Shown here: positions 1 to 57,657 of the stretch, piece after piece | Layout of the letters: the number at the start of each line of letters is the position of its first letter | Position numbering within the stretch: position 1 is the stretch's first letter | Assembly (NCBI GenBank): GCA_937960755.1 | Contig: CALGOL010000245.1 | Coordinates: forward strand, 1-57,657 | Length of the DNA: 57,657 nt | DNA from: an uncultured Azospirillum sp. | Lineage (GTDB): Bacteria; Pseudomonadota; Alphaproteobacteria; Azospirillales; Azospirillaceae | Direction: 5' to 3' | Notes under the pieces: model-generated | The model's input: the letters and a program-made list of their open reading frames with translations, nothing else | Database searches by the model: none | What the model was told of the DNA's origin: nothing | Program-made: the position numbers and the translations under genes

Positions 1-234
1 CGGACAAAAAACACGCGGCCCATTTCGGATGGCAAACTGTCCGAATTCGGACAGCATGATGGAGGAGGGGGGCTTTCAGGGCTGCGCTCTATTCATACAT
101 ACGCTACCTTGATGGCGCGCGCTTCTTTCCCTCTTCTCCGGCAAGGCGTCGGGCGAGCTAGCCCGACGCTGTCCGAATTCGGACAAAAAACACGCGGCCC
201 ATTTCGGATGGCAAACTGTCCGAATTCGGACAGC
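1..234. repeat. parS-like centromere: palindrome CTGTCCGAATTCGGACAG in a 55-bp direct repeat
   Basis: Perfect 18-bp palindrome at 37-54 and 216-233, one-mismatch copy at 169-186, half copy at the window start; 1-55 is repeated at 180-234; lies just downstream of parB. Confidence 0.7.
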
Positions 235-267
235 GTGAGCGAGTGGAGGGCTTTCAGCATCTCCATA

Positions 268-1155
268 TCACGCCAACACCGTTTCCTTATCGTCATCAAG
301 GAGTTTATCGATCATGGACCGCAAGCGCGACAGCTCCTCACGATGATTCTGATCTAAGACAGCCCCATCGCCCCCCCCCCTCCGTTGCTCATACGCGGCC
401 TCAATTTCGCGCACCAAACGACGGGAAGTAGCGACTATGCGGAGGACTGGCTTTTGTTGCCCCCCAGTAGCAGGCGATTTTTTGGCTTTGCGTAGGTCGG
501 TCGTCCTCATGCCGCTCTTGACCTGCGCCCATAGCCCCTCCTGCTGGGCATGGTCCTGGACAGCCGCGATTTCGAAAAGGATGCTCTTCGAAACTTCGCG
601 CGGCGCCGCCTCGACCTCGGCCCGAATGGTGGGGGAAAGCCGCTGTAGACCAAGGATGCTCGTCACTTCGGTACGGCTGCGACCAGCCAAAGCTGCGAGG
701 CGTTCGTGGGTATAGCCGTCACACGTTGCCATGGCGCTGAATTTATCGGACAGCTCCAGCAAATCGAGATCAACCCGCTGAAGGTTCTCGATCAGTGCGA
801 TTTCGTCTGCGGCGCCCTCGGTGATGATCGCGAAGATGGTGGGTCGCTTCAGGAGTTGGTGGGCGCGAAAACGACGTTCGCCGGCCACCAGCAGGTAGCC
901 TCCCTCCTTCCCGTTCATCACCAAGATGGGTTGCTTCAGCCCGTGGGTATCAATACTGGCGGCAAGGCTCCGCAGTTCATCCTCGTCAAAACGCTTTCGC
1001 GGTTGATCGGGATTGGGGGTGATGCGGAGCAAATCGATCTCAACGACCTGCGGGAAGTCACGTGATGTGCCGAAGAGCGCGTCGGCGCCGCTGCCCGCTG
1101 CGGCAGCCTGCGTATAGGCAGAATTCGCACCTTTTGGAAGACTAGACCGCGCCAT
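268..1155 (-). CDS. parB: ParB/Spo0J partition protein
   Basis: [18 protein letters not shown], arginine patch [18 protein letters not shown], central HTH; overlaps parA stop. Confidence 0.95.
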
Positions 1156-2140
1156 GGGAGCCCTCCGCGACAGTAGCCATGGCGATCAATGAATCGCAAA
1201 GATCACCAAAAACTTGCGTCACTTCACCGGACGGATCGTAGTCAATCAGGGGATAACCCCCCTTTGCAGACTTAGCATAGTCAGTCGTGCGCTTGATGGG
1301 ATCGTAGACGCGGGCCTTTCCGTCATAAATTCTTTTAATATCCTCTAGCGTCTCACCGTCCTGGCTGTTTCGCTTGTCGAACATTGTCGGCACGATGCCT
1401 ATAACCTGCAAAGACGGGTTTCCCCGCCGCCGAATGTTCGTAATAGTCTCGATAAGAAGGGGAATGCCGGTGACGGCGAAAGCCTCAGTCTGCACGGGAA
1501 TGATAACGCCGTGAGCCGCAGTCAACGCGTTGACCGTAAGCATGGTCAGGCTCGGCGAGCAGTCGATAACTACAAAGTCATACTCGCGCGCTTCCTCCAA
1601 CTTATTCTGCAGACCAATCGCCGCAAAGCCGTCGCCAGCCATCTCCGCGTCGAACTTGGACAGCGCCAGGGCGCCGGCCAGAAGATCAAAGCGGCCATCA
1701 AGAACGGGCGTCACGCAACGGCTGACCGGATGGTCCTTGCGGAGCACGTCGTAGAGGGTCTTGCCTTCGGCAGCGGCGGCGAGTGGACTGCAGCTCACGT
1801 GGATGGTGGCGTTGGCCTGCGGATCGGCGTCAATGAGAAGCACGCGAAATCCTTGACGGCTCAGCTTGGCGGCGAGGTTCACCGCAATAGTGGTCTTCCC
1901 GACCCCCCCTTTTTGGTTGGCCACCGCCACGACAACCCGCCTGGCCAGTTTTGTCCCGCCAGCACCGTTGCGAGTAAGGAAATCTTCGACGAGCACGGGA
2001 ATGCGTTCAGCGCCTGTTTCCCACTTTGTCACTTTCGTTCGATCATATTTTCGACCAAGTTGACTTGCCAGCCACTCGGCGAAGAGTGCTTGACTTTCAC
2101 CCCGCTTTTCGCGGAATGCCCTCATCACGGAACCGTTCAT
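1142..2140 (-). CDS. parA: ParA partition ATPase with N-terminal XRE-like HTH
   Basis: Deviant Walker [26 protein letters not shown]; N-terminal [19 protein letters not shown]...KVTKWETG. Confidence 0.95.
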
Positions 2141-2267
2141 AGCCCTGCCGCCCTATTGGTTAATGCTTTGGCTCAGAATGCCAGCGATGTGTCGCTCATT
2201 CAACCCATGAATTGCGAAATGTGCTACACAGCAAGCGGAGGATGGCTTTCGATGCTGAAGGATGAGC

Positions 2268-2846
2268 TTATCGACCACAGACCGGTTCATACCGCCGGAT
2301 CACATCCGCCTCCTCAGGGGAAATTGTAAGTTTCCATCTGGTTTTGATCGCTGCCCAGCGAGCGATAAACCAACACGCTAAATGGGGCGACGGAGGAACC
2401 CATTTGTCGGGGCCGGCGCTGTTAGGGCGACCTGACCTGTTGCTACGAGAGACCACGACAAGATTGAACGGGTCATCGTTGAAGGACCATCGAGTTTCAG
2501 CTGACCAGGCATAGCCGCCTGACGCCGTCGCCTCGTTCAGCGGGACAACCCGCTCTATGTCGGCGTCTTTAGCTGAAGTGATGACATTGCCGGTCCATGG
2601 ATCAATCCATTGTCCTGATACGACCTGACAGCCAATGAGCACGGGCTTGATCAGAGAAGTATCTGTTAAGAATTGATTTCTTGTGGACAACGAACATCTT
2701 GCTTGTGACGGTTCAGTTTTAAGAAATATAGTTACAATAAATGCAATAAATATTATGGCTTTATAAGCTTTGAAATACACCATTCCCCTCGACATATTGA
2801 TAACCCCTTTTAAATCTCTTAGATAAATGTAACGCGATTTCTGCAA
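2268..2846 (-). CDS. Exported DUF1524/HNH-family nuclease-like protein, degenerate active site (start uncertain)
   Basis: GQWIDPWTG, DIERVVPLNEA, W..ETRWSFNDDPFNL, GPDKWVPP; hydrophobic N-terminal signal-like segment. Confidence 0.7.
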   Translation of the reverse strand: MQKSRYIYLRDLKGVINMSRGMVYFKAYKAIIFIAFIVTIFLKTEPSQARCSLSTRNQFLTDTSLIKPVLIGCQVVSGQWIDPWTGNVITSAKDADIERVVPLNEATASGGYAWSAETRWSFNDDPFNLVVVSRSNRSGRPNSAGPDKWVPPSPHLACWFIARWAAIKTRWKLTISPEEADVIRRYEPVCGR

Positions 2847-3078
2847 TTAACGCGGATTTGTCATAAGTCTGGGAGGAATTCGAAGACCCAAGATTTGTTC
2901 CAATTCTTCCCCACGTACATTTAACAACCCATTTATCCATTAAATCTTTGTATACGGATATTTCATAATATCTATGCTTATTCTGAACACTATCATTTAG
3001 TTCAAAGCGGCATGCACCAGTCATGTCAGTCAACTCATTCAGGAGTCTGATAAAGTTATCAAGACGGGATGGCAACAT
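2761..3078 (-). CDS. WGR domain protein
   Basis: NKHRYYEISVYKDLMDKWVVKCTWGRIG...KRFKRGY. Confidence 0.85.
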   Translation of the reverse strand: MLPSRLDNFIRLLNELTDMTGACRFELNDSVQNKHRYYEISVYKDLMDKWVVKCTWGRIGTNLGSSNSSQTYDKSALIAEIALHLSKRFKRGYQYVEGNGVFQSL

Positions 3079-3148
3079 GGAATAGCCCTGCCGCTATTGA
3101 TACAATTTGGTAGATGATAGTGGAAATTTTTATCTCAGACAATCGTAT

Positions 3149-3622
3149 TCATTGCTTAAGTGGGAGGGGATTATCTCGTCGATCGGCGATCGCGTGACCT
3201 AAACGGGCCAGTGCCGCCGCAAGACCGGGGTCGATGGGGGCAAGAGGGACAGGTTTATTAGGTTGGTTTGTAGATTCCGTGGCGTCCTGCCCCTTGTGTG
3301 AAGCAGCGAAGTCCGCCGGCAGACGCACCATGTAGAGGTTGACCCCGCGGGCCATGACCAGCCGCCCGCCGTTGCGACCCGGTCGAATCACGCGGCTGCG
3401 GTGAATGTCGATATAGCGGCCCAGGTGTTTTAACGCCCGCGACACCGTGCGGCGGTCCACGCCCGCCGCCGATGCGAGGGCGTCATAGGTGCGCCGGCAA
3501 CGGCCCATGCCGTCCGACAGCTGTACGATCGCCCTGGCTATGGCTCGTGCGCCTAGTGTCAGGGATCGATCGGCCTGGATGCGCTGAAAAAGACGCGCAC
3601 GCGCATTGCGGTCTATCGCCAT
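3149..3622 (-). CDS. Helix-turn-helix protein (HTH_36/Rep-N-terminal-like)
   Basis: GRCRRTYDALASAAGVDRRTVSRALKHL...GVNLY; GGAGG RBS upstream. Confidence 0.7.
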   Translation of the reverse strand: MAIDRNARARLFQRIQADRSLTLGARAIARAIVQLSDGMGRCRRTYDALASAAGVDRRTVSRALKHLGRYIDIHRSRVIRPGRNGGRLVMARGVNLYMVRLPADFAASHKGQDATESTNQPNKPVPLAPIDPGLAAALARLGHAIADRRDNPLPLKQ

Positions 3623-3953
3623 GGCAATAGTCCTCCACAGGGCCTTCGCCCTGATTTCAAATTTTATTGGGGAATTGACGAGAAACGACCATCTGCCGCT
3701 GAAAGCCGATGGGCGAACAGCGCGTCAATTGTTACAGATAGTCAAATCGTCCGGTGAAATCCGCAGCGCTCACTTGCGCTAAAAAAAGGCGCAACAAACC
3801 TATGCCGTCTTGATGACCAAAGCGGATTCGTCTTCTGTGTGAGCGGCGTGATCTTGCCTATGTCGTGTTCGTCATGATCGCAAACTCCCATAATTAAGGG
3901 GACGCGATCGGGTAACAGCCACCGTTGCGAACCGCATTTTTGAAGCGATTCGC

Positions 3954-3982
3954 TTGCAATCCTGACTGAGGACAGCTAGTCT
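3954..3982 (+). promoter_or_regulatory. Sigma70-like promoter for a counter-transcribed RNA
   Basis: TTGCAA (3954-3959), 17 bp, TAGTCT (3977-3982), pointing at a + strand terminator. Confidence 0.5.
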
Positions 3983-3988
3983 ACGTCT

Positions 3989-4076
3989 TGCTACAGGGTA
4001 GATAGCTGCATCAGAGGCTGTCATTCCGATCAACCGCACCTCGCCGCGCCAACGGTGGGGTGCGGTTTATTTTTTT
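3989..4076 (+). ncRNA. Putative counter-transcribed (antisense) RNA, about 85 nt
   Basis: Promoter plus intrinsic terminator on the strand opposite repA and the HTH gene; 5' end estimated. Confidence 0.45.
4032..4076 (+). terminator. Intrinsic terminator
   Basis: Stem AACCGCACCTCGCCG / CGGTGGGGTGCGGTT with two G-U wobbles valid only on +, followed by TATTTTTTT. Confidence 0.8.
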
Positions 4077-5016
4077 AAAGTAGCGTTCCTACTTCTCCTT
4101 CATGCCCGCGGGCAGCCTTACGGCGTCGCAGCGCTGGGGCTTTGGGTTTCTGGGCGGTAAGCGCCTTCTTGTGTGACTCCTGAGTGATCACGACGATTTG
4201 ATGTTCTGAGGAAGGCCGCCCGCGGCGACCTTCCTGTTGAATGTATCGATCAGTTAAGGTTACGGCATAACCGGGGATGCTAGCTGCGGAGACAGCTTGC
4301 TTAAAATTTCGGGCATGACCGTCCGAACCCACATATTTTTGCAACTCACCCAAACTTGTTTCCCAAGTTGGAGTGGCATTGGCTCGTGCTAAATCATAGA
4401 GACGACGGTCAATGGGCGACAAATTAAAATAATCAGGGGGCAGGCGATAGTTCTGAGCATCGAGCTTAATTGCTCTGAATAGCCAGTCGCACAAAACAAG
4501 CGTAACCGACACCATACGCCGTTGACCATTTTCTCGGTCGTAATTTATTTGCGTTCCGGTATCTAACCAGTTAAAGAATCCGGTCGCTCCTTGGCCGCCG
4601 GTTTCGATATTGGTCTTTACAAGAGCGCCACGCAAACGCTCAATCTGTGCTGCCATGTTGGAGTAAGAGCGAGAACTGCTGTCGCGGTTGGTCACTCGAT
4701 GAAAATCGTGGGCGCTGACCATGACGGTGCGACTAGGTTCTTCTCCGCGGTCCATTTTCGATATGATAATCGAGATGGCGTAGAGCAGCCAGTCGCGATC
4801 AAAGATAGTAGGCAGGTTGGTTCCCTCGACGGCCTTGCATGTAAAAGTGCAGTCTCCGTCAACGAATGTCAGGCTGCGCCGGCTCGAATTACGCTCAAGC
4901 TGGAAAAAAGGATAACGCGCCAAGGCATGCGTATTGTTGGCCGGGTCAAGCAGCGGGGAATCGAACAGGGGCAAGGGCGCCATGGCGCGCGATTCAGTCA
5001 CTCCCCCCTTTTTCAT
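4075..5016 (-). CDS. repA: Replication initiator protein A (RPA family)
   Basis: YPFFQL, LPTIFDRDWLLYAIS, RVTNRDSSSRSY, ERLRGALVKTNIETGG, LCDWLFRAI, DYFNLSPIDRRLYDLAR. Confidence 0.85.
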   Translation of the reverse strand: MKKGGVTESRAMAPLPLFDSPLLDPANNTHALARYPFFQLERNSSRRSLTFVDGDCTFTCKAVEGTNLPTIFDRDWLLYAISIIISKMDRGEEPSRTVMVSAHDFHRVTNRDSSSRSYSNMAAQIERLRGALVKTNIETGGQGATGFFNWLDTGTQINYDRENGQRRMVSVTLVLCDWLFRAIKLDAQNYRLPPDYFNLSPIDRRLYDLARANATPTWETSLGELQKYVGSDGHARNFKQAVSAASIPGYAVTLTDRYIQQEGRRGRPSSEHQIVVITQESHKKALTAQKPKAPALRRRKAARGHEGEVGTLL

Positions 5017-5093
5017 AACCCCTCCCGACGCTCATAAACCATGATTGCTGATAGCAATACGCATTACGAAGATATTTACCATAGCCTTGATTC

Positions 5094-5892
5094 GTGATTT
5101 CGGCTGCAAATGTCCAGAAATATGCAGAAACGGCCATAACGCTCCCCACGACGTGGCATGTCTGAGAGCGCCGCCGGTGTGAAAGAGAAGAGCGTCACAG
5201 CCGCTGTCAGATCCCTTATGGGCAGATTAATGACAATCTAACTTATTGAAATACATGAGAATATTCATGTGATTTCACCTGCAAAATCAAGATGAACGGC
5301 GACTATGAAGCTGCTTTCGCGTACCGCTAAGCTGCCGGTCAATAAATTGAAAAATTTGAGACATTGAACAGGGCAAACGGGGATTTAGGATGCAGAATGG
5401 TGAGAAGAGCGCATTTGTTATCGTAAAATCAATATGTTAAACGTATTTAGCGTCCCGCCCGATCATTTGTTTCGGCGCTTGAGGAGCCGTCCATGAAGCC
5501 GGAGCGATGGATTCATTCCTGGTGATAAGCCTGATATAACATACTGATAATAAAGTAAATTATGCCAGGATTTGGCATGCAGAAAAGGCGGATTGAGAGC
5601 GCGGCCCCAAAACACGCCACGGATATAGGAAGGGGACGATAAATGCGAAAAATCGTCATTTTGCAGCGGTGGAATGAGGGGATTTCGGCTGCAAAAAGGA
5701 CTGATTACAGAAAAATTTCAATGAAATCAGAGTGATAAAACTCATCAAGTCCGGCATATGAAAACCAGGACACAGACGAGCAAGAGCTTGAGCGCCGGCG
5801 GGCGGCAGGGATTAATGAGGGTATCTAAACGACAAAATTACTATAACATATTGAATATATTGAATAATGTTAGAATGATTAGGGCTGCAAAA
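5094..5892. repeat. Putative oriV: six iteron-like repeats GATT(T/A)-N4-TGCA(A/G)A with IHF-like sites
   Basis: Copies start at 5096, 5271, 5382, 5569, 5681, 5877; IHF consensus AATCAATATGTTA at 5427-5439; AT-rich, gene-free, upstream of repA. Confidence 0.65.
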
Positions 5893-5913
5893 ATGCTCTA
5901 AGGACAGCCGGGA

Positions 5914-6219
5914 TCAGCGGCTGGGTGTTCCCTCGGCATGCCAGCGCAGGACTGATTCCACAATCCGCTGCAGGGCCTCTTCCCGGTTCGCCTGGTCGGC
6001 GCCCACTGACGCGACCGCCGCCTGTTCGTCGCGGCGTGAGAAGAAGTGCGCGTAGCCCTCTTTACCCGTGGCCGCCCCGGCGTCATAGGCGCCGCTCCAT
6101 CCATAAGAAGCGCCGAAGCGAGGCGGCGGGGCGGGAGCGGCGGCGGGCACGCCATGATCTTCAGCGGGCGCGCAAGCGCCAAGAGCGACGGCAAGAAGCA
6201 AAGCGGAGAGGCGGGTCAT
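5914..6219 (-). CDS. Small lipoprotein, divergent from traI
   Basis: MTRLSALLLAVALGA-C lipobox; start chosen downstream of predicted -10 TATCAT. Confidence 0.6.
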   Translation of the reverse strand: MTRLSALLLAVALGACAPAEDHGVPAAAPAPPPRFGASYGWSGAYDAGAATGKEGYAHFFSRRDEQAAVASVGADQANREEALQRIVESVLRWHAEGTPSR

Positions 6220-6250
6220 GCGGTTTCCGTGAAAGCTCGTTGAAACCGTC

Positions 6251-6344
6251 ATGATAGCCCCCCGTAACCATCATCCGCCTCTGAGCAAAATGACGAAAAT
6301 CGATATTTTGCAGAGAGGCGGAAACCGGCGACCGACCGTAAAAT
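6251..6344. promoter_or_regulatory. Bidirectional activator-box promoter (traI and lipoprotein)
   Basis: Box AAATGACGAAAATCGATATTT 6288-6308; -10 TAAAAT at 6339 (+) and TATCAT at 6256 (-); inside a 49-bp imperfect palindrome 6274-6322. Confidence 0.65.
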
Positions 6345-6347
6345 GGG

Positions 6348-8720
6348 ATGATGAGTAACTGGCTGCAAAAAATAATTCAGAGGGGCAGGGCTCCCCAGCA
6401 ATCTCTGTCGAGTAGCGAACCGGACGAGGAGATCCCGGTATACCCTCCGTTTGCAAAAGGATTGCCGGCGGTCTCCTCTTCTCGCGTTCTGACGACGCAA
6501 GCCGCACTCCTCCGGGATATCCGGCAGTTGTTTCCTATGACCGACGACGAATACGCCTCAATCGTCGAGCCGGCGATCAGGGCCTATGCGGCCTTCGCGC
6601 ATCTGCTGCCGGCGAGCGAAGCGCACCATCACCGCGGCGCCGGCGGCCTCCTCCACCACGGCCTTGAAGTCGCATTCCTGGCGGGACGGGCCGCCGCCGC
6701 ACACGCCTTTCAGGCAGGAGCGACACCGCTTCAGCGCAAGCATTGGGAACCTCGATGGAGGTTGGCGATTTTCCTGGCCGGGCTGTACCACGACATCGGG
6801 AAACCGGTGACGGATCTTGAGGTCGTTGATCGCGACGGCGGGCAACGATGGACGCCGCTCACCGAAACGATCGAAGATTGGGCCCTGCGCTGCCAAATCC
6901 AGCGTTATTATTTGCGTTGGGTGCGCGGGCGCAAAGGACGGCATGAAGTTGTCGGAGCGGGAGCCGTCAGTCGGTTACTCCCGAAAGATACGTTGGTGTG
7001 GTTAGGCGACGGGGGAGGGGAGGCGACAATGGCCCTCATCGCCAGCTTTCAGCCCCAGGGCGGGGCTGCCGAACAACTCGCCATGGGCGAAATTGTGAAG
7101 GCGGCTGATCGCACGAGCGTTGCTCGCGACCTTGCGAGGACAGGCGAGGGGGCCATCAAAGATCCGGGCATCGGCGTTCCGGTCGAAGGATTTATCCTGA
7201 CCGCCGCCAGACACATGATCGCCAGTCAGAAATGGACGCCGAACAAGCCGGGTGGGCCGCTGTGGCTGCTTGATCTTGACGGGGACAAGGCTTGTTTTCT
7301 TGTGTGGAAGACCGCGGCTGAGAATATCATTGACCACTTACGCGAACACGAGGTTCCCGGCATCTCCAGAAGCCATGATGTATTGGCGGATATCCTGATT
7401 GAAAGAGGGCTTGCCCGCCAATATGTTGTAGATGCACAAAAATATCGCTATTGGCCGATTGCGCCGCAATCATTATCAGCGGCGAAACCGGTGCGCTTAT
7501 ATTTTTTGCGCCTTACCCATCTTGATGAACTTTTTGACCACACGCCTCCTTTCGAAAGAGGGGCGATCATTCTGAACCAAAATGAGAAGGTGAAGGCGGC
7601 AGAGGCGCGGACGGGCGATAGTTCACCGGCTTCTCCGCCGACAATCCCGGAAGCGTCGCCAGAGGCAGCCGTCAAAGAGACGGTGGCGGCGGAACCCATA
7701 ATAAATGAAACGGCTGCAATCAAGGCGAAGGAGGGGTCCTGCCCCGTGCCGAACGCAAAAGCGGTGCATCAGGTTGCTGCGGAGCCGGTCGTGTCGCCCC
7801 CGATATTTCAAGAGAGGGCAGGGGCCGGATCAAAGGGAGAGGACGGGACAAAAATCGTACCCGATGAAGCGGTCGCCCTCCCGGCCCGGCCTGGTTCCAG
7901 CGTCTCGCCGGCAATTGCACGACAGGCAGGGGAGGGGCCTCCATCGCAAGTTCACCCGCCGCGGCATGACGCAGGGCCGGCGGCAGGCGGCGAAAACCCA
8001 TGCTTGCCGTTGCTGGAAAGTGATTGGCTCGGGCGGGCGCTGCTTGCGTCAGCAAGGGATATCGCTGAAGGACGGGCCGCCTGGGGTGAGATGCTTTGCA
8101 TGATCGGTGAGAAAACCTTGATCAGGCACCCTGAATGGCTGCTCGAGGTGATCAAACATCCGGATTCCGCCGGAGCCGCTCTGGGCGACGCAGCGCAGGC
8201 GCTGATCAAGAGCGGCTGGATCATGCGTTACGATCCCGGATCGGCGTGGGTTTGGACCATCGCAGGCGTCAAAGGATTTGTCGTATGCGATGAAATAGCC
8301 CGATCGCTCTCAACCGCCGCCGACGGCGTCCCGGCGCCTGAAATTCTGAGCACGACACCGGTCGCTGTCGGGCCAAGCGCGGAGACAGCGCAAATTTCAG
8401 CGCCCAAGTCGGATCATAGGGGTTCGGTAGGCGCGGGGGATGCCGATGATTTGCCGGCCTTGCGTAAAAAGGATGCTCCTGCGGGCGACCCGGAGCTGGT
8501 CCAAGCTGTGGCGACGTTGGTGCGTGAGGTCTTGGCGGAGCCGCCGGCTGAATGGGTGCAGGATGAAGGCGCGTGGCGCAGCGTTCCAAAGAGAGCGATC
8601 GAAAGGCTGTTCCCCAGCTTCCCGCTGATCGTTCTGAGCGCTGAAATGCGGAATTGGTCGGTGATCAAAAAGGACGGCGACTCGTTCCTGTTCAAGAAAG
8701 CCGACGTCAATGCAGAATAA
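6348..8720 (+). CDS. traI: MOBH relaxase TraI (HD domain)
   Basis: YPPFAKGLP, LPASEAHHHRGAGGLLHHGLEVA, YHDIGKP, AADRTSV. Confidence 0.95.
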   Translation: MMSNWLQKIIQRGRAPQQSLSSSEPDEEIPVYPPFAKGLPAVSSSRVLTTQAALLRDIRQLFPMTDDEYASIVEPAIRAYAAFAHLLPASEAHHHRGAGGLLHHGLEVAFLAGRAAAAHAFQAGATPLQRKHWEPRWRLAIFLAGLYHDIGKPVTDLEVVDRDGGQRWTPLTETIEDWALRCQIQRYYLRWVRGRKGRHEVVGAGAVSRLLPKDTLVWLGDGGGEATMALIASFQPQGGAAEQLAMGEIVKAADRTSVARDLARTGEGAIKDPGIGVPVEGFILTAARHMIASQKWTPNKPGGPLWLLDLDGDKACFLVWKTAAENIIDHLREHEVPGISRSHDVLADILIERGLARQYVVDAQKYRYWPIAPQSLSAAKPVRLYFLRLTHLDELFDHTPPFERGAIILNQNEKVKAAEARTGDSSPASPPTIPEASPEAAVKETVAAEPIINETAAIKAKEGSCPVPNAKAVHQVAAEPVVSPPIFQERAGAGSKGEDGTKIVPDEAVALPARPGSSVSPAIARQAGEGPPSQVHPPRHDAGPAAGGENPCLPLLESDWLGRALLASARDIAEGRAAWGEMLCMIGEKTLIRHPEWLLEVIKHPDSAGAALGDAAQALIKSGWIMRYDPGSAWVWTIAGVKGFVVCDEIARSLSTAADGVPAPEILSTTPVAVGPSAETAQISAPKSDHRGSVGAGDADDLPALRKKDAPAGDPELVQAVATLVREVLAEPPAEWVQDEGAWRSVPKRAIERLFPSFPLIVLSAEMRNWSVIKKDGDSFLFKKADVNAE

Positions 8721-10527
8721 TAAATATGAGATACCATGGCGTCCCAATTACGAGGCCGCCGCCGCCGCGACATGGCTCGCCTCCGCCTTTGCTTCAGCGG
8801 CGGCCCCTTGGGCGACGGGGCTCTTCGCTCCGCCGTTTATAGCGGCGGCGGCGATCGCCGGGTTCATGACAATCCGCCGGGCGCGCCAAGCCCGTCGGCT
8901 GCACGTCCGCAAAGCGGGTCTTTCAGGTAAAAAACTGCACTTCATCAAGCTCTCAGAGCTGCGCAAATACATGCGCGACGATAATATCTGGCTCGGTTAC
9001 GGCTTTACCTGGGACCAGCCTCAGACCCAATTGGCGTTTGATTTGCAGTCGCGGGACAAGCGGGATCTCTTGCCCAAAAACACCGCTCAGATGGGCGCCA
9101 GCTGGCTGCACGGTCTCAGTCTTGAAGAACAACATTTTCATCTGCCGATCGATATGACCAAAGGGCATCTGCTGGTGGTCGGCACAACCGGCTCCGGGAA
9201 GACCAGGTTATTCGACCTGCTGATCTCACAAGCGATTATGCGCGGTGAGCCGGTGATCATCATCGACCCTAAGGGCGACCAGGAACTGGCCGCCAACGCA
9301 AGACGAGCTTGTGAAGCGATGGGACAGGGCGACCGGTATATCTGGTTCCATCCGGCATTTCCTGAGCGCTCGGCCCGCATTGATCCGATGCGCAACTACG
9401 CCCGCGCCACGGAACTCGCCGCCCGGATCGCCGGCCAAATGCCCTCTGAAGGCCCCGGCGACCCGTTCAAAAGCTATTCGCAAATGGCCCTCAACAACGT
9501 CATTCAGGGGCTCCTGCTGACCGGGCATAAACCGAGCATCCTCGCTATTCGGACTTATCTTGAAGGCGGAACGGAGGCGTTGGTCATCAAAAGCGTCGAA
9601 GTTTGGTGCGATGCGGAACTCGGTGCCGGTTGGCAGGATAATCCCGCGGCGAAACGGTATTTGCAGCAAGCAAAAGCGCCGACGCAACGGGCGCACGGTC
9701 TCATTCAATTTTATCGCACCTATGTTCACGAAACGGCGCCCAATCATGATCTGGAAGGGCTCTTGTCGATGTTTGAGCACGACAGAACTCATTTCGGGAA
9801 AATGATCGCATCCTTGTTGCCTTTATTGGGCCAGCTCACATCGGGCCACATGGGGTCGATGCTGTCGCCCGACCCGGCGGATCACGACGACCCCCGCCCG
9901 ATCGTCGATATGGCGTCAGTGATCAAGCAAAGATCGGTCTGTTACGTCGGCCTCGACTCTCTCGCGGACCCGATTGTCGGATCGGCGATCGGCGCGATCA
10001 TGCTCTCTGATCTGGCCGCCGTGGCCAGCGAAATCTATAATTTTTCTCCGTCAGACAGCATCAAGCCGGTCAACATCTTCGTCGATGAAGCGGCGGAGGT
10101 GGTCAATGACCCGTTGATCCAACTGCTGAACAAGGGCCGCGGCGCCGGCATCCGCGTCCTCATAGCAACCCAGACGCTGGCCGATCTCGAGGCGCGTCTC
10201 GGCAGCCCGGCGAAGGCCCGGCAGGTGCTGGGCAACGTCAACAACATCATCGCCCTGCGCGTGACGGACAACGACACCCAAACCTACATCACCGAAGGCT
10301 TGCCGACGGTGAGGGTCAAGTACGTGATGACCACGCAAGCCTCCAACATAGGAACCGGCGGTCACGAGACCATGCAGTTTTCGGGCGGCGCAGGCGAACG
10401 GCTGATGGAAGAAGAAGCTGAGGTTTTGCCCGCATGGATGCTCGGGAGACTGCCGAATCTCGAGTACTTCGCCCGGGTCGCCGGCGGTGAAATCTGGAAA
10501 GGCCGTCTGCCGATTTTGACTGGGTAA
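8710..10527 (+). CDS. traD: Type IV coupling protein TraD (SXT/IncC type)
   Basis: YEIPWRPNYE, Walker A GTTGSGKT, IIDPKGD, FVDEAAE, LNKGRGAG. Confidence 0.95.
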   Translation: MQNNKYEIPWRPNYEAAAAATWLASAFASAAAPWATGLFAPPFIAAAAIAGFMTIRRARQARRLHVRKAGLSGKKLHFIKLSELRKYMRDDNIWLGYGFTWDQPQTQLAFDLQSRDKRDLLPKNTAQMGASWLHGLSLEEQHFHLPIDMTKGHLLVVGTTGSGKTRLFDLLISQAIMRGEPVIIIDPKGDQELAANARRACEAMGQGDRYIWFHPAFPERSARIDPMRNYARATELAARIAGQMPSEGPGDPFKSYSQMALNNVIQGLLLTGHKPSILAIRTYLEGGTEALVIKSVEVWCDAELGAGWQDNPAAKRYLQQAKAPTQRAHGLIQFYRTYVHETAPNHDLEGLLSMFEHDRTHFGKMIASLLPLLGQLTSGHMGSMLSPDPADHDDPRPIVDMASVIKQRSVCYVGLDSLADPIVGSAIGAIMLSDLAAVASEIYNFSPSDSIKPVNIFVDEAAEVVNDPLIQLLNKGRGAGIRVLIATQTLADLEARLGSPAKARQVLGNVNNIIALRVTDNDTQTYITEGLPTVRVKYVMTTQASNIGTGGHETMQFSGGAGERLMEEEAEVLPAWMLGRLPNLEYFARVAGGEIWKGRLPILTG

Positions 10528-10533
10528 AGAATA

Positions 10534-11037
10534 ATGATCCGACTGAATAACGACACAATCACAGAACCTTCCGGGCTGAAGGGTTTCATCCGCCGAAATC
10601 CGCGGCAATCCGCGCATTTGCGAAGACTGCAAACGGATTGGCCGAGCGCGCGGCGGTTTGCCGAAAACGCGTCCCTTTTCTTAGGCGACGCTTTGACGAT
10701 CAGCGATCACGAAGCGGAGGAAGAGAACCGCCCTCTGCTGGATTACGCGATCACGCAGGGATTACGGGCATACGGGGCGGCGGGGGAAGCTGATGATGCC
10801 GCACGCCTCAGAGCATTCATTAAGACGACGAGCGATTTGATATGCGAGCGCCTCGCCGGCGTCGTCATTCGTTTCGACGACGGCGCGGTATGGCGCGCCG
10901 CCGGAAGCACGCCGCCGGCGGCCTTCTTGTCTGAACAAGCCGAACGCGGCGGGCGCTTTCTCGAGATCCTGATCGATGCTTCTCGCATGGCCGACGATCG
11001 TAAGGCGATTAAAGCTGCGCTAATGAAGAATTTATAA
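10534..11037 (+). CDS. Hypothetical protein between traD and traJ
   Basis: 167-aa ORF tightly packed in the operon; same slot as an SXT/IncC small gene. Confidence 0.6.
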   Translation: MIRLNNDTITEPSGLKGFIRRNPRQSAHLRRLQTDWPSARRFAENASLFLGDALTISDHEAEEENRPLLDYAITQGLRAYGAAGEADDAARLRAFIKTTSDLICERLAGVVIRFDDGAVWRAAGSTPPAAFLSEQAERGGRFLEILIDASRMADDRKAIKAALMKNL

Positions 11038-11052
11038 AAAGGGTCATTTATT

Positions 11053-11715
11053 ATGGACGCAGAAATAAAAATAGGAAAAGTATTTCTCTATCTTATAGTG
11101 ATAGTTGCTAGTGAATTTGCGATAATAGCCCTTATTTCAGGTTTTTACGGAAATAATTACATCAAGGACATTGAGCGGATTGATCGGGAGTTGGCGATTC
11201 AGTATATGAGCTTCGATGGAGCTCTTGACGCTGAGAGAGCGGCTCAACGAACATATAAGCATCTTATTGTCGATAATAACATTGATAAAACAATAAAAGA
11301 TTTTATATTGCCGAGCGATAATGAGAAGAATTCGAGCACCGGTCTCGAAGGGCTCGGTAAATATGATATATTTCCCGCCGCTGAAACAGCAATTGAATCT
11401 GTATTCCTGATTTTGCGGCGATTTTTAGTTAGAATCCAAGTCATCGCTTCCATATCCCCGGTCATGCTTTTGACCTTCGCGCTGCCGGCTGTAATAGACG
11501 GCATGATGCAATGGAGGCGTCGCCAATACAGTTTTGACTATCCTTCCCCCGTTGTCCACGGCACAGCGGCAACGATCGTAAAATGGACGATCATCACGCT
11601 CTTCGCTTACGCCTTGGCTCCGCTCCCATTCCATCCGCTAGCGCCTCTTTTAGGCGCGATGGTCCTCGGCTTATCCGCATCATTGTGGGCAGCTCACACG
11701 ATGAAGCGAATCTGA
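11053..11715 (+). CDS. traJ: DUF4400 membrane protein (TraJ of SXT/IncC)
   Basis: PAVIDGMMQWRRRQYSFDYPSPVVH, LAPLPFHP, ends MKRI; follows traD. Confidence 0.8.
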   Translation: MDAEIKIGKVFLYLIVIVASEFAIIALISGFYGNNYIKDIERIDRELAIQYMSFDGALDAERAAQRTYKHLIVDNNIDKTIKDFILPSDNEKNSSTGLEGLGKYDIFPAAETAIESVFLILRRFLVRIQVIASISPVMLLTFALPAVIDGMMQWRRRQYSFDYPSPVVHGTAATIVKWTIITLFAYALAPLPFHPLAPLLGAMVLGLSASLWAAHTMKRI

Positions 11716-11734
11716 TGACGACTTTGCAGGCTTC

Positions 11735-11792
11735 AAGTTTAAAAAATCGGCATTTATCGCACGCGCGGCGAGGGGCCGAGGCGCACTAGACT
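11735..11792 (+). promoter_or_regulatory. Activator box and -10 of traL operon
   Basis: AAGTTTAAAAAATCGGCATTT 11735-11755; TAGACT at 11787; AAAAATCGGCATTTATCGC identical to the dsbC promoter. Confidence 0.7.
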
Positions 11793-11828
11793 AGATCTAA
11801 TCCAGCAACACGTAGCCAGGAGGGGTGG

Positions 11829-12107
11829 ATGCAGGTGGATATCCCCCGAACAATAGACGAGCCGCCGACTGTCCTGCTCTGGACGGTCGATGAAGCGATG
11901 CCGACGCTGGTGGGGCTATTGGTCGGCATGGCTTTGGGAAACGCCCTGATCTTCACTTTGGCCGGAGTTTTGGCGACGCGCTTTTACCGGCGATACCGGG
12001 ACAGTCGTGCTGACGGACACCTGCTGCACGGCCTATATCGGCTCGGGGTCATTTCAAATAAAAGCCGAGCCTTCGCTGAACCCTTCGCTTTGAGGTTCAT
12101 TCCGTGA
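11829..12107 (+). CDS. traL: TraL pilus assembly protein
   Basis: IPRTIDEPPTVLLWTVDE, YRRYRDSRADGHLLH. Confidence 0.9.
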   Translation: MQVDIPRTIDEPPTVLLWTVDEAMPTLVGLLVGMALGNALIFTLAGVLATRFYRRYRDSRADGHLLHGLYRLGVISNKSRAFAEPFALRFIP

Positions 12108-12739
12108 ACTTGCTGAGATTTTCAGATACATGGCGAGGGGCTATGGCTGAAAACCGCTTTTCGCGATGGGCGATCGGCGGGCTGATCATCACCAATATGA
12201 TTTTGATTTTTGTCATCGCCGGCAAAGATCGAACCGTGGTGATTGCGCCGCCGGAAATCAAAAGCCAGGTTGAAATATCAAGAGCTTCGGCCAACGAAGG
12301 CTACCTCGAGGCGTGGACCTTGAGCCTTGCGATGCTGCTTGGAAACATCACGCCAGGAAATGCTCCAACGGTGAAGGGGAACCTCGAACCGTTCCTGGCG
12401 CCGGAAATTTTCGCCGATGTCACGGTCAATATCGACCGGGCAGTTAATGAACTGACTCATTCGCGCATCACGCTCAAGTTTGAGCCGCTGAAGGTGGTGT
12501 TTGAGCCTGGGTCAGGGAAATGGTACGTGACAGGATACCGCACCCAGACAGGACCTGCCGACGACGGGCGCCGCGAGCAGGCGACATACGAAATGCAATG
12601 GGAAATCAGGAACTTTCGCCCGGTTTTGACCCGTATCCAGCATTATACAGGTAAACCTAGAACCGAAAAAGAACTGGACAGACTGACCGTCGATCAAGAA
12701 CGGGCGGAGCGCCGCGCGCGCGACCAGCAGGGACGATGA
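12104..12739 (+). CDS. traE: TraE pilus assembly protein
   Basis: N-terminal TM, RTVVIAPP, YLEAW..LAMLLGNITPGN. Confidence 0.9.
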   Translation: MNLLRFSDTWRGAMAENRFSRWAIGGLIITNMILIFVIAGKDRTVVIAPPEIKSQVEISRASANEGYLEAWTLSLAMLLGNITPGNAPTVKGNLEPFLAPEIFADVTVNIDRAVNELTHSRITLKFEPLKVVFEPGSGKWYVTGYRTQTGPADDGRREQATYEMQWEIRNFRPVLTRIQHYTGKPRTEKELDRLTVDQERAERRARDQQGR

Positions 12740-13734
12740 AAATGAAATATCCAAATGTCTTCGCCGCAGCAGGCATTTTCTTGTCTTTGTTCGTCGGCAG
12801 AGCGGCGACGGCGCAAACACCACAAGATTTGCAGGCGGAACTGGACCGGGAGATGCCGGTCGTTTCAGCCCCCAGCCCCACGGCTGCGCCGACGCCTCAG
12901 CCTGAGCCGGCGAAACACAGCAGCACAGCCGCGCCTCCCCTTTCTCAACCCGCGCTGATTACTCCATTGCCAGAAGTGCCGCGTGACGTCATTCCGCCGC
13001 CTGAAGACACATCTCGTCCGATCAAAATCGATATGAAGCCGGGCGTCACGGAAATTGTCGCTGTCGCGATCGGACACCTCAATCGACTTGTCACGCCTTT
13101 CAGCGAGCCGAATGTCGTGACAACATCGGACGCGATGACCAAGGTCTCCGGCAACGTGGTCTACGTCTCCACCGACAAACCAGCGACACTCTACATCACG
13201 CCCAAAGGCGACGAAACAGTGGCGCTGGGCTTGGCCCTCGTGCCGCAAAGAGTGCCGCCGCGCGAGGTGATATTGACCTTGAGCGACCAGGGTCGGGGAT
13301 GGAAGACCTCGCAATCGGCGGCCAAGGCTGAAGCATGGGAGAAAGACCAACCCTTTCTGGACGCGATTCGCTTCGTCATGCGCGATACCGCTTTGGGGAG
13401 GGTCCCGCCCGGCTATGACGCCCGGTCGCTTTCCCGTGAGGACCGCACCCCGGTCTGCGCCGCTCCATCCGGCGTAACGATCACCTTTACCGGCGGCCAA
13501 CTCCTTCGCGGAGCCGCATTAGAGGCCGTTGTCGGCGTGGTCAGAAACCAGACCGCCCAACAGGCTGATCTTGATGAAACGTGGTGCGCGACGCGCGACG
13601 TGGTGGCGATCGCCTATTGGCCGCAGGTGTCGTTGCCGCCGGGAGGGGCCGCCGAAATTTATTTGCTGCGTCGCGCGGCCGGACAAACGCCGCCGATCAT
13701 TGAACGACCGTCGTTACTGGGAAATGGCCGATGA
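12736..13734 (+). CDS. traK: TraK secretin-like protein
   Basis: Signal peptide, PGVTEIVAVAIGHLNRLVTPF, LVPQRVPPREV, AYWP. Confidence 0.9.
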   Translation: MKMKYPNVFAAAGIFLSLFVGRAATAQTPQDLQAELDREMPVVSAPSPTAAPTPQPEPAKHSSTAAPPLSQPALITPLPEVPRDVIPPPEDTSRPIKIDMKPGVTEIVAVAIGHLNRLVTPFSEPNVVTTSDAMTKVSGNVVYVSTDKPATLYITPKGDETVALGLALVPQRVPPREVILTLSDQGRGWKTSQSAAKAEAWEKDQPFLDAIRFVMRDTALGRVPPGYDARSLSREDRTPVCAAPSGVTITFTGGQLLRGAALEAVVGVVRNQTAQQADLDETWCATRDVVAIAYWPQVSLPPGGAAEIYLLRRAAGQTPPIIERPSLLGNGR

Positions 13735-15218
13735 TCTCGCTTACCGATGTCGCCGCGAGCTGGTCGGGTTTGAGCGCCCGAACGCGTCGTTGGACAACGC
13801 TCGGCGTCGGCGGCGCTGCGCTGCTGGGCGGCATGTACGTGCTGATGCCCGACGACGCGCCGAAACAAAGAGCGCAATCGACAAGACAAGCAACCGTGGA
13901 AGCCATCCTGACGGATAAAGACCCGCGATCGACCTCCATGGACAGCATGGCCGCCCGGATCAAGCAACTGGAAGAACGCTTAACCGGCGCTACAGCGGAA
14001 TTGGAGCGTTTACGCGAGGACGCTGGGCGAAGGGAACGGCGAACCGAAAAACCCGAGGGCGCAGACGCCTCCCAGGCTCAACGCGCGGCCTTGGAAATGC
14101 AGATCGGCGAGTTGCAGCGAAAGGTCAATGAACTGACCGCCGCGACAACAGCCAGGGACGGGGCCGGCGCGGGGCGTACGGGCGGCGCAATTGCGCCGAC
14201 AGCGACCGTACCGCCGAGACCGACAATAGCCGGCGGCTCTCAGCGACCTACCGCCGGCGATCTTTATGGCGGCGGCAATGGAGGCCCCATCAGCGCCAAT
14301 CCGGCGGCGGGCGGGGCGTTGGCGGCGCCTCCGGATCGGTCAGCGCCAAGTGGCCAAGGCCTAAAAGCAGGCGAAATCCGCACCATATCGGCATCAGCGG
14401 AACCTGCAGCTTTGTCAGCCGGGCAGGGCGCGGGAAAGAACGAAGACGCGCTCGGAGATTATATACCTTCAGGGTCTATTTTAGGCGCGCACTTCATCAC
14501 CGGCATGGACGCCGCCACGTCCAACTCAGCGCGCGACCAACCCTTGCCGGCGCTGTTGCGGGTCAATCACGCGGCTATATTGCCTAACCGCTTTCGGAGC
14601 GATATCCGCGAATGCTTCATGCTGGTGGCGGGCTACGGCGACATGTCGAGCGAGCGCGCCATGCTTCGCGGCGAAACCCTGTCCTGCATCACCAAGGACG
14701 GCAAGCCGATTGAAGCATCGCTGTCGGCCTACGTGGCCGGCGAAGACGGCAAAGCTGGCGTGCGGGGCCGCATGATCTCTAAGGAAGGGCAGGTGATCGG
14801 TCGGGCGCTTATGGCCGGATTTTTGGAAGGGGCCTCGAAAGCGTTTGACGTTAAACCCGTGCCGATCTTGTCCACTAATCCGGGCGGGCGGACGCAGTAT
14901 CAGGACAATTTCGCTGGCGTGGACAGTCTGAAGTCCGCCAGCTTGGGCGGCGCCGGATCCGCTCTGGAACAGGTCGCCAAATACTATATCGACATGGCGA
15001 AAAACATATTCCCAGTGATCGAAATAGATGCGGGGCGGCAAGTTGACCTGATCGTCACCCGAGGCGTATCGCTGAAGTTCGGCGCTCATCCCGCATCCAC
15101 GCCGGTGGCGGCGGCTCCGGGCGCTCGGTCGAGCGGAGCGCCCGGTCAGCAGGGCCAGGGAAAGGGACCGCTGTCCTTTTTGGATCAATTTAATCCCGGT
15201 GCCGGACAGGCCCGCTAG
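13731..15218 (+). CDS. traB: TraB (VirB10-like)
   Basis: YIPSGSIL, TGMDA, LPNRFRSDIRECF, GEDGKAGVRG, FPVIEIDAGR. Confidence 0.95.
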   Translation: MISLTDVAASWSGLSARTRRWTTLGVGGAALLGGMYVLMPDDAPKQRAQSTRQATVEAILTDKDPRSTSMDSMAARIKQLEERLTGATAELERLREDAGRRERRTEKPEGADASQAQRAALEMQIGELQRKVNELTAATTARDGAGAGRTGGAIAPTATVPPRPTIAGGSQRPTAGDLYGGGNGGPISANPAAGGALAAPPDRSAPSGQGLKAGEIRTISASAEPAALSAGQGAGKNEDALGDYIPSGSILGAHFITGMDAATSNSARDQPLPALLRVNHAAILPNRFRSDIRECFMLVAGYGDMSSERAMLRGETLSCITKDGKPIEASLSAYVAGEDGKAGVRGRMISKEGQVIGRALMAGFLEGASKAFDVKPVPILSTNPGGRTQYQDNFAGVDSLKSASLGGAGSALEQVAKYYIDMAKNIFPVIEIDAGRQVDLIVTRGVSLKFGAHPASTPVAAAPGARSSGAPGQQGQGKGPLSFLDQFNPGAGQAR

Positions 15219-15242
15219 TTCCCGTAACCAACGGTCAGTGAA

Positions 15243-15473
15243 ATGGAGAAATCCTCAATGCGCATTCTCTTAACCATCAAAGACGCCCTTAATGGAAAAA
15301 TACATGTCACAGTCAGTCATTTGTTGGTCATATTTGTAGCCGGATTTAGCAGCGCAAGAGTATTGCAACAAGTTAATTGGGATAAGCCGCTGTCAGCATA
15401 TTTAACAATTTTTATATTCTATTTATTTTATGCATTATTAATTTGGCTTTCTTTGAAGAAAAGGCCCGCCTGA
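15243..15473 (+). CDS. Small AT-rich membrane protein
   Basis: 76 aa, two hydrophobic segments, low GC, between traB and the traV promoter. Confidence 0.5.
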   Translation: MEKSSMRILLTIKDALNGKIHVTVSHLLVIFVAGFSSARVLQQVNWDKPLSAYLTIFIFYLFYALLIWLSLKKRPA

Positions 15474-15503
15474 TCATTTTATGATATCGAATCGCAAGCG
15501 TCT

Positions 15504-15561
15504 AAATCACGAAAAAGCGTGTTTTGCCGCCGCGCGAAGATCAGCGAATTCGCGATAGCAT
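15504..15561 (+). promoter_or_regulatory. Activator box and -10 of traV-traA operon
   Basis: AAATCACGAAAAAGCGTGTTT 15504-15524; TAGCAT at 15556. Confidence 0.6.
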
Positions 15562-15587
15562 ACCTTCAGACCACTGAGGGAATCGCT

Positions 15588-16145
15588 ATGGCAGGACACA
15601 ATCAATATCGATCCGGGTGGCGGCGACGATTCGTCGCCCCGGCGCTTTGCGCGTCGATGCTGCTGGCTGGCTGCAGTTCATTGAGCATCGGCGAGGGTGA
15701 TTTCAGTTGTCCCGGGATGCCCTCCGGGGCTCGTTGCCAGAGCGCTAGGCAGGTTTACGATGACGCCGTATCCGGTCGAATGGTGGCGACGGAAGCTACG
15801 ACCGGGGAAGCTAAGACCAGCGCTGATGCGGGGAAACCTCCGACAGACAACCAAGCGATCTGGCCGATCACCCCCGACGACAGGCGGATTCCCGTCCGCA
15901 CCCCCGCTGTCGTAATGCGGGTATGGGTGGCGCCGTACGAAGACAAGCACGGCGATCTGCATTTGGCGGGATTGATTTTTACCGAAATCGAACAGCGCAC
16001 CTGGCAAATCGGCGCGCCTGGGGGAGGGGCTCCGTCGAATCTGATGGATCCTCTCGCCGCAAGAACTTCCCAGCCGTCGCGCCCCCCATCTCCGGCGCTT
16101 CCTTCAACCGGCAAAACCGGCGCCGCATCACGCAAACCCTCTTAA
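15588..16145 (+). CDS. traV: TraV lipoprotein
   Basis: LAGC lipobox, GEGDFSCPG..GARCQSARQVY, PVRTPAVVMRVWVAPYEDKHGDLH; GAGGG RBS before ATG 15588. Confidence 0.9.
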   Translation: MAGHNQYRSGWRRRFVAPALCASMLLAGCSSLSIGEGDFSCPGMPSGARCQSARQVYDDAVSGRMVATEATTGEAKTSADAGKPPTDNQAIWPITPDDRRIPVRTPAVVMRVWVAPYEDKHGDLHLAGLIFTEIEQRTWQIGAPGGGAPSNLMDPLAARTSQPSRPPSPALPSTGKTGAASRKPS

Positions 16146-16159
16146 TGAGAAGATCTGAG

Positions 16160-16549
16160 ATGTCATCAAATAACCCCTATTTCAATAAATCACCCGGCAT
16201 TTCAGCGCCGTTTGTCCTCGCCGTGATCATTGCGGTCGCCCTTTCGGCCGGTGCAGCTCACGCTGGCACCGGCGGCTCGGAATTCGACTCGGTGTGGACG
16301 CAGTTGTCGGACTGGTCGCAGGGCACCCTCGGTCGAATCATCTCCATCCTGACGATCATTGTGGGCTTGGGCGGTGCGGTGGTGCGTCAGAGCCTATCTC
16401 CGGCGATCGTGGGCGGTGGCTCAGGGGTGATCATGTACAACGCCCCCCGGGTCATCGAGTCGATCCTTGCCGCCGCCGTCTCGGCCGAGACCCTGCCTCA
16501 GCCTGATGCGGTGATCAAGCTCTTAGAGGCCGTATCCGGCCTTTATTAA
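16160..16549 (+). CDS. traA: TraA conjugative pilin
   Basis: AHA-GTGGSEFDSVWTQLSDWSQGTLGRII...VRQSL, typical of IncC/SXT pilin; alternative start 16145. Confidence 0.9.
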   Translation: MSSNNPYFNKSPGISAPFVLAVIIAVALSAGAAHAGTGGSEFDSVWTQLSDWSQGTLGRIISILTIIVGLGGAVVRQSLSPAIVGGGSGVIMYNAPRVIESILAAAVSAETLPQPDAVIKLLEAVSGLY

Positions 16550-16572
16550 AGTCGGGGCGAGGGACGGCACCC

Positions 16573-18783
16573 ATGAGGGGCGGCGCAACTGCGGCGGCGG
16601 TCGCAATCATCTTGCTGATAGGCTGCGCCCCGGTCGGGGCGCAGTCAATAGATGTCGCCGTAACCAGGCTTAATAATGCGGCAAGCGGGGCAGGGGGTGG
16701 CGTCCGCAGCGCTTTGTCGGACCAAGCACCCCTGCCTGACGCCCCGGTTTCCGGCGACACGGTGACGGTCACGGATTTCAAGGACGTCATCGTGTCGGTA
16801 CGGGGCGTCGCCCCTGCCGCCACCGCCATTACCTTGAAGCGGCAGGACGACCAGCCGGCAGGCTCGGGCGTTCCTTTCCCGTTTTTCATGACGACGCCGC
16901 TTTCCGCCGCCCTCACCGTCGGGACCGACCACTTCGCCATCGTTTCCGATCAATGTTCCGGCGTTATTCTGGGGCAAACCGGCGGAGCTGGGTCCACCTG
17001 CCCGATTGCGATTCAACCGAGAGCGTCTTGGTGGGGCGCGTATTCAGGCAATCTCGCGGTTTCCTCCGACGGCCATGTGCTCAACATTCCCCTTTCCGGC
17101 GTCGCGCGGCACTTCGATCCGCTGGCTCTATCCTTGACCGTCGCCGCCGGGAACCCGAGCGGCTTCACTGTAGACGGCGGCTTCAACAGCGGCGATCTTT
17201 TCGGCGGCGCGCCAGCCTCGGCGCCGCAAACAGTCACGTTTCGGGTCTCTAACTTATCAAGTGAATACTCAACGCCGCCGCTTGCCGTTTCGTTATCCAA
17301 TTCGGTGAACTTCGTGGTCAACGCCGACGGGTGCAACGGGCAAATCATCCCTCCTCTAAACACCTGCGACATCGTCGTCGGCGCGCGCGCGACTTGGTGG
17401 GGGAGCTGGGCCGGAGCCTTGAAGGTCGTCTCAGGCCCCAATCCGGACGGTGATCCCGACATCACGCTGGCCGCCAATCTGGCGGGCTCCTCCAGCCGCT
17501 TCGACCCGCCACGCCTTTCATTGTCCACGACATCGGGCGACCCGGCGCATGTGGACGCTTCCGGCCCCACAAAACCCAGCTATTCGACGCCGATCACCTT
17601 ACGCATCAAAAACCTGTCGACGGAATTCCCGACGTCGGCGCTAAGCTCGTCCCTCGCCGAAAGCGTCGGCGCCGGAACTTACGAATTCACGTCCAACGGC
17701 TGTTCAGGCGCCTCGCTCGCCACCGGGGGAACCTGCGACGTGTCGATCCGCCATAAAGCGTCATGGTGGGGGGTTACCACATCGACATACAATGTTTCCG
17801 GCGCCAGCGTAGCAGGCGGGCTCGCCGCGGCGCAGGCGCTCTCTGGTCGGGCATCCCACTTCGACCCGCCGACGCCGACTATCAGCTTGGTCAGCGGCTC
17901 GCCCTCGAGCATGTACATAGGCGGCTGGGCGCAAGGAGTGAACGCATACTCGATGCCCGTCGTCTGGCGGGTCGCGAACGCCAGCACCGAAGAGGCGACT
18001 TCGGCTTTGAGCTTGACCCTCAGCAATACGACCAATTTCGAATTCGCCTCCAACGGCTGCGCCGGGAACGCGCTCGGCGTCGGGGCGACTTGCGATGTGA
18101 GCGTCCGGGGGAAAGCCTCTGCGAACGGCGGTTTCAGCGGAACCTTGACGGTTGATCAACACACCAGGCCCTCGGTCGCCATGTCAGGCTCGGGCTCGGG
18201 CTTTTATACGTACACATGGGCGGCGGGCGGCTGGAGCGGCTGCTCACAGTCATGCGGCGGTGGCTCGCAAACGCGGTCTGTGTGGTGCCGTCGATCCGAC
18301 GGGGCCAACATGGGTGACACATCAAGTTATCCCGGATGCGAGTGGTACAGCCGTCCAGGCGATGGCCAACAGTGCAACACACAAAGCTGCTGTAATCCCA
18401 ACGACTACATTTCCGGTTATGGATCGTGCAACGCCTATTGTGGCGGCGGTAATCGCGATGTGTACTGGCGGAACGACTGCCAGAATCGAAACTGGACGTC
18501 GTCAGAATCATGCAATACGCAAGATTGTGGAGAATGCAACTTTTCGTCCCTCTCGTGGGGCTGTGAGTTGCAACAAAATCAGGTGGGCTTTGATCAGCGC
18601 AGGGGCGTCTCTCGCTGTGGCGACGCTCCGTCGCCATGGATTGAGGGGCGCTTTAACGGCGACCGCGGACGAGGCTGTAGCTGTAAGGGGCGCATTGGCG
18701 ATGACAGCACTGGCATGATCGCCCTGCCGGATGGTTGGCATCCCATATCTGACGGCGGCTGGTTCGATGGATCCTGTCGATGA
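16573..18783 (+). CDS. Secreted adhesin-like protein: four Ig-like repeats plus C-terminal thrombospondin type 1-like Cys-rich region
   Basis: Signal peptide; four F...C(S/N/A)G...TC...A(S/T)WWG/ASANG units linked by (R/S)(H/R)FDP; YTWAAGGWSGCSQSCGGGSQTRSVWC. Confidence 0.8.
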   Translation: MRGGATAAAVAIILLIGCAPVGAQSIDVAVTRLNNAASGAGGGVRSALSDQAPLPDAPVSGDTVTVTDFKDVIVSVRGVAPAATAITLKRQDDQPAGSGVPFPFFMTTPLSAALTVGTDHFAIVSDQCSGVILGQTGGAGSTCPIAIQPRASWWGAYSGNLAVSSDGHVLNIPLSGVARHFDPLALSLTVAAGNPSGFTVDGGFNSGDLFGGAPASAPQTVTFRVSNLSSEYSTPPLAVSLSNSVNFVVNADGCNGQIIPPLNTCDIVVGARATWWGSWAGALKVVSGPNPDGDPDITLAANLAGSSSRFDPPRLSLSTTSGDPAHVDASGPTKPSYSTPITLRIKNLSTEFPTSALSSSLAESVGAGTYEFTSNGCSGASLATGGTCDVSIRHKASWWGVTTSTYNVSGASVAGGLAAAQALSGRASHFDPPTPTISLVSGSPSSMYIGGWAQGVNAYSMPVVWRVANASTEEATSALSLTLSNTTNFEFASNGCAGNALGVGATCDVSVRGKASANGGFSGTLTVDQHTRPSVAMSGSGSGFYTYTWAAGGWSGCSQSCGGGSQTRSVWCRRSDGANMGDTSSYPGCEWYSRPGDGQQCNTQSCCNPNDYISGYGSCNAYCGGGNRDVYWRNDCQNRNWTSSESCNTQDCGECNFSSLSWGCELQQNQVGFDQRRGVSRCGDAPSPWIEGRFNGDRGRGCSCKGRIGDDSTGMIALPDGWHPISDGGWFDGSCR

Positions 18784-21700
18784 CCAAGACTGTGACTCAG
18801 ATCGGATTGGGAATCCTCCTGTTTATGGGTAGCGCTGCTGGCGCGCAAACCAATGGAGGTACAGCGCCGCACCTGACACTGCGTAACGGCGATCCGTCGA
18901 CTTTCGAAGTGCGGCCGACCCCTACGACAAAAACCCAAACTGAAACCACTGGGGCGCCGATCATACTGACGATTCGCAACAACGCAGAAGGCTTCAGGTT
19001 GAACGCCGTTAACCCTTTGCCCTCGTCATGGGTCGGCCCCTACAAGCTCCACGTCGAGAGCGCCACAGGGGACGGACAGCGAATCACCCGTGACGTATCC
19101 ATTATTTATCAGCCACGGGTCGTGGCGGTTACGACGGCCCCGAGCGGCGAAATCCGGATTCCCGCCGCCCGATTCAGCTTCCGCAACGGATCGCGCCAGT
19201 TGCCGATCTTAACAGAAAACTGGACGCAAACCGACGGGCAGGCGCTCTCGGGAAGCCGTGAACTGCGGGTGTCGTCGCACCCGGACTCAACGGCGTCAGT
19301 CGTGATCGCCGGCGTGCAGGTCAATCCGGGCGATGTCGGCGTGGTCCTGGGCCAATATGATTTCACCGCGGCGCTCGGAAAACTGACCTTGCCGTTAATG
19401 GCCGCTGAAGACGGCAAGGAGGGGCAGGCAAGACTCTGGCTCACGACGGATGCGCCCGACAGCCAGGCCTTTGACTTGACGGTCCATTTGTGGGCGCCGC
19501 ATGTGGCGCTGGCGGCGGACAGATGGAACGTGCGTCAGGCCTTCGATGTCGCCGGCGTGAACGTGACGCCGCAGTCCGGCAACCGTTGCGATCTTACCAC
19601 GAACAAAACCTTTGCTCAGAGCGCCGACATTTTCAAGGCGCCGCGGTGCTTTGTCGAGTGGACGGGTTTGCCGGAGGGCATGGCGGCGGTGAGCGACGTT
19701 ACGCCGCGCGCTCAAGGTCGTTTGTGGCAGACGGGGGCCTTTCCGGTAGCTTACCGGGTCAGCCTGATTGATCCGGGGGGAACGCAGGTGACGCTTGGCG
19801 GCGGAACCGGAATGATCAATGTGGATTCCGCCGAGGGGTTGATTTCGTTTGCGCCGGCCCTCTCTTCGCTCGATTTTTATCGACTGGTTGAGCCGGTGAG
19901 CGCCTTCATGATGCAAAACGGCGGGCCGGCATGCGACACGATTGTTGATGCGCCGGGCGTAGTCTATCGCTCCACCGACGCTGTGGTGCGATGCCTTTTC
20001 AAATGGGATGCGACGCCGGACGGGGCTGCGCAAAGCCCGTACATCAATCGACCCTATTTGACCGGCTATCTTTCCACAGGCGGAAGCCAGGCGGCGGCAT
20101 GGTCGGTGGCGGCCATATCGCCGACGGGGGTTCGGGTATCAGTAGGCAGCGGATCCTTTTCGTTTCAGGTCGCCGAGCCGCCGGCCCCGGCAATCACCCA
20201 AGCCTTGAACGACCAGGTGCGGGACGGCGTTTACGCGGCGCCCCTTACCGGCGGATACGCCGGCGATGTGGTGATCGAAGGCCCGAACGCCGCCTATCAT
20301 GTGACGGTCAAGGAAGGCGAGCGAAGGGTTGACGACAGCGACTATGAAGCATGGCTTGCCGCGGATAACCGCAGGATCGTGCGGCGCATCAACGCATCTC
20401 CGGCCCCGCTTTGGAGCCTGACGCCCTGGTCTATCGATACGCGCTACGTCAACCTGCCGGCGGTAGGAGCGGTGGACGACTTCCGGATTTTCGCCGTGCC
20501 GGGGGATAACATCAAACCGGTCTTGAGCGTCGATCAAGCTTCGGCGCTCGACACCGAAAATGTGACCGTTACAGTCGCTATCAGGGATATCTACAATCAG
20601 GCCGCCGGTTATGACGCCGCCACGATGGGGCAATGGCGGGTCCGGCTCGGCAGATACCTCAATTACAATACGATCGATCCCATCACGGATTTTATTGAGG
20701 CTCCGAACGGTGAGGCGACGTTCACACTGCCGCCGGGAGCGCTGGCGGCAGGAACCCTGCGCCTGACGGCGGAAGCGGCGGTCATTTCCCCGGATCCCGA
20801 CTACACAAAATCGGTGTACGCCGTGAGGCCCGTCAGCTTGACGATTTTGCGGGGCGGCGCGATCGCCGCCAACGCAAAGGGCAGGCGATTGGCCGGACCT
20901 GCGCCGCTCTCCACGCTGCTTTGGGCCGAATTGGATGATCGTTCATTCCTCTCGGCCCTTGGAGATGTCGTCTGGCAAATCAGCGACGACGAAGGCGCTA
21001 CCTGGACCGACTGGCCGGGAGCCAAGGTCAATAAGCTCCGCTTGATACACACATTTCAGCGAGGTAAGTACAAGGTCCGGGCGACGCTGAAAAACCGTCA
21101 CAGCAGCGCCGCGTTCACGACAGAGGAAGTCGAGGTCGTCGCTTTCAATGTACCCGCCGTAAAATTGAGCGGCCCGGAAAATATTTTCGTCGGGCGCGCC
21201 GGCGATTATCATTTGGCGCTCAGCGGTAAGGAGCGCGGCGCAGGAGCCGGGGAAATCAATTTCGCTGATACGGAAATTCAATGGTCTACCGACGGCGGCG
21301 CCACATTCGAGACGGGCAACCAAGATATCTCCGTCTCACGCGCTACAGAGAGCCGGCTGGAGTTGATCGGTCGCGCTCGGCTTCTGGAAGCGCCGGCTGA
21401 TGAGCCGACCGCCTGGGCGGTCGCCAGACGCAGGGCCAATTTCGTAGCGGTCAAGCCGGTCAGGGTAGGGATCGTCGGGCCGTCGAAGGTGGAGTACCCC
21501 ATGAGCGGGACATTCCGCGGCGTCGCTTCTCCCCCGTACCAAAACATGGACGTCAGAATCTCCTCCGCGTGGACCCTCCCGGACGGACAGACATGGGGCG
21601 CCGCCGTCCTGAATTGGTCGCCAAGCGCGACCGACCGGGAAGCCGGACGCGCGACGTTGCGTTTCGGCGGTGAAATCGAAGGAGTGGACGGAACCGCCGC

Positions 21701-22553
21701 CGAAACCGGCAAAACCGTCAGCGTCTGGCAATATGTCTGGCCGGGGTTTCAAATCGCGCCATCCAAAGACTCGCAATACGCTCCCGCTACGGTCACGGCG
21801 CGGGCGAAACCGATAGGGCCGCCGACCGCGCCTTTAGAAGGACTGACGTTTGATTGGAGCTTGCCCTCGGGCTCCACCGTGCTTGAGGACGCCAAAGAGG
21901 ACTTGCGGGTGTTGCGAATTCCTGAGCCCGGCCTGCACCATATGTCCGTCGCTGTTCGTGACGCCCGGGGCAACAGCGCCACAGCCGCCGCTGAGGTGGG
22001 ATTGCTTGAACCTCCCGACTATTCCTTGGGTCTGAGGATCTATCCTGACAATGAGTTTTTTCGCGCTCCGCTCACAGCAACCATCCGAACCGATATCACC
22101 GGTGGGCACCCGCTCGACCGGGTCCAAGCCATAAAATGGACGGTGGACGGGCGCGATCACGATCAGACCGGCGGCACGATGCGATTTTTGCTGGAAACAG
22201 CGGGAGACCACGAAATCACAGCGACTGCTGTCACCAAGTCCGGCTGGACTTTCAGCCAATCGACCCTGGTCCACATCGTAGCAAACCAACCTCCATCATG
22301 CGCTGTTTCGATAGCGCAAAGCTCAGGCTGGTGGACGGTTGACGGTGATTGCAACGACCCCGATGGACGCATCGCCAAGTACGTCTGGACGCTGGACGGC
22401 GCGGCGCTGGCGGTGAACGCCCGTCGCATTTCCATTTCACGCACAGGGCGCACGACCCCGCCCGAAGTCACACTCACGGCGACCGACGATTCAGGTGCAA
22501 GCTCGGCGGTGATCACCGCGCCGCCCTCGGCGTTTTTGACCAACAGCCCCTGA
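18780..22553 (+). CDS. Large secreted Ig-like/PKD domain protein (IncC/IncHI big Ig protein-like)
   Basis: 1257 aa, signal peptide, beta-rich; PKD-like GDCNDPDGRIAKYVWTLDG and APATVT/APLTAT; located between traA and dsbC. Confidence 0.75.
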   Translation: MTKTVTQIGLGILLFMGSAAGAQTNGGTAPHLTLRNGDPSTFEVRPTPTTKTQTETTGAPIILTIRNNAEGFRLNAVNPLPSSWVGPYKLHVESATGDGQRITRDVSIIYQPRVVAVTTAPSGEIRIPAARFSFRNGSRQLPILTENWTQTDGQALSGSRELRVSSHPDSTASVVIAGVQVNPGDVGVVLGQYDFTAALGKLTLPLMAAEDGKEGQARLWLTTDAPDSQAFDLTVHLWAPHVALAADRWNVRQAFDVAGVNVTPQSGNRCDLTTNKTFAQSADIFKAPRCFVEWTGLPEGMAAVSDVTPRAQGRLWQTGAFPVAYRVSLIDPGGTQVTLGGGTGMINVDSAEGLISFAPALSSLDFYRLVEPVSAFMMQNGGPACDTIVDAPGVVYRSTDAVVRCLFKWDATPDGAAQSPYINRPYLTGYLSTGGSQAAAWSVAAISPTGVRVSVGSGSFSFQVAEPPAPAITQALNDQVRDGVYAAPLTGGYAGDVVIEGPNAAYHVTVKEGERRVDDSDYEAWLAADNRRIVRRINASPAPLWSLTPWSIDTRYVNLPAVGAVDDFRIFAVPGDNIKPVLSVDQASALDTENVTVTVAIRDIYNQAAGYDAATMGQWRVRLGRYLNYNTIDPITDFIEAPNGEATFTLPPGALAAGTLRLTAEAAVISPDPDYTKSVYAVRPVSLTILRGGAIAANAKGRRLAGPAPLSTLLWAELDDRSFLSALGDVVWQISDDEGATWTDWPGAKVNKLRLIHTFQRGKYKVRATLKNRHSSAAFTTEEVEVVAFNVPAVKLSGPENIFVGRAGDYHLALSGKERGAGAGEINFADTEIQWSTDGGATFETGNQDISVSRATESRLELIGRARLLEAPADEPTAWAVARRRANFVAVKPVRVGIVGPSKVEYPMSGTFRGVASPPYQNMDVRISSAWTLPDGQTWGAAVLNWSPSATDREAGRATLRFGGEIEGVDGTAAETGKTVSVWQYVWPGFQIAPSKDSQYAPATVTARAKPIGPPTAPLEGLTFDWSLPSGSTVLEDAKEDLRVLRIPEPGLHHMSVAVRDARGNSATAAAEVGLLEPPDYSLGLRIYPDNEFFRAPLTATIRTDITGGHPLDRVQAIKWTVDGRDHDQTGGTMRFLLETAGDHEITATAVTKSGWTFSQSTLVHIVANQPPSCAVSIAQSSGWWTVDGDCNDPDGRIAKYVWTLDGAALAVNARRISISRTGRTTPPEVTLTATDDSGASSAVITAPPSAFLTNSP

Positions 22554-22599
22554 ATGGAGAGGGCACGCCGAATGAAGTTAGAGCATTCGCGCCATCTCA

Positions 22600-22656
22600 A
22601 ATTACCAAAAATCGGCATTTATCGCGAGCGCGCGAGGACGAGAACTTCGCTAATCT
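22600..22656 (+). promoter_or_regulatory. Activator box and -10 of dsbC-traC operon
   Basis: AATTACCAAAAATCGGCATTT 22600-22620; TAATCT at 22651. Confidence 0.7.
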
Positions 22657-22691
22657 GTTTTGTGATTGAAGCTAAAACATCGAGAAACACC

Positions 22692-23444
22692 ATGCAACCC
22701 GAACCCCCTCAGCGCTGTCGGCGGATGGCGTCGGCCCTCCTGGCGCTGGCGACTATTGCGATTTTTCTCAACCCCGCATCAGCCCAAAGCCCGGCGTCAA
22801 GGACTAGGTCGGATCTGATCGGGCAAATCCGGGCGACCGAGAAGATTCCCGGCGGCGGCTTCGTCGCCGTCGAAAGCGACGGAGCCGACGGGCTGACTTT
22901 CCTGTCCGAAAATGGCCGCTATGCAATTGTCGGGACGATCTACGACGTGTGGACAGGCAAGCGGATCGGATCGATTTCCCAGCTGCGGGGCGAAGCGGCG
23001 CGGATTGATTTCGGGCGGCTCGGCATCAACATGAGCGACATCGGCGCACTCACCGTTGGTCGCGGCCCTAGACAAGCCGTGATCTTTGTCGATCCCAAGT
23101 GCCCATACTGCCATAAGGTGCTGGGCATGGCTGCAGCTCTTGGCGATGTCTACACCTTCAAGGTCATCGTGGCGCCGGTCCTGGGTAAAGAGAGTGAAAA
23201 CCTTACCAGGATCGTGTCTTGCGCAAAAGACGAGGCGGCTGCCGTTGCGGCGCTCATCAGCGGCCGGACCACGCAAATGCAAGCCCTTGAGCAATCGGGC
23301 TCGTGCGATCTGGCGAAAATTCAAAGACGGCTGGTGACGGCGCAGCTGCTCGGCGTCCGCGGCGTGCCGTTTCTGGTCGGGCCGGCTGGGATCACTTACG
23401 AAGGAGCGCCGAGCGATCTAAGGGCTTGGCTGGCTGGCTCATGA
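22692..23444 (+). CDS. dsbC: DsbC thiol-disulfide isomerase
   Basis: SENGRY, FVDPKCPYCH, PVLG, GVPF; precedes traC; start moved downstream of the promoter. Confidence 0.9.
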   Translation: MQPEPPQRCRRMASALLALATIAIFLNPASAQSPASRTRSDLIGQIRATEKIPGGGFVAVESDGADGLTFLSENGRYAIVGTIYDVWTGKRIGSISQLRGEAARIDFGRLGINMSDIGALTVGRGPRQAVIFVDPKCPYCHKVLGMAAALGDVYTFKVIVAPVLGKESENLTRIVSCAKDEAAAVAALISGRTTQMQALEQSGSCDLAKIQRRLVTAQLLGVRGVPFLVGPAGITYEGAPSDLRAWLAGS

Positions 23445-25870
23445 AAAAGGCGCTCAAAGGAGAACCGGCCGCCCAGCTGTTGACGCCGCTGGGCTACGAC
23501 AATGATAGCTGCCTTTTTTATTGCGCTGATCAATCCCTTGCGTTTGGCTTTGTCTGTCGCCCGCTGTCGGCCGGTGACGATAAGGTGGGCGACCGCCTGA
23601 ACGTGCTCCTCAAGGACGACTGGCCGCCCGACACGATCATGCAGTTTTGTCTCATCGGCTCGGACAACCTGCGAAGTGAATTGGCGAAAATGCTACATCT
23701 CCGGGAAGGTCTGAAAGACCCCTTCCTGGCCGAATTGATCCATCGGCGCGCGGCGTTTTTGGAGAAGGGCGCGCGCCGTCCCGTAGTTGAACGCACGGGA
23801 TTGCGGGTGCGAAATTTTCAGCTGGTGGTGACAGTCAAGATTCCACTAGGCCAGCCCATGCCAGGAGTCGCCGATTTTGAACTGGCGCGGAGCGTTCGCA
23901 TCAGGGCAGAGGCTGCGCTGCAATCGCTTGGCTTCCACCCCATCACGATGACGGCGCAGGGGTGGCTGGAGGTGATGGGGCCGCTTTTGAACCGGTCGGA
24001 TCTGGCGTCATGGCGCCGTGACGGTGGGGCGGATTACGACCCGGAAACAACCCTTGCCGCTCAGGTATGGGATTACGATTCTTGCGTGACTACTGATGAG
24101 AAAGGACTTCGTTTAGGCGTAAAAGATAACGAAAATTATGTGCGAACCTTTTCGATAAAGCGGATGCCTGCGCGATTGCCTTTCGGGGCTGCATCCAACC
24201 TGATCGGGGATTTATGGGAGGGCACCCGCGGAATCCGAACACCCTTCGCGTTGACGGCCAATTTATTCTTCCCCGATGCGCACAATACGAAGGAACGGAT
24301 AAATACAAATTCACAATGGGTTGACCATCAAGCTTTCGGAAACATGGTAAAATGGATTCCGAGGCTGGGTGAGCGTAAGCGTGACTTTGACACCCTTAAG
24401 AACTCGTTGAATGAAGGAGATAGGCCGCTTAAAATTTATCTTGGTCTTTCACTATACGCGGAGAGCGCAGATGCAATTGAGGCTGTGTCAGCCTCTGTTC
24501 AAGCTTATTGGAGCGAAATTGGCTTTTCATTACTACCAGATTATTTTATTTCATTACCGGCATGGCTGACGATGCTGCCGCTTGGAGGTGAAAAAGAGGC
24601 GGTGAGGGACCTCATGCGCCATAAAACGATGACATCGCGCCAAGCTGTACCGCTGTTGCCTATTTTCGGGGATTGGCGAGGCACAGGCTCGCCGATGTTC
24701 AATCTTGTTTCCCGGAACGGACAATTGATGTCTGTTTCACCCTATGATAGCGGCACCAATTTTAACCTTTGCATCGCTGCTGCCTCGGGATCGGGGAAGA
24801 GCTTCCTCACCAACGAACTGATCTTGTCGGCCCTGTCCATGGGCGGACAGGTGTGGGTGATCGACGTCGGTCGATCTTACGAAAAACTATGCGACATTCT
24901 CGGCGGCGATTTTGTCCACTTTGGGCAAGACACGAACGCAAAGCTAAATCCTTTTCCCCTCGTCGGCGCCTGGGAAGAAGACGAAGACGTTTTGGTCAGT
25001 CTGGTGGCGGCCATGGCGGCGCCAACCGACGGCCTTAACGATCTGCAGACGCAATGGCTTAAAAAGGCCATGCGCGAGATTTGGGATAAGATCGGCAAGG
25101 AAATGACCGTTCATGATATAGTTGAGCGCTTGAGGTCGGCGTCCGAGGTTGACGGCGACCTGAGACTAAGGGATATGGCCGATCAGCTCTATAGCTTTTC
25201 TAACAATGGACAATACGGGAAATATTTTAATGGAGATAATAATGTGACTTTCAAGAGCCGTTTTACGGTCCTTGAATTGGAGGAGTTAAAAGGGCGGCGG
25301 CACCTGCAGCAGGTTGTTCTTTTGCAACTTATTTTCCAGATACAGCAGGAAATGTACCTGGGAGAGCGCGGGCGCCCGAAAATCGTCATCATCGACGAAG
25401 CGTGGGATTTGCTCGGCCACGGCGATGTCGCAAAATTTATCGAGCATGGATATCGCCGCTTCAGAAAATACGGCGGGTGCGCCGTCACGATCACGCAAGG
25501 CGTCAATGACCTTTACGCAGCTGATACAGGCCGTGCGATTGTCGAGAACAGCGCAAACCTATACCTGCTCGGACAAAAACCCGAAGCGATCGAACAACTG
25601 CGCGGGCAAGGAAAACTCCCGCTTACCGACGGCGGCTATGAATTGCTGAAAACCGTGCACACGGACCCCGGCAAATATTCTGAAATCTTCCTGCTGACTG
25701 ACTACGGAAGCGGTGTCGGCAAGCTTGTGGTTGATGAATTTATCGCCCTTGTCTACTCGACAAATCACCATGATGTCGCCGCGCTGAAGCGCCTGCGAGA
25801 AGGGGGCCTCAACATCCACGAGGCGGCTGAGACGTTGCTGGCGGAAAAACGCAAAGGAATGCACTTATGA
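23441..25870 (+). CDS. traC: TraC VirB4-like ATPase
   Basis: SRNGQLM, AASGSGKS, VIDVGRSY, IIDEAWDLL, RRFRKYGG; ATG overlaps the dsbC stop. Confidence 0.95.
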   Translation: MKKALKGEPAAQLLTPLGYDNDSCLFYCADQSLAFGFVCRPLSAGDDKVGDRLNVLLKDDWPPDTIMQFCLIGSDNLRSELAKMLHLREGLKDPFLAELIHRRAAFLEKGARRPVVERTGLRVRNFQLVVTVKIPLGQPMPGVADFELARSVRIRAEAALQSLGFHPITMTAQGWLEVMGPLLNRSDLASWRRDGGADYDPETTLAAQVWDYDSCVTTDEKGLRLGVKDNENYVRTFSIKRMPARLPFGAASNLIGDLWEGTRGIRTPFALTANLFFPDAHNTKERINTNSQWVDHQAFGNMVKWIPRLGERKRDFDTLKNSLNEGDRPLKIYLGLSLYAESADAIEAVSASVQAYWSEIGFSLLPDYFISLPAWLTMLPLGGEKEAVRDLMRHKTMTSRQAVPLLPIFGDWRGTGSPMFNLVSRNGQLMSVSPYDSGTNFNLCIAAASGSGKSFLTNELILSALSMGGQVWVIDVGRSYEKLCDILGGDFVHFGQDTNAKLNPFPLVGAWEEDEDVLVSLVAAMAAPTDGLNDLQTQWLKKAMREIWDKIGKEMTVHDIVERLRSASEVDGDLRLRDMADQLYSFSNNGQYGKYFNGDNNVTFKSRFTVLELEELKGRRHLQQVVLLQLIFQIQQEMYLGERGRPKIVIIDEAWDLLGHGDVAKFIEHGYRRFRKYGGCAVTITQGVNDLYAADTGRAIVENSANLYLLGQKPEAIEQLRGQGKLPLTDGGYELLKTVHTDPGKYSEIFLLTDYGSGVGKLVVDEFIALVYSTNHHDVAALKRLREGGLNIHEAAETLLAEKRKGMHL

Positions 25871-26217
25871 CGACAAGCTCACCCTTGCGTTCTCTGGTGA
25901 CGGCGGCGGCAAGCGCGCTCGTCAGCGCGGGCATTTGCTTCGCCGCGGCCTACGGCCCTTACCGAAAGCTTGCCGACGAAATCGAAATGCGGCCACGGGT
26001 GCTGATCGTCAATATGGGGGACATCGCCCAAGCCGTCACCGCCGCCACGCCGGAAGCCGTTGATCGGGCGATGGCGGAGGCGCGCCGCAATATCGAAAGG
26101 CTCGTCGCCGCCGGCTGGATTGTGCTGGACGGACAAGCGGTGCTGGGAGCCCCCGACGACGCCTTCATGCGTGTGCGCCTGCAGCCCCCCACAGAGGCCC
26201 GGGGGGCCGGGCGATGA
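25867..26217 (+). CDS. Small transfer protein (TrbI-like slot after traC)
   Basis: N-terminal TM, LVAAGWIVLDGQAVLGAPDD; coupled to traC and trhF. Confidence 0.65.
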   Translation: MTTSSPLRSLVTAAASALVSAGICFAAAYGPYRKLADEIEMRPRVLIVNMGDIAQAVTAATPEAVDRAMAEARRNIERLVAAGWIVLDGQAVLGAPDDAFMRVRLQPPTEARGAGR

Positions 26218-26726
26218 CGTCGCTCGTAAAAAACGGTCGGGGAAGATTTTCGATTAGACTGATTGTCGTATTTTGCGGGATTGCGGTCGGCGTCGGTTAT
26301 CTCGCGGACAGATACCGGATCGGAATAGACCGGCAGGCGGAGACGTGTTTTCCGGGCAAACGCGTTTACCTGATTGATCGCTACGACAAGGGGCCGTTCG
26401 CCCGCGGCGATTTGGTGGCGCTCCGCGCCGCCGGCCTCGGGCCGATCTATCCGGACGGCGCAACCTTGATCAAGCAGGTGGCGGCGATTGCCGGCGATCG
26501 AGTGAGCGTGCGGATCAAGGAAACGACCGTCAACGGGCGTCCGGTCTGCTTTGGCCTCGATCTCGCCGACAAAATGGGATTGGCGGCGACAGATTTTGAA
26601 CGCGACGCGATTGTTCCCGAAGGCTTCATCTTTCCTACAGCCTCAGCCCGCAACAGTTTTGACGGGCGATACTGGGGCTGGGCCGACCTTGCTCAGGCTG
26701 TCGGTCGAGCCTGGTTCATCTATTGA
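26214..26726 (+). CDS. trhF: S26 conjugative signal peptidase TrhF
   Basis: RYRIGIDRQAETCFPG, LIKQVAAIAGD, SFDGRYWG. Confidence 0.85.
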   Translation: MTSLVKNGRGRFSIRLIVVFCGIAVGVGYLADRYRIGIDRQAETCFPGKRVYLIDRYDKGPFARGDLVALRAAGLGPIYPDGATLIKQVAAIAGDRVSVRIKETTVNGRPVCFGLDLADKMGLAATDFERDAIVPEGFIFPTASARNSFDGRYWGWADLAQAVGRAWFIY

Positions 26727-27826
26727 GGCCCATGTCACGGCGTTCCTTACACCAGCTTCTGAGCCTCGCCATGCTCGCCGTCGCGCCGACGCTGTCGTCA
26801 GGCGCAGGACAGGCGCAGCAGGAATCCTTCGACGACATGGCGGCTGAGATTACGGCCCGGTCTAAAGCCCTGCTGGATGAATCGGTCGGTCGCCGACTCA
26901 CCCGCGCCGGCGCGCCGGCGATCAGCGATCGATCCACTGAGGTGCTGGCGTCAGCGTCAATGGGCGACGCCGCACTTCGTCGCCTGTTTGAAAGCGTGGC
27001 TGGACGCGCCGACATCATCGTGGTTTTCCGCGGCGTCCTGCCGGGCGAAACCATCATCACGGCCATGCAGCGGATCCACGCTTTGTTGAATGGCCTGGAC
27101 CCGCCCCCCAATGTCGTAATCGACCCGACGAAATTCCGTTCGGTCGGCGCGACGGCGGCCCCGATCGTCGTGGTGCGGGAAGCCGATCGCATTGTTAGTT
27201 TCGCCGCAGGCCTGACGTCCGAGCAATATCTGCTGGACCGGGAACAGGCCGAGGAAACTGGCGACCTCGGCATCCTAGGGCCGACGGTTGAAATCGCCGA
27301 AGTCGATCTCATCGAAGAGATGCAGCGCCAGGCGGCCAATCTGGATATCACCGCCGCCCGTCGGCGGGCGGTCGAAGGTTTCTGGGAAACGGTTCGTTTT
27401 GAAGAATTGCCGACAGCCACGGATGACCGGATTCGAAAGATGGATCCGACAGTGACGGTCACGTCGCCGATCACGGACGCCGACGGCAAGGTGTTGATCT
27501 CGAGAGGCCACACAGTCAATCCGCTCGACCGCCTGCCGTTCACCACCAGGCTGTTGGTTTTCGATCCCCGCGAGCCCCGGCAGGTCGCGCTTGTGGCCAA
27601 GCTGGCGGAAGAGGTGAAGGGACGTCGCCGGGTGACGCTCACCATAACCGCCCTTGACCGGTCGAAAGGCTGGGAAGGCTTTCGCGACCTTGAGAACGCG
27701 CTGTCAGCGCCGGTTTACCTGCTGACAGGCGATGTGCGGGCGCGATTTCAGATTCAACGCACGCCGACCATGGTGGAAGCGCAAGGCCGCGAGTTCGTCA
27801 TCACCGAGTTCGGCATGAAGGAGTAA
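26723..27826 (+). CDS. traW: TraW (TrbC-TraW fused form)
   Basis: VFRG, IDPTKF, GDLGILGPTVEIAEVDLIEEM, DPTV, VNPL. Confidence 0.9.
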   Translation: MRPMSRRSLHQLLSLAMLAVAPTLSSGAGQAQQESFDDMAAEITARSKALLDESVGRRLTRAGAPAISDRSTEVLASASMGDAALRRLFESVAGRADIIVVFRGVLPGETIITAMQRIHALLNGLDPPPNVVIDPTKFRSVGATAAPIVVVREADRIVSFAAGLTSEQYLLDREQAEETGDLGILGPTVEIAEVDLIEEMQRQAANLDITAARRRAVEGFWETVRFEELPTATDDRIRKMDPTVTVTSPITDADGKVLISRGHTVNPLDRLPFTTRLLVFDPREPRQVALVAKLAEEVKGRRRVTLTITALDRSKGWEGFRDLENALSAPVYLLTGDVRARFQIQRTPTMVEAQGREFVITEFGMKE

Positions 27827-27830
27827 GGGA

Positions 27831-28859
27831 ATGGGTTTCCGGAGCCTCGCCGTCGCCGCGGCGGCATGTGTGATTCTGGCGACGGGCGCGGCGACGGCCA
27901 AAGACCCGGTGTGCCCGAACGCCGAAGTTTTTTCGGGCAAACTGATCACCGACATCTGCTGGACATGCATCTTGCCCATCCGCGTCGCCGGCATCCCGCT
28001 TGGGGGGAGCACCAGCCGGATACCGGCTGGGGCGACGAAAAAGGTTTTCTGCATCTGTAACGACCGGAAAGGTCTGCCCAAGCCAGGTTTGTCGATTTCG
28101 ATGTGGCAACCGGCCCGCATGATCGAGGTGGTCCGCAAGCCCGGCTGCTCGATGGCGCTGGGCGGCATCACCTTGCCCTTGTCCGATTGGCGGTTTATGG
28201 GGACGGACGGCACGGCGGATTATGACTACTCCGACAACGCCTTCTATCACGTCCACACCTACGCTTTCCCGCTGCTGGCCATGCTCAGCCTTTTCGCGGG
28301 GAGCAATTGCGTCGGCGACGGTTATCAGGATTTTGACCTGATCTTGATCACCGAAATCGACCCCACCTGGAACAATGACGAACTCGCGTTCTTCACCCAG
28401 CCGGAAGCGGCCATCGTCGCTAACCCGGTGGCCCTCAGCGCTTGCGTCGCCGACGGCGTGGGGTCGTCACTGGGAAAGCCGATTGACAGCCTGTTCTGGT
28501 GTGCCGGAACGTGGTCGGCGTCAATGTACCCCTTCTCAGGGCACAACAATGCGCTCGGCGGCGGGCTGATGGGCAACGCCAACTTCTTGGCCGCCCGCGC
28601 CGCGGCGGCGGCGCACCGCCGCGGGCTTGCCTGGCGCACCATGGGTGACGACGCCATGTGCGGCGGGCGCATTGATCCGATGTTCCCCAAATCGCAATAT
28701 CGTTGGAGCGCCTTCTTTCCCGTGGCCGAAGCGAACGGCGATCATGTGACCGGCGAAACGCCCTACCGCTGGGGCATGGGGCGGCAAATCCCGGCTGTCG
28801 GCGAAGACGCCCTGTTCATTCAGTGGCGCTGGATGGATTGCTGTTCCGGGTTGCTATGA
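27831..28859 (+). CDS. traU: TraU
   Basis: ITDICWTCILPI, WQPARMIEVV, TEIDPTWNNDEL, LFWCAG, WRWMDCC. Confidence 0.95.
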   Translation: MGFRSLAVAAAACVILATGAATAKDPVCPNAEVFSGKLITDICWTCILPIRVAGIPLGGSTSRIPAGATKKVFCICNDRKGLPKPGLSISMWQPARMIEVVRKPGCSMALGGITLPLSDWRFMGTDGTADYDYSDNAFYHVHTYAFPLLAMLSLFAGSNCVGDGYQDFDLILITEIDPTWNNDELAFFTQPEAAIVANPVALSACVADGVGSSLGKPIDSLFWCAGTWSASMYPFSGHNNALGGGLMGNANFLAARAAAAAHRRGLAWRTMGDDAMCGGRIDPMFPKSQYRWSAFFPVAEANGDHVTGETPYRWGMGRQIPAVGEDALFIQWRWMDCCSGLL

Positions 28860-29861
28860 CCAACTCGGCTCGGTGTCGGCATCTTCGCCGAAATCGGCAA
28901 ATCGGTCGTAATAGGGGCGCAGTTCCGGCGGCATGTCGGCGATAAAGTCCCGCTCGGTCAAGGAGTAGGTCGGCAGCGCTTGATGGATGCATTCGAGAAG
29001 CGCAACGCCTTGCGCCCGGTCTTTGGGTCTTTTGTTGGGATTGCGTTTTTCTTGATCCGACATCCAAAGCTTCTGAAGGGCGAACCAGCGCGGATCGGGA
29101 GCGATGACGCGCGCCGGCGACGCATCGCGGGCGACGACAACCCGGCTGACCCGACGCCCGAGCAACAGCCATTCCTGCTCGGGCAAGGGAATAGGAGCGG
29201 GACGGTCTTTTCGGGATAGCCGACGCGATGGAGCGGCCAGCAACTCGACTTCATAGGCGTCGGCGTTGCGCGCTTGGAAGCTGCGCTCCGTGTTGACGGT
29301 GTAGGTGCTGTCGACGGCTTTGAGCATAGACCAAACCGGGATATCGGCGTCAGCGACGTCGGCCGCCGCCAGCCACGCCAAGTCAAAGTCGTCGGTTTCG
29401 TCCGGCGCTCCGTCAATCCGACCGCTCATCTCCTGCCCATATGCGATCATGGCGTTGGTGCCGACCACCATAAGCTTGGAGCCGAGCAAGCCGCGCCGGT
29501 CGGCTTCGCGAAGGATTTTCGCCCCTTGCGACGGAAAAAGCGGGAGTTTCAGAGCGCGGTAAATCCGGCACGTCTGTTCCAGCGTTTTAGCGCTACGCCT
29601 GGCGCGCTCAACGAGGTCAGTCTTGCTCGCGTGATAACTATCATATGCCGCCTCATTTTCAGTCGTGCGCGGCCCGCGGCTCCTGCCGTTGCCTGTACGA
29701 TCCCTTATTTCATACAAATACTGCCGCCCGTTTACGGTCTTCCACTGCATCCCGTAAGGCAACTTTGCTAAAGACCGTTCAGCCTCCATCCACACGTCAT
29801 AGTGCTGCTGCAGATTGATAATTACGCGGAGCTGCTCGTCGTTAAACGGTATGACGCTCAT
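28854..29861 (-). CDS. GSU2403-family nucleotidyltransferase-fold protein
   Basis: YGMQWKTVNGRQYLY, MVVGTNAMIAY, ETDDFDLAW, APDPRWFALQKLWMS, RNPNKRPKDRAQ; start set at MSVIPF. Confidence 0.85.
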   Translation of the reverse strand: MSVIPFNDEQLRVIINLQQHYDVWMEAERSLAKLPYGMQWKTVNGRQYLYEIRDRTGNGRSRGPRTTENEAAYDSYHASKTDLVERARRSAKTLEQTCRIYRALKLPLFPSQGAKILREADRRGLLGSKLMVVGTNAMIAYGQEMSGRIDGAPDETDDFDLAWLAAADVADADIPVWSMLKAVDSTYTVNTERSFQARNADAYEVELLAAPSRRLSRKDRPAPIPLPEQEWLLLGRRVSRVVVARDASPARVIAPDPRWFALQKLWMSDQEKRNPNKRPKDRAQGVALLECIHQALPTYSLTERDFIADMPPELRPYYDRFADFGEDADTEPSWS

Positions 29862-29865
29862 GGAG

Positions 29866-29974
29866 TTATCCCGCAAAAAACATCGTATAAATATAAGCAG
29901 GATAACACAAGTGATATCAATATGATATAGAATTTTATCCAGCAAACATTGTTCAATGTGGTTATGCAGGATAA
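29866..29974. promoter_or_regulatory. Twin inverted-repeat operator upstream of the nucleotidyltransferase
   Basis: TTATCCCGC-N22-GCAGGATAA (29866-29905) and TTATCCAGC-N22-GCAGGATAA (29935-29974). Confidence 0.65.
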
Positions 29975-30149
29975 ATTAATATAATTCAGTATGATAGCCT
30001 GTCTGACAATTCATGTTGATCGCTGCCGCTTCACTTCGAGGACTGCTCGATGGCGAGCGGGCCGGAGCGCACCGCTGATCGTTTTCAAGACAGCAAAATG
30101 AGGGCAACTTCCTGAGAAAATTCTATTCGCGCCGACTGACGTGTACGAA

Positions 30150-30207
30150 AAATCAAGAAAAGCGGCAACTTTCGACAGCGCGAAGGCCAGCCTTTTAGGC
30201 TCAGAAT
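30150..30207 (+). promoter_or_regulatory. Activator box and -10 of traN
   Basis: AAATCAAGAAAAGCGGCAACT 30150-30170; CAGAAT at 30202. Confidence 0.55.
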
Positions 30208-30243
30208 GTTGCAGCGAATCAACTTCTTCATCGTGCAGCCGCT

Positions 30244-32937
30244 ATGCGCCTTATCCTCTCGGGTTTACGACGGCTGATCGCCTTTGCGCTCGCCGTGACG
30301 CTGCTGCTCAACGGATCGTATGCGGCGTGGGCCGACGCCATTCAAAGCGGCGCTCAGCAGGCCGCCGCGACCGCGGCGGCCATCACGCCCAAGCCGGGCG
30401 ATCTCTATTCGACGGACGCTCACGGCGACATATCATTTTGGCCGAACAGCGCATCGCCCACCAACGTGTCGATCGGCGATTTATATCGCGGGGCGACCGG
30501 CGGGTCCACGCACCCGGAACAAAATCTTTACGGAGACGACAGCGCGATGGGCACCGCCGGCGCAGCGGCCCACCAGTCTTTGCAAGCAGACCCCACCACC
30601 ACCGGAGACGCCTACCGTACGCTCATAGGTTCGATGAACAAAACCCGACCTGACCTGACAAACGACCCCGTATGGACGCAAACCGACCAAACGCTAAAAA
30701 CAACGACCGATTTGACCAGTGATTTTGGTGATTGCTCGACGTCCAACACGTTCAACAGCGGCGTCAGAATCAGCCATATTCCTGATTACAAGACCTGTGA
30801 GCGGATCACCGATAATTCCAGGACTTGCCAGCTTGCGCACTATTACCGCGTTGGGGTGCTCGAGCACGTCTCTGGCCCTTTAAATTTGGACAGCTGCGGC
30901 TCGGGCTGCGTCGATATCTGGATTGGCACAGTCGGCGATAACTATTGGGGCGGCATGTGCTCGATTTTTGAACAGTCAATCGGTGTAAATATTTTTAACC
31001 CTACTGCAGTGCAATCCGCTCACTTGAGCTATGTAAAATGGGACGACTACATTCAAATTTTCCTTAATAACTCAAAAGTATGGTCGGGACCTGACGGCCG
31101 CTTTCCACCGGAAACGGATGGACCGTGCGAGCTGAAAACCGAATGGCAAGCGTCGCCCAACGCCGATGTGACCGCCTATTTTAAACAAGAGGGCAGGCTC
31201 GATTTCAAGATCCGAGTGTCGGTGGGCAACCGCGGTGAGGGCTACGCCAAAATCCGCGTGCGCTACGATCCGGCCAAAATCATTTCCAAGGATGAATGGA
31301 CGCCGCCCGATTGTGAGAAAAGCGCCCGCGGCATTGCCGACGGTTTTTGCTCCGGTACCGCCGTCTGTACCGACATGCCGCTGGTGGACGCTGATGGTTG
31401 TGCGACCTTGGACGGAATCAAGTTGTGTCCGGGCGACATGCCGCCGATCGGAGCCGGTCTCTCGCCACTTTGTCGTAAGGCGACGATCAACGCCGCTTGC
31501 GATTTCTATAAGGGCCAGATGGATTGCTGGACAGATCCGCAAGGTCAGCAGCATTGCCCGAACACGAGCGGCGAGAACCTCGCTTCCTGCACCCAGTTTG
31601 AGCAAACCCCCGGCTGCGGCTTTATCTCGTCGTCATGCCTTGAAGGGGCGATGGGGGCGAGCGGAGCCTGCTACGTTGTCAATGAGATTTGGGATTGCGG
31701 CCATAACGTTTCGATCCCAACAAAAACCAGAACCTCGACGACGACCTGCGACGGAACGATCCGCTGCATGGGAACGGAATGCGTCAACCCCGTCTCCGAA
31801 CTCAACAGCGACTTTGGCAAGGTGTCGGCGCTGCTGCAGGCGGCGCAGTTCATGGCCATGGACGCCGACTGCAATGAGGACACGACTGAGGTCAACCGGA
31901 ACTGCACAGTATTCAAGGGCAAAAAGAAGGAGTGCAAGAAGGCGGTCGGCGGCATCGTTGATTGCTGCAATCAATCGACCGGTGTTTCGCTCGCCGACTA
32001 CGTCACGCTCATAATGGCCGTCGGTAAACTGGATGGCGCCGTCATGGCGCTTGACAAATCCAGCTCCATCCGGGGAGCCTGGGAGACGATGCGTCAACCT
32101 ATAGACAGCGCCTGGACCGAGGTGCAGAAGCCGTTCGTCAGCGCCTGGGAAAATATCTGGGGCGGCTCGGAAGCGGTTGCCGATGATGTGGCGGCGAAAG
32201 GGCTGATCACCACCATACAGCAAGAGCTGATGGAGCAAGTGGCCGAATGGACTACCCAGGCGTTCGGGGAGCAAGCGACAAACCTGCTATTTTCCCGCGT
32301 CGCCCAAGACGGCGCGGTCGGAGCCGCCGTCGGTGAAGGCGCCGGAACGGGCGCGCTCCAACTGGGCGGCGGGCAGGCGCTGATCGGCACGGCGCTCTCG
32401 TGGGTCATGACCGCCTACACGATCTATTCGATCACCATGATCCTGATCAAAATGATCTGGGCGTGCGAGCAAAGCGAGTTTGAACTCGCCGCGCAAAAGC
32501 AGCTCAAGAACTGCCATTATGTCGGCGGCTATTGCAAAACCAAGGTGTTGGGCGCCTGCATCGAAAAGCGGGACGCCTACTGTTGCTTCAATTCGCCGCT
32601 CAGTCGCATCATTCAAGAACAGGTTCGGCCCCAGCTCGGCATGCCCTGGGGAGCGGCTAAAAGCCCTTCATGCGACGGGCTTACGCCCGAGCAACTGACG
32701 GCGGTGGACTGGACGCTGGTCGATCTCAGCGAATGGCTGGGCATTCTGGCGGAGACCGGGCACCTGCCCGATGAGAGCAAGATGACGATGGCGCTCACGG
32801 GAGCGGGTTCATCGCTTAATCTCGGCGCCCGCGACGACGCGGCGACGCGCGCGGTTGATCGGGTCAATGGGGTCAATGCCGGAACCATACGCAACTCGGC
32901 CGGCGAAGAGGTGCGCACCGGATATTTCCCGCGCTGA
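30244..32937 (+). CDS. traN: TraN mating-pair stabilisation protein
   Basis: Cys-rich; HIPDYKTCER, WIGTVGDNYW, CKKAVGGIVDCC, YCCFNSPLSRIIQEQ, VDLSEW. Confidence 0.95.
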   Translation: MRLILSGLRRLIAFALAVTLLLNGSYAAWADAIQSGAQQAAATAAAITPKPGDLYSTDAHGDISFWPNSASPTNVSIGDLYRGATGGSTHPEQNLYGDDSAMGTAGAAAHQSLQADPTTTGDAYRTLIGSMNKTRPDLTNDPVWTQTDQTLKTTTDLTSDFGDCSTSNTFNSGVRISHIPDYKTCERITDNSRTCQLAHYYRVGVLEHVSGPLNLDSCGSGCVDIWIGTVGDNYWGGMCSIFEQSIGVNIFNPTAVQSAHLSYVKWDDYIQIFLNNSKVWSGPDGRFPPETDGPCELKTEWQASPNADVTAYFKQEGRLDFKIRVSVGNRGEGYAKIRVRYDPAKIISKDEWTPPDCEKSARGIADGFCSGTAVCTDMPLVDADGCATLDGIKLCPGDMPPIGAGLSPLCRKATINAACDFYKGQMDCWTDPQGQQHCPNTSGENLASCTQFEQTPGCGFISSSCLEGAMGASGACYVVNEIWDCGHNVSIPTKTRTSTTTCDGTIRCMGTECVNPVSELNSDFGKVSALLQAAQFMAMDADCNEDTTEVNRNCTVFKGKKKECKKAVGGIVDCCNQSTGVSLADYVTLIMAVGKLDGAVMALDKSSSIRGAWETMRQPIDSAWTEVQKPFVSAWENIWGGSEAVADDVAAKGLITTIQQELMEQVAEWTTQAFGEQATNLLFSRVAQDGAVGAAVGEGAGTGALQLGGGQALIGTALSWVMTAYTIYSITMILIKMIWACEQSEFELAAQKQLKNCHYVGGYCKTKVLGACIEKRDAYCCFNSPLSRIIQEQVRPQLGMPWGAAKSPSCDGLTPEQLTAVDWTLVDLSEWLGILAETGHLPDESKMTMALTGAGSSLNLGARDDAATRAVDRVNGVNAGTIRNSAGEEVRTGYFPR

Positions 32938-32969
32938 AAAAAAGACCTGCCGCACTTCCGCGCGGCAGG
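32937..32969 (-). terminator. Intrinsic terminator between traN and acaB
   Basis: CCTGCCGC/GCGGCAGG stem with an A-tract on its left (U-tract on - strand). Confidence 0.65.
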
Positions 32970-33006
32970 CAAGGTCAAGGGAGAAACACGGCCCGCATGA
33001 TGCCGG

Positions 33007-33768
33007 TCAGTCGTCGTCGTCGCCCTCGTCGGCGGCAGGCGCAACCGGCTCGACCTGCAAGAGGGTCGCGCCCGTTTCTTCCTGCGCGGCGCCCCTGACC
33101 GCTTCTATGGCCGCAGCCCCGCTTTCCTTCGCTTTCTCCCAAATCGAAACCGCAACGACGGCGCACTCCCGCGCGAATTGCCGGATTGGTCGATGAAATT
33201 GCCTAACGACCTGGGCCTTCTCGTCGTCGGCGACGAGGCCGGCGAACCACAGCGCGTCGATCTTCACGCAGAGATGATCAAATTCGATCAGCAAGTTCAG
33301 GAAACTCATCGCCTGCGGCGACGTAATCTGGATTTCCTCCTCGAAAACCTTGGTGTAAGTCGGCTCTTGAGGCAGTGATGCGTTGTACGTCGCCGAATAT
33401 TGTTCCGTCACGCCTTTAAGGGATGCGTTCAATTCCTGCAGCCGACCGACAAGCCCTTCCATCAAGACGCCCGCCTGGGTCAATTGCTCGGGCCGGCTTG
33501 CGAACACGATGCGCATGACCACCGCGATCGCGTAGAGGTTGCGTATTGTTTTGCCCAAATGGGCTCGGGATATGACTTGAGCCGCTTCCGTCCGAAGAGT
33601 CACCCGCCTGATCATCACGGGGTGGGATTTCGCCGTGACCGGCTGCTTGGGTTGCTGCTTATCGCCGACCGGTTTCCGACGACGATCTGTGGCCGGAGAA
33701 CGGGTCCGGCCCTCACTTTCACCTTCCGTCCGTTTTCTTTCATCTTCCCTGGTCAACGTGTCCATCAT
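33007..33768 (-). CDS. acaB: AcaB-family (DUF1845) transfer regulator
   Basis: PTYTKVFEEEIQITSPQAMSFLNLLIEFDHLCVKIDALWFAG; convergent on traN and divergent from ssb as in IncC/SXT; start set at MMDTL. Confidence 0.75.
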   Translation of the reverse strand: MMDTLTREDERKRTEGESEGRTRSPATDRRRKPVGDKQQPKQPVTAKSHPVMIRRVTLRTEAAQVISRAHLGKTIRNLYAIAVVMRIVFASRPEQLTQAGVLMEGLVGRLQELNASLKGVTEQYSATYNASLPQEPTYTKVFEEEIQITSPQAMSFLNLLIEFDHLCVKIDALWFAGLVADDEKAQVVRQFHRPIRQFARECAVVAVSIWEKAKESGAAAIEAVRGAAQEETGATLLQVEPVAPAADEGDDDD

Positions 33769-33799
33769 TCCAATATCCCCAGAAATATCCGATAAATAA

Positions 33800-33856
33800 A
33801 TAATATCGAGCTTTTTGGAGCGCCGCCCTGTTGCAAAATTCTGATTTTTGCAATTT
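33800..33856 (-). promoter_or_regulatory. Activator box and -10 of acaB
   Basis: AAATTGCAAAAATCAGAATTT on - (33856-33836); TATTAT starting at 33805. Confidence 0.65.
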
Positions 33857-34115
33857 ATCGATAGGCTACATTTGCTCTTTTTTTGCCGCGGATCATCGGA
33901 TAAACTGACGTCAATGATCCTGGTTTGCTTGTGCAAACGGGAGCATGCCGGGAGCCTCATCGGGTGATCGGCTGACTTGGGCCATAGTCATAAAACGGCC
34001 GTCAACCTTGCTGCGCTTGATGCGCGGCTTCCCCCAGAACATCCGCCATCAGAACGACCATCGTCCAAGATGGACGACTGCGTTCTGATCGGCATTTTTT
34101 CGCGAGGACACGACA

Positions 34116-34517
34116 ATGAGCGCCAGCATGAACAACTGCGTTTTTTCAGGACGCCTCGGTCGTAGCGCTGAGTTGCGGACGACGCAAAACGGCAAAAAGG
34201 TTTTGAACTTTCCGCTCGCCGTGGAAAACGGCTTCGGTGAAAACAAGACCGCCATGTGGATTGAGTGCGCACTTTGGGGCGACCGCGGTGAACGGTTAGC
34301 TCAACATTTGGTGAAAGGCAAAGAAGTGGTGATTTCCGGCTCGATCAGCCTGACGGAATTCACCAAACGCGACGGTTCGGGCGTCAAGGACAAAAAGCTG
34401 TCTTTGACCGTGAACGACATCCAAATGTTCGGCGGCGGACAGTCGGCGAAAAAACCGGAATCAGGCGCCGGATACACTGCTGACGGCTTTCCGGTAGACG
34501 ACAATATGCCGTTCTAG
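34116..34517 (+). CDS. ssb: Single-stranded DNA-binding protein
   Basis: GRLGRSAELRTT, WIECALWG, LVKGKEV, acidic tail DDNMPF. Confidence 0.95.
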   Translation: MSASMNNCVFSGRLGRSAELRTTQNGKKVLNFPLAVENGFGENKTAMWIECALWGDRGERLAQHLVKGKEVVISGSISLTEFTKRDGSGVKDKKLSLTVNDIQMFGGGQSAKKPESGAGYTADGFPVDDNMPF

Positions 34518-34625
34518 GATTTCCCGTTCTAGCCAACACGAATTTTATCCCAACCCCGAAGGGGCGCTTCGACCCGCCAGGGGGAGACGCCCCTTCGATG
34601 CAAACATCTGAAGGGAGCCGCGCAT

Positions 34626-35735
34626 ATGGGACAAATTGTTGAACTGAAGAGGGATAGCGGCGGCGTGAGCCGTATCGCATACCCCAAAACCGCTGCCGCG
34701 GCCGGCATCTCTCCGGAGATGTGGACCGTGCTGAGCGACAGCATTTACCCCGGCGCTCAAACCGCCGAAGGCATCTTGCTCGCCTACGCCTACTGCAAGG
34801 CCCGCAATCTCGACGTCATGAAAAAGCCGGTCCACGTCGTGTCGATGTGGAGCACCAGGGTTAACGGCTACGTCGAAACGGTGTGGCCCGGTGTCGGTGA
34901 GCTGCAAACCACAGCCGCCCGGACGGGTCTTTACGCCGGTCTCGACGAACCGGTCTTCGGCCCGGAAATCACCAAAACATTCACGGCGCTATTCGACAAT
35001 GGCGCCAAAACCATCACGGTCACATTCCCCGAATGGGCCAAGACGACGGTCTATCGGATCGTCCAGGGCGTTCGTTGCGCATTTACCGAACCGGTCTACT
35101 GGGAAGAAACCTTTTCTCGCGTCGGACGGCAAAACTATCCGACCGAAATTTGGGTTAGGCGTCCCAAAGCTCAGCTGGCCAAATGCGCCAAGGCTGCAGC
35201 TTTACGGGCGGCGTTTCCTGAAGAACTCGGGTTCTCGGCCGAGGAAATGGACGGTCGGATCATTGAAGCTGAAGAGGCGGTCCTCGACCGCAACAACCTT
35301 GCCGGCGGCGCAGTGAAACCGGAATCGGCGCCCCCTCCGGCCATGGAGGTGACGACGGACCTCAATCTTGGCGGCATTCCCGCCGATGTGCTGGCTTTCC
35401 TCAAACGCATTCTCGAACGCGTCAAGCAAAACAACGCTTGGGAGGCCGGGCTGCAGCACATCAACGGTAAACTGAACAGCGCCGACTTGCCGGCGGCGCG
35501 TCTTCTTTTCGAGCAATTCAAAGCTGAAGAAACGCTTGACGAGAAGGTTCGCCAAGCGTTGCGCGAACTCATCTGCCGAGCGCTCAGCAAGGCCAATGAT
35601 CAACCCGACGTTTGGGCGAAGGCCGAAGCGTATTTGGCTGATCAAAGATCGAAAAACAAACTCAAATCCAACGAATACGAAGTCGGCATCGGTGCGCTCA
35701 AAATCGCCCGCGAACTTCCGGCTTTCTATTCCTGA
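34626..35735 (+). CDS. bet: Bet single-strand annealing recombinase
   Basis: YCKARNLDVMKKPVHVV, AARTGLYAGLDEPVFG, QLAKCAKAAALRAAFPEE. Confidence 0.9.
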   Translation: MGQIVELKRDSGGVSRIAYPKTAAAAGISPEMWTVLSDSIYPGAQTAEGILLAYAYCKARNLDVMKKPVHVVSMWSTRVNGYVETVWPGVGELQTTAARTGLYAGLDEPVFGPEITKTFTALFDNGAKTITVTFPEWAKTTVYRIVQGVRCAFTEPVYWEETFSRVGRQNYPTEIWVRRPKAQLAKCAKAAALRAAFPEELGFSAEEMDGRIIEAEEAVLDRNNLAGGAVKPESAPPPAMEVTTDLNLGGIPADVLAFLKRILERVKQNNAWEAGLQHINGKLNSADLPAARLLFEQFKAEETLDEKVRQALRELICRALSKANDQPDVWAKAEAYLADQRSKNKLKSNEYEVGIGALKIARELPAFYS

Positions 35736-35751
35736 AACAAAGGAAACGATA

Positions 35752-35862
35752 ATGAACAATGGGCGGATCAAGCCGGCCAGTTTCCGGCATTTGGTCACGA
35801 TCAGCGGCGCATGCGCCGTCGTCGTGATCGCGCTGAACAAACCTGAAGCCAAACCGAACTGA
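35752..35862 (+). CDS. 36-aa ORF between bet and exo (orfZ position in SXT)
   Basis: AAGGAA RBS, MNNGRIKPASFRHLVTISGACAVVVIALNKPEAKPN fills the gap. Confidence 0.45.
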   Translation: MNNGRIKPASFRHLVTISGACAVVVIALNKPEAKPN

Positions 35863-35873
35863 AGGGGGCGGAC

Positions 35874-36836
35874 ATGCATGTGATTGACCTGGCGCAAGGC
35901 GGCCCTGAATGGCTCGCCTGGCGACGTCAGGGGGTCACGGCATCCGACGCGACGACCCTGACGGGCCGGAACCCGACGATCGCCGCGACGCCGTGGCGTT
36001 TGTGGATGGAGAAAAAAGGCAAGCTGACGCATGACGACGCGCAAGCATCTTATCCTGTCCGCCGGGGCCGCGAAGCGGAATCGACGGTGCGGGAATGGTT
36101 GGAGCGACGTTCGGGCGATATCTTGCTGCCGCTGTGCGGCGAATATGAAGCCTGGCCGGTGTTGCGCGCGTCCTTCGACGGCGTCACCTCCGCCGGCATA
36201 CCGGTCGAAATCAAGGTTCCGCTCGACGGAGGATTTCTTGAGGTTGAGGGGCTGGCGGAATCGTCTACACGATACCGGCGGTATTATCCTCAAGTTCAGG
36301 CCCAAATCGCCGTCGCCGACCAGGACCACGGCATCCTTGTGTTCGCCGAAGTCCAGCGCGGCCTTAGTGGAAATATGCAAGTGACCGACGCCCGGGAATT
36401 CATCGTCCGCCGCGATCAGTCGTTTATCGACGATATGATCCGCAAGGCCGAAGAATTTTGGGAGCTGGTTGAAACCGACTGTGAGCCCGCGAAAAACCCC
36501 GGTTCAGACTCGTATGAGCCGAGCGGGGGAGATATCGCGATGTGGCGTGAGGCGGCCTCAAAAATCGAGGAAGCCGACCGTCTGATAAAGGCTTACGAAG
36601 CGCAAATCACCTGGGCGAAGGCCCAGCGCGAGGAAGCGCAAACGCAACTGCTGAACCTCATGGGGCCTTACGCAAACGCATCGTTTGAAGGCGTGACTGT
36701 AAACCGGTTTCACCGGCGAGGTCATGTCGATTACGAAGCGATGCTGAAGAGCCTCGGCGTCGCCGTCGATCAAAAGACGCTTGACGCTCACCGGCGTCCC
36801 GGCGCCGCCGGCGTGCGCATCACCTGCAATCGCTGA
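35874..36836 (+). CDS. exo: YqaJ/lambda-Exo family exonuclease
   Basis: EWLAWRRQGVTASD, RASFDG, VEIKVP, YYPQVQAQ. Confidence 0.92.
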   Translation: MHVIDLAQGGPEWLAWRRQGVTASDATTLTGRNPTIAATPWRLWMEKKGKLTHDDAQASYPVRRGREAESTVREWLERRSGDILLPLCGEYEAWPVLRASFDGVTSAGIPVEIKVPLDGGFLEVEGLAESSTRYRRYYPQVQAQIAVADQDHGILVFAEVQRGLSGNMQVTDAREFIVRRDQSFIDDMIRKAEEFWELVETDCEPAKNPGSDSYEPSGGDIAMWREAASKIEEADRLIKAYEAQITWAKAQREEAQTQLLNLMGPYANASFEGVTVNRFHRRGHVDYEAMLKSLGVAVDQKTLDAHRRPGAAGVRITCNR

Positions 36837-36932
36837 AAACTCAAAAACAATTCTCATCAACCCATCTGGGGCGCCCGCATTTGCCCCGGAAGGGGGGAAT
36901 CCGGTCGCCCCTCAATTTTCGAGGCAACCGAC

Positions 36933-37886
36933 ATGACGCAACAGCTCCAACAAATCTCGATCGCCGAAGCCTTTGCTCTCGAAGGCGTGCCGGCGACGGT
37001 TACGACCCTCGGCTTTGAGGCCGGCGATAATCCTCTCGTCCCGCGCCGGGACGAAAACTACGTGTTCGACCGGGATCGGCTGCGAGCCGTGCTGGCATAC
37101 ACCGGCAACCCGCTAGGCGACGCGATGTGGCTGGGCGGCCCCTACGGATCGGGAAAAACCAGCCTGATCACGCAAACGCTGGCGCGGCTGAACTGGCCGA
37201 CCATCACGTTCTCCTGGCATGCTCGCCGGGAGTTCGCCGATCTCGTCGGTCACATGGGCATCCGTGACGGCCAAACTGTGTTTCAGCACGGGCCTCTGGC
37301 GTTGGCGATGATCCACGGCTATGCGCTGGTGATCAACGAAATCGACCGGGGCCACCCGGGCGAACTTATCGGCCTCAACGACGTGCTCGAAGGCCAGCCG
37401 CTGGTGATCCCGGAAACGGGCGAAGTCATCCGCCCGGCTGAAACCTTCCGCCTGTTCGTCACCGCCAACTCTATGGGTTCGGGCGACGACACCGGCTTGT
37501 TCGCAGGCTCGGTCAACCAACTGGACCCGGCGTTCCTGGATCGCTTTCGGGCGCTCCATGTGGACTATCCCCCGGTTCAGGTCGAAGACGACATCATCGC
37601 CCGGCTCGTTCCGAATCTTTCGGCGGACATTCGGGTGAAAATGATCGAGACGGCCGGCGAACTGCGCCGTCTCTTCGTCGGACACGACCAGGACGGCGGC
37701 GGCGAACTCACCGTCACCATGTCCACCCGGACGCTGCTGCGCTGGGCGAACCTGACGGTGCAATTCCGCTCGGCGCCGAACGCGGTGGCTTACGCCCTCA
37801 ACCTCGCCTTCACCAACCGGTGCCGGCCAAGCGAGGCGCAAGCCATTCGGTCCATCGCCGAAGCGAAATTCGGAGGGACATGGTGA
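36933..37886 (+). CDS. MoxR/CbbQ/CobS-like AAA+ ATPase
   Basis: GPYGSGKTS, INEIDR, FRLFVTANSMGSGD, AFLDRF, TMSTRTLLRW. Confidence 0.9.
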   Translation: MTQQLQQISIAEAFALEGVPATVTTLGFEAGDNPLVPRRDENYVFDRDRLRAVLAYTGNPLGDAMWLGGPYGSGKTSLITQTLARLNWPTITFSWHARREFADLVGHMGIRDGQTVFQHGPLALAMIHGYALVINEIDRGHPGELIGLNDVLEGQPLVIPETGEVIRPAETFRLFVTANSMGSGDDTGLFAGSVNQLDPAFLDRFRALHVDYPPVQVEDDIIARLVPNLSADIRVKMIETAGELRRLFVGHDQDGGGELTVTMSTRTLLRWANLTVQFRSAPNAVAYALNLAFTNRCRPSEAQAIRSIAEAKFGGTW

Positions 37887-38716
37887 TGTCGCCCCCGAAA
37901 CAAGGAGCAACAAGATGGCTGCTGACGCGCAAACAGCGCAACGGCGGTCCGTCACGGTCATGGGCCGTCGCCGTCATCGGCGATGATGTTTATGTGAGGT
38001 TTGGCGATACCGACGCCTCATTGCCCATGCATCACATACCGCCCGGCACCTGGGTGGCCGCAACAGCGCTGGAGGAAGCGGTTCGCCGCCTTTTCGACCA
38101 GCGCCGACAAGGCTACGAACCGCTGGGTCTGTGCGATTTCGACGATGAAGGCCTCCCCTTCAACGTCGTGATCAATCAGGGAACGGAAGCGGTCCCGGTC
38201 AACTTGACCACGACCGACACGCTCAACCGGTTTGACGCCGACTTCGTTTGGAGCCTCACGCTGTCCAATCCGGACAATCTGGGGCCTCTGGTGAAGGCGG
38301 CGGCCGAGACGCTGGCGGTCGCCGGCGTCGACATTAAATGGGTGGCCAAGGCCGGCTTGCCGTTCCGCGCTCCCCAAATCGGACGCTGCTTGTGGACCCC
38401 TCCTTTCGCCGTGCAAAAGGCGCGACCGGGAGAACAGCAAGGAGCGCTCAACCGCACAGACGGCCTTGACGCCTTATGGTTCATCCTTGTGATGCGCCTT
38501 TTGGCTCAGGAGCAGTCCGGCGTGCTTGAGCTTTTTCATAAAGATGCGACGCCGGTAGCGGCGGAGCCGCACAAAGACCAGCGTCTCTTCGAGGCGTTCG
38601 GCACGACGGCGCAAGCCCATTGGCCGATGCTTCAGGCTTTAGGCCTGGCGCCGGAGAAACTCTTGGTGCTGGCAGGAGAAGCGCCGGACCAAACGACCGC
38701 CGATGCGTGGTTTTAA
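37880..38716 (+). CDS. Hypothetical protein with WGR-like N-terminus
   Basis: SRSWAVAVIGDDVYVRFG...RRQGY; GGAGG RBS; ends DAWF. Confidence 0.65.
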   Translation: MVMSPPKQGATRWLLTRKQRNGGPSRSWAVAVIGDDVYVRFGDTDASLPMHHIPPGTWVAATALEEAVRRLFDQRRQGYEPLGLCDFDDEGLPFNVVINQGTEAVPVNLTTTDTLNRFDADFVWSLTLSNPDNLGPLVKAAAETLAVAGVDIKWVAKAGLPFRAPQIGRCLWTPPFAVQKARPGEQQGALNRTDGLDALWFILVMRLLAQEQSGVLELFHKDATPVAAEPHKDQRLFEAFGTTAQAHWPMLQALGLAPEKLLVLAGEAPDQTTADAWF

Positions 38717-38823
38717 CCCCGCCGCGACGAAACCAACCTTCAACAACTATCCCCAATCGGGGCGTGGAGACGAACCACCCCCAAGGGGGAGGTTCGTCTG
38801 CGCCTCATCAGCAGGAGCGGATT

Positions 38824-40134
38824 ATGAACGACACAGCGCCCTCGAATGCGGCCTTGGCGCTGCAGCAGGTGGACATCATCGCCATAACGGTGAGCATCTG
38901 GTCCGGACGCAAGAAATTGACGTCCGAAGACCTCAAGGTTGACGACGCCATGCTGCCGCCCGAAGAGGTGGCCAGCCTCGGCCATAAAAAAGTGATGGAC
39001 CCGGAGGCCCTGGCCCCCTTCCATCAACTGAAAAAGCAAATGGAGCGCATCGCCGAAAAGGCGGGCTTCCGGTTCTTGGGCGGCTACGCTGTTCCAAAAT
39101 CGAAAACCGCCTGCGTCGCGACGGGGATCAAGAAACTGATCGCCGAATTCGAAACGAAACGCGCGGCGTTCATCGCGGGTTACGACAATGCGGTCGAAAA
39201 CTGGGTGGCGAAACACCCGGAATTCGAAGCGCCGCTGCGGCGGGCGATCGAACCGGCCAACGTCATCGCCGGCAAGATTCACGCGCGCATAGCCGTCTAC
39301 CAGGTATCGCCGTCCGAACAGGACGACGGCTCGTTGGTAGAGGAAGCGGGTCAAATGACCGACCTGCTTTTCGGCGAAGTGGCGGCGGCGGCGAACGACA
39401 TGTGGGAACGCGTGATCGCCAACAAGCTTGGCTCCACGCAAATCAACCGCCGCAACGCCGCCCCGCTGCGGGCGCTGCGGGACAAACTGGACAGCATGTC
39501 GTTTCTGGACGGCGGCATCGCCGTCGTCGTCGAAAAAATCGACGATGTCCTCAACCATTTCCCTCCGGAAGGGCCGATTACGGGTGCGCTCTATCACGAA
39601 GTGATGAGCCTGCTCCAAATCCTGTCAGACCGGGGGAAAATAAAACGTTTCGCCGCCGGTCTGGCGGCTGAAGGCGGCGGCGATTGGTTCCAACAAGCAC
39701 CCATGCCGACGGTCCAGCCCAAAGCGGACACCATGACCACCGCTTCCGGCGGGGATGAACCGCAAGGGGATTTCTTCGGCGACCTCTTCGCCGATATCGA
39801 ATTCGGCGCCGGGAGCGAAGCCGAACCCCTCGCATCCATCGAAGCGGCGCCCTCCTCTTCGGTGAACGACAACCCACCCGCCGCCGCCGGCGCAATAACA
39901 GCGCCTGTTGCGGCGGAACAACAGCCGATTTCGTCGGCGCCGAAACCGGAGCCTTTATCCGCTTCTTCACGACGCCCCCCCGCTCGCAAAGCGGCGGCGA
40001 TCATGACGAAAGCGGGCAGGAGCCTGGATGCCGATGAGGACGACAAGCAGGGCTCAGCCCCGCACGCCGCCCCCTTCATCGTCATCAACGGCAAAACGGC
40101 ACAGACGCTCCCAAGCGTCGACGCCTTTTTCTGA
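38824..40134 (+). CDS. DUF3150 domain protein with disordered tail
   Basis: SIWSGRKKL, LPPEEVASLGHKK, GFRFLGGYAVP, KLDSMSFLD; AGGAG RBS. Confidence 0.85.
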   Translation: MNDTAPSNAALALQQVDIIAITVSIWSGRKKLTSEDLKVDDAMLPPEEVASLGHKKVMDPEALAPFHQLKKQMERIAEKAGFRFLGGYAVPKSKTACVATGIKKLIAEFETKRAAFIAGYDNAVENWVAKHPEFEAPLRRAIEPANVIAGKIHARIAVYQVSPSEQDDGSLVEEAGQMTDLLFGEVAAAANDMWERVIANKLGSTQINRRNAAPLRALRDKLDSMSFLDGGIAVVVEKIDDVLNHFPPEGPITGALYHEVMSLLQILSDRGKIKRFAAGLAAEGGGDWFQQAPMPTVQPKADTMTTASGGDEPQGDFFGDLFADIEFGAGSEAEPLASIEAAPSSSVNDNPPAAAGAITAPVAAEQQPISSAPKPEPLSASSRRPPARKAAAIMTKAGRSLDADEDDKQGSAPHAAPFIVINGKTAQTLPSVDAFF

Positions 40135-40208
40135 ACGACGCCAAACCACGACAAACACCTTTTTCGGGGCCGGGATGACTTTCCGGCCCCCAAGGAGAAA
40201 CCGAACCC

Positions 40209-41966
40209 ATGCAAACCGCATCCACCCTCCAGCGCTCAATGCCGATCTTGGCGGCGGCGCTGGGACAAAAATTCGGCGTCGAGGTGCTTTTCTCCGGAAC
40301 GGAGATGCGCACCGACGGCGCCAAAATCTGGGCGCCAGCGATTGACGCCGGCCCGGAAATCCAGTCCGTCATCAAGGGCGTGATCTGCCATGAGGCGGGG
40401 CACATCCGGTTTTCGGACTGGCGAACCATCAGCGCCGCGGGAACCAACCCTCTTCGCCGTCACATCTTCAACGGGATTGAGGACGTGCGGATTGAAAAGG
40501 CGCTCAGCGCTGAATGGCCGGGAACGCCGCAAATGATGGAGGCCCCCTTAAGGTGGCTGATCGACAACGGAAAAATGGCGCCGGTGCAAGCGGATGATCA
40601 TCCGGGTTCCATCCTGGACGGCTTCACCCTCTATCACCTGCGTCGCTACGTGTTGAACCAAACCTGCCTCGACAGCCTCGCACGGCAAGCGGAGGCCGTA
40701 ACGATCCGAACCTTTCCCAAGGGTGCTATCGTTCGGCTCAAGATGCTGCTGCAACAGGCCTCGACGCTTTCTTCAAGCGCGGAGGCCCTGCAGTTAGCGG
40801 ACGCCATCCTGGCGATGCTGGACGAAGAGGCGAACAAGGAACCCCCGCCGTCGGCCGGCGATGACGACAACGATCAGGCCGACGGCGACGATAATGGCGA
40901 CGGCGTAAACCAGAGTCCAACCTGTGCGGCTGATGCGCAATCAGCTTCGGATGGTCAACAAAGCGGGAGCAATGGAGAAAACGACGATCAAACCGGGGGG
41001 CAAAACCAACCGGCATCGTCCACAATCTCCAACGCCCCCGCAGCCGACGGCCGGCAAGCATTGCAAGCCGCGCTCAACGCCGACGACGGCGCGTGGACAT
41101 CCCACGATCCGTTCGCCGCGGCGCAAGAAGCGGTGACGGGCGTTGCGAAAGCTGCCCCCCAATCACAACGGTTGACGACCATGGCGAGGCCGATTCCATG
41201 CCCGCCCGGCACGAACACCAACGTTCTGAAGACGGCCCGCGACCACAGCGGCAAGCTCTCTACATGCTTGCGCGGTCTTGTGCAGGCCGCCCGGCGGGAC
41301 GACGTCTCGGCGAGGCGAAACGGCGCCAGACTGCTTGGCCGTCGTCTGCATTTGACGGCGGTCGGCAGCTCAAGCGTTTTCGAACGACGCGATGAGCAAA
41401 ACCGACCGAACACGGCCTTGCACATTCTGCTGGATCGGTCGTTTAGTATGGCCAAGGCGGTTCACGCGGGCAAAACCTCCAAGCTTGAAACCGCCCTTGA
41501 AAGCGCTTTGGCGCTGGCCCTGGCGTTGGAAAGCATCTCGGGCGTCAACCTCGCCATCACCGCATTTCCGGGCTTCATTGGCGAGCAACCACTCGCCAGC
41601 GATCATCCGGGTGTCCATGAACTGCTGCGTCACGGGGAGCGGGTGGCCGGCGGGATCTGCCGATACGGCTTGCCGGCGAAAGGCGGCACGCCGATGGCTG
41701 AAGCCTTGTGGTTTGCAGCCGCCAAGCTGCTGACCGCAACCCCGGAACCTCGAAAGGTGATCGTCGCCGTTTCCGACGGAGACCCTGACAACATCGATCA
41801 AACCCTGGACATCGTCAGCCGCTGCAACGCCTCCGGCATTGAGACGATCGGCATCCGCATCGGCCATGACGGCGCCCGCCTGTTTCCGGTGAGCGCCTCA
41901 ATCTCTGACGCCGGCGAATTGAAAACCGCCCTCTTCGATCTGGCGAAAAGCCTCTTGACGAGCTGA
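40209..41966 (+). CDS. CobT-like HEXXH plus von Willebrand A protein
   Basis: HEAGHIRFSD, IEDVRIE, acidic linker, MIDAS LLDRSFSM, GGTP, VSDGDP. Confidence 0.9.
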   Translation: MQTASTLQRSMPILAAALGQKFGVEVLFSGTEMRTDGAKIWAPAIDAGPEIQSVIKGVICHEAGHIRFSDWRTISAAGTNPLRRHIFNGIEDVRIEKALSAEWPGTPQMMEAPLRWLIDNGKMAPVQADDHPGSILDGFTLYHLRRYVLNQTCLDSLARQAEAVTIRTFPKGAIVRLKMLLQQASTLSSSAEALQLADAILAMLDEEANKEPPPSAGDDDNDQADGDDNGDGVNQSPTCAADAQSASDGQQSGSNGENDDQTGGQNQPASSTISNAPAADGRQALQAALNADDGAWTSHDPFAAAQEAVTGVAKAAPQSQRLTTMARPIPCPPGTNTNVLKTARDHSGKLSTCLRGLVQAARRDDVSARRNGARLLGRRLHLTAVGSSSVFERRDEQNRPNTALHILLDRSFSMAKAVHAGKTSKLETALESALALALALESISGVNLAITAFPGFIGEQPLASDHPGVHELLRHGERVAGGICRYGLPAKGGTPMAEALWFAAAKLLTATPEPRKVIVAVSDGDPDNIDQTLDIVSRCNASGIETIGIRIGHDGARLFPVSASISDAGELKTALFDLAKSLLTS

Positions 41967-41984
41967 ACAGCAAAGGAATGGAAC

Positions 41985-42437
41985 ATGACGAATGTATGCG
42001 TCACAACCGACGCCAGCTTCCACGAACGTTTCGGTCTTGCGGGCTGGGCGTCGTGGATAGCGATCGAAGGTGACCACCACCCCACCCTGGTGAGCGGGTA
42101 CTTTCAGGCATCCGACAGCGTGGAAGCGGAAACGCGGGCCTTGGCCCACGGCGTCTGCGCAGCACTTGAACTCCTGACCGGTTGCGAGACCATCACAATC
42201 ACTGCGCGCTCCGACAACATGCACGCGGTCGGCGTTCTATCCGGGGTGCGCTTCATGGATCCCTTGAGACAAGGGGACATGGAAGCGTGTCGGCAAACGC
42301 AAACCCGCGTGTCGCTAGCCGGCGCGCACCTAGTCGTCATCCACGCGGGCGACGGCCCCGAACTTCGCTGGTGCGATCTTTCGGCCCGCGCAGCAGCTCA
42401 ACTGGCGCGCGGACTTGAACGCCCGCGCGCCTCGTAA
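41985..42437 (+). CDS. RNase H-like protein
   Basis: TTDASF, SVEAETRA, RSDN, WCD: all four acidic catalytic positions present. Confidence 0.7.
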   Translation: MTNVCVTTDASFHERFGLAGWASWIAIEGDHHPTLVSGYFQASDSVEAETRALAHGVCAALELLTGCETITITARSDNMHAVGVLSGVRFMDPLRQGDMEACRQTQTRVSLAGAHLVVIHAGDGPELRWCDLSARAAAQLARGLERPRAS

Positions 42438-42533
42438 ACCCATCCCTTAACCTTCAATTTCATCAACCCTTTGAGGGCGTTATCCGTCCCCAAGGGGGAC
42501 GGTCGCCCCTTTGGTTCAGGAAAGGTCATCTCC

Positions 42534-43868
42534 ATGAGAAACCAAGCATTCAAGCTCGACGCCGACCAGGTGCGCGCCGCCGCCGAAGGCCGCTGGCTTG
42601 ACATCCTGCAAAGGCTGGCGCCCGAAATCGACGAACGGGCATTCGCCAAACTCGGTCGCCACGTCACCTGCCCGATCCACGGGACCGGTCAGAAGGGCGG
42701 CCACGGCGACGGCTTCCGCCTTTACAAGGACGCCGCTCAAACCGGCGGTTGCGTGTGCAACACCTGTGGGAATTTTCCCAACGGGTTCAAAACGCTCCAG
42801 TGGCTGAAAGGCTGGACATTCACGCAAGCGCTTCAAGCGGTGGCCGACGTCCTCGGCGGCCACATGATTGACAACGCCGGCGCTCTGCCGGCGCATAAAC
42901 CCGCCCCTGCTCCTCGCGGCCTGTCGGACGAATTCGTCCGCGAGCTGCGCAAAAAAATCTGGCGGGGCAGCCTGCCCGTGAACAGCGCCGCAGCCGAACC
43001 GCTGCGGCGCTACCTTGACAGCCGAGGGCTTGATCTGGACATGCTCCAGGTCAATGCCAGAAGCTTCCGTTTCCATCCGGAACTGGAATACATCGGCAAC
43101 GACGGCAAGCCGATCGCGACATTTCCCGGCCTCCTGATGGTGGTCTCGAATGCGCGAGGCGAAGCGGTCAACATCCATCGGCTCTACCTGTCGTCGGAAG
43201 GCGGCAAGGCACCGGTGGAAGAGCCCCGGCTAATGATGCCGGTTTCCAGAAATGAAATGATCAGCGGCTGCGCCATCCGCACCACGCCCGACGTTCCTCG
43301 TGTCCTCGGCGTTGCGGAAGGCCTCGAAACCGCCCTGTCGGTCACTAAGGCCACCGGCATCCCTTGCTGGTCGCTTTACTCGACGCGCCTAATGGAGCAG
43401 TTCGAAATTCCGGAAGGGGTTGAAGAACTGATCATTTGGGCAGACAAGGACCGCAAGGAGGGCGGCATCGCCGCGGCTCGGGCGCTGAAGGCGCGGGCAT
43501 GGGAGGCGGGCGTTAAAGCCCGTATCCTGTTGCCTGCCCAGGAAATTCCCGAAGGGAAAAAGGGAATTGACTGGGCCGATGTGCTCGAATTTTACGGCAT
43601 GACAGGCTTTCCAAAGCTCAACATCGCCGAAAACAGTGCGACCGCTTTGGCTCCCACGCCTGCGACGCCTCATCTCGTCGAGAAAGACGAGACGGCGGCC
43701 ATGACGTGCGACGCCGCAGGCGCGCCTGTTTTGCCGCCGCAACATCTGTTGGAAACGAAAGCGGCTGAAACGACTGCGGCAAAACCTGATCTCGCCGCCG
43801 ATCCGGCCTTCCGGTCTGTCGGTCAAGAGAAGAAGAAAGGTTTTTTCGCTCGCCTGTTCGGCGGCTGA
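42534..43868 (+). CDS. Zinc-ribbon plus TOPRIM primase-like protein
   Basis: CPIH...DGFR...CNTCG, YLDSRGL, VAEGLETALS, WADKD, DWAD. Confidence 0.88.
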   Translation: MRNQAFKLDADQVRAAAEGRWLDILQRLAPEIDERAFAKLGRHVTCPIHGTGQKGGHGDGFRLYKDAAQTGGCVCNTCGNFPNGFKTLQWLKGWTFTQALQAVADVLGGHMIDNAGALPAHKPAPAPRGLSDEFVRELRKKIWRGSLPVNSAAAEPLRRYLDSRGLDLDMLQVNARSFRFHPELEYIGNDGKPIATFPGLLMVVSNARGEAVNIHRLYLSSEGGKAPVEEPRLMMPVSRNEMISGCAIRTTPDVPRVLGVAEGLETALSVTKATGIPCWSLYSTRLMEQFEIPEGVEELIIWADKDRKEGGIAAARALKARAWEAGVKARILLPAQEIPEGKKGIDWADVLEFYGMTGFPKLNIAENSATALAPTPATPHLVEKDETAAMTCDAAGAPVLPPQHLLETKAAETTAAKPDLAADPAFRSVGQEKKKGFFARLFGG

Positions 43869-43880
43869 AGCCAGTTGGGG

Positions 43881-43913
43881 AGGGGGCTTGCGAAAGCCAG
43901 CCCCCTTTCTTTT
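43881..43913 (+). terminator. Intrinsic terminator ending the ssb-primase operon
   Basis: AGGGGGCT/AGCCCCCT stem followed by TTCTTTT. Confidence 0.75.
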
Positions 43914-43928
43914 CCGGCGATGATGAGG

Positions 43929-44150
43929 TCACATTGAGGCCAAGGCCGCACGTCCAGCATCGGACAGACGTTCATGTTGGCGCCCCTCGTGCCAATGACC
44001 GGCTTCGATCCAGCCGACGGCTTGAAGCCTGTCAAGCGCTCCTTTGACTTCATGCCGAGGCATGTTCGCGACACGGGCAATTTCAGCCCATCCCGCGTGA
44101 GGTGAAAGTTGGCTGACTGCTTTCAAAACGGCGATGTCGATTGCGTTCAT
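43929..44150 (-). CDS. Small winged-helix protein
   Basis: WAEIARVANMPRHEVKGALDRLQAVGWIE...LSDAGR. Confidence 0.55.
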   Translation of the reverse strand: MNAIDIAVLKAVSQLSPHAGWAEIARVANMPRHEVKGALDRLQAVGWIEAGHWHEGRQHERLSDAGRAALASM

Positions 44151-44296
44151 GTCATGCTATTTGGATGGCGATGATCGGCCACAAACTGCCGCAGCCGGAA
44201 ACGCCTGCGTCAGTGCCTCGAAGACGGTACGAAGGCAGAGGCGCCATTCCTGAGGCGCCGGCGGATTGATCGGTAAGCTGGACATAAACCTGGTCG

Positions 44297-44542
44297 CTAC
44301 CTTTCTGGATTGGCTGTTGAGGGCCGCGGATTGATCCCGTGCCCCCGCCACGTCTCGGCTTTGCCGCCGCAGATGGCGCATGAGATTTTCCGCATGGCAG
44401 TGGTAACCTGACAGCCAGGGCCAAGCCGATTCACCAGCGCTGGGATGCTGGCCTCAAAGTTCCTGTCGCACCTTGGGCAGCGGCACCATATGTGATGGTC
44501 CGGCTGTAGGTTTCCGAGGGTATCGGTGACGGCGCCGGTCAC
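44297..44542 (-). CDS. Small zinc-ribbon protein
   Basis: CPRC...CAICG; AGGAGG RBS before GTG. Confidence 0.6.
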   Translation of the reverse strand: MTGAVTDTLGNLQPDHHIWCRCPRCDRNFEASIPALVNRLGPGCQVTTAMRKISCAICGGKAETWRGHGINPRPSTANPER

Positions 44543-44567
44543 GCGCGAGCCTCCTATTCCGGATCGT

Positions 44568-44762
44568 TTATGGGAGGCGGCAGGCGGCCTCGTATCGACC
44601 ACGCTCGGTCAACTCATCATCGGATGAGATCAATCCGAGGCGATGCAGCGCCTGCCATGTTTGGCCCGCGCCGCCAGCCATCGACCGGCCATGGATGTGG
44701 CTCCACTTTCGTCCCTGGAAGTAGCTGATAATCGCTTTTTCCATCGCCCGCGAAAGCTTCAT
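44568..44762 (-). CDS. Small hypothetical protein
   Basis: 64 aa, ALHRLGLI...LTERGR winged-helix-like ending. Confidence 0.4.
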   Translation of the reverse strand: MKLSRAMEKAIISYFQGRKWSHIHGRSMAGGAGQTWQALHRLGLISSDDELTERGRYEAACRLP

Positions 44763-44814
44763 GGGCTTTGGAGGCCCATTCGATCCTGATGGCACGCCTT
44801 GCTCCTTTTCTGGA

Positions 44815-46092
44815 TCAATGTGAGCGGTCAAGTGTGGCGGAAGCTTGGAAGAGCCGAGCGTCGATGGCACGCGCAATCAGGCTGCGATTTGTGTCGCTGC
44901 AGGCACGGAAGACCACCAGCCGTTCGAACCCCTCGCGACCGAGGGCGAGCGCCATCTTCCCGAATACCTCATCGGCAAAGCTGCTGGAGAGCAGTGGAAC
45001 CTCTGCCATGTCAATAATGGCGCGCTTAGCCTGCGCCATAGCAATCAAGTTGCATAGCTTCGTCCGAACGTTGGCCGCACAGCGACGACTACCCAGGGCT
45101 TCTGCCTCGGTCGCGAGAGGGAACATAATGACCCCGTCCTCTTGATCCTCATAGGTGGTTTCAATGTGGTCAACCGGAATCCACGGGCGATCGCGGAATC
45201 GCAATGCCTCCGCCAGTACCAGTGGTCTTGCATAGCTGATGGCCGCCATAACGGCAGTTCCAGGAAAGAACCTATGGTCCCCTTCGACGCGAACGTGACC
45301 GGACCTCATCCAGGAAAGATAAGCCCGACCCGAGTTAATCGTGAAGGCTCCTCCGCTGGTTGCGCAGATCCGAAACGAGCCATAGAGGCCGTTGCCCATG
45401 CCGGTGCCACGGGTCACCCCTTCCTTAATGGCTTCGGTGAGAGCAGTACGGTCGTCCCAGTCTGAGTTCACGCAGGTCCGCAAAGAATGCGGGATACCTA
45501 AACCGCTGTCGGCTACAACGTACTCAATCTCCTGGCTGGCTCGCCGGATGCTGAGTTGCATTAGCCCGTGACCGGTGGCCTTGGCCGTCATCTCTGCCTC
45601 GGTGCTGGCGGAGTGGACCAGCACGTTGTCGGTGATCTCGTTGAGCGACCACTCGATGGCGCTCAAGTGTTCGCGGGATAAGTGCGTAGTCGTGCGTAGG
45701 ATCCGGTCAATAGCTAGATTTACCAAACGGTGCTGCGTCTGTCCGTTGGCGAATACATGAGTCGGTAGGTCCCGGCCGTTGTCCCTGTCCCCTAACGGTT
45801 GTGTCGGATCAATCAGATGCGCCCAGTTGCAGTTCACAAAGTGTTGTGCGAGCGCAGCGTTACGGGGCAGTTTCAAACGAATACGAACGCCGTCCTCCTG
45901 GTAGCGCTGCATCAAGGCGACGATCGGCAGCATGGTGTCGGGAAACGCAAGCTCCATCTCTTCGGCATCGAGATATAGTTCGCTGTAGCCACGGAAATCG
46001 ACCATATGTTTGCATTGCGAGTAGAGGGTGCGAACATCGGCGACATACAGTTTTTGAGGCAGGGTGATGAGGTTTTCCGGATTCTTCGGCAT
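44815..46092 (-). CDS. STAS-like, HATPase (anti-sigma kinase-like) and DUF4325 fusion protein
   Basis: EITDNVLVHS (N box), VADSGLGIP (G1), GMGNGLY (G2), PGTAV; C-terminal SSSFADEVFG. Confidence 0.8.
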   Translation of the reverse strand: MPKNPENLITLPQKLYVADVRTLYSQCKHMVDFRGYSELYLDAEEMELAFPDTMLPIVALMQRYQEDGVRIRLKLPRNAALAQHFVNCNWAHLIDPTQPLGDRDNGRDLPTHVFANGQTQHRLVNLAIDRILRTTTHLSREHLSAIEWSLNEITDNVLVHSASTEAEMTAKATGHGLMQLSIRRASQEIEYVVADSGLGIPHSLRTCVNSDWDDRTALTEAIKEGVTRGTGMGNGLYGSFRICATSGGAFTINSGRAYLSWMRSGHVRVEGDHRFFPGTAVMAAISYARPLVLAEALRFRDRPWIPVDHIETTYEDQEDGVIMFPLATEAEALGSRRCAANVRTKLCNLIAMAQAKRAIIDMAEVPLLSSSFADEVFGKMALALGREGFERLVVFRACSDTNRSLIARAIDARLFQASATLDRSH

Positions 46093-46329
46093 CTCGCAGC
46101 TCGCTCTCCATTGATAGACAGCGGCAGGTCAATGGCTGCCCGGGCATCTCAGCGCCGGACGGCGGTTGACCAGGCTGGGCCAGATGCTTCGCCATGCCCC
46201 AATGCAAATGCCGCGGCGGGATCAAGTGCCTCCGGATTATCGGCGTCCTCCGGAGGCTGTCGACTGATCGGTTCAGGATCCTGGATGGATAATCGATGAC
46301 GGTTCATATTGGCATACGCCCCCCAACTC

Positions 46330-48705
46330 TTATTCCAAATATAAGGGGCTTGACTGTTCGGGAGGCGCTTCTTCTGCTTCGCGGATTCCCAAAACTGGCC
46401 AGAATGCCGGGTTCACGATGTAGGTGGCAGCATCGCCCAGTCTGCTGGCTCGGATCTTTAGCAGCTTCACGTCATAGTTGATGTCGTAGATAAAGAACTC
46501 GGTACCCGCTGCCCGCAGCCCGACCACGCCGTAGTAAAGGAGGAAGTCTATGACCCGATCGACTGCATCGACCCCAACACCGGCCTCTGTGATCAATCCC
46601 TTCAATTGCGGTCCCGAGAGCGCGCTCGCCGCATCCGCAAAATGGTAGAGCAGGTTCGGTGCCTCAGGAAAGACGTCTGCTAGTTCATGATCCAATTCAA
46701 CGAGGAGATCCTGTGAGTATGCCTTCAGGCCCTTCACAATATCCTCATCTGTAATCTTCTGGCGGTTGAAGTTAGTTGCAAAGCCGCGGCTGTGGTTGAC
46801 GATTTTAAGGACGTTCCGGGGGCGCATGAGCGAGCGAGCGATGATGTAACTGGAGCTCTCTTCACCGCGCACATGCGACGCGCACACGGTATGCCAGATT
46901 TGATCGAAGGCCATGTCCGCGGCTCGGCCATCGAAGCCGGACACCAGCCGCAGGCGCAGCATCTCCCGCAGCATATCGGTATCCGTCCAATCCAATGGTG
47001 CCCGCATCTCCTTGCCGTAGTCAGCGCTGTTCTTCATCAGATGGTCGTACACGTCGTTTCGGACGAACACGATGCAATGAAATGTATGGTTCGCTTTACG
47101 CATCTCCCGCTCGACCTTGCGGCCAGCATCAATGAGGCAACGGAGTACGATGGCGTCGATCACGTCCACGCCCTGGGTGCTCCAGCCCTTGTCCAAGTTA
47201 TCGAAGAGCACCCAGACGGACTCCTTGCGCTCAAGATAAGCAGAGAGCTTCTGCCGCAACTGCCGGATGTCATGACTGTAGAGGAGTTCCGTCACCTGCT
47301 GTGCGGTCAGCTTGCGGCCGTCTTCCTGTCCGTAGCGCCCTTTGTACTGTTCGGCAATCTGCTGCGACAGCGTCAAAAGGCGCTCTGAGAAGTCACCTTC
47401 CGCCGAGAAGTTACCAACACGGTATGATCCATCGAGATCAAGATAGAGATCGTGAATTTCGTGGTTAAATTTGTACACAGCACGATCCTTCTCGAGGAGC
47501 TTGTACGCGACCTCGAGCAAGATGAGGTACTCCCAGAAGGCGGTAATCAGGTGCTGGCGCGCACCATCGGTGAGATACGAAAGGATGTCTTCCTTCAGCT
47601 TCAGGAGTTGGTAGCCCTCGGGCTTCAGATCGACAACGATGTTACGCCGGTCGGAGCGGACCTTGTCGCGCAGTTGGATGAACAGCGCGGTCTTGCCGGA
47701 TCCCTTACGACCGACCACCAAGTTCACCTCGCCGCGCAACGCTCGCTGGTACTGGTCGGTGCGCAGGTAATAGTTGGCGAGCGTCGTCATCTCATTCTCA
47801 GCGGTAGGGTCGCCTATGCTAAGGGACTGTAGGACGCCGCCGGTCTCAATGGGCGGAGGGTCAGCCTGCTGAAGGTGGTCGGTTATCTCGGGGCAGAAGG
47901 CGGCGACGTGTTCGCTAATGTCATCAGGGTGGCGATAACTCCTCACCGCGTCACGAACGTCTAATGGCGCGTCGTAGCCTGCCGGGGCAAGGAGCAGGGT
48001 CGGTTTCCCCATGCCGTCGGCGAGGCCGGCCACGAACATCGCGCGGATATTATGGACCACGGCGCCATCTACCGATGTCTCTTGGATTAGCATTACGACG
48101 CCCGCGGAGGCGGCGACTTGACGCACAGCGTCGGTAGCGGACAGGCGTACGTCCTCGCTCGGATTGAAGCTGCGATAACGGTAGGCAGCCTTCTTGATTC
48201 GCGAGGTGGTGCGTGTGGCCGCTGCGGTACGCGTCGGCGGTTCGACGATGTACACCGGAGCCTTCCGGTCGAGAGCCGATCCAAAGGCTAGCGGTGTCGG
48301 ATCGATGTGGCTCGCCAAACGGTGCTTAAGGTCATCGTGCGTTTCGTACTCGTGGTAGCCAAGGGTATCGAATATTCCCGCCTCCTTGGCCAAGGCTCGG
48401 TCGCCGTCGATCTTCCGGTGGCGGACTAGGAACGCCCGCTTACCGCGTCCGATTGCGAACCCGACCTCGTATACGACATTGAGGTTCAGGTACGTGATGT
48501 CGGCGACAACAAATATTGACTCGTCGATCCGCGCGAGGATGGGCGATACTAGCGGATTGCCGGCGATGTCATTGAACACCCATGGCTCATACCGGACCTG
48601 CAGGGGCAGTGCGTTCGCATGGGACACACCCTCCCGAATGGTCTGCATCAGCGCTTCGTCGCGGGATGGATAGGCCACAAAAGCGAGAGAGGGCGCGATA
48701 GACAT
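46330..48705 (-). CDS. Sll1717-family P-loop ATPase with N-terminal NDT/TIR-like domains
   Basis: VADITYLNLNVVYEVGFAIG; IGDPTAENE, VVGRKGSGKTALF, VLFDNLDKGW, MRPRNV. Confidence 0.82.
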   Translation of the reverse strand: MSIAPSLAFVAYPSRDEALMQTIREGVSHANALPLQVRYEPWVFNDIAGNPLVSPILARIDESIFVVADITYLNLNVVYEVGFAIGRGKRAFLVRHRKIDGDRALAKEAGIFDTLGYHEYETHDDLKHRLASHIDPTPLAFGSALDRKAPVYIVEPPTRTAAATRTTSRIKKAAYRYRSFNPSEDVRLSATDAVRQVAASAGVVMLIQETSVDGAVVHNIRAMFVAGLADGMGKPTLLLAPAGYDAPLDVRDAVRSYRHPDDISEHVAAFCPEITDHLQQADPPPIETGGVLQSLSIGDPTAENEMTTLANYYLRTDQYQRALRGEVNLVVGRKGSGKTALFIQLRDKVRSDRRNIVVDLKPEGYQLLKLKEDILSYLTDGARQHLITAFWEYLILLEVAYKLLEKDRAVYKFNHEIHDLYLDLDGSYRVGNFSAEGDFSERLLTLSQQIAEQYKGRYGQEDGRKLTAQQVTELLYSHDIRQLRQKLSAYLERKESVWVLFDNLDKGWSTQGVDVIDAIVLRCLIDAGRKVEREMRKANHTFHCIVFVRNDVYDHLMKNSADYGKEMRAPLDWTDTDMLREMLRLRLVSGFDGRAADMAFDQIWHTVCASHVRGEESSSYIIARSLMRPRNVLKIVNHSRGFATNFNRQKITDEDIVKGLKAYSQDLLVELDHELADVFPEAPNLLYHFADAASALSGPQLKGLITEAGVGVDAVDRVIDFLLYYGVVGLRAAGTEFFIYDINYDVKLLKIRASRLGDAATYIVNPAFWPVLGIREAEEAPPEQSSPLYLE

Positions 48706-48823
48706 GATGCCTCAGGTTGATATCAAATGCCCCATTCTCTTATCCGACACCCAGGTTGTCAATATCCCTATCCTGCGTTGGCTCAGTCTGGGCTTCTGCG
48801 TCGACGTTGTGCGAGTATCAATA

Positions 48824-49079
48824 GTCCCCCGTGAAGAACCCGCCTTGAGCAAATTCAGGCGGGTTTTTCGTCGTTTTGGGGTGCAAAGGCGGCTGCCAAA
48901 AACAGGACGACAAACGCCGCCAGCCAGCGGATGAGAAGACGGAAGTTGAAGCCGACGGCGGCGAGGACGGCGTTGATGCGGCCGCCGTCGCGTCCTTTGA
49001 GGAAATTGCGTCCCATACGGCAATCGGCCTTGAGATGGCCGATGATGGGCTCCACTGCGGCGCGGCGCTTCATCTCTCC
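48824..49079 (-). mobile_element. IS5-family remnant (transposase C-terminus and right end)
   Basis: MKRRAAVEPIIGHLKADCRMGRNFLKGRDGGRINAVLAAVGFNF; end-like GTCCCCCGTGAAGAACC at 48824-48840. Confidence 0.8.
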
Positions 49080-49706
49080 TCATGTGGATGCCGGCTTGCG
49101 CCGGCCGCGTTTGCTCATCATGCCACGTTCGCCGTACCGGCGATCAAACCAGCTCGTCGAGCGCCCATACTTCTTCGCCACATCGGCGCGGCTCATGGCG
49201 ACGTTCTCCAGCCAGTCCTGACGCGCCTGGGGCTCAACCTCGGGCGGCAGATCCTTCATCTTCGGGCCACCCTTCACGCCACGCGCGGCTTTCACCGCGG
49301 CGGCTTTGCGGATGCGCTCCCGCTTCAGCGCCGCTTCCGCTTCCGCGGCGTCGTCGAGGATGACGTTGGCCGGCGTCGAGGCGTCGTAGACTTTGCCGGT
49401 ATCCACTGCCAGCACGCCGCAGCCCTTGGCCGCGACCGTGGAGATCGTCCGCACGATATCAATGGCACTGATGCCCAACCGGTCGAGCGACGGCACAACG
49501 ATGCGGCCACCTTCGTGGATCTGGCGGACGATCAAGGTTCGCTCGCCCAGCGCTTCGGAGGCGACCGCCCGGTGTTGCCGCTTCGGAGGGAGCCGGTCGG
49601 CGTAGATCCAATCAGCGCGGATCACGCCAGCCGCCCGCACCGCCGCCTCTTGGGCGTCCATGGTGGGGCCGCTGCGCGTCTCCCGGATATAGCCTCTATC
49701 AGCCAT
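49080..49706 (-). CDS. Serine resolvase-like protein with atypical catalytic motifs
   Basis: GYIRET, IVVPSLDRLG, ERIRKA, C-terminal HTH. Confidence 0.75.
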   Translation of the reverse strand: MADRGYIRETRSGPTMDAQEAAVRAAGVIRADWIYADRLPPKRQHRAVASEALGERTLIVRQIHEGGRIVVPSLDRLGISAIDIVRTISTVAAKGCGVLAVDTGKVYDASTPANVILDDAAEAEAALKRERIRKAAAVKAARGVKGGPKMKDLPPEVEPQARQDWLENVAMSRADVAKKYGRSTSWFDRRYGERGMMSKRGRRKPAST

Positions 49707-49717
49707 CGGAATTTGTT

Positions 49718-49769
49718 AATGTCTCATAACTCGTTTGCCCTTTCAGGGTGCCACGAGTTATGCGACATT
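49718..49769. promoter_or_regulatory. res-like inverted repeat / operator
   Basis: AATGTCTCATAACTCGT-N18-ACGAGTTATGCGACATT (16 of 17 match), directly upstream of the resolvase. Confidence 0.65.
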
Positions 49770-49816
49770 ACAACTACGAACACGGCGCGATGCGCCACCA
49801 ACCGAGGGAGCGGATC

Positions 49817-49978
49817 GTGCAGCGCAAGCCCATCATTATCGGCCACGAATACCGCAAGGTGGATGGCGATCCACGCCCGGTCTATGTCGAGACCACCGAG
49901 CGCAACGGTCGCCTCATCGGCGTCTATGTGGTTGAGTTCCGAAACGCCCAGACGGCGGCCGGACCCGCCCTGGACTGA
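49817..49978 (+). CDS. Small hypothetical protein
   Basis: GAGGGAG RBS before GTG; 53 aa. Confidence 0.4.
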   Translation: MQRKPIIIGHEYRKVDGDPRPVYVETTERNGRLIGVYVVEFRNAQTAAGPALD

Positions 49979-50017
49979 CCTATCCATCAACCGCCGCCAG
50001 TGTCGAGAACCGCATCG

Positions 50018-50359
50018 ATGACCACGCCTGCCCCTTTCGACTGCACTGCCTGCGGCGCCTGTTGCCAGACGAAGTTGTGGGCAGTGCGTGTCGAGCCGGA
50101 CGATTGCACACCGCGGCACCTCACGCGCTCGGTTCGTCATCGTATGGGCTTCGCCAGTTGGGAGGCGGAGGATGGCATGCGTTGCATGCACAGCGTTGGT
50201 GACCGGTGCGCGGCCCTGCGCGGTGAGATTGGTGTCTCTGTCCGCTGCGCCTACTACGCGAGACGGCCGTCAGCTTGCAGTGACTTCCAACCCGGTTCCG
50301 CCGACTGCCTGACCGCGCGTCGGACCGCTGTCGAGATCGAAACCAAGACTGCCGTCTGA
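50018..50359 (+). CDS. YkgJ-family CxxCxxCC cysteine-cluster protein
   Basis: DCTACGACC, RCAALRG, CAYYARRPSAC, GSADC. Confidence 0.85.
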   Translation: MTTPAPFDCTACGACCQTKLWAVRVEPDDCTPRHLTRSVRHRMGFASWEAEDGMRCMHSVGDRCAALRGEIGVSVRCAYYARRPSACSDFQPGSADCLTARRTAVEIETKTAV

Positions 50360-50405
50360 TCATCCACGAAACGCCACCAACCTGCAAATACGAGAAAATA
50401 AGCAT

Positions 50406-50534
50406 ATGGTTTTTATCGACGAACTCGACGACTTGATCTCCAAGACCAAGGCCGACGGGGTCGATTTGGATACCATCATCGCGGATCTGCAGGGGACGGT
50501 TGAAGGGCTGATAGCGGAAATAGACAGTGAATAA
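50406..50534 (+). CDS. 42-aa highly acidic protein
   Basis: MVFIDELDDLISKTKADGVDLDTIIADLQGTVEGLIAEIDSE; below the ORF-track cutoff; weak RBS. Confidence 0.45.
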   Translation: MVFIDELDDLISKTKADGVDLDTIIADLQGTVEGLIAEIDSE

Positions 50535-50568
50535 CCGTCCAGCCCCCCCCCCCGCTGCGGAGATTTCC

Positions 50569-50967
50569 ATGCTGCAGATGTCTCTCTTTCCAGGCACCCC
50601 AACCATGGGCCACAACGGCGGCCCGGCGCTGGATGAGGCTCCCCCGGCCAAGCGTAAGACGATCTGCTTCTCCCAGGCGCCCAGCGTCGCCTCGCTGCTG
50701 AAGCACGCCTGGGGCGCGAGCTGCCGCGTCCGCGACCTGGATGACAAGGCGCTGGTGAACGCCTGGGCCTACAGCCACGCTGCCAACTACATGCAGCGCT
50801 GGAGCATCGACCCGAGGGGCTACAAGCACCGACCGCACCACCACATCCGGTCGCAGATCGCCGATACTGACCGCATCTCCGTGATTGATGCCGAGATGGA
50901 GCGACGCGGCCTCATGGCCCTGTACGAGTTGGACATCGATTTGCAGTCGGCGCGGGCTGCCGCCTGA
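50569..50967 (+). CDS. Hypothetical protein
   Basis: GGAG RBS, strong GC3 bias, MGHNGGP motif. Confidence 0.6.
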   Translation: MLQMSLFPGTPTMGHNGGPALDEAPPAKRKTICFSQAPSVASLLKHAWGASCRVRDLDDKALVNAWAYSHAANYMQRWSIDPRGYKHRPHHHIRSQIADTDRISVIDAEMERRGLMALYELDIDLQSARAAA

Positions 50968-51089
50968 TCCAGAAACCTCCGTCGCCCAACGGGAGCACAA
51001 ACCATGGCCGTGTGCCGAAAAGACATAATGTGGTACGATGCGATGGTTGCCAACTAGCGCGAGATCGCCGCAATTAAGGAGTAAGTGAA

Positions 51090-51305
51090 GTGAGAAAAAA
51101 TTATCTTCCGGACGGAAAGACACTCCTGGAAAGATCTCATGAGAATATATATAGAGGTGAGACAGAAAAGTATAGAGAACAGAAAGAAAACGGCATTGGC
51201 AAGCTGATTGATAGGATAATCCTGGTTTTGCCAGAATTATCCTTCACTGCTTTTTGTATTGCTATAATGATAAATGCCATACTTAAATCAAAATTATTTG
51301 ATTAA
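51090..51305 (+). CDS. Small AT-rich membrane protein
   Basis: AAGGAG RBS, C-terminal hydrophobic segment. Confidence 0.45.
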   Translation: MRKNYLPDGKTLLERSHENIYRGETEKYREQKENGIGKLIDRIILVLPELSFTAFCIAIMINAILKSKLFD

Positions 51306-51570
51306 TAGTCGTAGAAAATTGGCAGGCCATTATGAATACATGACCCGAAGGCAGAGAGCTTTGCTCAGTCAGCGAACTTTCGAAACCGCCGCCATCAGCT
51401 CGCATGGATGATCCCAGCGGGCTTGAGGCAATGAGTGGCCTCTCTATTCTGAGAGAGGTCGTGGTTATTGTGTCGCCACGCGGTCGGCAGAAAAATTCCC
51501 GCGAGGCGTGGTTGAAGATAGGAACCGGTGCGTTCGAGCCCGTTGATTAACTTTCCCAATTCATTCTGAT

Positions 51571-51627
51571 AAATGAGAATAATCTGCATTTTCCAATGTC
51601 GCGGCTCAAGCCCGTCGTGACTAAAAT
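51571..51627 (+). promoter_or_regulatory. Activator box and -10 of dsbA operon
   Basis: AAATGAGAATAATCTGCATTT 51571-51591; TAAAAT at 51622. Confidence 0.65.
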
Positions 51628-51665
51628 AATAATTGACATGAGCATAATCAAGGAGATGCAGCAGT

Positions 51666-52595
51666 ATGCAGATTTTCCAAAAAGCGAGCAACAGCGCTTC
51701 ATGCCGCCCATTCTTTACAAAATTGAGCACAACCTTCATTACCGGACTTTTGGCCGGATTAGCGACAACAGGCGCAGCCTTCGCCGGGGCGCCCGCCGAC
51801 AAAGGCGTTACGATCGCGATCTCCGCACTTCAAGCGGCCATCGCATCCGGGAGCCGAGAGGAATCGGCGGCGGCTTTGAACCTGCTCGAAGCGAGCGTGG
51901 CCAGGCTCGAGAAAGCCGCCAAATCCGAGCAACCGCCGTCAGACCACCTGGACGCCGCCATCGCCGCCTGGATCAAATCCCACCCGGCCGACATAGTCGC
52001 CGCGGTCAACGCCTACATGGCTGAACAGCGAACCGCCAATCAGCCGAAGCTGGAAGACTTTCGCGCCCGCGAGCCTGAAATCTTCGGCGGCGGGGTCTCG
52101 GTCGGCCCAAACGACGCCAAGGCGGAACTGGTTGTTTTCGCCGACTTCAATTGCGGCTTTTGCCGCAAAGCCCAGCCGATGCTGGCGGCGCTGCGCGCTG
52201 CGCATCCTGACCTGAAGATCGTTTACCGCGACTTCCCCATTCTTTCCCCCTTGTCAACCACGGCGGCGCGCGTTGCACGGGCGGCGGGCCTCCAAGGCAA
52301 ATTCCTTGCCTTTCATGATGCGCTTTATGAAATGGATCGTTTCACGGAAGCGGATCTGTGGCGCATCGGCGGAGAACTGGGCCTTGACGTCGAGACCCTG
52401 AAACGGGACGCAGGTTCGACGCAGGTCATTGATGCGGTTGAAAAGGATGGCGCGTTGGCTCGCTCGCTGAAGATCGGCGGCACGCCGTTTTTCCACGTTC
52501 GTGGCCATGATCGGTTGATGCCGGGGCTTGTCTCGATTGAGGACCTCACCCGCGCGATCACCCAAGCGCGGATGACGGGGGAGGGGCGCCGATGA
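51666..52595 (+). CDS. DsbA/Com1-like thiol-disulfide oxidoreductase
   Basis: FADFNCGFCRK, YRDFPIL, GGTPF; signal-like N-terminus. Confidence 0.9.
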   Translation: MQIFQKASNSASCRPFFTKLSTTFITGLLAGLATTGAAFAGAPADKGVTIAISALQAAIASGSREESAAALNLLEASVARLEKAAKSEQPPSDHLDAAIAAWIKSHPADIVAAVNAYMAEQRTANQPKLEDFRAREPEIFGGGVSVGPNDAKAELVVFADFNCGFCRKAQPMLAALRAAHPDLKIVYRDFPILSPLSTTAARVARAAGLQGKFLAFHDALYEMDRFTEADLWRIGGELGLDVETLKRDAGSTQVIDAVEKDGALARSLKIGGTPFFHVRGHDRLMPGLVSIEDLTRAITQARMTGEGRR

Positions 52596-53161
52596 TCCAC
52601 CGACGCAGCAGGGCCTTCGACTTTGCCGCGGCGATTGTCAGCTTCGTGGCGATCTGCGCAAGCGCGAACGTCGCTCTTGCGCAGTCGCCGCCGCTCCCTA
52701 GCGCTGCCGGCGACGGCTGGGGAGCGGCGACGGCGGCCGTCCGCGCCTATTACGCCCGCACGGAGGATCTTTCGACCGTACTGCGGGCGGCGACAGCGCC
52801 TCTGGTCTCCACAGAAGGCCTGATCGTGTTTCAGCCGATCAGGACGGCGGTGAATGGCGAATACAGGGGACGGGAGTGCGATTTTTACCAAAAACTAAAG
52901 ACCACCGACTTCGCTCAAAACCCATACTTCGCCGATGCATCACTCCAGGTGGCGAAGGCGACGCTTCCGCTGCAGCTCATCACCAGAGACGTGATTAGCG
53001 AAATCGGCAGTTACATCGCATACGGGGCGGGAACCGGCGAACCGGCGGCCTGTGTGTGTGAGCCCATGCCGATCAAGGAAGTGACCGAAATCTGTGATCG
53101 TCTTTTTCGCCCGCCTGAAGAACACGATCAAAGCCGATTCATGGCCGCCGGCTTTCGTTGA
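52592..53161 (+). CDS. Exported hypothetical protein
   Basis: Signal peptide ending ALA, four Cys in the mature part, coupled to dsbA. Confidence 0.6.
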   Translation: MIHRRSRAFDFAAAIVSFVAICASANVALAQSPPLPSAAGDGWGAATAAVRAYYARTEDLSTVLRAATAPLVSTEGLIVFQPIRTAVNGEYRGRECDFYQKLKTTDFAQNPYFADASLQVAKATLPLQLITRDVISEIGSYIAYGAGTGEPAACVCEPMPIKEVTEICDRLFRPPEEHDQSRFMAAGFR

Positions 53162-53240
53162 TTTTGAATAGATTTCCTTAATCCGCGTCGTTAAATTGGC
53201 CGCTGAATTGGTGACGGCGACTATGTCGCGTGGAAAGAGC

Positions 53241-54182
53241 ATGACCATCGCTCCAAGACAGACGATAGGCCCTCTGTTGATTTGCGCCGTCGCTTTTCTC
53301 GCGACCGCGTGCGTTTCAGGCGGCGACATAGACCGGCGCAGCCCCGGCGACGCATCCCGAGCGCTTCAGCTTGTCCAAGCGGCCGATCTTCTTGGCTTGA
53401 AGGATGCTGAAGCTCCCCAGTCAGCCGGCACCACCGGCATCTCGCCCACATTGCCCTCCGCCGCCCTTGTCGGCGGGCTGAACGCGCTTAGCCCTCCGTT
53501 CGGCATCAGCAGCGCGGCGGCCGGCGCGCTCGGTTTCGCATCAATGTTTTTCGACGGACCCGGGCCGGCGAGCGCATCAGGAACAACGCTCATTCTCGCC
53601 TGGGCGCCGAAGGAATTGGCGGCTTCAGAAACTGAAGCATGGCGGCTAATTGATTCTCGCGTTCAAGAAGCTCTGGCAGCGGCGCTGCAGGAAACCCGCC
53701 TCCCGGACCGATACCGGGTGGAGCGCACCGAGCGTAAGACCAAATCATATCGCCCGGGCAAGGCGCTTTTCCCCACGGCTTACGACGGCGTCGAGGTTTC
53801 CTGGCGCATCAAAGGCGGCGACTGTGATTTGGAGAAGGTGGCATGTCGCTATGTGGCGGCCCTGCCTGTTCCACCGGTCGAAACGCGAGCGCCGGCGCTA
53901 CTCGGAGGCTATCCGGCTTGGGGATATGTTCGCACGCAAGGCATGGCCAGCATATCGGCCACCTTTATCGATAACCGGGAGTTCCGGTCAAAATTCCGCG
54001 CGGTTTTTCCTGATCTTGAGGTGCTGCGCAAAGCGTCCGCCCGCCTGCCGGAATGGATAGCGATCTATGTTGCGCCTAATACAATGGCGCACCGTAACGA
54101 CTCAGTGGGGGAACCCTCTTTCATCCCGTACCCTTTGTTATTGCAGGGCGGTAAAGCGTTGTTCTTCGTCCGCGGCAGCTAA
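53241..54182 (+). CDS. Lipoprotein, possibly a surface-exclusion (IncC Sfx-like) factor
   Basis: LATA-C lipobox; SRAL...LKDAE, ILAWAP, LPEWIAIYVAP resemble my recollection of the IncC lipoprotein (unverified). Confidence 0.55.
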   Translation: MTIAPRQTIGPLLICAVAFLATACVSGGDIDRRSPGDASRALQLVQAADLLGLKDAEAPQSAGTTGISPTLPSAALVGGLNALSPPFGISSAAAGALGFASMFFDGPGPASASGTTLILAWAPKELAASETEAWRLIDSRVQEALAAALQETRLPDRYRVERTERKTKSYRPGKALFPTAYDGVEVSWRIKGGDCDLEKVACRYVAALPVPPVETRAPALLGGYPAWGYVRTQGMASISATFIDNREFRSKFRAVFPDLEVLRKASARLPEWIAIYVAPNTMAHRNDSVGEPSFIPYPLLLQGGKALFFVRGS

Positions 54183-54376
54183 TACCAGAAGCCGGACAAA
54201 ACCCCGGCGGTCCAGGAGAGCAGTTTTCCCTGCGCCCAAGCAACCCCAGACGCCGTCAATCCTGGGACGCTGAATTCCAGGTACATCCCGGAGCCCATGC
54301 CGACAAGAAAGATAGTCAGCGGCGACCGGGCCAATTGCATCGCGACGCCGAACAAAATGAATCGGACAAACATCAT
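54179..54376 (-). CDS. Small hydrophobic protein downstream of slt
   Basis: 65 aa hydrophobic ORF filling the gap. Confidence 0.45.
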   Translation of the reverse strand: MMFVRFILFGVAMQLARSPLTIFLVGMGSGMYLEFSVPGLTASGVAWAQGKLLSWTAGVLSGFWY

Positions 54377-54408
54377 GTCTGCACCAGCCGGGAAGAGGGA
54401 AGGGGGGC

Positions 54409-54954
54409 CTAAAGTGTCCGCAGATTGAAATAGATGGCCAGCACCCGCCGCCCGTATTTCCGAGCCGTCAGCTCGTCTCCCCAGCAGTTATAGCGACCGA
54501 TCCCCAACTCCAGATCGCCTGGGGCGCGATTGAGCGCTTCACGCAAGATCGATGCGCCGACGCGGACATTGACCGCCGGGTTCAGAAAATCGACAACGCG
54601 CGGAGCTTTCTTGGCGTGGTCCGCCAAATGAATCTGCATCAAGCCGACATCAAGTTTCGCCAACTCGCCCGCCGTCATGCCGCCAAGAATGCGAGCGGCT
54701 TCGCCGTACGTTTCTGGCCGCCTTGTTCGGGACGGCGTCGACAGCGTGAAGGGGTGAGGTTTGACCACATTCCCGTAAACGCGGTGCGATTCTTGTAATG
54801 CCACGGCGTAAAGCATCAGCGGATCAATGCCGTAGTCCTGCCCAGCGTCAGACCACGACGTGCCCGCAAGGGCCAAAGCATCGGCTCCATCAGGCGCCGC
54901 AAAAAGGGCAGTGACAGCGCCTATTGCTGTACAAAATGAACGACGACCGATCAT
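54409..54954 (-). CDS. Lytic transglycosylase (SLT domain)
   Basis: YGIDPLMLYAVALQES, DVGLMQI, NVRVGASIL, GRYN; Tat-like GRRSF signal. Confidence 0.9.
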   Translation of the reverse strand: MIGRRSFCTAIGAVTALFAAPDGADALALAGTSWSDAGQDYGIDPLMLYAVALQESHRVYGNVVKPHPFTLSTPSRTRRPETYGEAARILGGMTAGELAKLDVGLMQIHLADHAKKAPRVVDFLNPAVNVRVGASILREALNRAPGDLELGIGRYNCWGDELTARKYGRRVLAIYFNLRTL

Positions 54955-54999
54955 TTTACATACTTACCATCGGTTATTATTGGGGAGTTCCCAAGGAGC

Positions 55000-55057
55000 A
55001 ATATACTGCGTCGGCGAGCAACGGCGCTACGTCGCAAGATGCGGCTTTTCATCATTT
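55000..55057 (-). promoter_or_regulatory. Activator box and -10 of slt
   Basis: AAATGATGAAAAGCCGCATCT on - (55057-55037); TATATT starting at 55005. Confidence 0.65.
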
Positions 55058-55959
55058 AGATCGTCCGTTGCGCCATCCGAAGCCGCCTGTGCTGCGGCAA
55101 TAAGCTGATACGCGCCGCTACGACTGGACGCTACCGCGAGAAAACGATTGCGATGACAGAAGACGGCGTCAGCGACGCCGGTGACGGCTCGCAGTCGATC
55201 ATCGGCAAGTCCGGCCCAGCATTCCGGCAGCGGCTGACGGGGTAGCAGCCCGCCCGGCTCGGTCGGCATTGTGGCGACAATCCATGAACTGGACCCGTCC
55301 GACGGCGCCCGCTCGGGATAAAGAGCGTATAAAACCGGCAAGCCATGAGTATGGGCGGCGTCGATCCATGGCATCGGGGCCGGCAATTCAATGATTTTCG
55401 GCGTGTCGGGCTGAACTGCCGCCAGGACCAAGGCTGCCGCGGACGCTGTCGCGCAGGCCTGCTCGGCGGCGCGCCGGATCCATGTTGCGGCCATGGCCGC
55501 AGCGTCGGCAAAACAGGCGTCGGCGCTTCGATCGGCATTCCATGGCGGATTGAACGCTCCAAGCATTCGGACGACCGAATCCGGTCTTGCCGCTTCGCAA
55601 CCATTGTCGATGCGATCAATGGCGACGATCAACGTTTCATCCAGCATCCGCCAAATACAATCAATGATTGTGGCATCGGCGCCGACCGGCAGCCACGTCG
55701 CCAAAGCCTGTCGTCCAAAGTCGCGCCAAAGCAACCCGGCGGCGCTGTACGGCGTTCCATCCGTCCGACGTTCTCCGCCGTCGCGCATGTGATGGTCGTA
55801 CGGGCCGCCGCCGACGTCGAAGGCCAGATCCGCCGCCGCAATCACGCCGGGATCTCGGCTGCGCCGAAAGGCGAATTGTTCCCCCAGCGCGGCCCGCAGA
55901 ATAGCGTAGCCCAAAACGTCGTCGGCGTGAAAACGTCCGGAATGGGTGACGACCAGCAT
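55027..55959 (-). CDS. MYG1-family (UPF0160) DHH hydrolase/exonuclease
   Basis: THSGRFHADD, DVGG, YDHH, YSAAGLLW, FCH. Confidence 0.9.
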   Translation of the reverse strand: MLVVTHSGRFHADDVLGYAILRAALGEQFAFRRSRDPGVIAAADLAFDVGGGPYDHHMRDGGERRTDGTPYSAAGLLWRDFGRQALATWLPVGADATIIDCIWRMLDETLIVAIDRIDNGCEAARPDSVVRMLGAFNPPWNADRSADACFADAAAMAATWIRRAAEQACATASAAALVLAAVQPDTPKIIELPAPMPWIDAAHTHGLPVLYALYPERAPSDGSSSWIVATMPTEPGGLLPRQPLPECWAGLADDRLRAVTGVADAVFCHRNRFLAVASSRSGAYQLIAAAQAASDGATDDLNDEKPHLAT

Positions 55960-56010
55960 TGGATTTTCTCCCGGTTTGGATTGCCCGTGCGCCGCGGCGG
56001 CGCGGCGACG

Positions 56011-56538
56011 TCATGTCGAAGCGGGCGGATCGACGTTGGCGGCGGGAAACGCGCGGCCGAACCAGCGCGCCGTATAAAGCGACGCCGCCAGCGACGCCAG
56101 AATGACCAGCGTGAAGAGGTGCAGTCCGCTCATCACCTCGACCAACGCCATGCGCCGCAGCTTGAAAACCACCAGAAAAAGCGCGAAGACGAAGACGTCG
56201 GTCATCGACAGCCTAGCCATGATCTCGCCCGTCGCGAGCAAAAGCGGCGCCCGCCGCAACGGCGCCAGCCAGAGATAAGCATACAAAAGGATTTTGAGAA
56301 ACGGCATGGCCATGCCGAACACGAAAACGACCAGAAACAGGAAAAGATCAGACCGATACAGCTCATAAGCGCCGCGGGCGATGGAGATCTCGGTGCTGAC
56401 CAAAAACGGCGTCGACAGCTTCATAACCGGCTGGAACCATGCGTACGGCAGCGCCGCCAACAGGGCGAGATTGACGGCGCACGCCGTCTTTCCCAGCGGG
56501 CCGGCGATCAGAACGGCGGGAGTGACGTTCTTCGGCAT
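56011..56538 (-). CDS. Paraquat-inducible protein A-like membrane protein
   Basis: ISIARGAYELY, VFGMAMPFLK, RLSMTDVFVFAL, GLHLF. Confidence 0.75.
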   Translation of the reverse strand: MPKNVTPAVLIAGPLGKTACAVNLALLAALPYAWFQPVMKLSTPFLVSTEISIARGAYELYRSDLFLFLVVFVFGMAMPFLKILLYAYLWLAPLRRAPLLLATGEIMARLSMTDVFVFALFLVVFKLRRMALVEVMSGLHLFTLVILASLAASLYTARWFGRAFPAANVDPPAST

Positions 56539-56540
56539 CC

Positions 56541-56909
56541 TCACGCTCCGCTCGTTAAGACGAACCGGGCGGCCAGGGCGCAAGCGGCGATGAACAAGGC
56601 GACCGTCACCGCCTTTTCCGCGATGACCAACGCCGCCAGCGAAGCCATCGGCAGCACGGCGAACGTGACGATCAGGTTGAAGTCCTCCTCCAGCAGCCGG
56701 TTCCTTTGCAGCGCGAAGAGCGCCGCCGGATCGCCTTTACAGACGAAAACCTGGGGAAAGGCGCAGTGCAGGTTCTTGGCCACCCCGTATTCCCAGGCGG
56801 CGGCGAAATCGTGGGGCTCCGGGCGCAAAATCGCTTCACGGTTCAGCATCCCCATCGCCAGCAGATAGACCAGCAGCAAAACGCACCATAATCTATAGAC
56901 GTAGCTCAT
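56541..56909 (-). CDS. Hypothetical membrane protein
   Basis: GGGAGGG RBS, three hydrophobic segments. Confidence 0.55.
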   Translation of the reverse strand: MSYVYRLWCVLLLVYLLAMGMLNREAILRPEPHDFAAAWEYGVAKNLHCAFPQVFVCKGDPAALFALQRNRLLEEDFNLIVTFAVLPMASLAALVIAEKAVTVALFIAACALAARFVLTSGA

Positions 56910-57092
56910 CGTTCGTCCCTCCCATGCGTCGTCATGCTTGCGGCTGCTTGAGCGCCGACGGGCGGCGCCGTTCCATGCGTTCACCATAAAAGCTGGCGAC
57001 GGCGGCGACGGCGGCGGCAAAATTGCCGGCCGCAGCCAAGGGGCTTGGAGGCGTCAAACTGCCTCTACCGCATCCAGTGGAGCGCCGCCCCG

Positions 57093-57657
57093 ATGAAGTT
57101 CCGTTTACCCCGATTATTGCGCAATGCGCTCCCCGCCGGCAGGGACGGCGGCGTCGCCGAGGACGGCCGGGCGGCCGCGCTCGCCTCCTCGGCCGCCTGC
57201 GTTCCCGTGCTGGTGCAAGATGAGGGGGCGACGGTGCGCCTGACCGGCGAGCGGCTGATGGTGACGCGCAAAGACGGCCCCGACCGCGGCGTCCGGTTGG
57301 ACGAAGTGGCGCAGTTGGCGTTGCTGGGAAACGTCACGGTCACCACGCCGTGCATTCATGCGCTGCTGGCGCGGGGCGTCCCCATCGCCTGGCATTCGGC
57401 AAGCGGCTGGTTGCACGGCGCGGCGCTTGGCGGACACGGACAGGCGACGCTGCGGCTGGCGCAATACCGCTTGGCGGACGATCCCAAACGCTCCCTTGCC
57501 TTCGCCCGCACGCTGGTCGCCACGAAAATCGCCAACGCCCGCACGTTGCTGCGCCGCCGTTGCGAAGGCGACGCCCTGACCCCGACCTTGGACGGATTGG
57601 CCCGGCAGGCGCGCGCCGCCGGCGTGACACAACTGGTGGACGGCGTGGGCATGCTGG
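57093..57657 (+). CDS. cas1: CRISPR-associated Cas1, 5' part (runs off window)
   Basis: Open from ATG 57093: PVLVQDEGATV...VRLDEVAQLALLGNVTVTTPCIHALLARGVPIAWHSASGWLHG...LRLAQY...ARTLVATKIANARTLLRR; absent from the ORF track because no stop is in the window. Confidence 0.88.
   Translation, partial: MKFRLPRLLRNALPAGRDGGVAEDGRAAALASSAACVPVLVQDEGATVRLTGERLMVTRKDGPDRGVRLDEVAQLALLGNVTVTTPCIHALLARGVPIAWHSASGWLHGAALGGHGQATLRLAQYRLADDPKRSLAFARTLVATKIANARTLLRRRCEGDALTPTLDGLARQARAAGVTQLVDGVGML

What the first reader, a model, noticed from the sequence alone, without database searches (positions are those of the whole stretch)
6288..55057. A new transfer-activator box at nine promoters defines a hidden regulon
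Seen: a 21-bp quasi-palindrome AAAT-N13-ATTT with a central A-tract, ending 31-32 bp before the first base of a -10 hexamer and with no good -35. Sites: traI (6288, TAAAAT), divergent lipoprotein (TATCAT), traL (11735, TAGACT), traV (15504, TAGCAT), dsbC (22600, TAATCT), traN (30150, CAGAAT), acaB (33856-, TATTAT), dsbA (51571, TAAAAT), slt (55057-, TATATT). Known: IncC AcaCD and SXT SetCD, FlhDC-like activators, act just upstream of -35 at equivalent operons. Inference: a master activator, encoded outside the window, whose site does not resemble the AcaCD/SetCD boxes as I recall them; it also places dsbA, 52592-53161, slt and the lipoprotein in the transfer programme.
Basis: partly seen in the sequence, partly recalled or inferred. 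Interest (0 to 1): 0.82.

Follow-up and report, generated by a model that had tools for sequence, protein, structure and literature searches.

The report
Conjugation switch also wired to CRISPR
A repeated 21-bp box sits in front of nine plasmid promoters here and three more on a second contig; it is likely the binding site of the plasmid's own FlhDC-type conjugation switch, and one copy precedes a Cas12m CRISPR gene whose neighbouring spacers match a mobile island that likely hitch-hikes on the plasmid.

Summary
The box is real. All 8 sites rank 1-3 of ~115,000 positions in leave-one-out tests. A window-trained matrix found three more on contig C473, before traF, parM and cas12m, against one equal hit in the other 3.25 Mb.

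C473 encodes the predicted activator, an flhD/flhC pair closest to SetD/SetC; flhD has a stop at codon 32 in this population. The claim that the site is unlike SetCD/AcaCD boxes fails: all align at zero shift with the same spacing to -10. It is a new-specificity variant; Azospirillum plasmids carry sister variants at the same operons.

The unexpected part: one box precedes a nuclease-dead Cas12m beside an array and type I-G genes, and 3 of 5 spacers match one mobilisable element in this genome whose excisionase promoter has a weaker box. Inferred model: the switch wakes both the hitcher and a CRISPR that silences it. This is one case, untested. The scan noted activator boxes on other DNA before, not this motif or link.

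The parts
6288..6308 (+). Box used in both directions: traI (GCG 6318-6320, -10 TAAAAT 6339-6344) and the divergent lipoprotein (-10 TATCAT 6256-6251)
5914..6219 (-). Lipoprotein-like gene, positional counterpart of IncC vcrx059 (weak match, 29% over 87 aa, E 1e-4)
6351..8720 (+). traI, MOBH relaxase; the ATG at 6351 lies 6 nt after the -10, so the mRNA is likely leaderless
11735..11755 (+). Box before traL-E-K-B (-10 TAGACT 11787-11792)
15504..15524 (+). Box before traV-traA (-10 TAGCAT 15556-15561; traV ATG 15588)
22600..22620 (+). Box before dsbC-traC-trhF-traW-traU (-10 TAATCT 22651-22656)
30150..30170 (+). Box before traN (-10 CAGAAT 30202-30207)
33836..33856 (-). Box before the acaB-like gene (-10 TATTAT 33805-33800); no GCG or -10 in the opposite direction towards ssb-bet-exo
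51571..51591 (+). Box before dsbA and 52592-53161 (-10 TAAAAT 51622-51627); the same pair is boxed in TSA2s p1
55037..55057 (-). Box before slt (54409-54954) and a 65-aa ORF (54179-54376); -10 TATATT 55005-55000; lies inside the last codons of a MYG1-family ORF
5641..5661 (+). Orphan dyad (22.6 bits) between repA and the lipoprotein, no GCG at +10 and no fitting -10 in either direction; role unexplained
57093..57657 (+). Cas1 gene (best model Cas1g) cut by the contig end; likely faces the cut cas5/6g at the start of C473

Best explanation
The box plus a downstream GCG marks twelve promoters with no usable -35 on an IncC/SXT-like conjugative plasmid, and it is likely the binding site of the plasmid's FlhD/FlhC-family activator encoded on contig C473, which would recruit RNA polymerase and switch on transfer, partition and cas12m genes together. 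Shown: motif, spacing, operons, activator genes, the box before cas12m, spacer matches. Inferred from SetCD/AcaCD: binding and class II activation, with the dyad centre about 53-54 bp before the start and GCG standing where -35 would be. Inferred from gene content: C245 and C473 are one ~92-kb replicon. In this population the regulon is probably silent because flhD has a stop at codon 32. More tentatively (about 0.4), the same activator also wakes a mobilisable element in this genome, and activator-induced Cas12m would bind and silence its excision and mobilisation genes.
For: Held-out hits at traF, parM and cas12m, each with GCG and a -10 at 30-31 nt. FlhC family hit E 6.9e-9 over the cut-off; best plasmid match SetC of R997 at 39.9%; upstream ORF matches SetD, 29% over 78 aa across the stop, E 4e-10. 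Box end to -10: 30-31 nt here, 29-30 in 10 of 10 R997 sites, 29-30 in 7 of 7 pVCR94 sites kept; motif similarity peaks at shift 0 for all 6 pairs. [quoted passage not shown] A sister box with the same GGCGCG and spacing occurs at 18 promoters of TSA2s p1 and a third variant at 3 promoters in G046. All 6 of 129 family genomes with 5 or more matches to the TSA2s pattern have flhC; 113 of 117 without flhC have none. traF ATG lies 6-7 nt after the -10 in 3 of 3 alphaproteobacterial elements. One replicon: complementary gene sets, nearest tetranucleotide neighbour of 92 contigs, cut cas genes at the facing ends.
Against: No binding, reporter or start-site data. Co-occurrence with flhC does not single it out, since the whole plasmid travels together; G028 and G039 carry boxes letter-identical to the pattern's training sites, and kin are not independent. 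6 of 12 flhC-positive genomes have no match to that pattern. FlhD scores only E 0.025 on Pfam, below cut-off, and has no BLAST match to TSA2s FlhD. The tree does not resolve the activator's position. No box before flhDC or the ssb-bet-exo operon, which is boxed in R997 and pVCR94. C245 and C473 share no end overlap. The SetCD and AcaCD sites compared are my own Gibbs predictions, and the column-shuffle null ignores shared A/T-tract structure. In SXT, deleting everything upstream of -53 did not lower activation (PMC4344509 passage), so the left arm of the dyad may be dispensable.
Confidence: 0.85

Rival explanations
1. The activator is FlhDC-like, but the box before cas12m is an old transfer promoter captured when the CRISPR cassette inserted beside traF; co-regulation is incidental and the spacer matches reflect ordinary defence.
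For: TSA2s p1 has leftward boxes at the equivalent place, driving unrelated ORFs (L006 8588- and 8800-). Cas12m was not found in 129 family genomes, 400 phylum genomes or PLSDB, and the one viral-contig homologue has no tra genes nearby. The array leader has its own promoter-like site and cas3g has an AT-rich 230-bp gap upstream.
Against: The cas12m box scores 34.8 bits, inside the training range, with GCG and -10 intact, and no consensus promoter was found on that strand upstream of the ATG. The targets are on an element that itself has a box-like site. Capture and later selection are compatible.
Confidence: 0.4
2. Another plasmid protein reads the box (the AcaB-like protein, the Crp-like HTH, LysR or an XRE protein), or the sites are a private promoter class for an unusual sigma factor.
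For: These regulators are encoded on the two contigs; co-occurrence cannot separate them from FlhC. An earlier scan note proposed a sigma-like reader for another element (e1-1208143).
Against: Geometry and operon set match SetCD/AcaCD promoters. No sigma-family Pfam hit among the 62 window and 25 C473 ORFs scanned. The -10s are ordinary sigma-70 type.
Confidence: 0.1
3. The boxes are repressor operators or merely AT-rich UP-element-like tracts.
For: The central A-tract lies upstream of -35, where UP elements sit (own knowledge); dyad symmetry is weak, 5.5 of 10.
Against: No -35 exists to give basal activity. Zero hits in 387,830 AT-rich control positions. The GC-rich TSA2s variant keeps the same position.
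Confidence: 0.04

Closest known systems
SetCD boxes of SXT/R391 ICEs (PMC4344509; R997 analysed here)
   Same: 21-bp dyad of the AGATG-N11-CATCT type in the same register, 29-30 nt before -10, no -35; FlhC closest to SetC (39.9%), FlhD matches SetD; boxes at traL, traV, dsbC, traF, srpM/parM and the acaB counterpart.
   Different: Arms read AAAT/ATTT; the downstream element is GCG at +10, not CTGACC at +3; SetCD sites score a mean -2.6 bits on this matrix against 25.2 for its own sites, so cross-activation is unlikely. This element has repA and parAB, no integrase was seen, and no SetR-type repressor sits beside flhDC.
AcaCD boxes of IncA/IncC plasmids (PMC4207636; pVCR94deltaX analysed here)
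   Same: Same dyad centre, 41 bp before -10, central A-tract, one dyad serving divergent traI and lipoprotein promoters, separate traN promoter.
   Different: AcaCD reads inner GCCC/GGGC arms; AcaC is only 28.5% identical; slt is outside the activator operon; no box for the recombination operon.
SGI1-type and other islands that hijack AcaCD or SetCD (PMC4207636 section 10, PMC8409611, PMC6414798)
   Same: The C510+C233 element has a PF12835 relaxase-like gene with a small partner and a box-like site before an HTH_17 excisionase-like gene and a DUF3987 gene.
   Different: No integrase or att site was seen; no tra or sgaCD genes on the 17.5 kb held; its box is weak, with a 3-of-6 -10; it is matched by the helper's spacers.
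Plasmid-borne type V-M (Cas12m) CRISPR systems (PMC11656645, PMC10442227)
   Same: 620-aa protein, PADLOC Cas12u1 E 3e-69, PDB Cas12m E 5e-15, H-E-K RuvC triad as in clade 1, TTN flanks at all three targets.
   Different: [quoted passage not shown]

Membership tests
FlhCD-like conjugation master-activator regulons (SetCD/AcaCD class) | Adjacent flhD-like and flhC-like genes on a MOBH/MPF-F element, near traG, parM/srpM and mobI | tested here: met
   C473: traFHG 9209-14846, flhD 22983-23273 (stop at codon 32), flhC 23320-24045, parM, mobI
FlhCD-like conjugation master-activator regulons (SetCD/AcaCD class) | One motif before the split transfer operons (traI, traL, traV, dsbC, traN, traF) | tested here: met
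   6 of 6
FlhCD-like conjugation master-activator regulons (SetCD/AcaCD class) | Motif abuts or overlaps a non-consensus -35, at a fixed distance from a sigma-70 -10 | tested here: met
   12 of 12 promoters; same distance as R997 and pVCR94 sites
FlhCD-like conjugation master-activator regulons (SetCD/AcaCD class) | The complex binds the box and activates transcription | not testable with these tools
   Needs ChIP-exo or reporters; the one RNA run held 0.05 of the words, as contigs only
SetCD box proper | Sites fit the SetCD matrix at own-site level | tested here: not met
   Our sites score a mean 1.2 bits on the R997-derived matrix against 20.7
AcaCD box proper | TGCCC-A/T tract-GGGCA core | tested here: not met
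   Our sites score a mean 0.8 bits against 25.0
CRISPR subtype V-M (Cas12m) | About 600-aa Cas12 with an altered RuvC triad beside an array | tested here: met
   H316, E469, K560; array of 6 repeats 135 bp downstream
CRISPR subtype V-M (Cas12m) | The array's crRNAs load into Cas12m, which silences without cutting | not testable with these tools
   The array could serve the type I-G genes instead or as well; repeat type not assigned
SGI1-like integrative mobilisable elements (for C510+C233) | MpsA-type tyrosine-recombinase relaxase (PF12835) with a small partner | tested here: met
   C510:691-1659 PF12835 E 5e-9, followed by a 139-aa ORF; PF12835 is used as a DTR-like signature in PMC10484663; not aligned to SGI1 MpsA itself
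SGI1-like integrative mobilisable elements (for C510+C233) | Integrase and att site | tested here: inconclusive
   None on the 17.5 kb held; both outer ends are unresolved, and homologues of the relaxase also occur on small plasmids
SGI1-like integrative mobilisable elements (for C510+C233) | Helper-activator box before the excision or replication genes | tested here: inconclusive
   C233:7431+, 18.2 bits, rank 2 of 6.47 million positions, GCG in place, weak -10; chosen after the genome scan

The most novel reading that the evidence does not exclude
A conjugative plasmid has wired an RNA-guided silencer into its transfer programme: the activator that turns on conjugation, and is hijacked by a mobilisable parasite to excise itself, also turns on Cas12m, whose guides sit on the parasite's activator-dependent start site, its replication gene and its relaxase start. 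Defence against hitchers would thus be timed to the moment they wake.
Probability: 0.4. Interest if true: 0.82.

Novelty: new variant of a known kind. Interest (0 to 1): 0.62.

Why it matters
It extends the SetCD/AcaCD type of transfer switch, studied in Gammaproteobacteria, to a plasmid family likely of Azospirillaceae with at least three box specificities. It also shows that SetCD, AcaCD and these boxes fit one register, although SetCD and AcaCD sites have been described as drastically different (PMC4344509 passage). That gives a way to predict which helper can wake which island. If cas12m is truly in the regulon, it is a case of CRISPR expression coupled to conjugation and of a helper targeting its own hitcher, which I did not find reported in ten literature searches. 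The intact TSA2s plasmid is a cultured system in which the box model can be tested directly.

Tried and rejected
Chance or AT-richness: rejected.
Recoding of the flhD stop: no support. The related population in run X2 has a sense codon there, so it is a nonsense allele; run X1 and locus L011 carry the stop but may be the source sample.
Close relatives with whole transfer regions: the genome-contig scan with TraC gave 1 distant locus, the metagenome scan only the same plasmid, a viral-contig pattern scan 0, and the order search repeated the family.
Recurrence of the box-cas12m link: could not be shown.
Relatives of the island's promoter: none useful; the one DUF3987 relative, G077, has no box.
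Targets for the other two spacers: nothing convincing in this genome, plasmids or phages.
A first motif comparison had the SetCD set one base out of register and was redone. traV (unstable Gibbs site) and traA (poor site) were dropped from the 9 pVCR94 regions, leaving 7.
RNA run X3 covered two 151-base pieces only and is no evidence of expression.
A 53-bp match between C233 and C544 was not treated as a join.
No structure or complex prediction was run.
Full report
Setting. The window is the whole contig C245 of a 3.35-Mb, 679-contig genome, 85% complete. It carries parAB, repA, a MOBH relaxase, F-type transfer genes, an acaB-like gene and ssb-bet-exo. It lacks traF-H-G, mobI and an activator; these lie on contig C473. 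The best TraC match is 57% to Azospirillum plasmids, and TSA2s p1 is syntenic. Because same-genus genomes carry the TSA2s-type box, I infer an Azospirillaceae host. C245 and C473 share GC content (59.1% and 58.7% against 63.6% for the genome), C473 is the nearest of 92 contigs by tetranucleotides, and the facing ends are cut cas genes, Cas1g and Cas5/6g. No sequence overlap joins them, so one replicon is inferred, not shown.

The observation. Leave-one-out ranks are 1 for seven sites and 3 for one among 115,241 positions, and no local shuffle reaches them (0 of 1000 each). The matrix trained on the window alone found three sites of 20 bits or more on C473, at 9145+ (traF), 26117- (parM) and 8444- (cas12m), against one in the other 3.25 Mb. 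Each has a -10 at 30-31 nt, a background chance of 0.11 per site. The full element is a loose dyad, AAaT-N3-aAAAtC-N-GcATtT, then GCG 10-12 bp downstream in 12 of 12 promoters, where -35 should be. The best -35 match is 1-3 of 6. The traF ATG lies 6-7 nt after the -10 here, in TSA2s and in G046, and the traI ATG does so here and in TSA2s. This fits leaderless mRNAs and supports the -10 calls; an earlier scan note on another element suggested looking for this.

The activator. C473:23320-24045 is FlhC-like (E 6.9e-9), 39.9% to SetC, 34% to TSA2s FlhC and 28.5% to AcaC. Three metagenomic relatives at 76-82% share its length. The ORF before it matches SetD across an in-frame stop at codon 32, though Pfam FlhD is below cut-off and TSA2s FlhD gives no alignment. 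Run X1 and locus L011 have the stop; the related population in run X2 has a sense codon. The regulon is therefore probably off in this population. No box precedes flhDC.

Comparison with known boxes. I derived sites de novo from 10 R997 and 9 pVCR94 upstream regions and kept 10 and 7. The pVCR94 consensus agrees with Table 1 of PMC4207636; the published SetCD logo is a figure I could not see. Centred on their dyads, the four motifs (this one, TSA2s, SetCD, AcaCD) align best at shift 0 in all six pairs. This motif against SetCD gives p 0.001 and against AcaCD p 0.0003, with a null that also takes its best shift; TSA2s against AcaCD is not significant (p 0.06). Box end to -10 is 30-31, mostly 31, 29-30 and 29-30 nt respectively. 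Cross-scores are near zero against 20-25 bits for own sites, so specificities differ. A caveat: in SXT the sequence upstream of -53 was dispensable (PMC4344509 passage), so the right arm and downstream element may carry the function.

Conservation. TSA2s p1 has 18 boxes, GAA-AGACG-N11-CGTCT-TTC-N3-RGCGCG, including both directions at traI, and traL, traV, dsbC, traN, acaB, dsbA, traF and parM. A pattern from them hit 5-17 times in 6 of 12 flhC-positive family genomes, 1-3 times in 4 of 117 flhC-negative ones, and 0 times reversed in all 130. Two of the six carry boxes identical to the training sites. Of the six flhC-positive genomes without hits, G046 has a third variant at 3 of 3 promoters examined, G010 and G083 show no tra homologues in the 38 and 68 kb fetched, and three were not examined further.

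The CRISPR link. Box 8444- lies 113 bp before a 620-aa Cas12m-like gene with an H-E-K triad, clade 1 by PMC10442227. Downstream on the same strand are six repeats and cas3g, cas8g, cas7g, cas5/6g. Three of five spacers match contigs C233 and C510, which overlap uniquely by 55 bp and so form one element of at least 17.5 kb. The matches are 32 of 36 in a DUF3987 gene, 25 of 34 (19 of the first 20) at C233:7494, and 29 of 35 over the region just upstream of and including the start of a PF12835 gene. All have a 5' TTN flank. Only 19 of 1000 shuffled spacers gave any hit at that E-value. The best site outside the plasmid that has box, GCG and a -10-like hexamer is C233:7431+, before an HTH_17 excisionase-like ORF and the DUF3987 gene; the 7494 target begins at its predicted start. 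This site is weaker: 18.2 bits with 12 training sites (0 of 5000 local shuffles), 11.7 with 8 (9 of 5000), a 3-of-6 -10, and it was picked after scanning the genome. Boxes before excision and replication genes are how SGI1-type islands exploit AcaCD (PMC4207636 section 10).

Mechanism. Shown by sequence: boxes, geometry, activator genes, cas12m behind a box, spacer matches. Inferred by analogy (0.85): FlhD-FlhC binds the box and recruits sigma-70 polymerase, as described for SetCD and AcaCD (PMC4542580 section 14). Inferred more weakly: cas12m is induced with transfer (about 0.7), the island promoter responds (about 0.55), and Cas12m silences it, together about 0.4. The imperfect matches may allow binding without Cas3 cutting, and the flhD stop might relieve a conflict with the resident element; both are speculation. 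Against selection for the link: it is a single case, TSA2s has leftward boxes at the same place before other genes, and the array and cas3g may have their own promoters. Binning could also have mixed cells.

Literature. Ten searches showed, at listing level, no report of these alphaproteobacterial boxes or of a cas gene under a SetCD/AcaCD-type box; subscription papers are largely missing. Seen: PMC4542580 abstract and outline, section 14 part 1 and section 24; PMC4207636 sections 9 and 10 and passages; passages only of PMC4344509, PMC11656645, PMC8409611, PMC10838148, PMC11493245, PMC6414798, PMC10484663, PMC11389934 and PMC10442227. I opened no supplements; the AcaCD matrix (S1 Matrix of PMC8409611) and the promoter alignments there could refine the comparison. 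Plasmid-borne Cas12m is known, and PMC11389934 states that plasmid CRISPR targets are typically not hitchers.

Verdict. A real regulon of a known kind with a new box specificity, about 0.45 alone. The box before cas12m and the spacers against a likely hitcher raise it to 0.62.

Noticed in passing
G000:C473:22983-23273: flhD-like gene with a stop at codon 32; the related population in run X2 has a sense codon there.
   Followed up: yes
G000:C473:1-8331 and window 57093-57657: Hybrid CRISPR locus: Cas12m, six-repeat array, type I-G cas3g-cas8g-cas7g-cas5/6g and a convergent Cas1g, between the primase region and traF.
   Followed up: partly
G000:C510 + C233 (L048, L047): Mobilisable element of at least 17.5 kb: PF12835 relaxase-like gene and partner, restriction and methylase cargo, UvrD helicase, excisionase-like gene, DUF3987 gene; matched by 3 of 5 spacers.
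   Followed up: partly
L034:7056, L035:7409 and matching sites in G028, G042, G044, G045, G055: A conserved TSA2s-type box drives, in the two loci read, a 126-aa ORF 35% identical to the 139-aa partner of the island's relaxase-like gene.
   Followed up: partly
L042:1642-2223 (G010) and L039-L040 (G083): FlhC-like genes without tra neighbours; in G010 next to ORFs that look like Tad-pilus genes, in G083 next to secretion or usher-like ORFs (labels by eye). Possibly domesticated activators.
   Followed up: no
L036:8945-9520 (G042); also G044, G045, G055: A second, divergent FlhC-like clade in genomes that also carry boxed plasmids; in G042 it lies near boxes and parAB homologues.
   Followed up: no
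window 5641-5661 and 11029-11049: Box-like dyads without GCG or -10; the first lies in the AT-rich region upstream of repA.
   Followed up: partly
window 16573-22553: Two large proteins with thrombospondin-1 and PKD domains between traA and dsbC; conserved in TSA2s, where the first has its own box.
   Followed up: no
window 44815-48705 and 28854-29945: Defence-like cargo: DrmA-like/DUF4325 gene, Sll1717-family ATPase and a nucleotidyltransferase.
   Followed up: no
G000:C473:19202-22493: LysR, nucleotidyltransferase-like, GNAT and RHH genes just upstream of flhDC; LysR genes also lie near flhDC in TSA2s and G046, so they are candidate upstream regulators.
   Followed up: no
G000:C473:26117-26660: Repeats between parM and mobI, the position of oriT in IncC and SXT.
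   Followed up: no
L031 (G011), L032 (G002), L033 (G054): Boxes in genomes with no flhC match; G011 and G054 look like plasmid remnants (dsbA pair, parM fragment), G002 is unexplained.
   Followed up: partly
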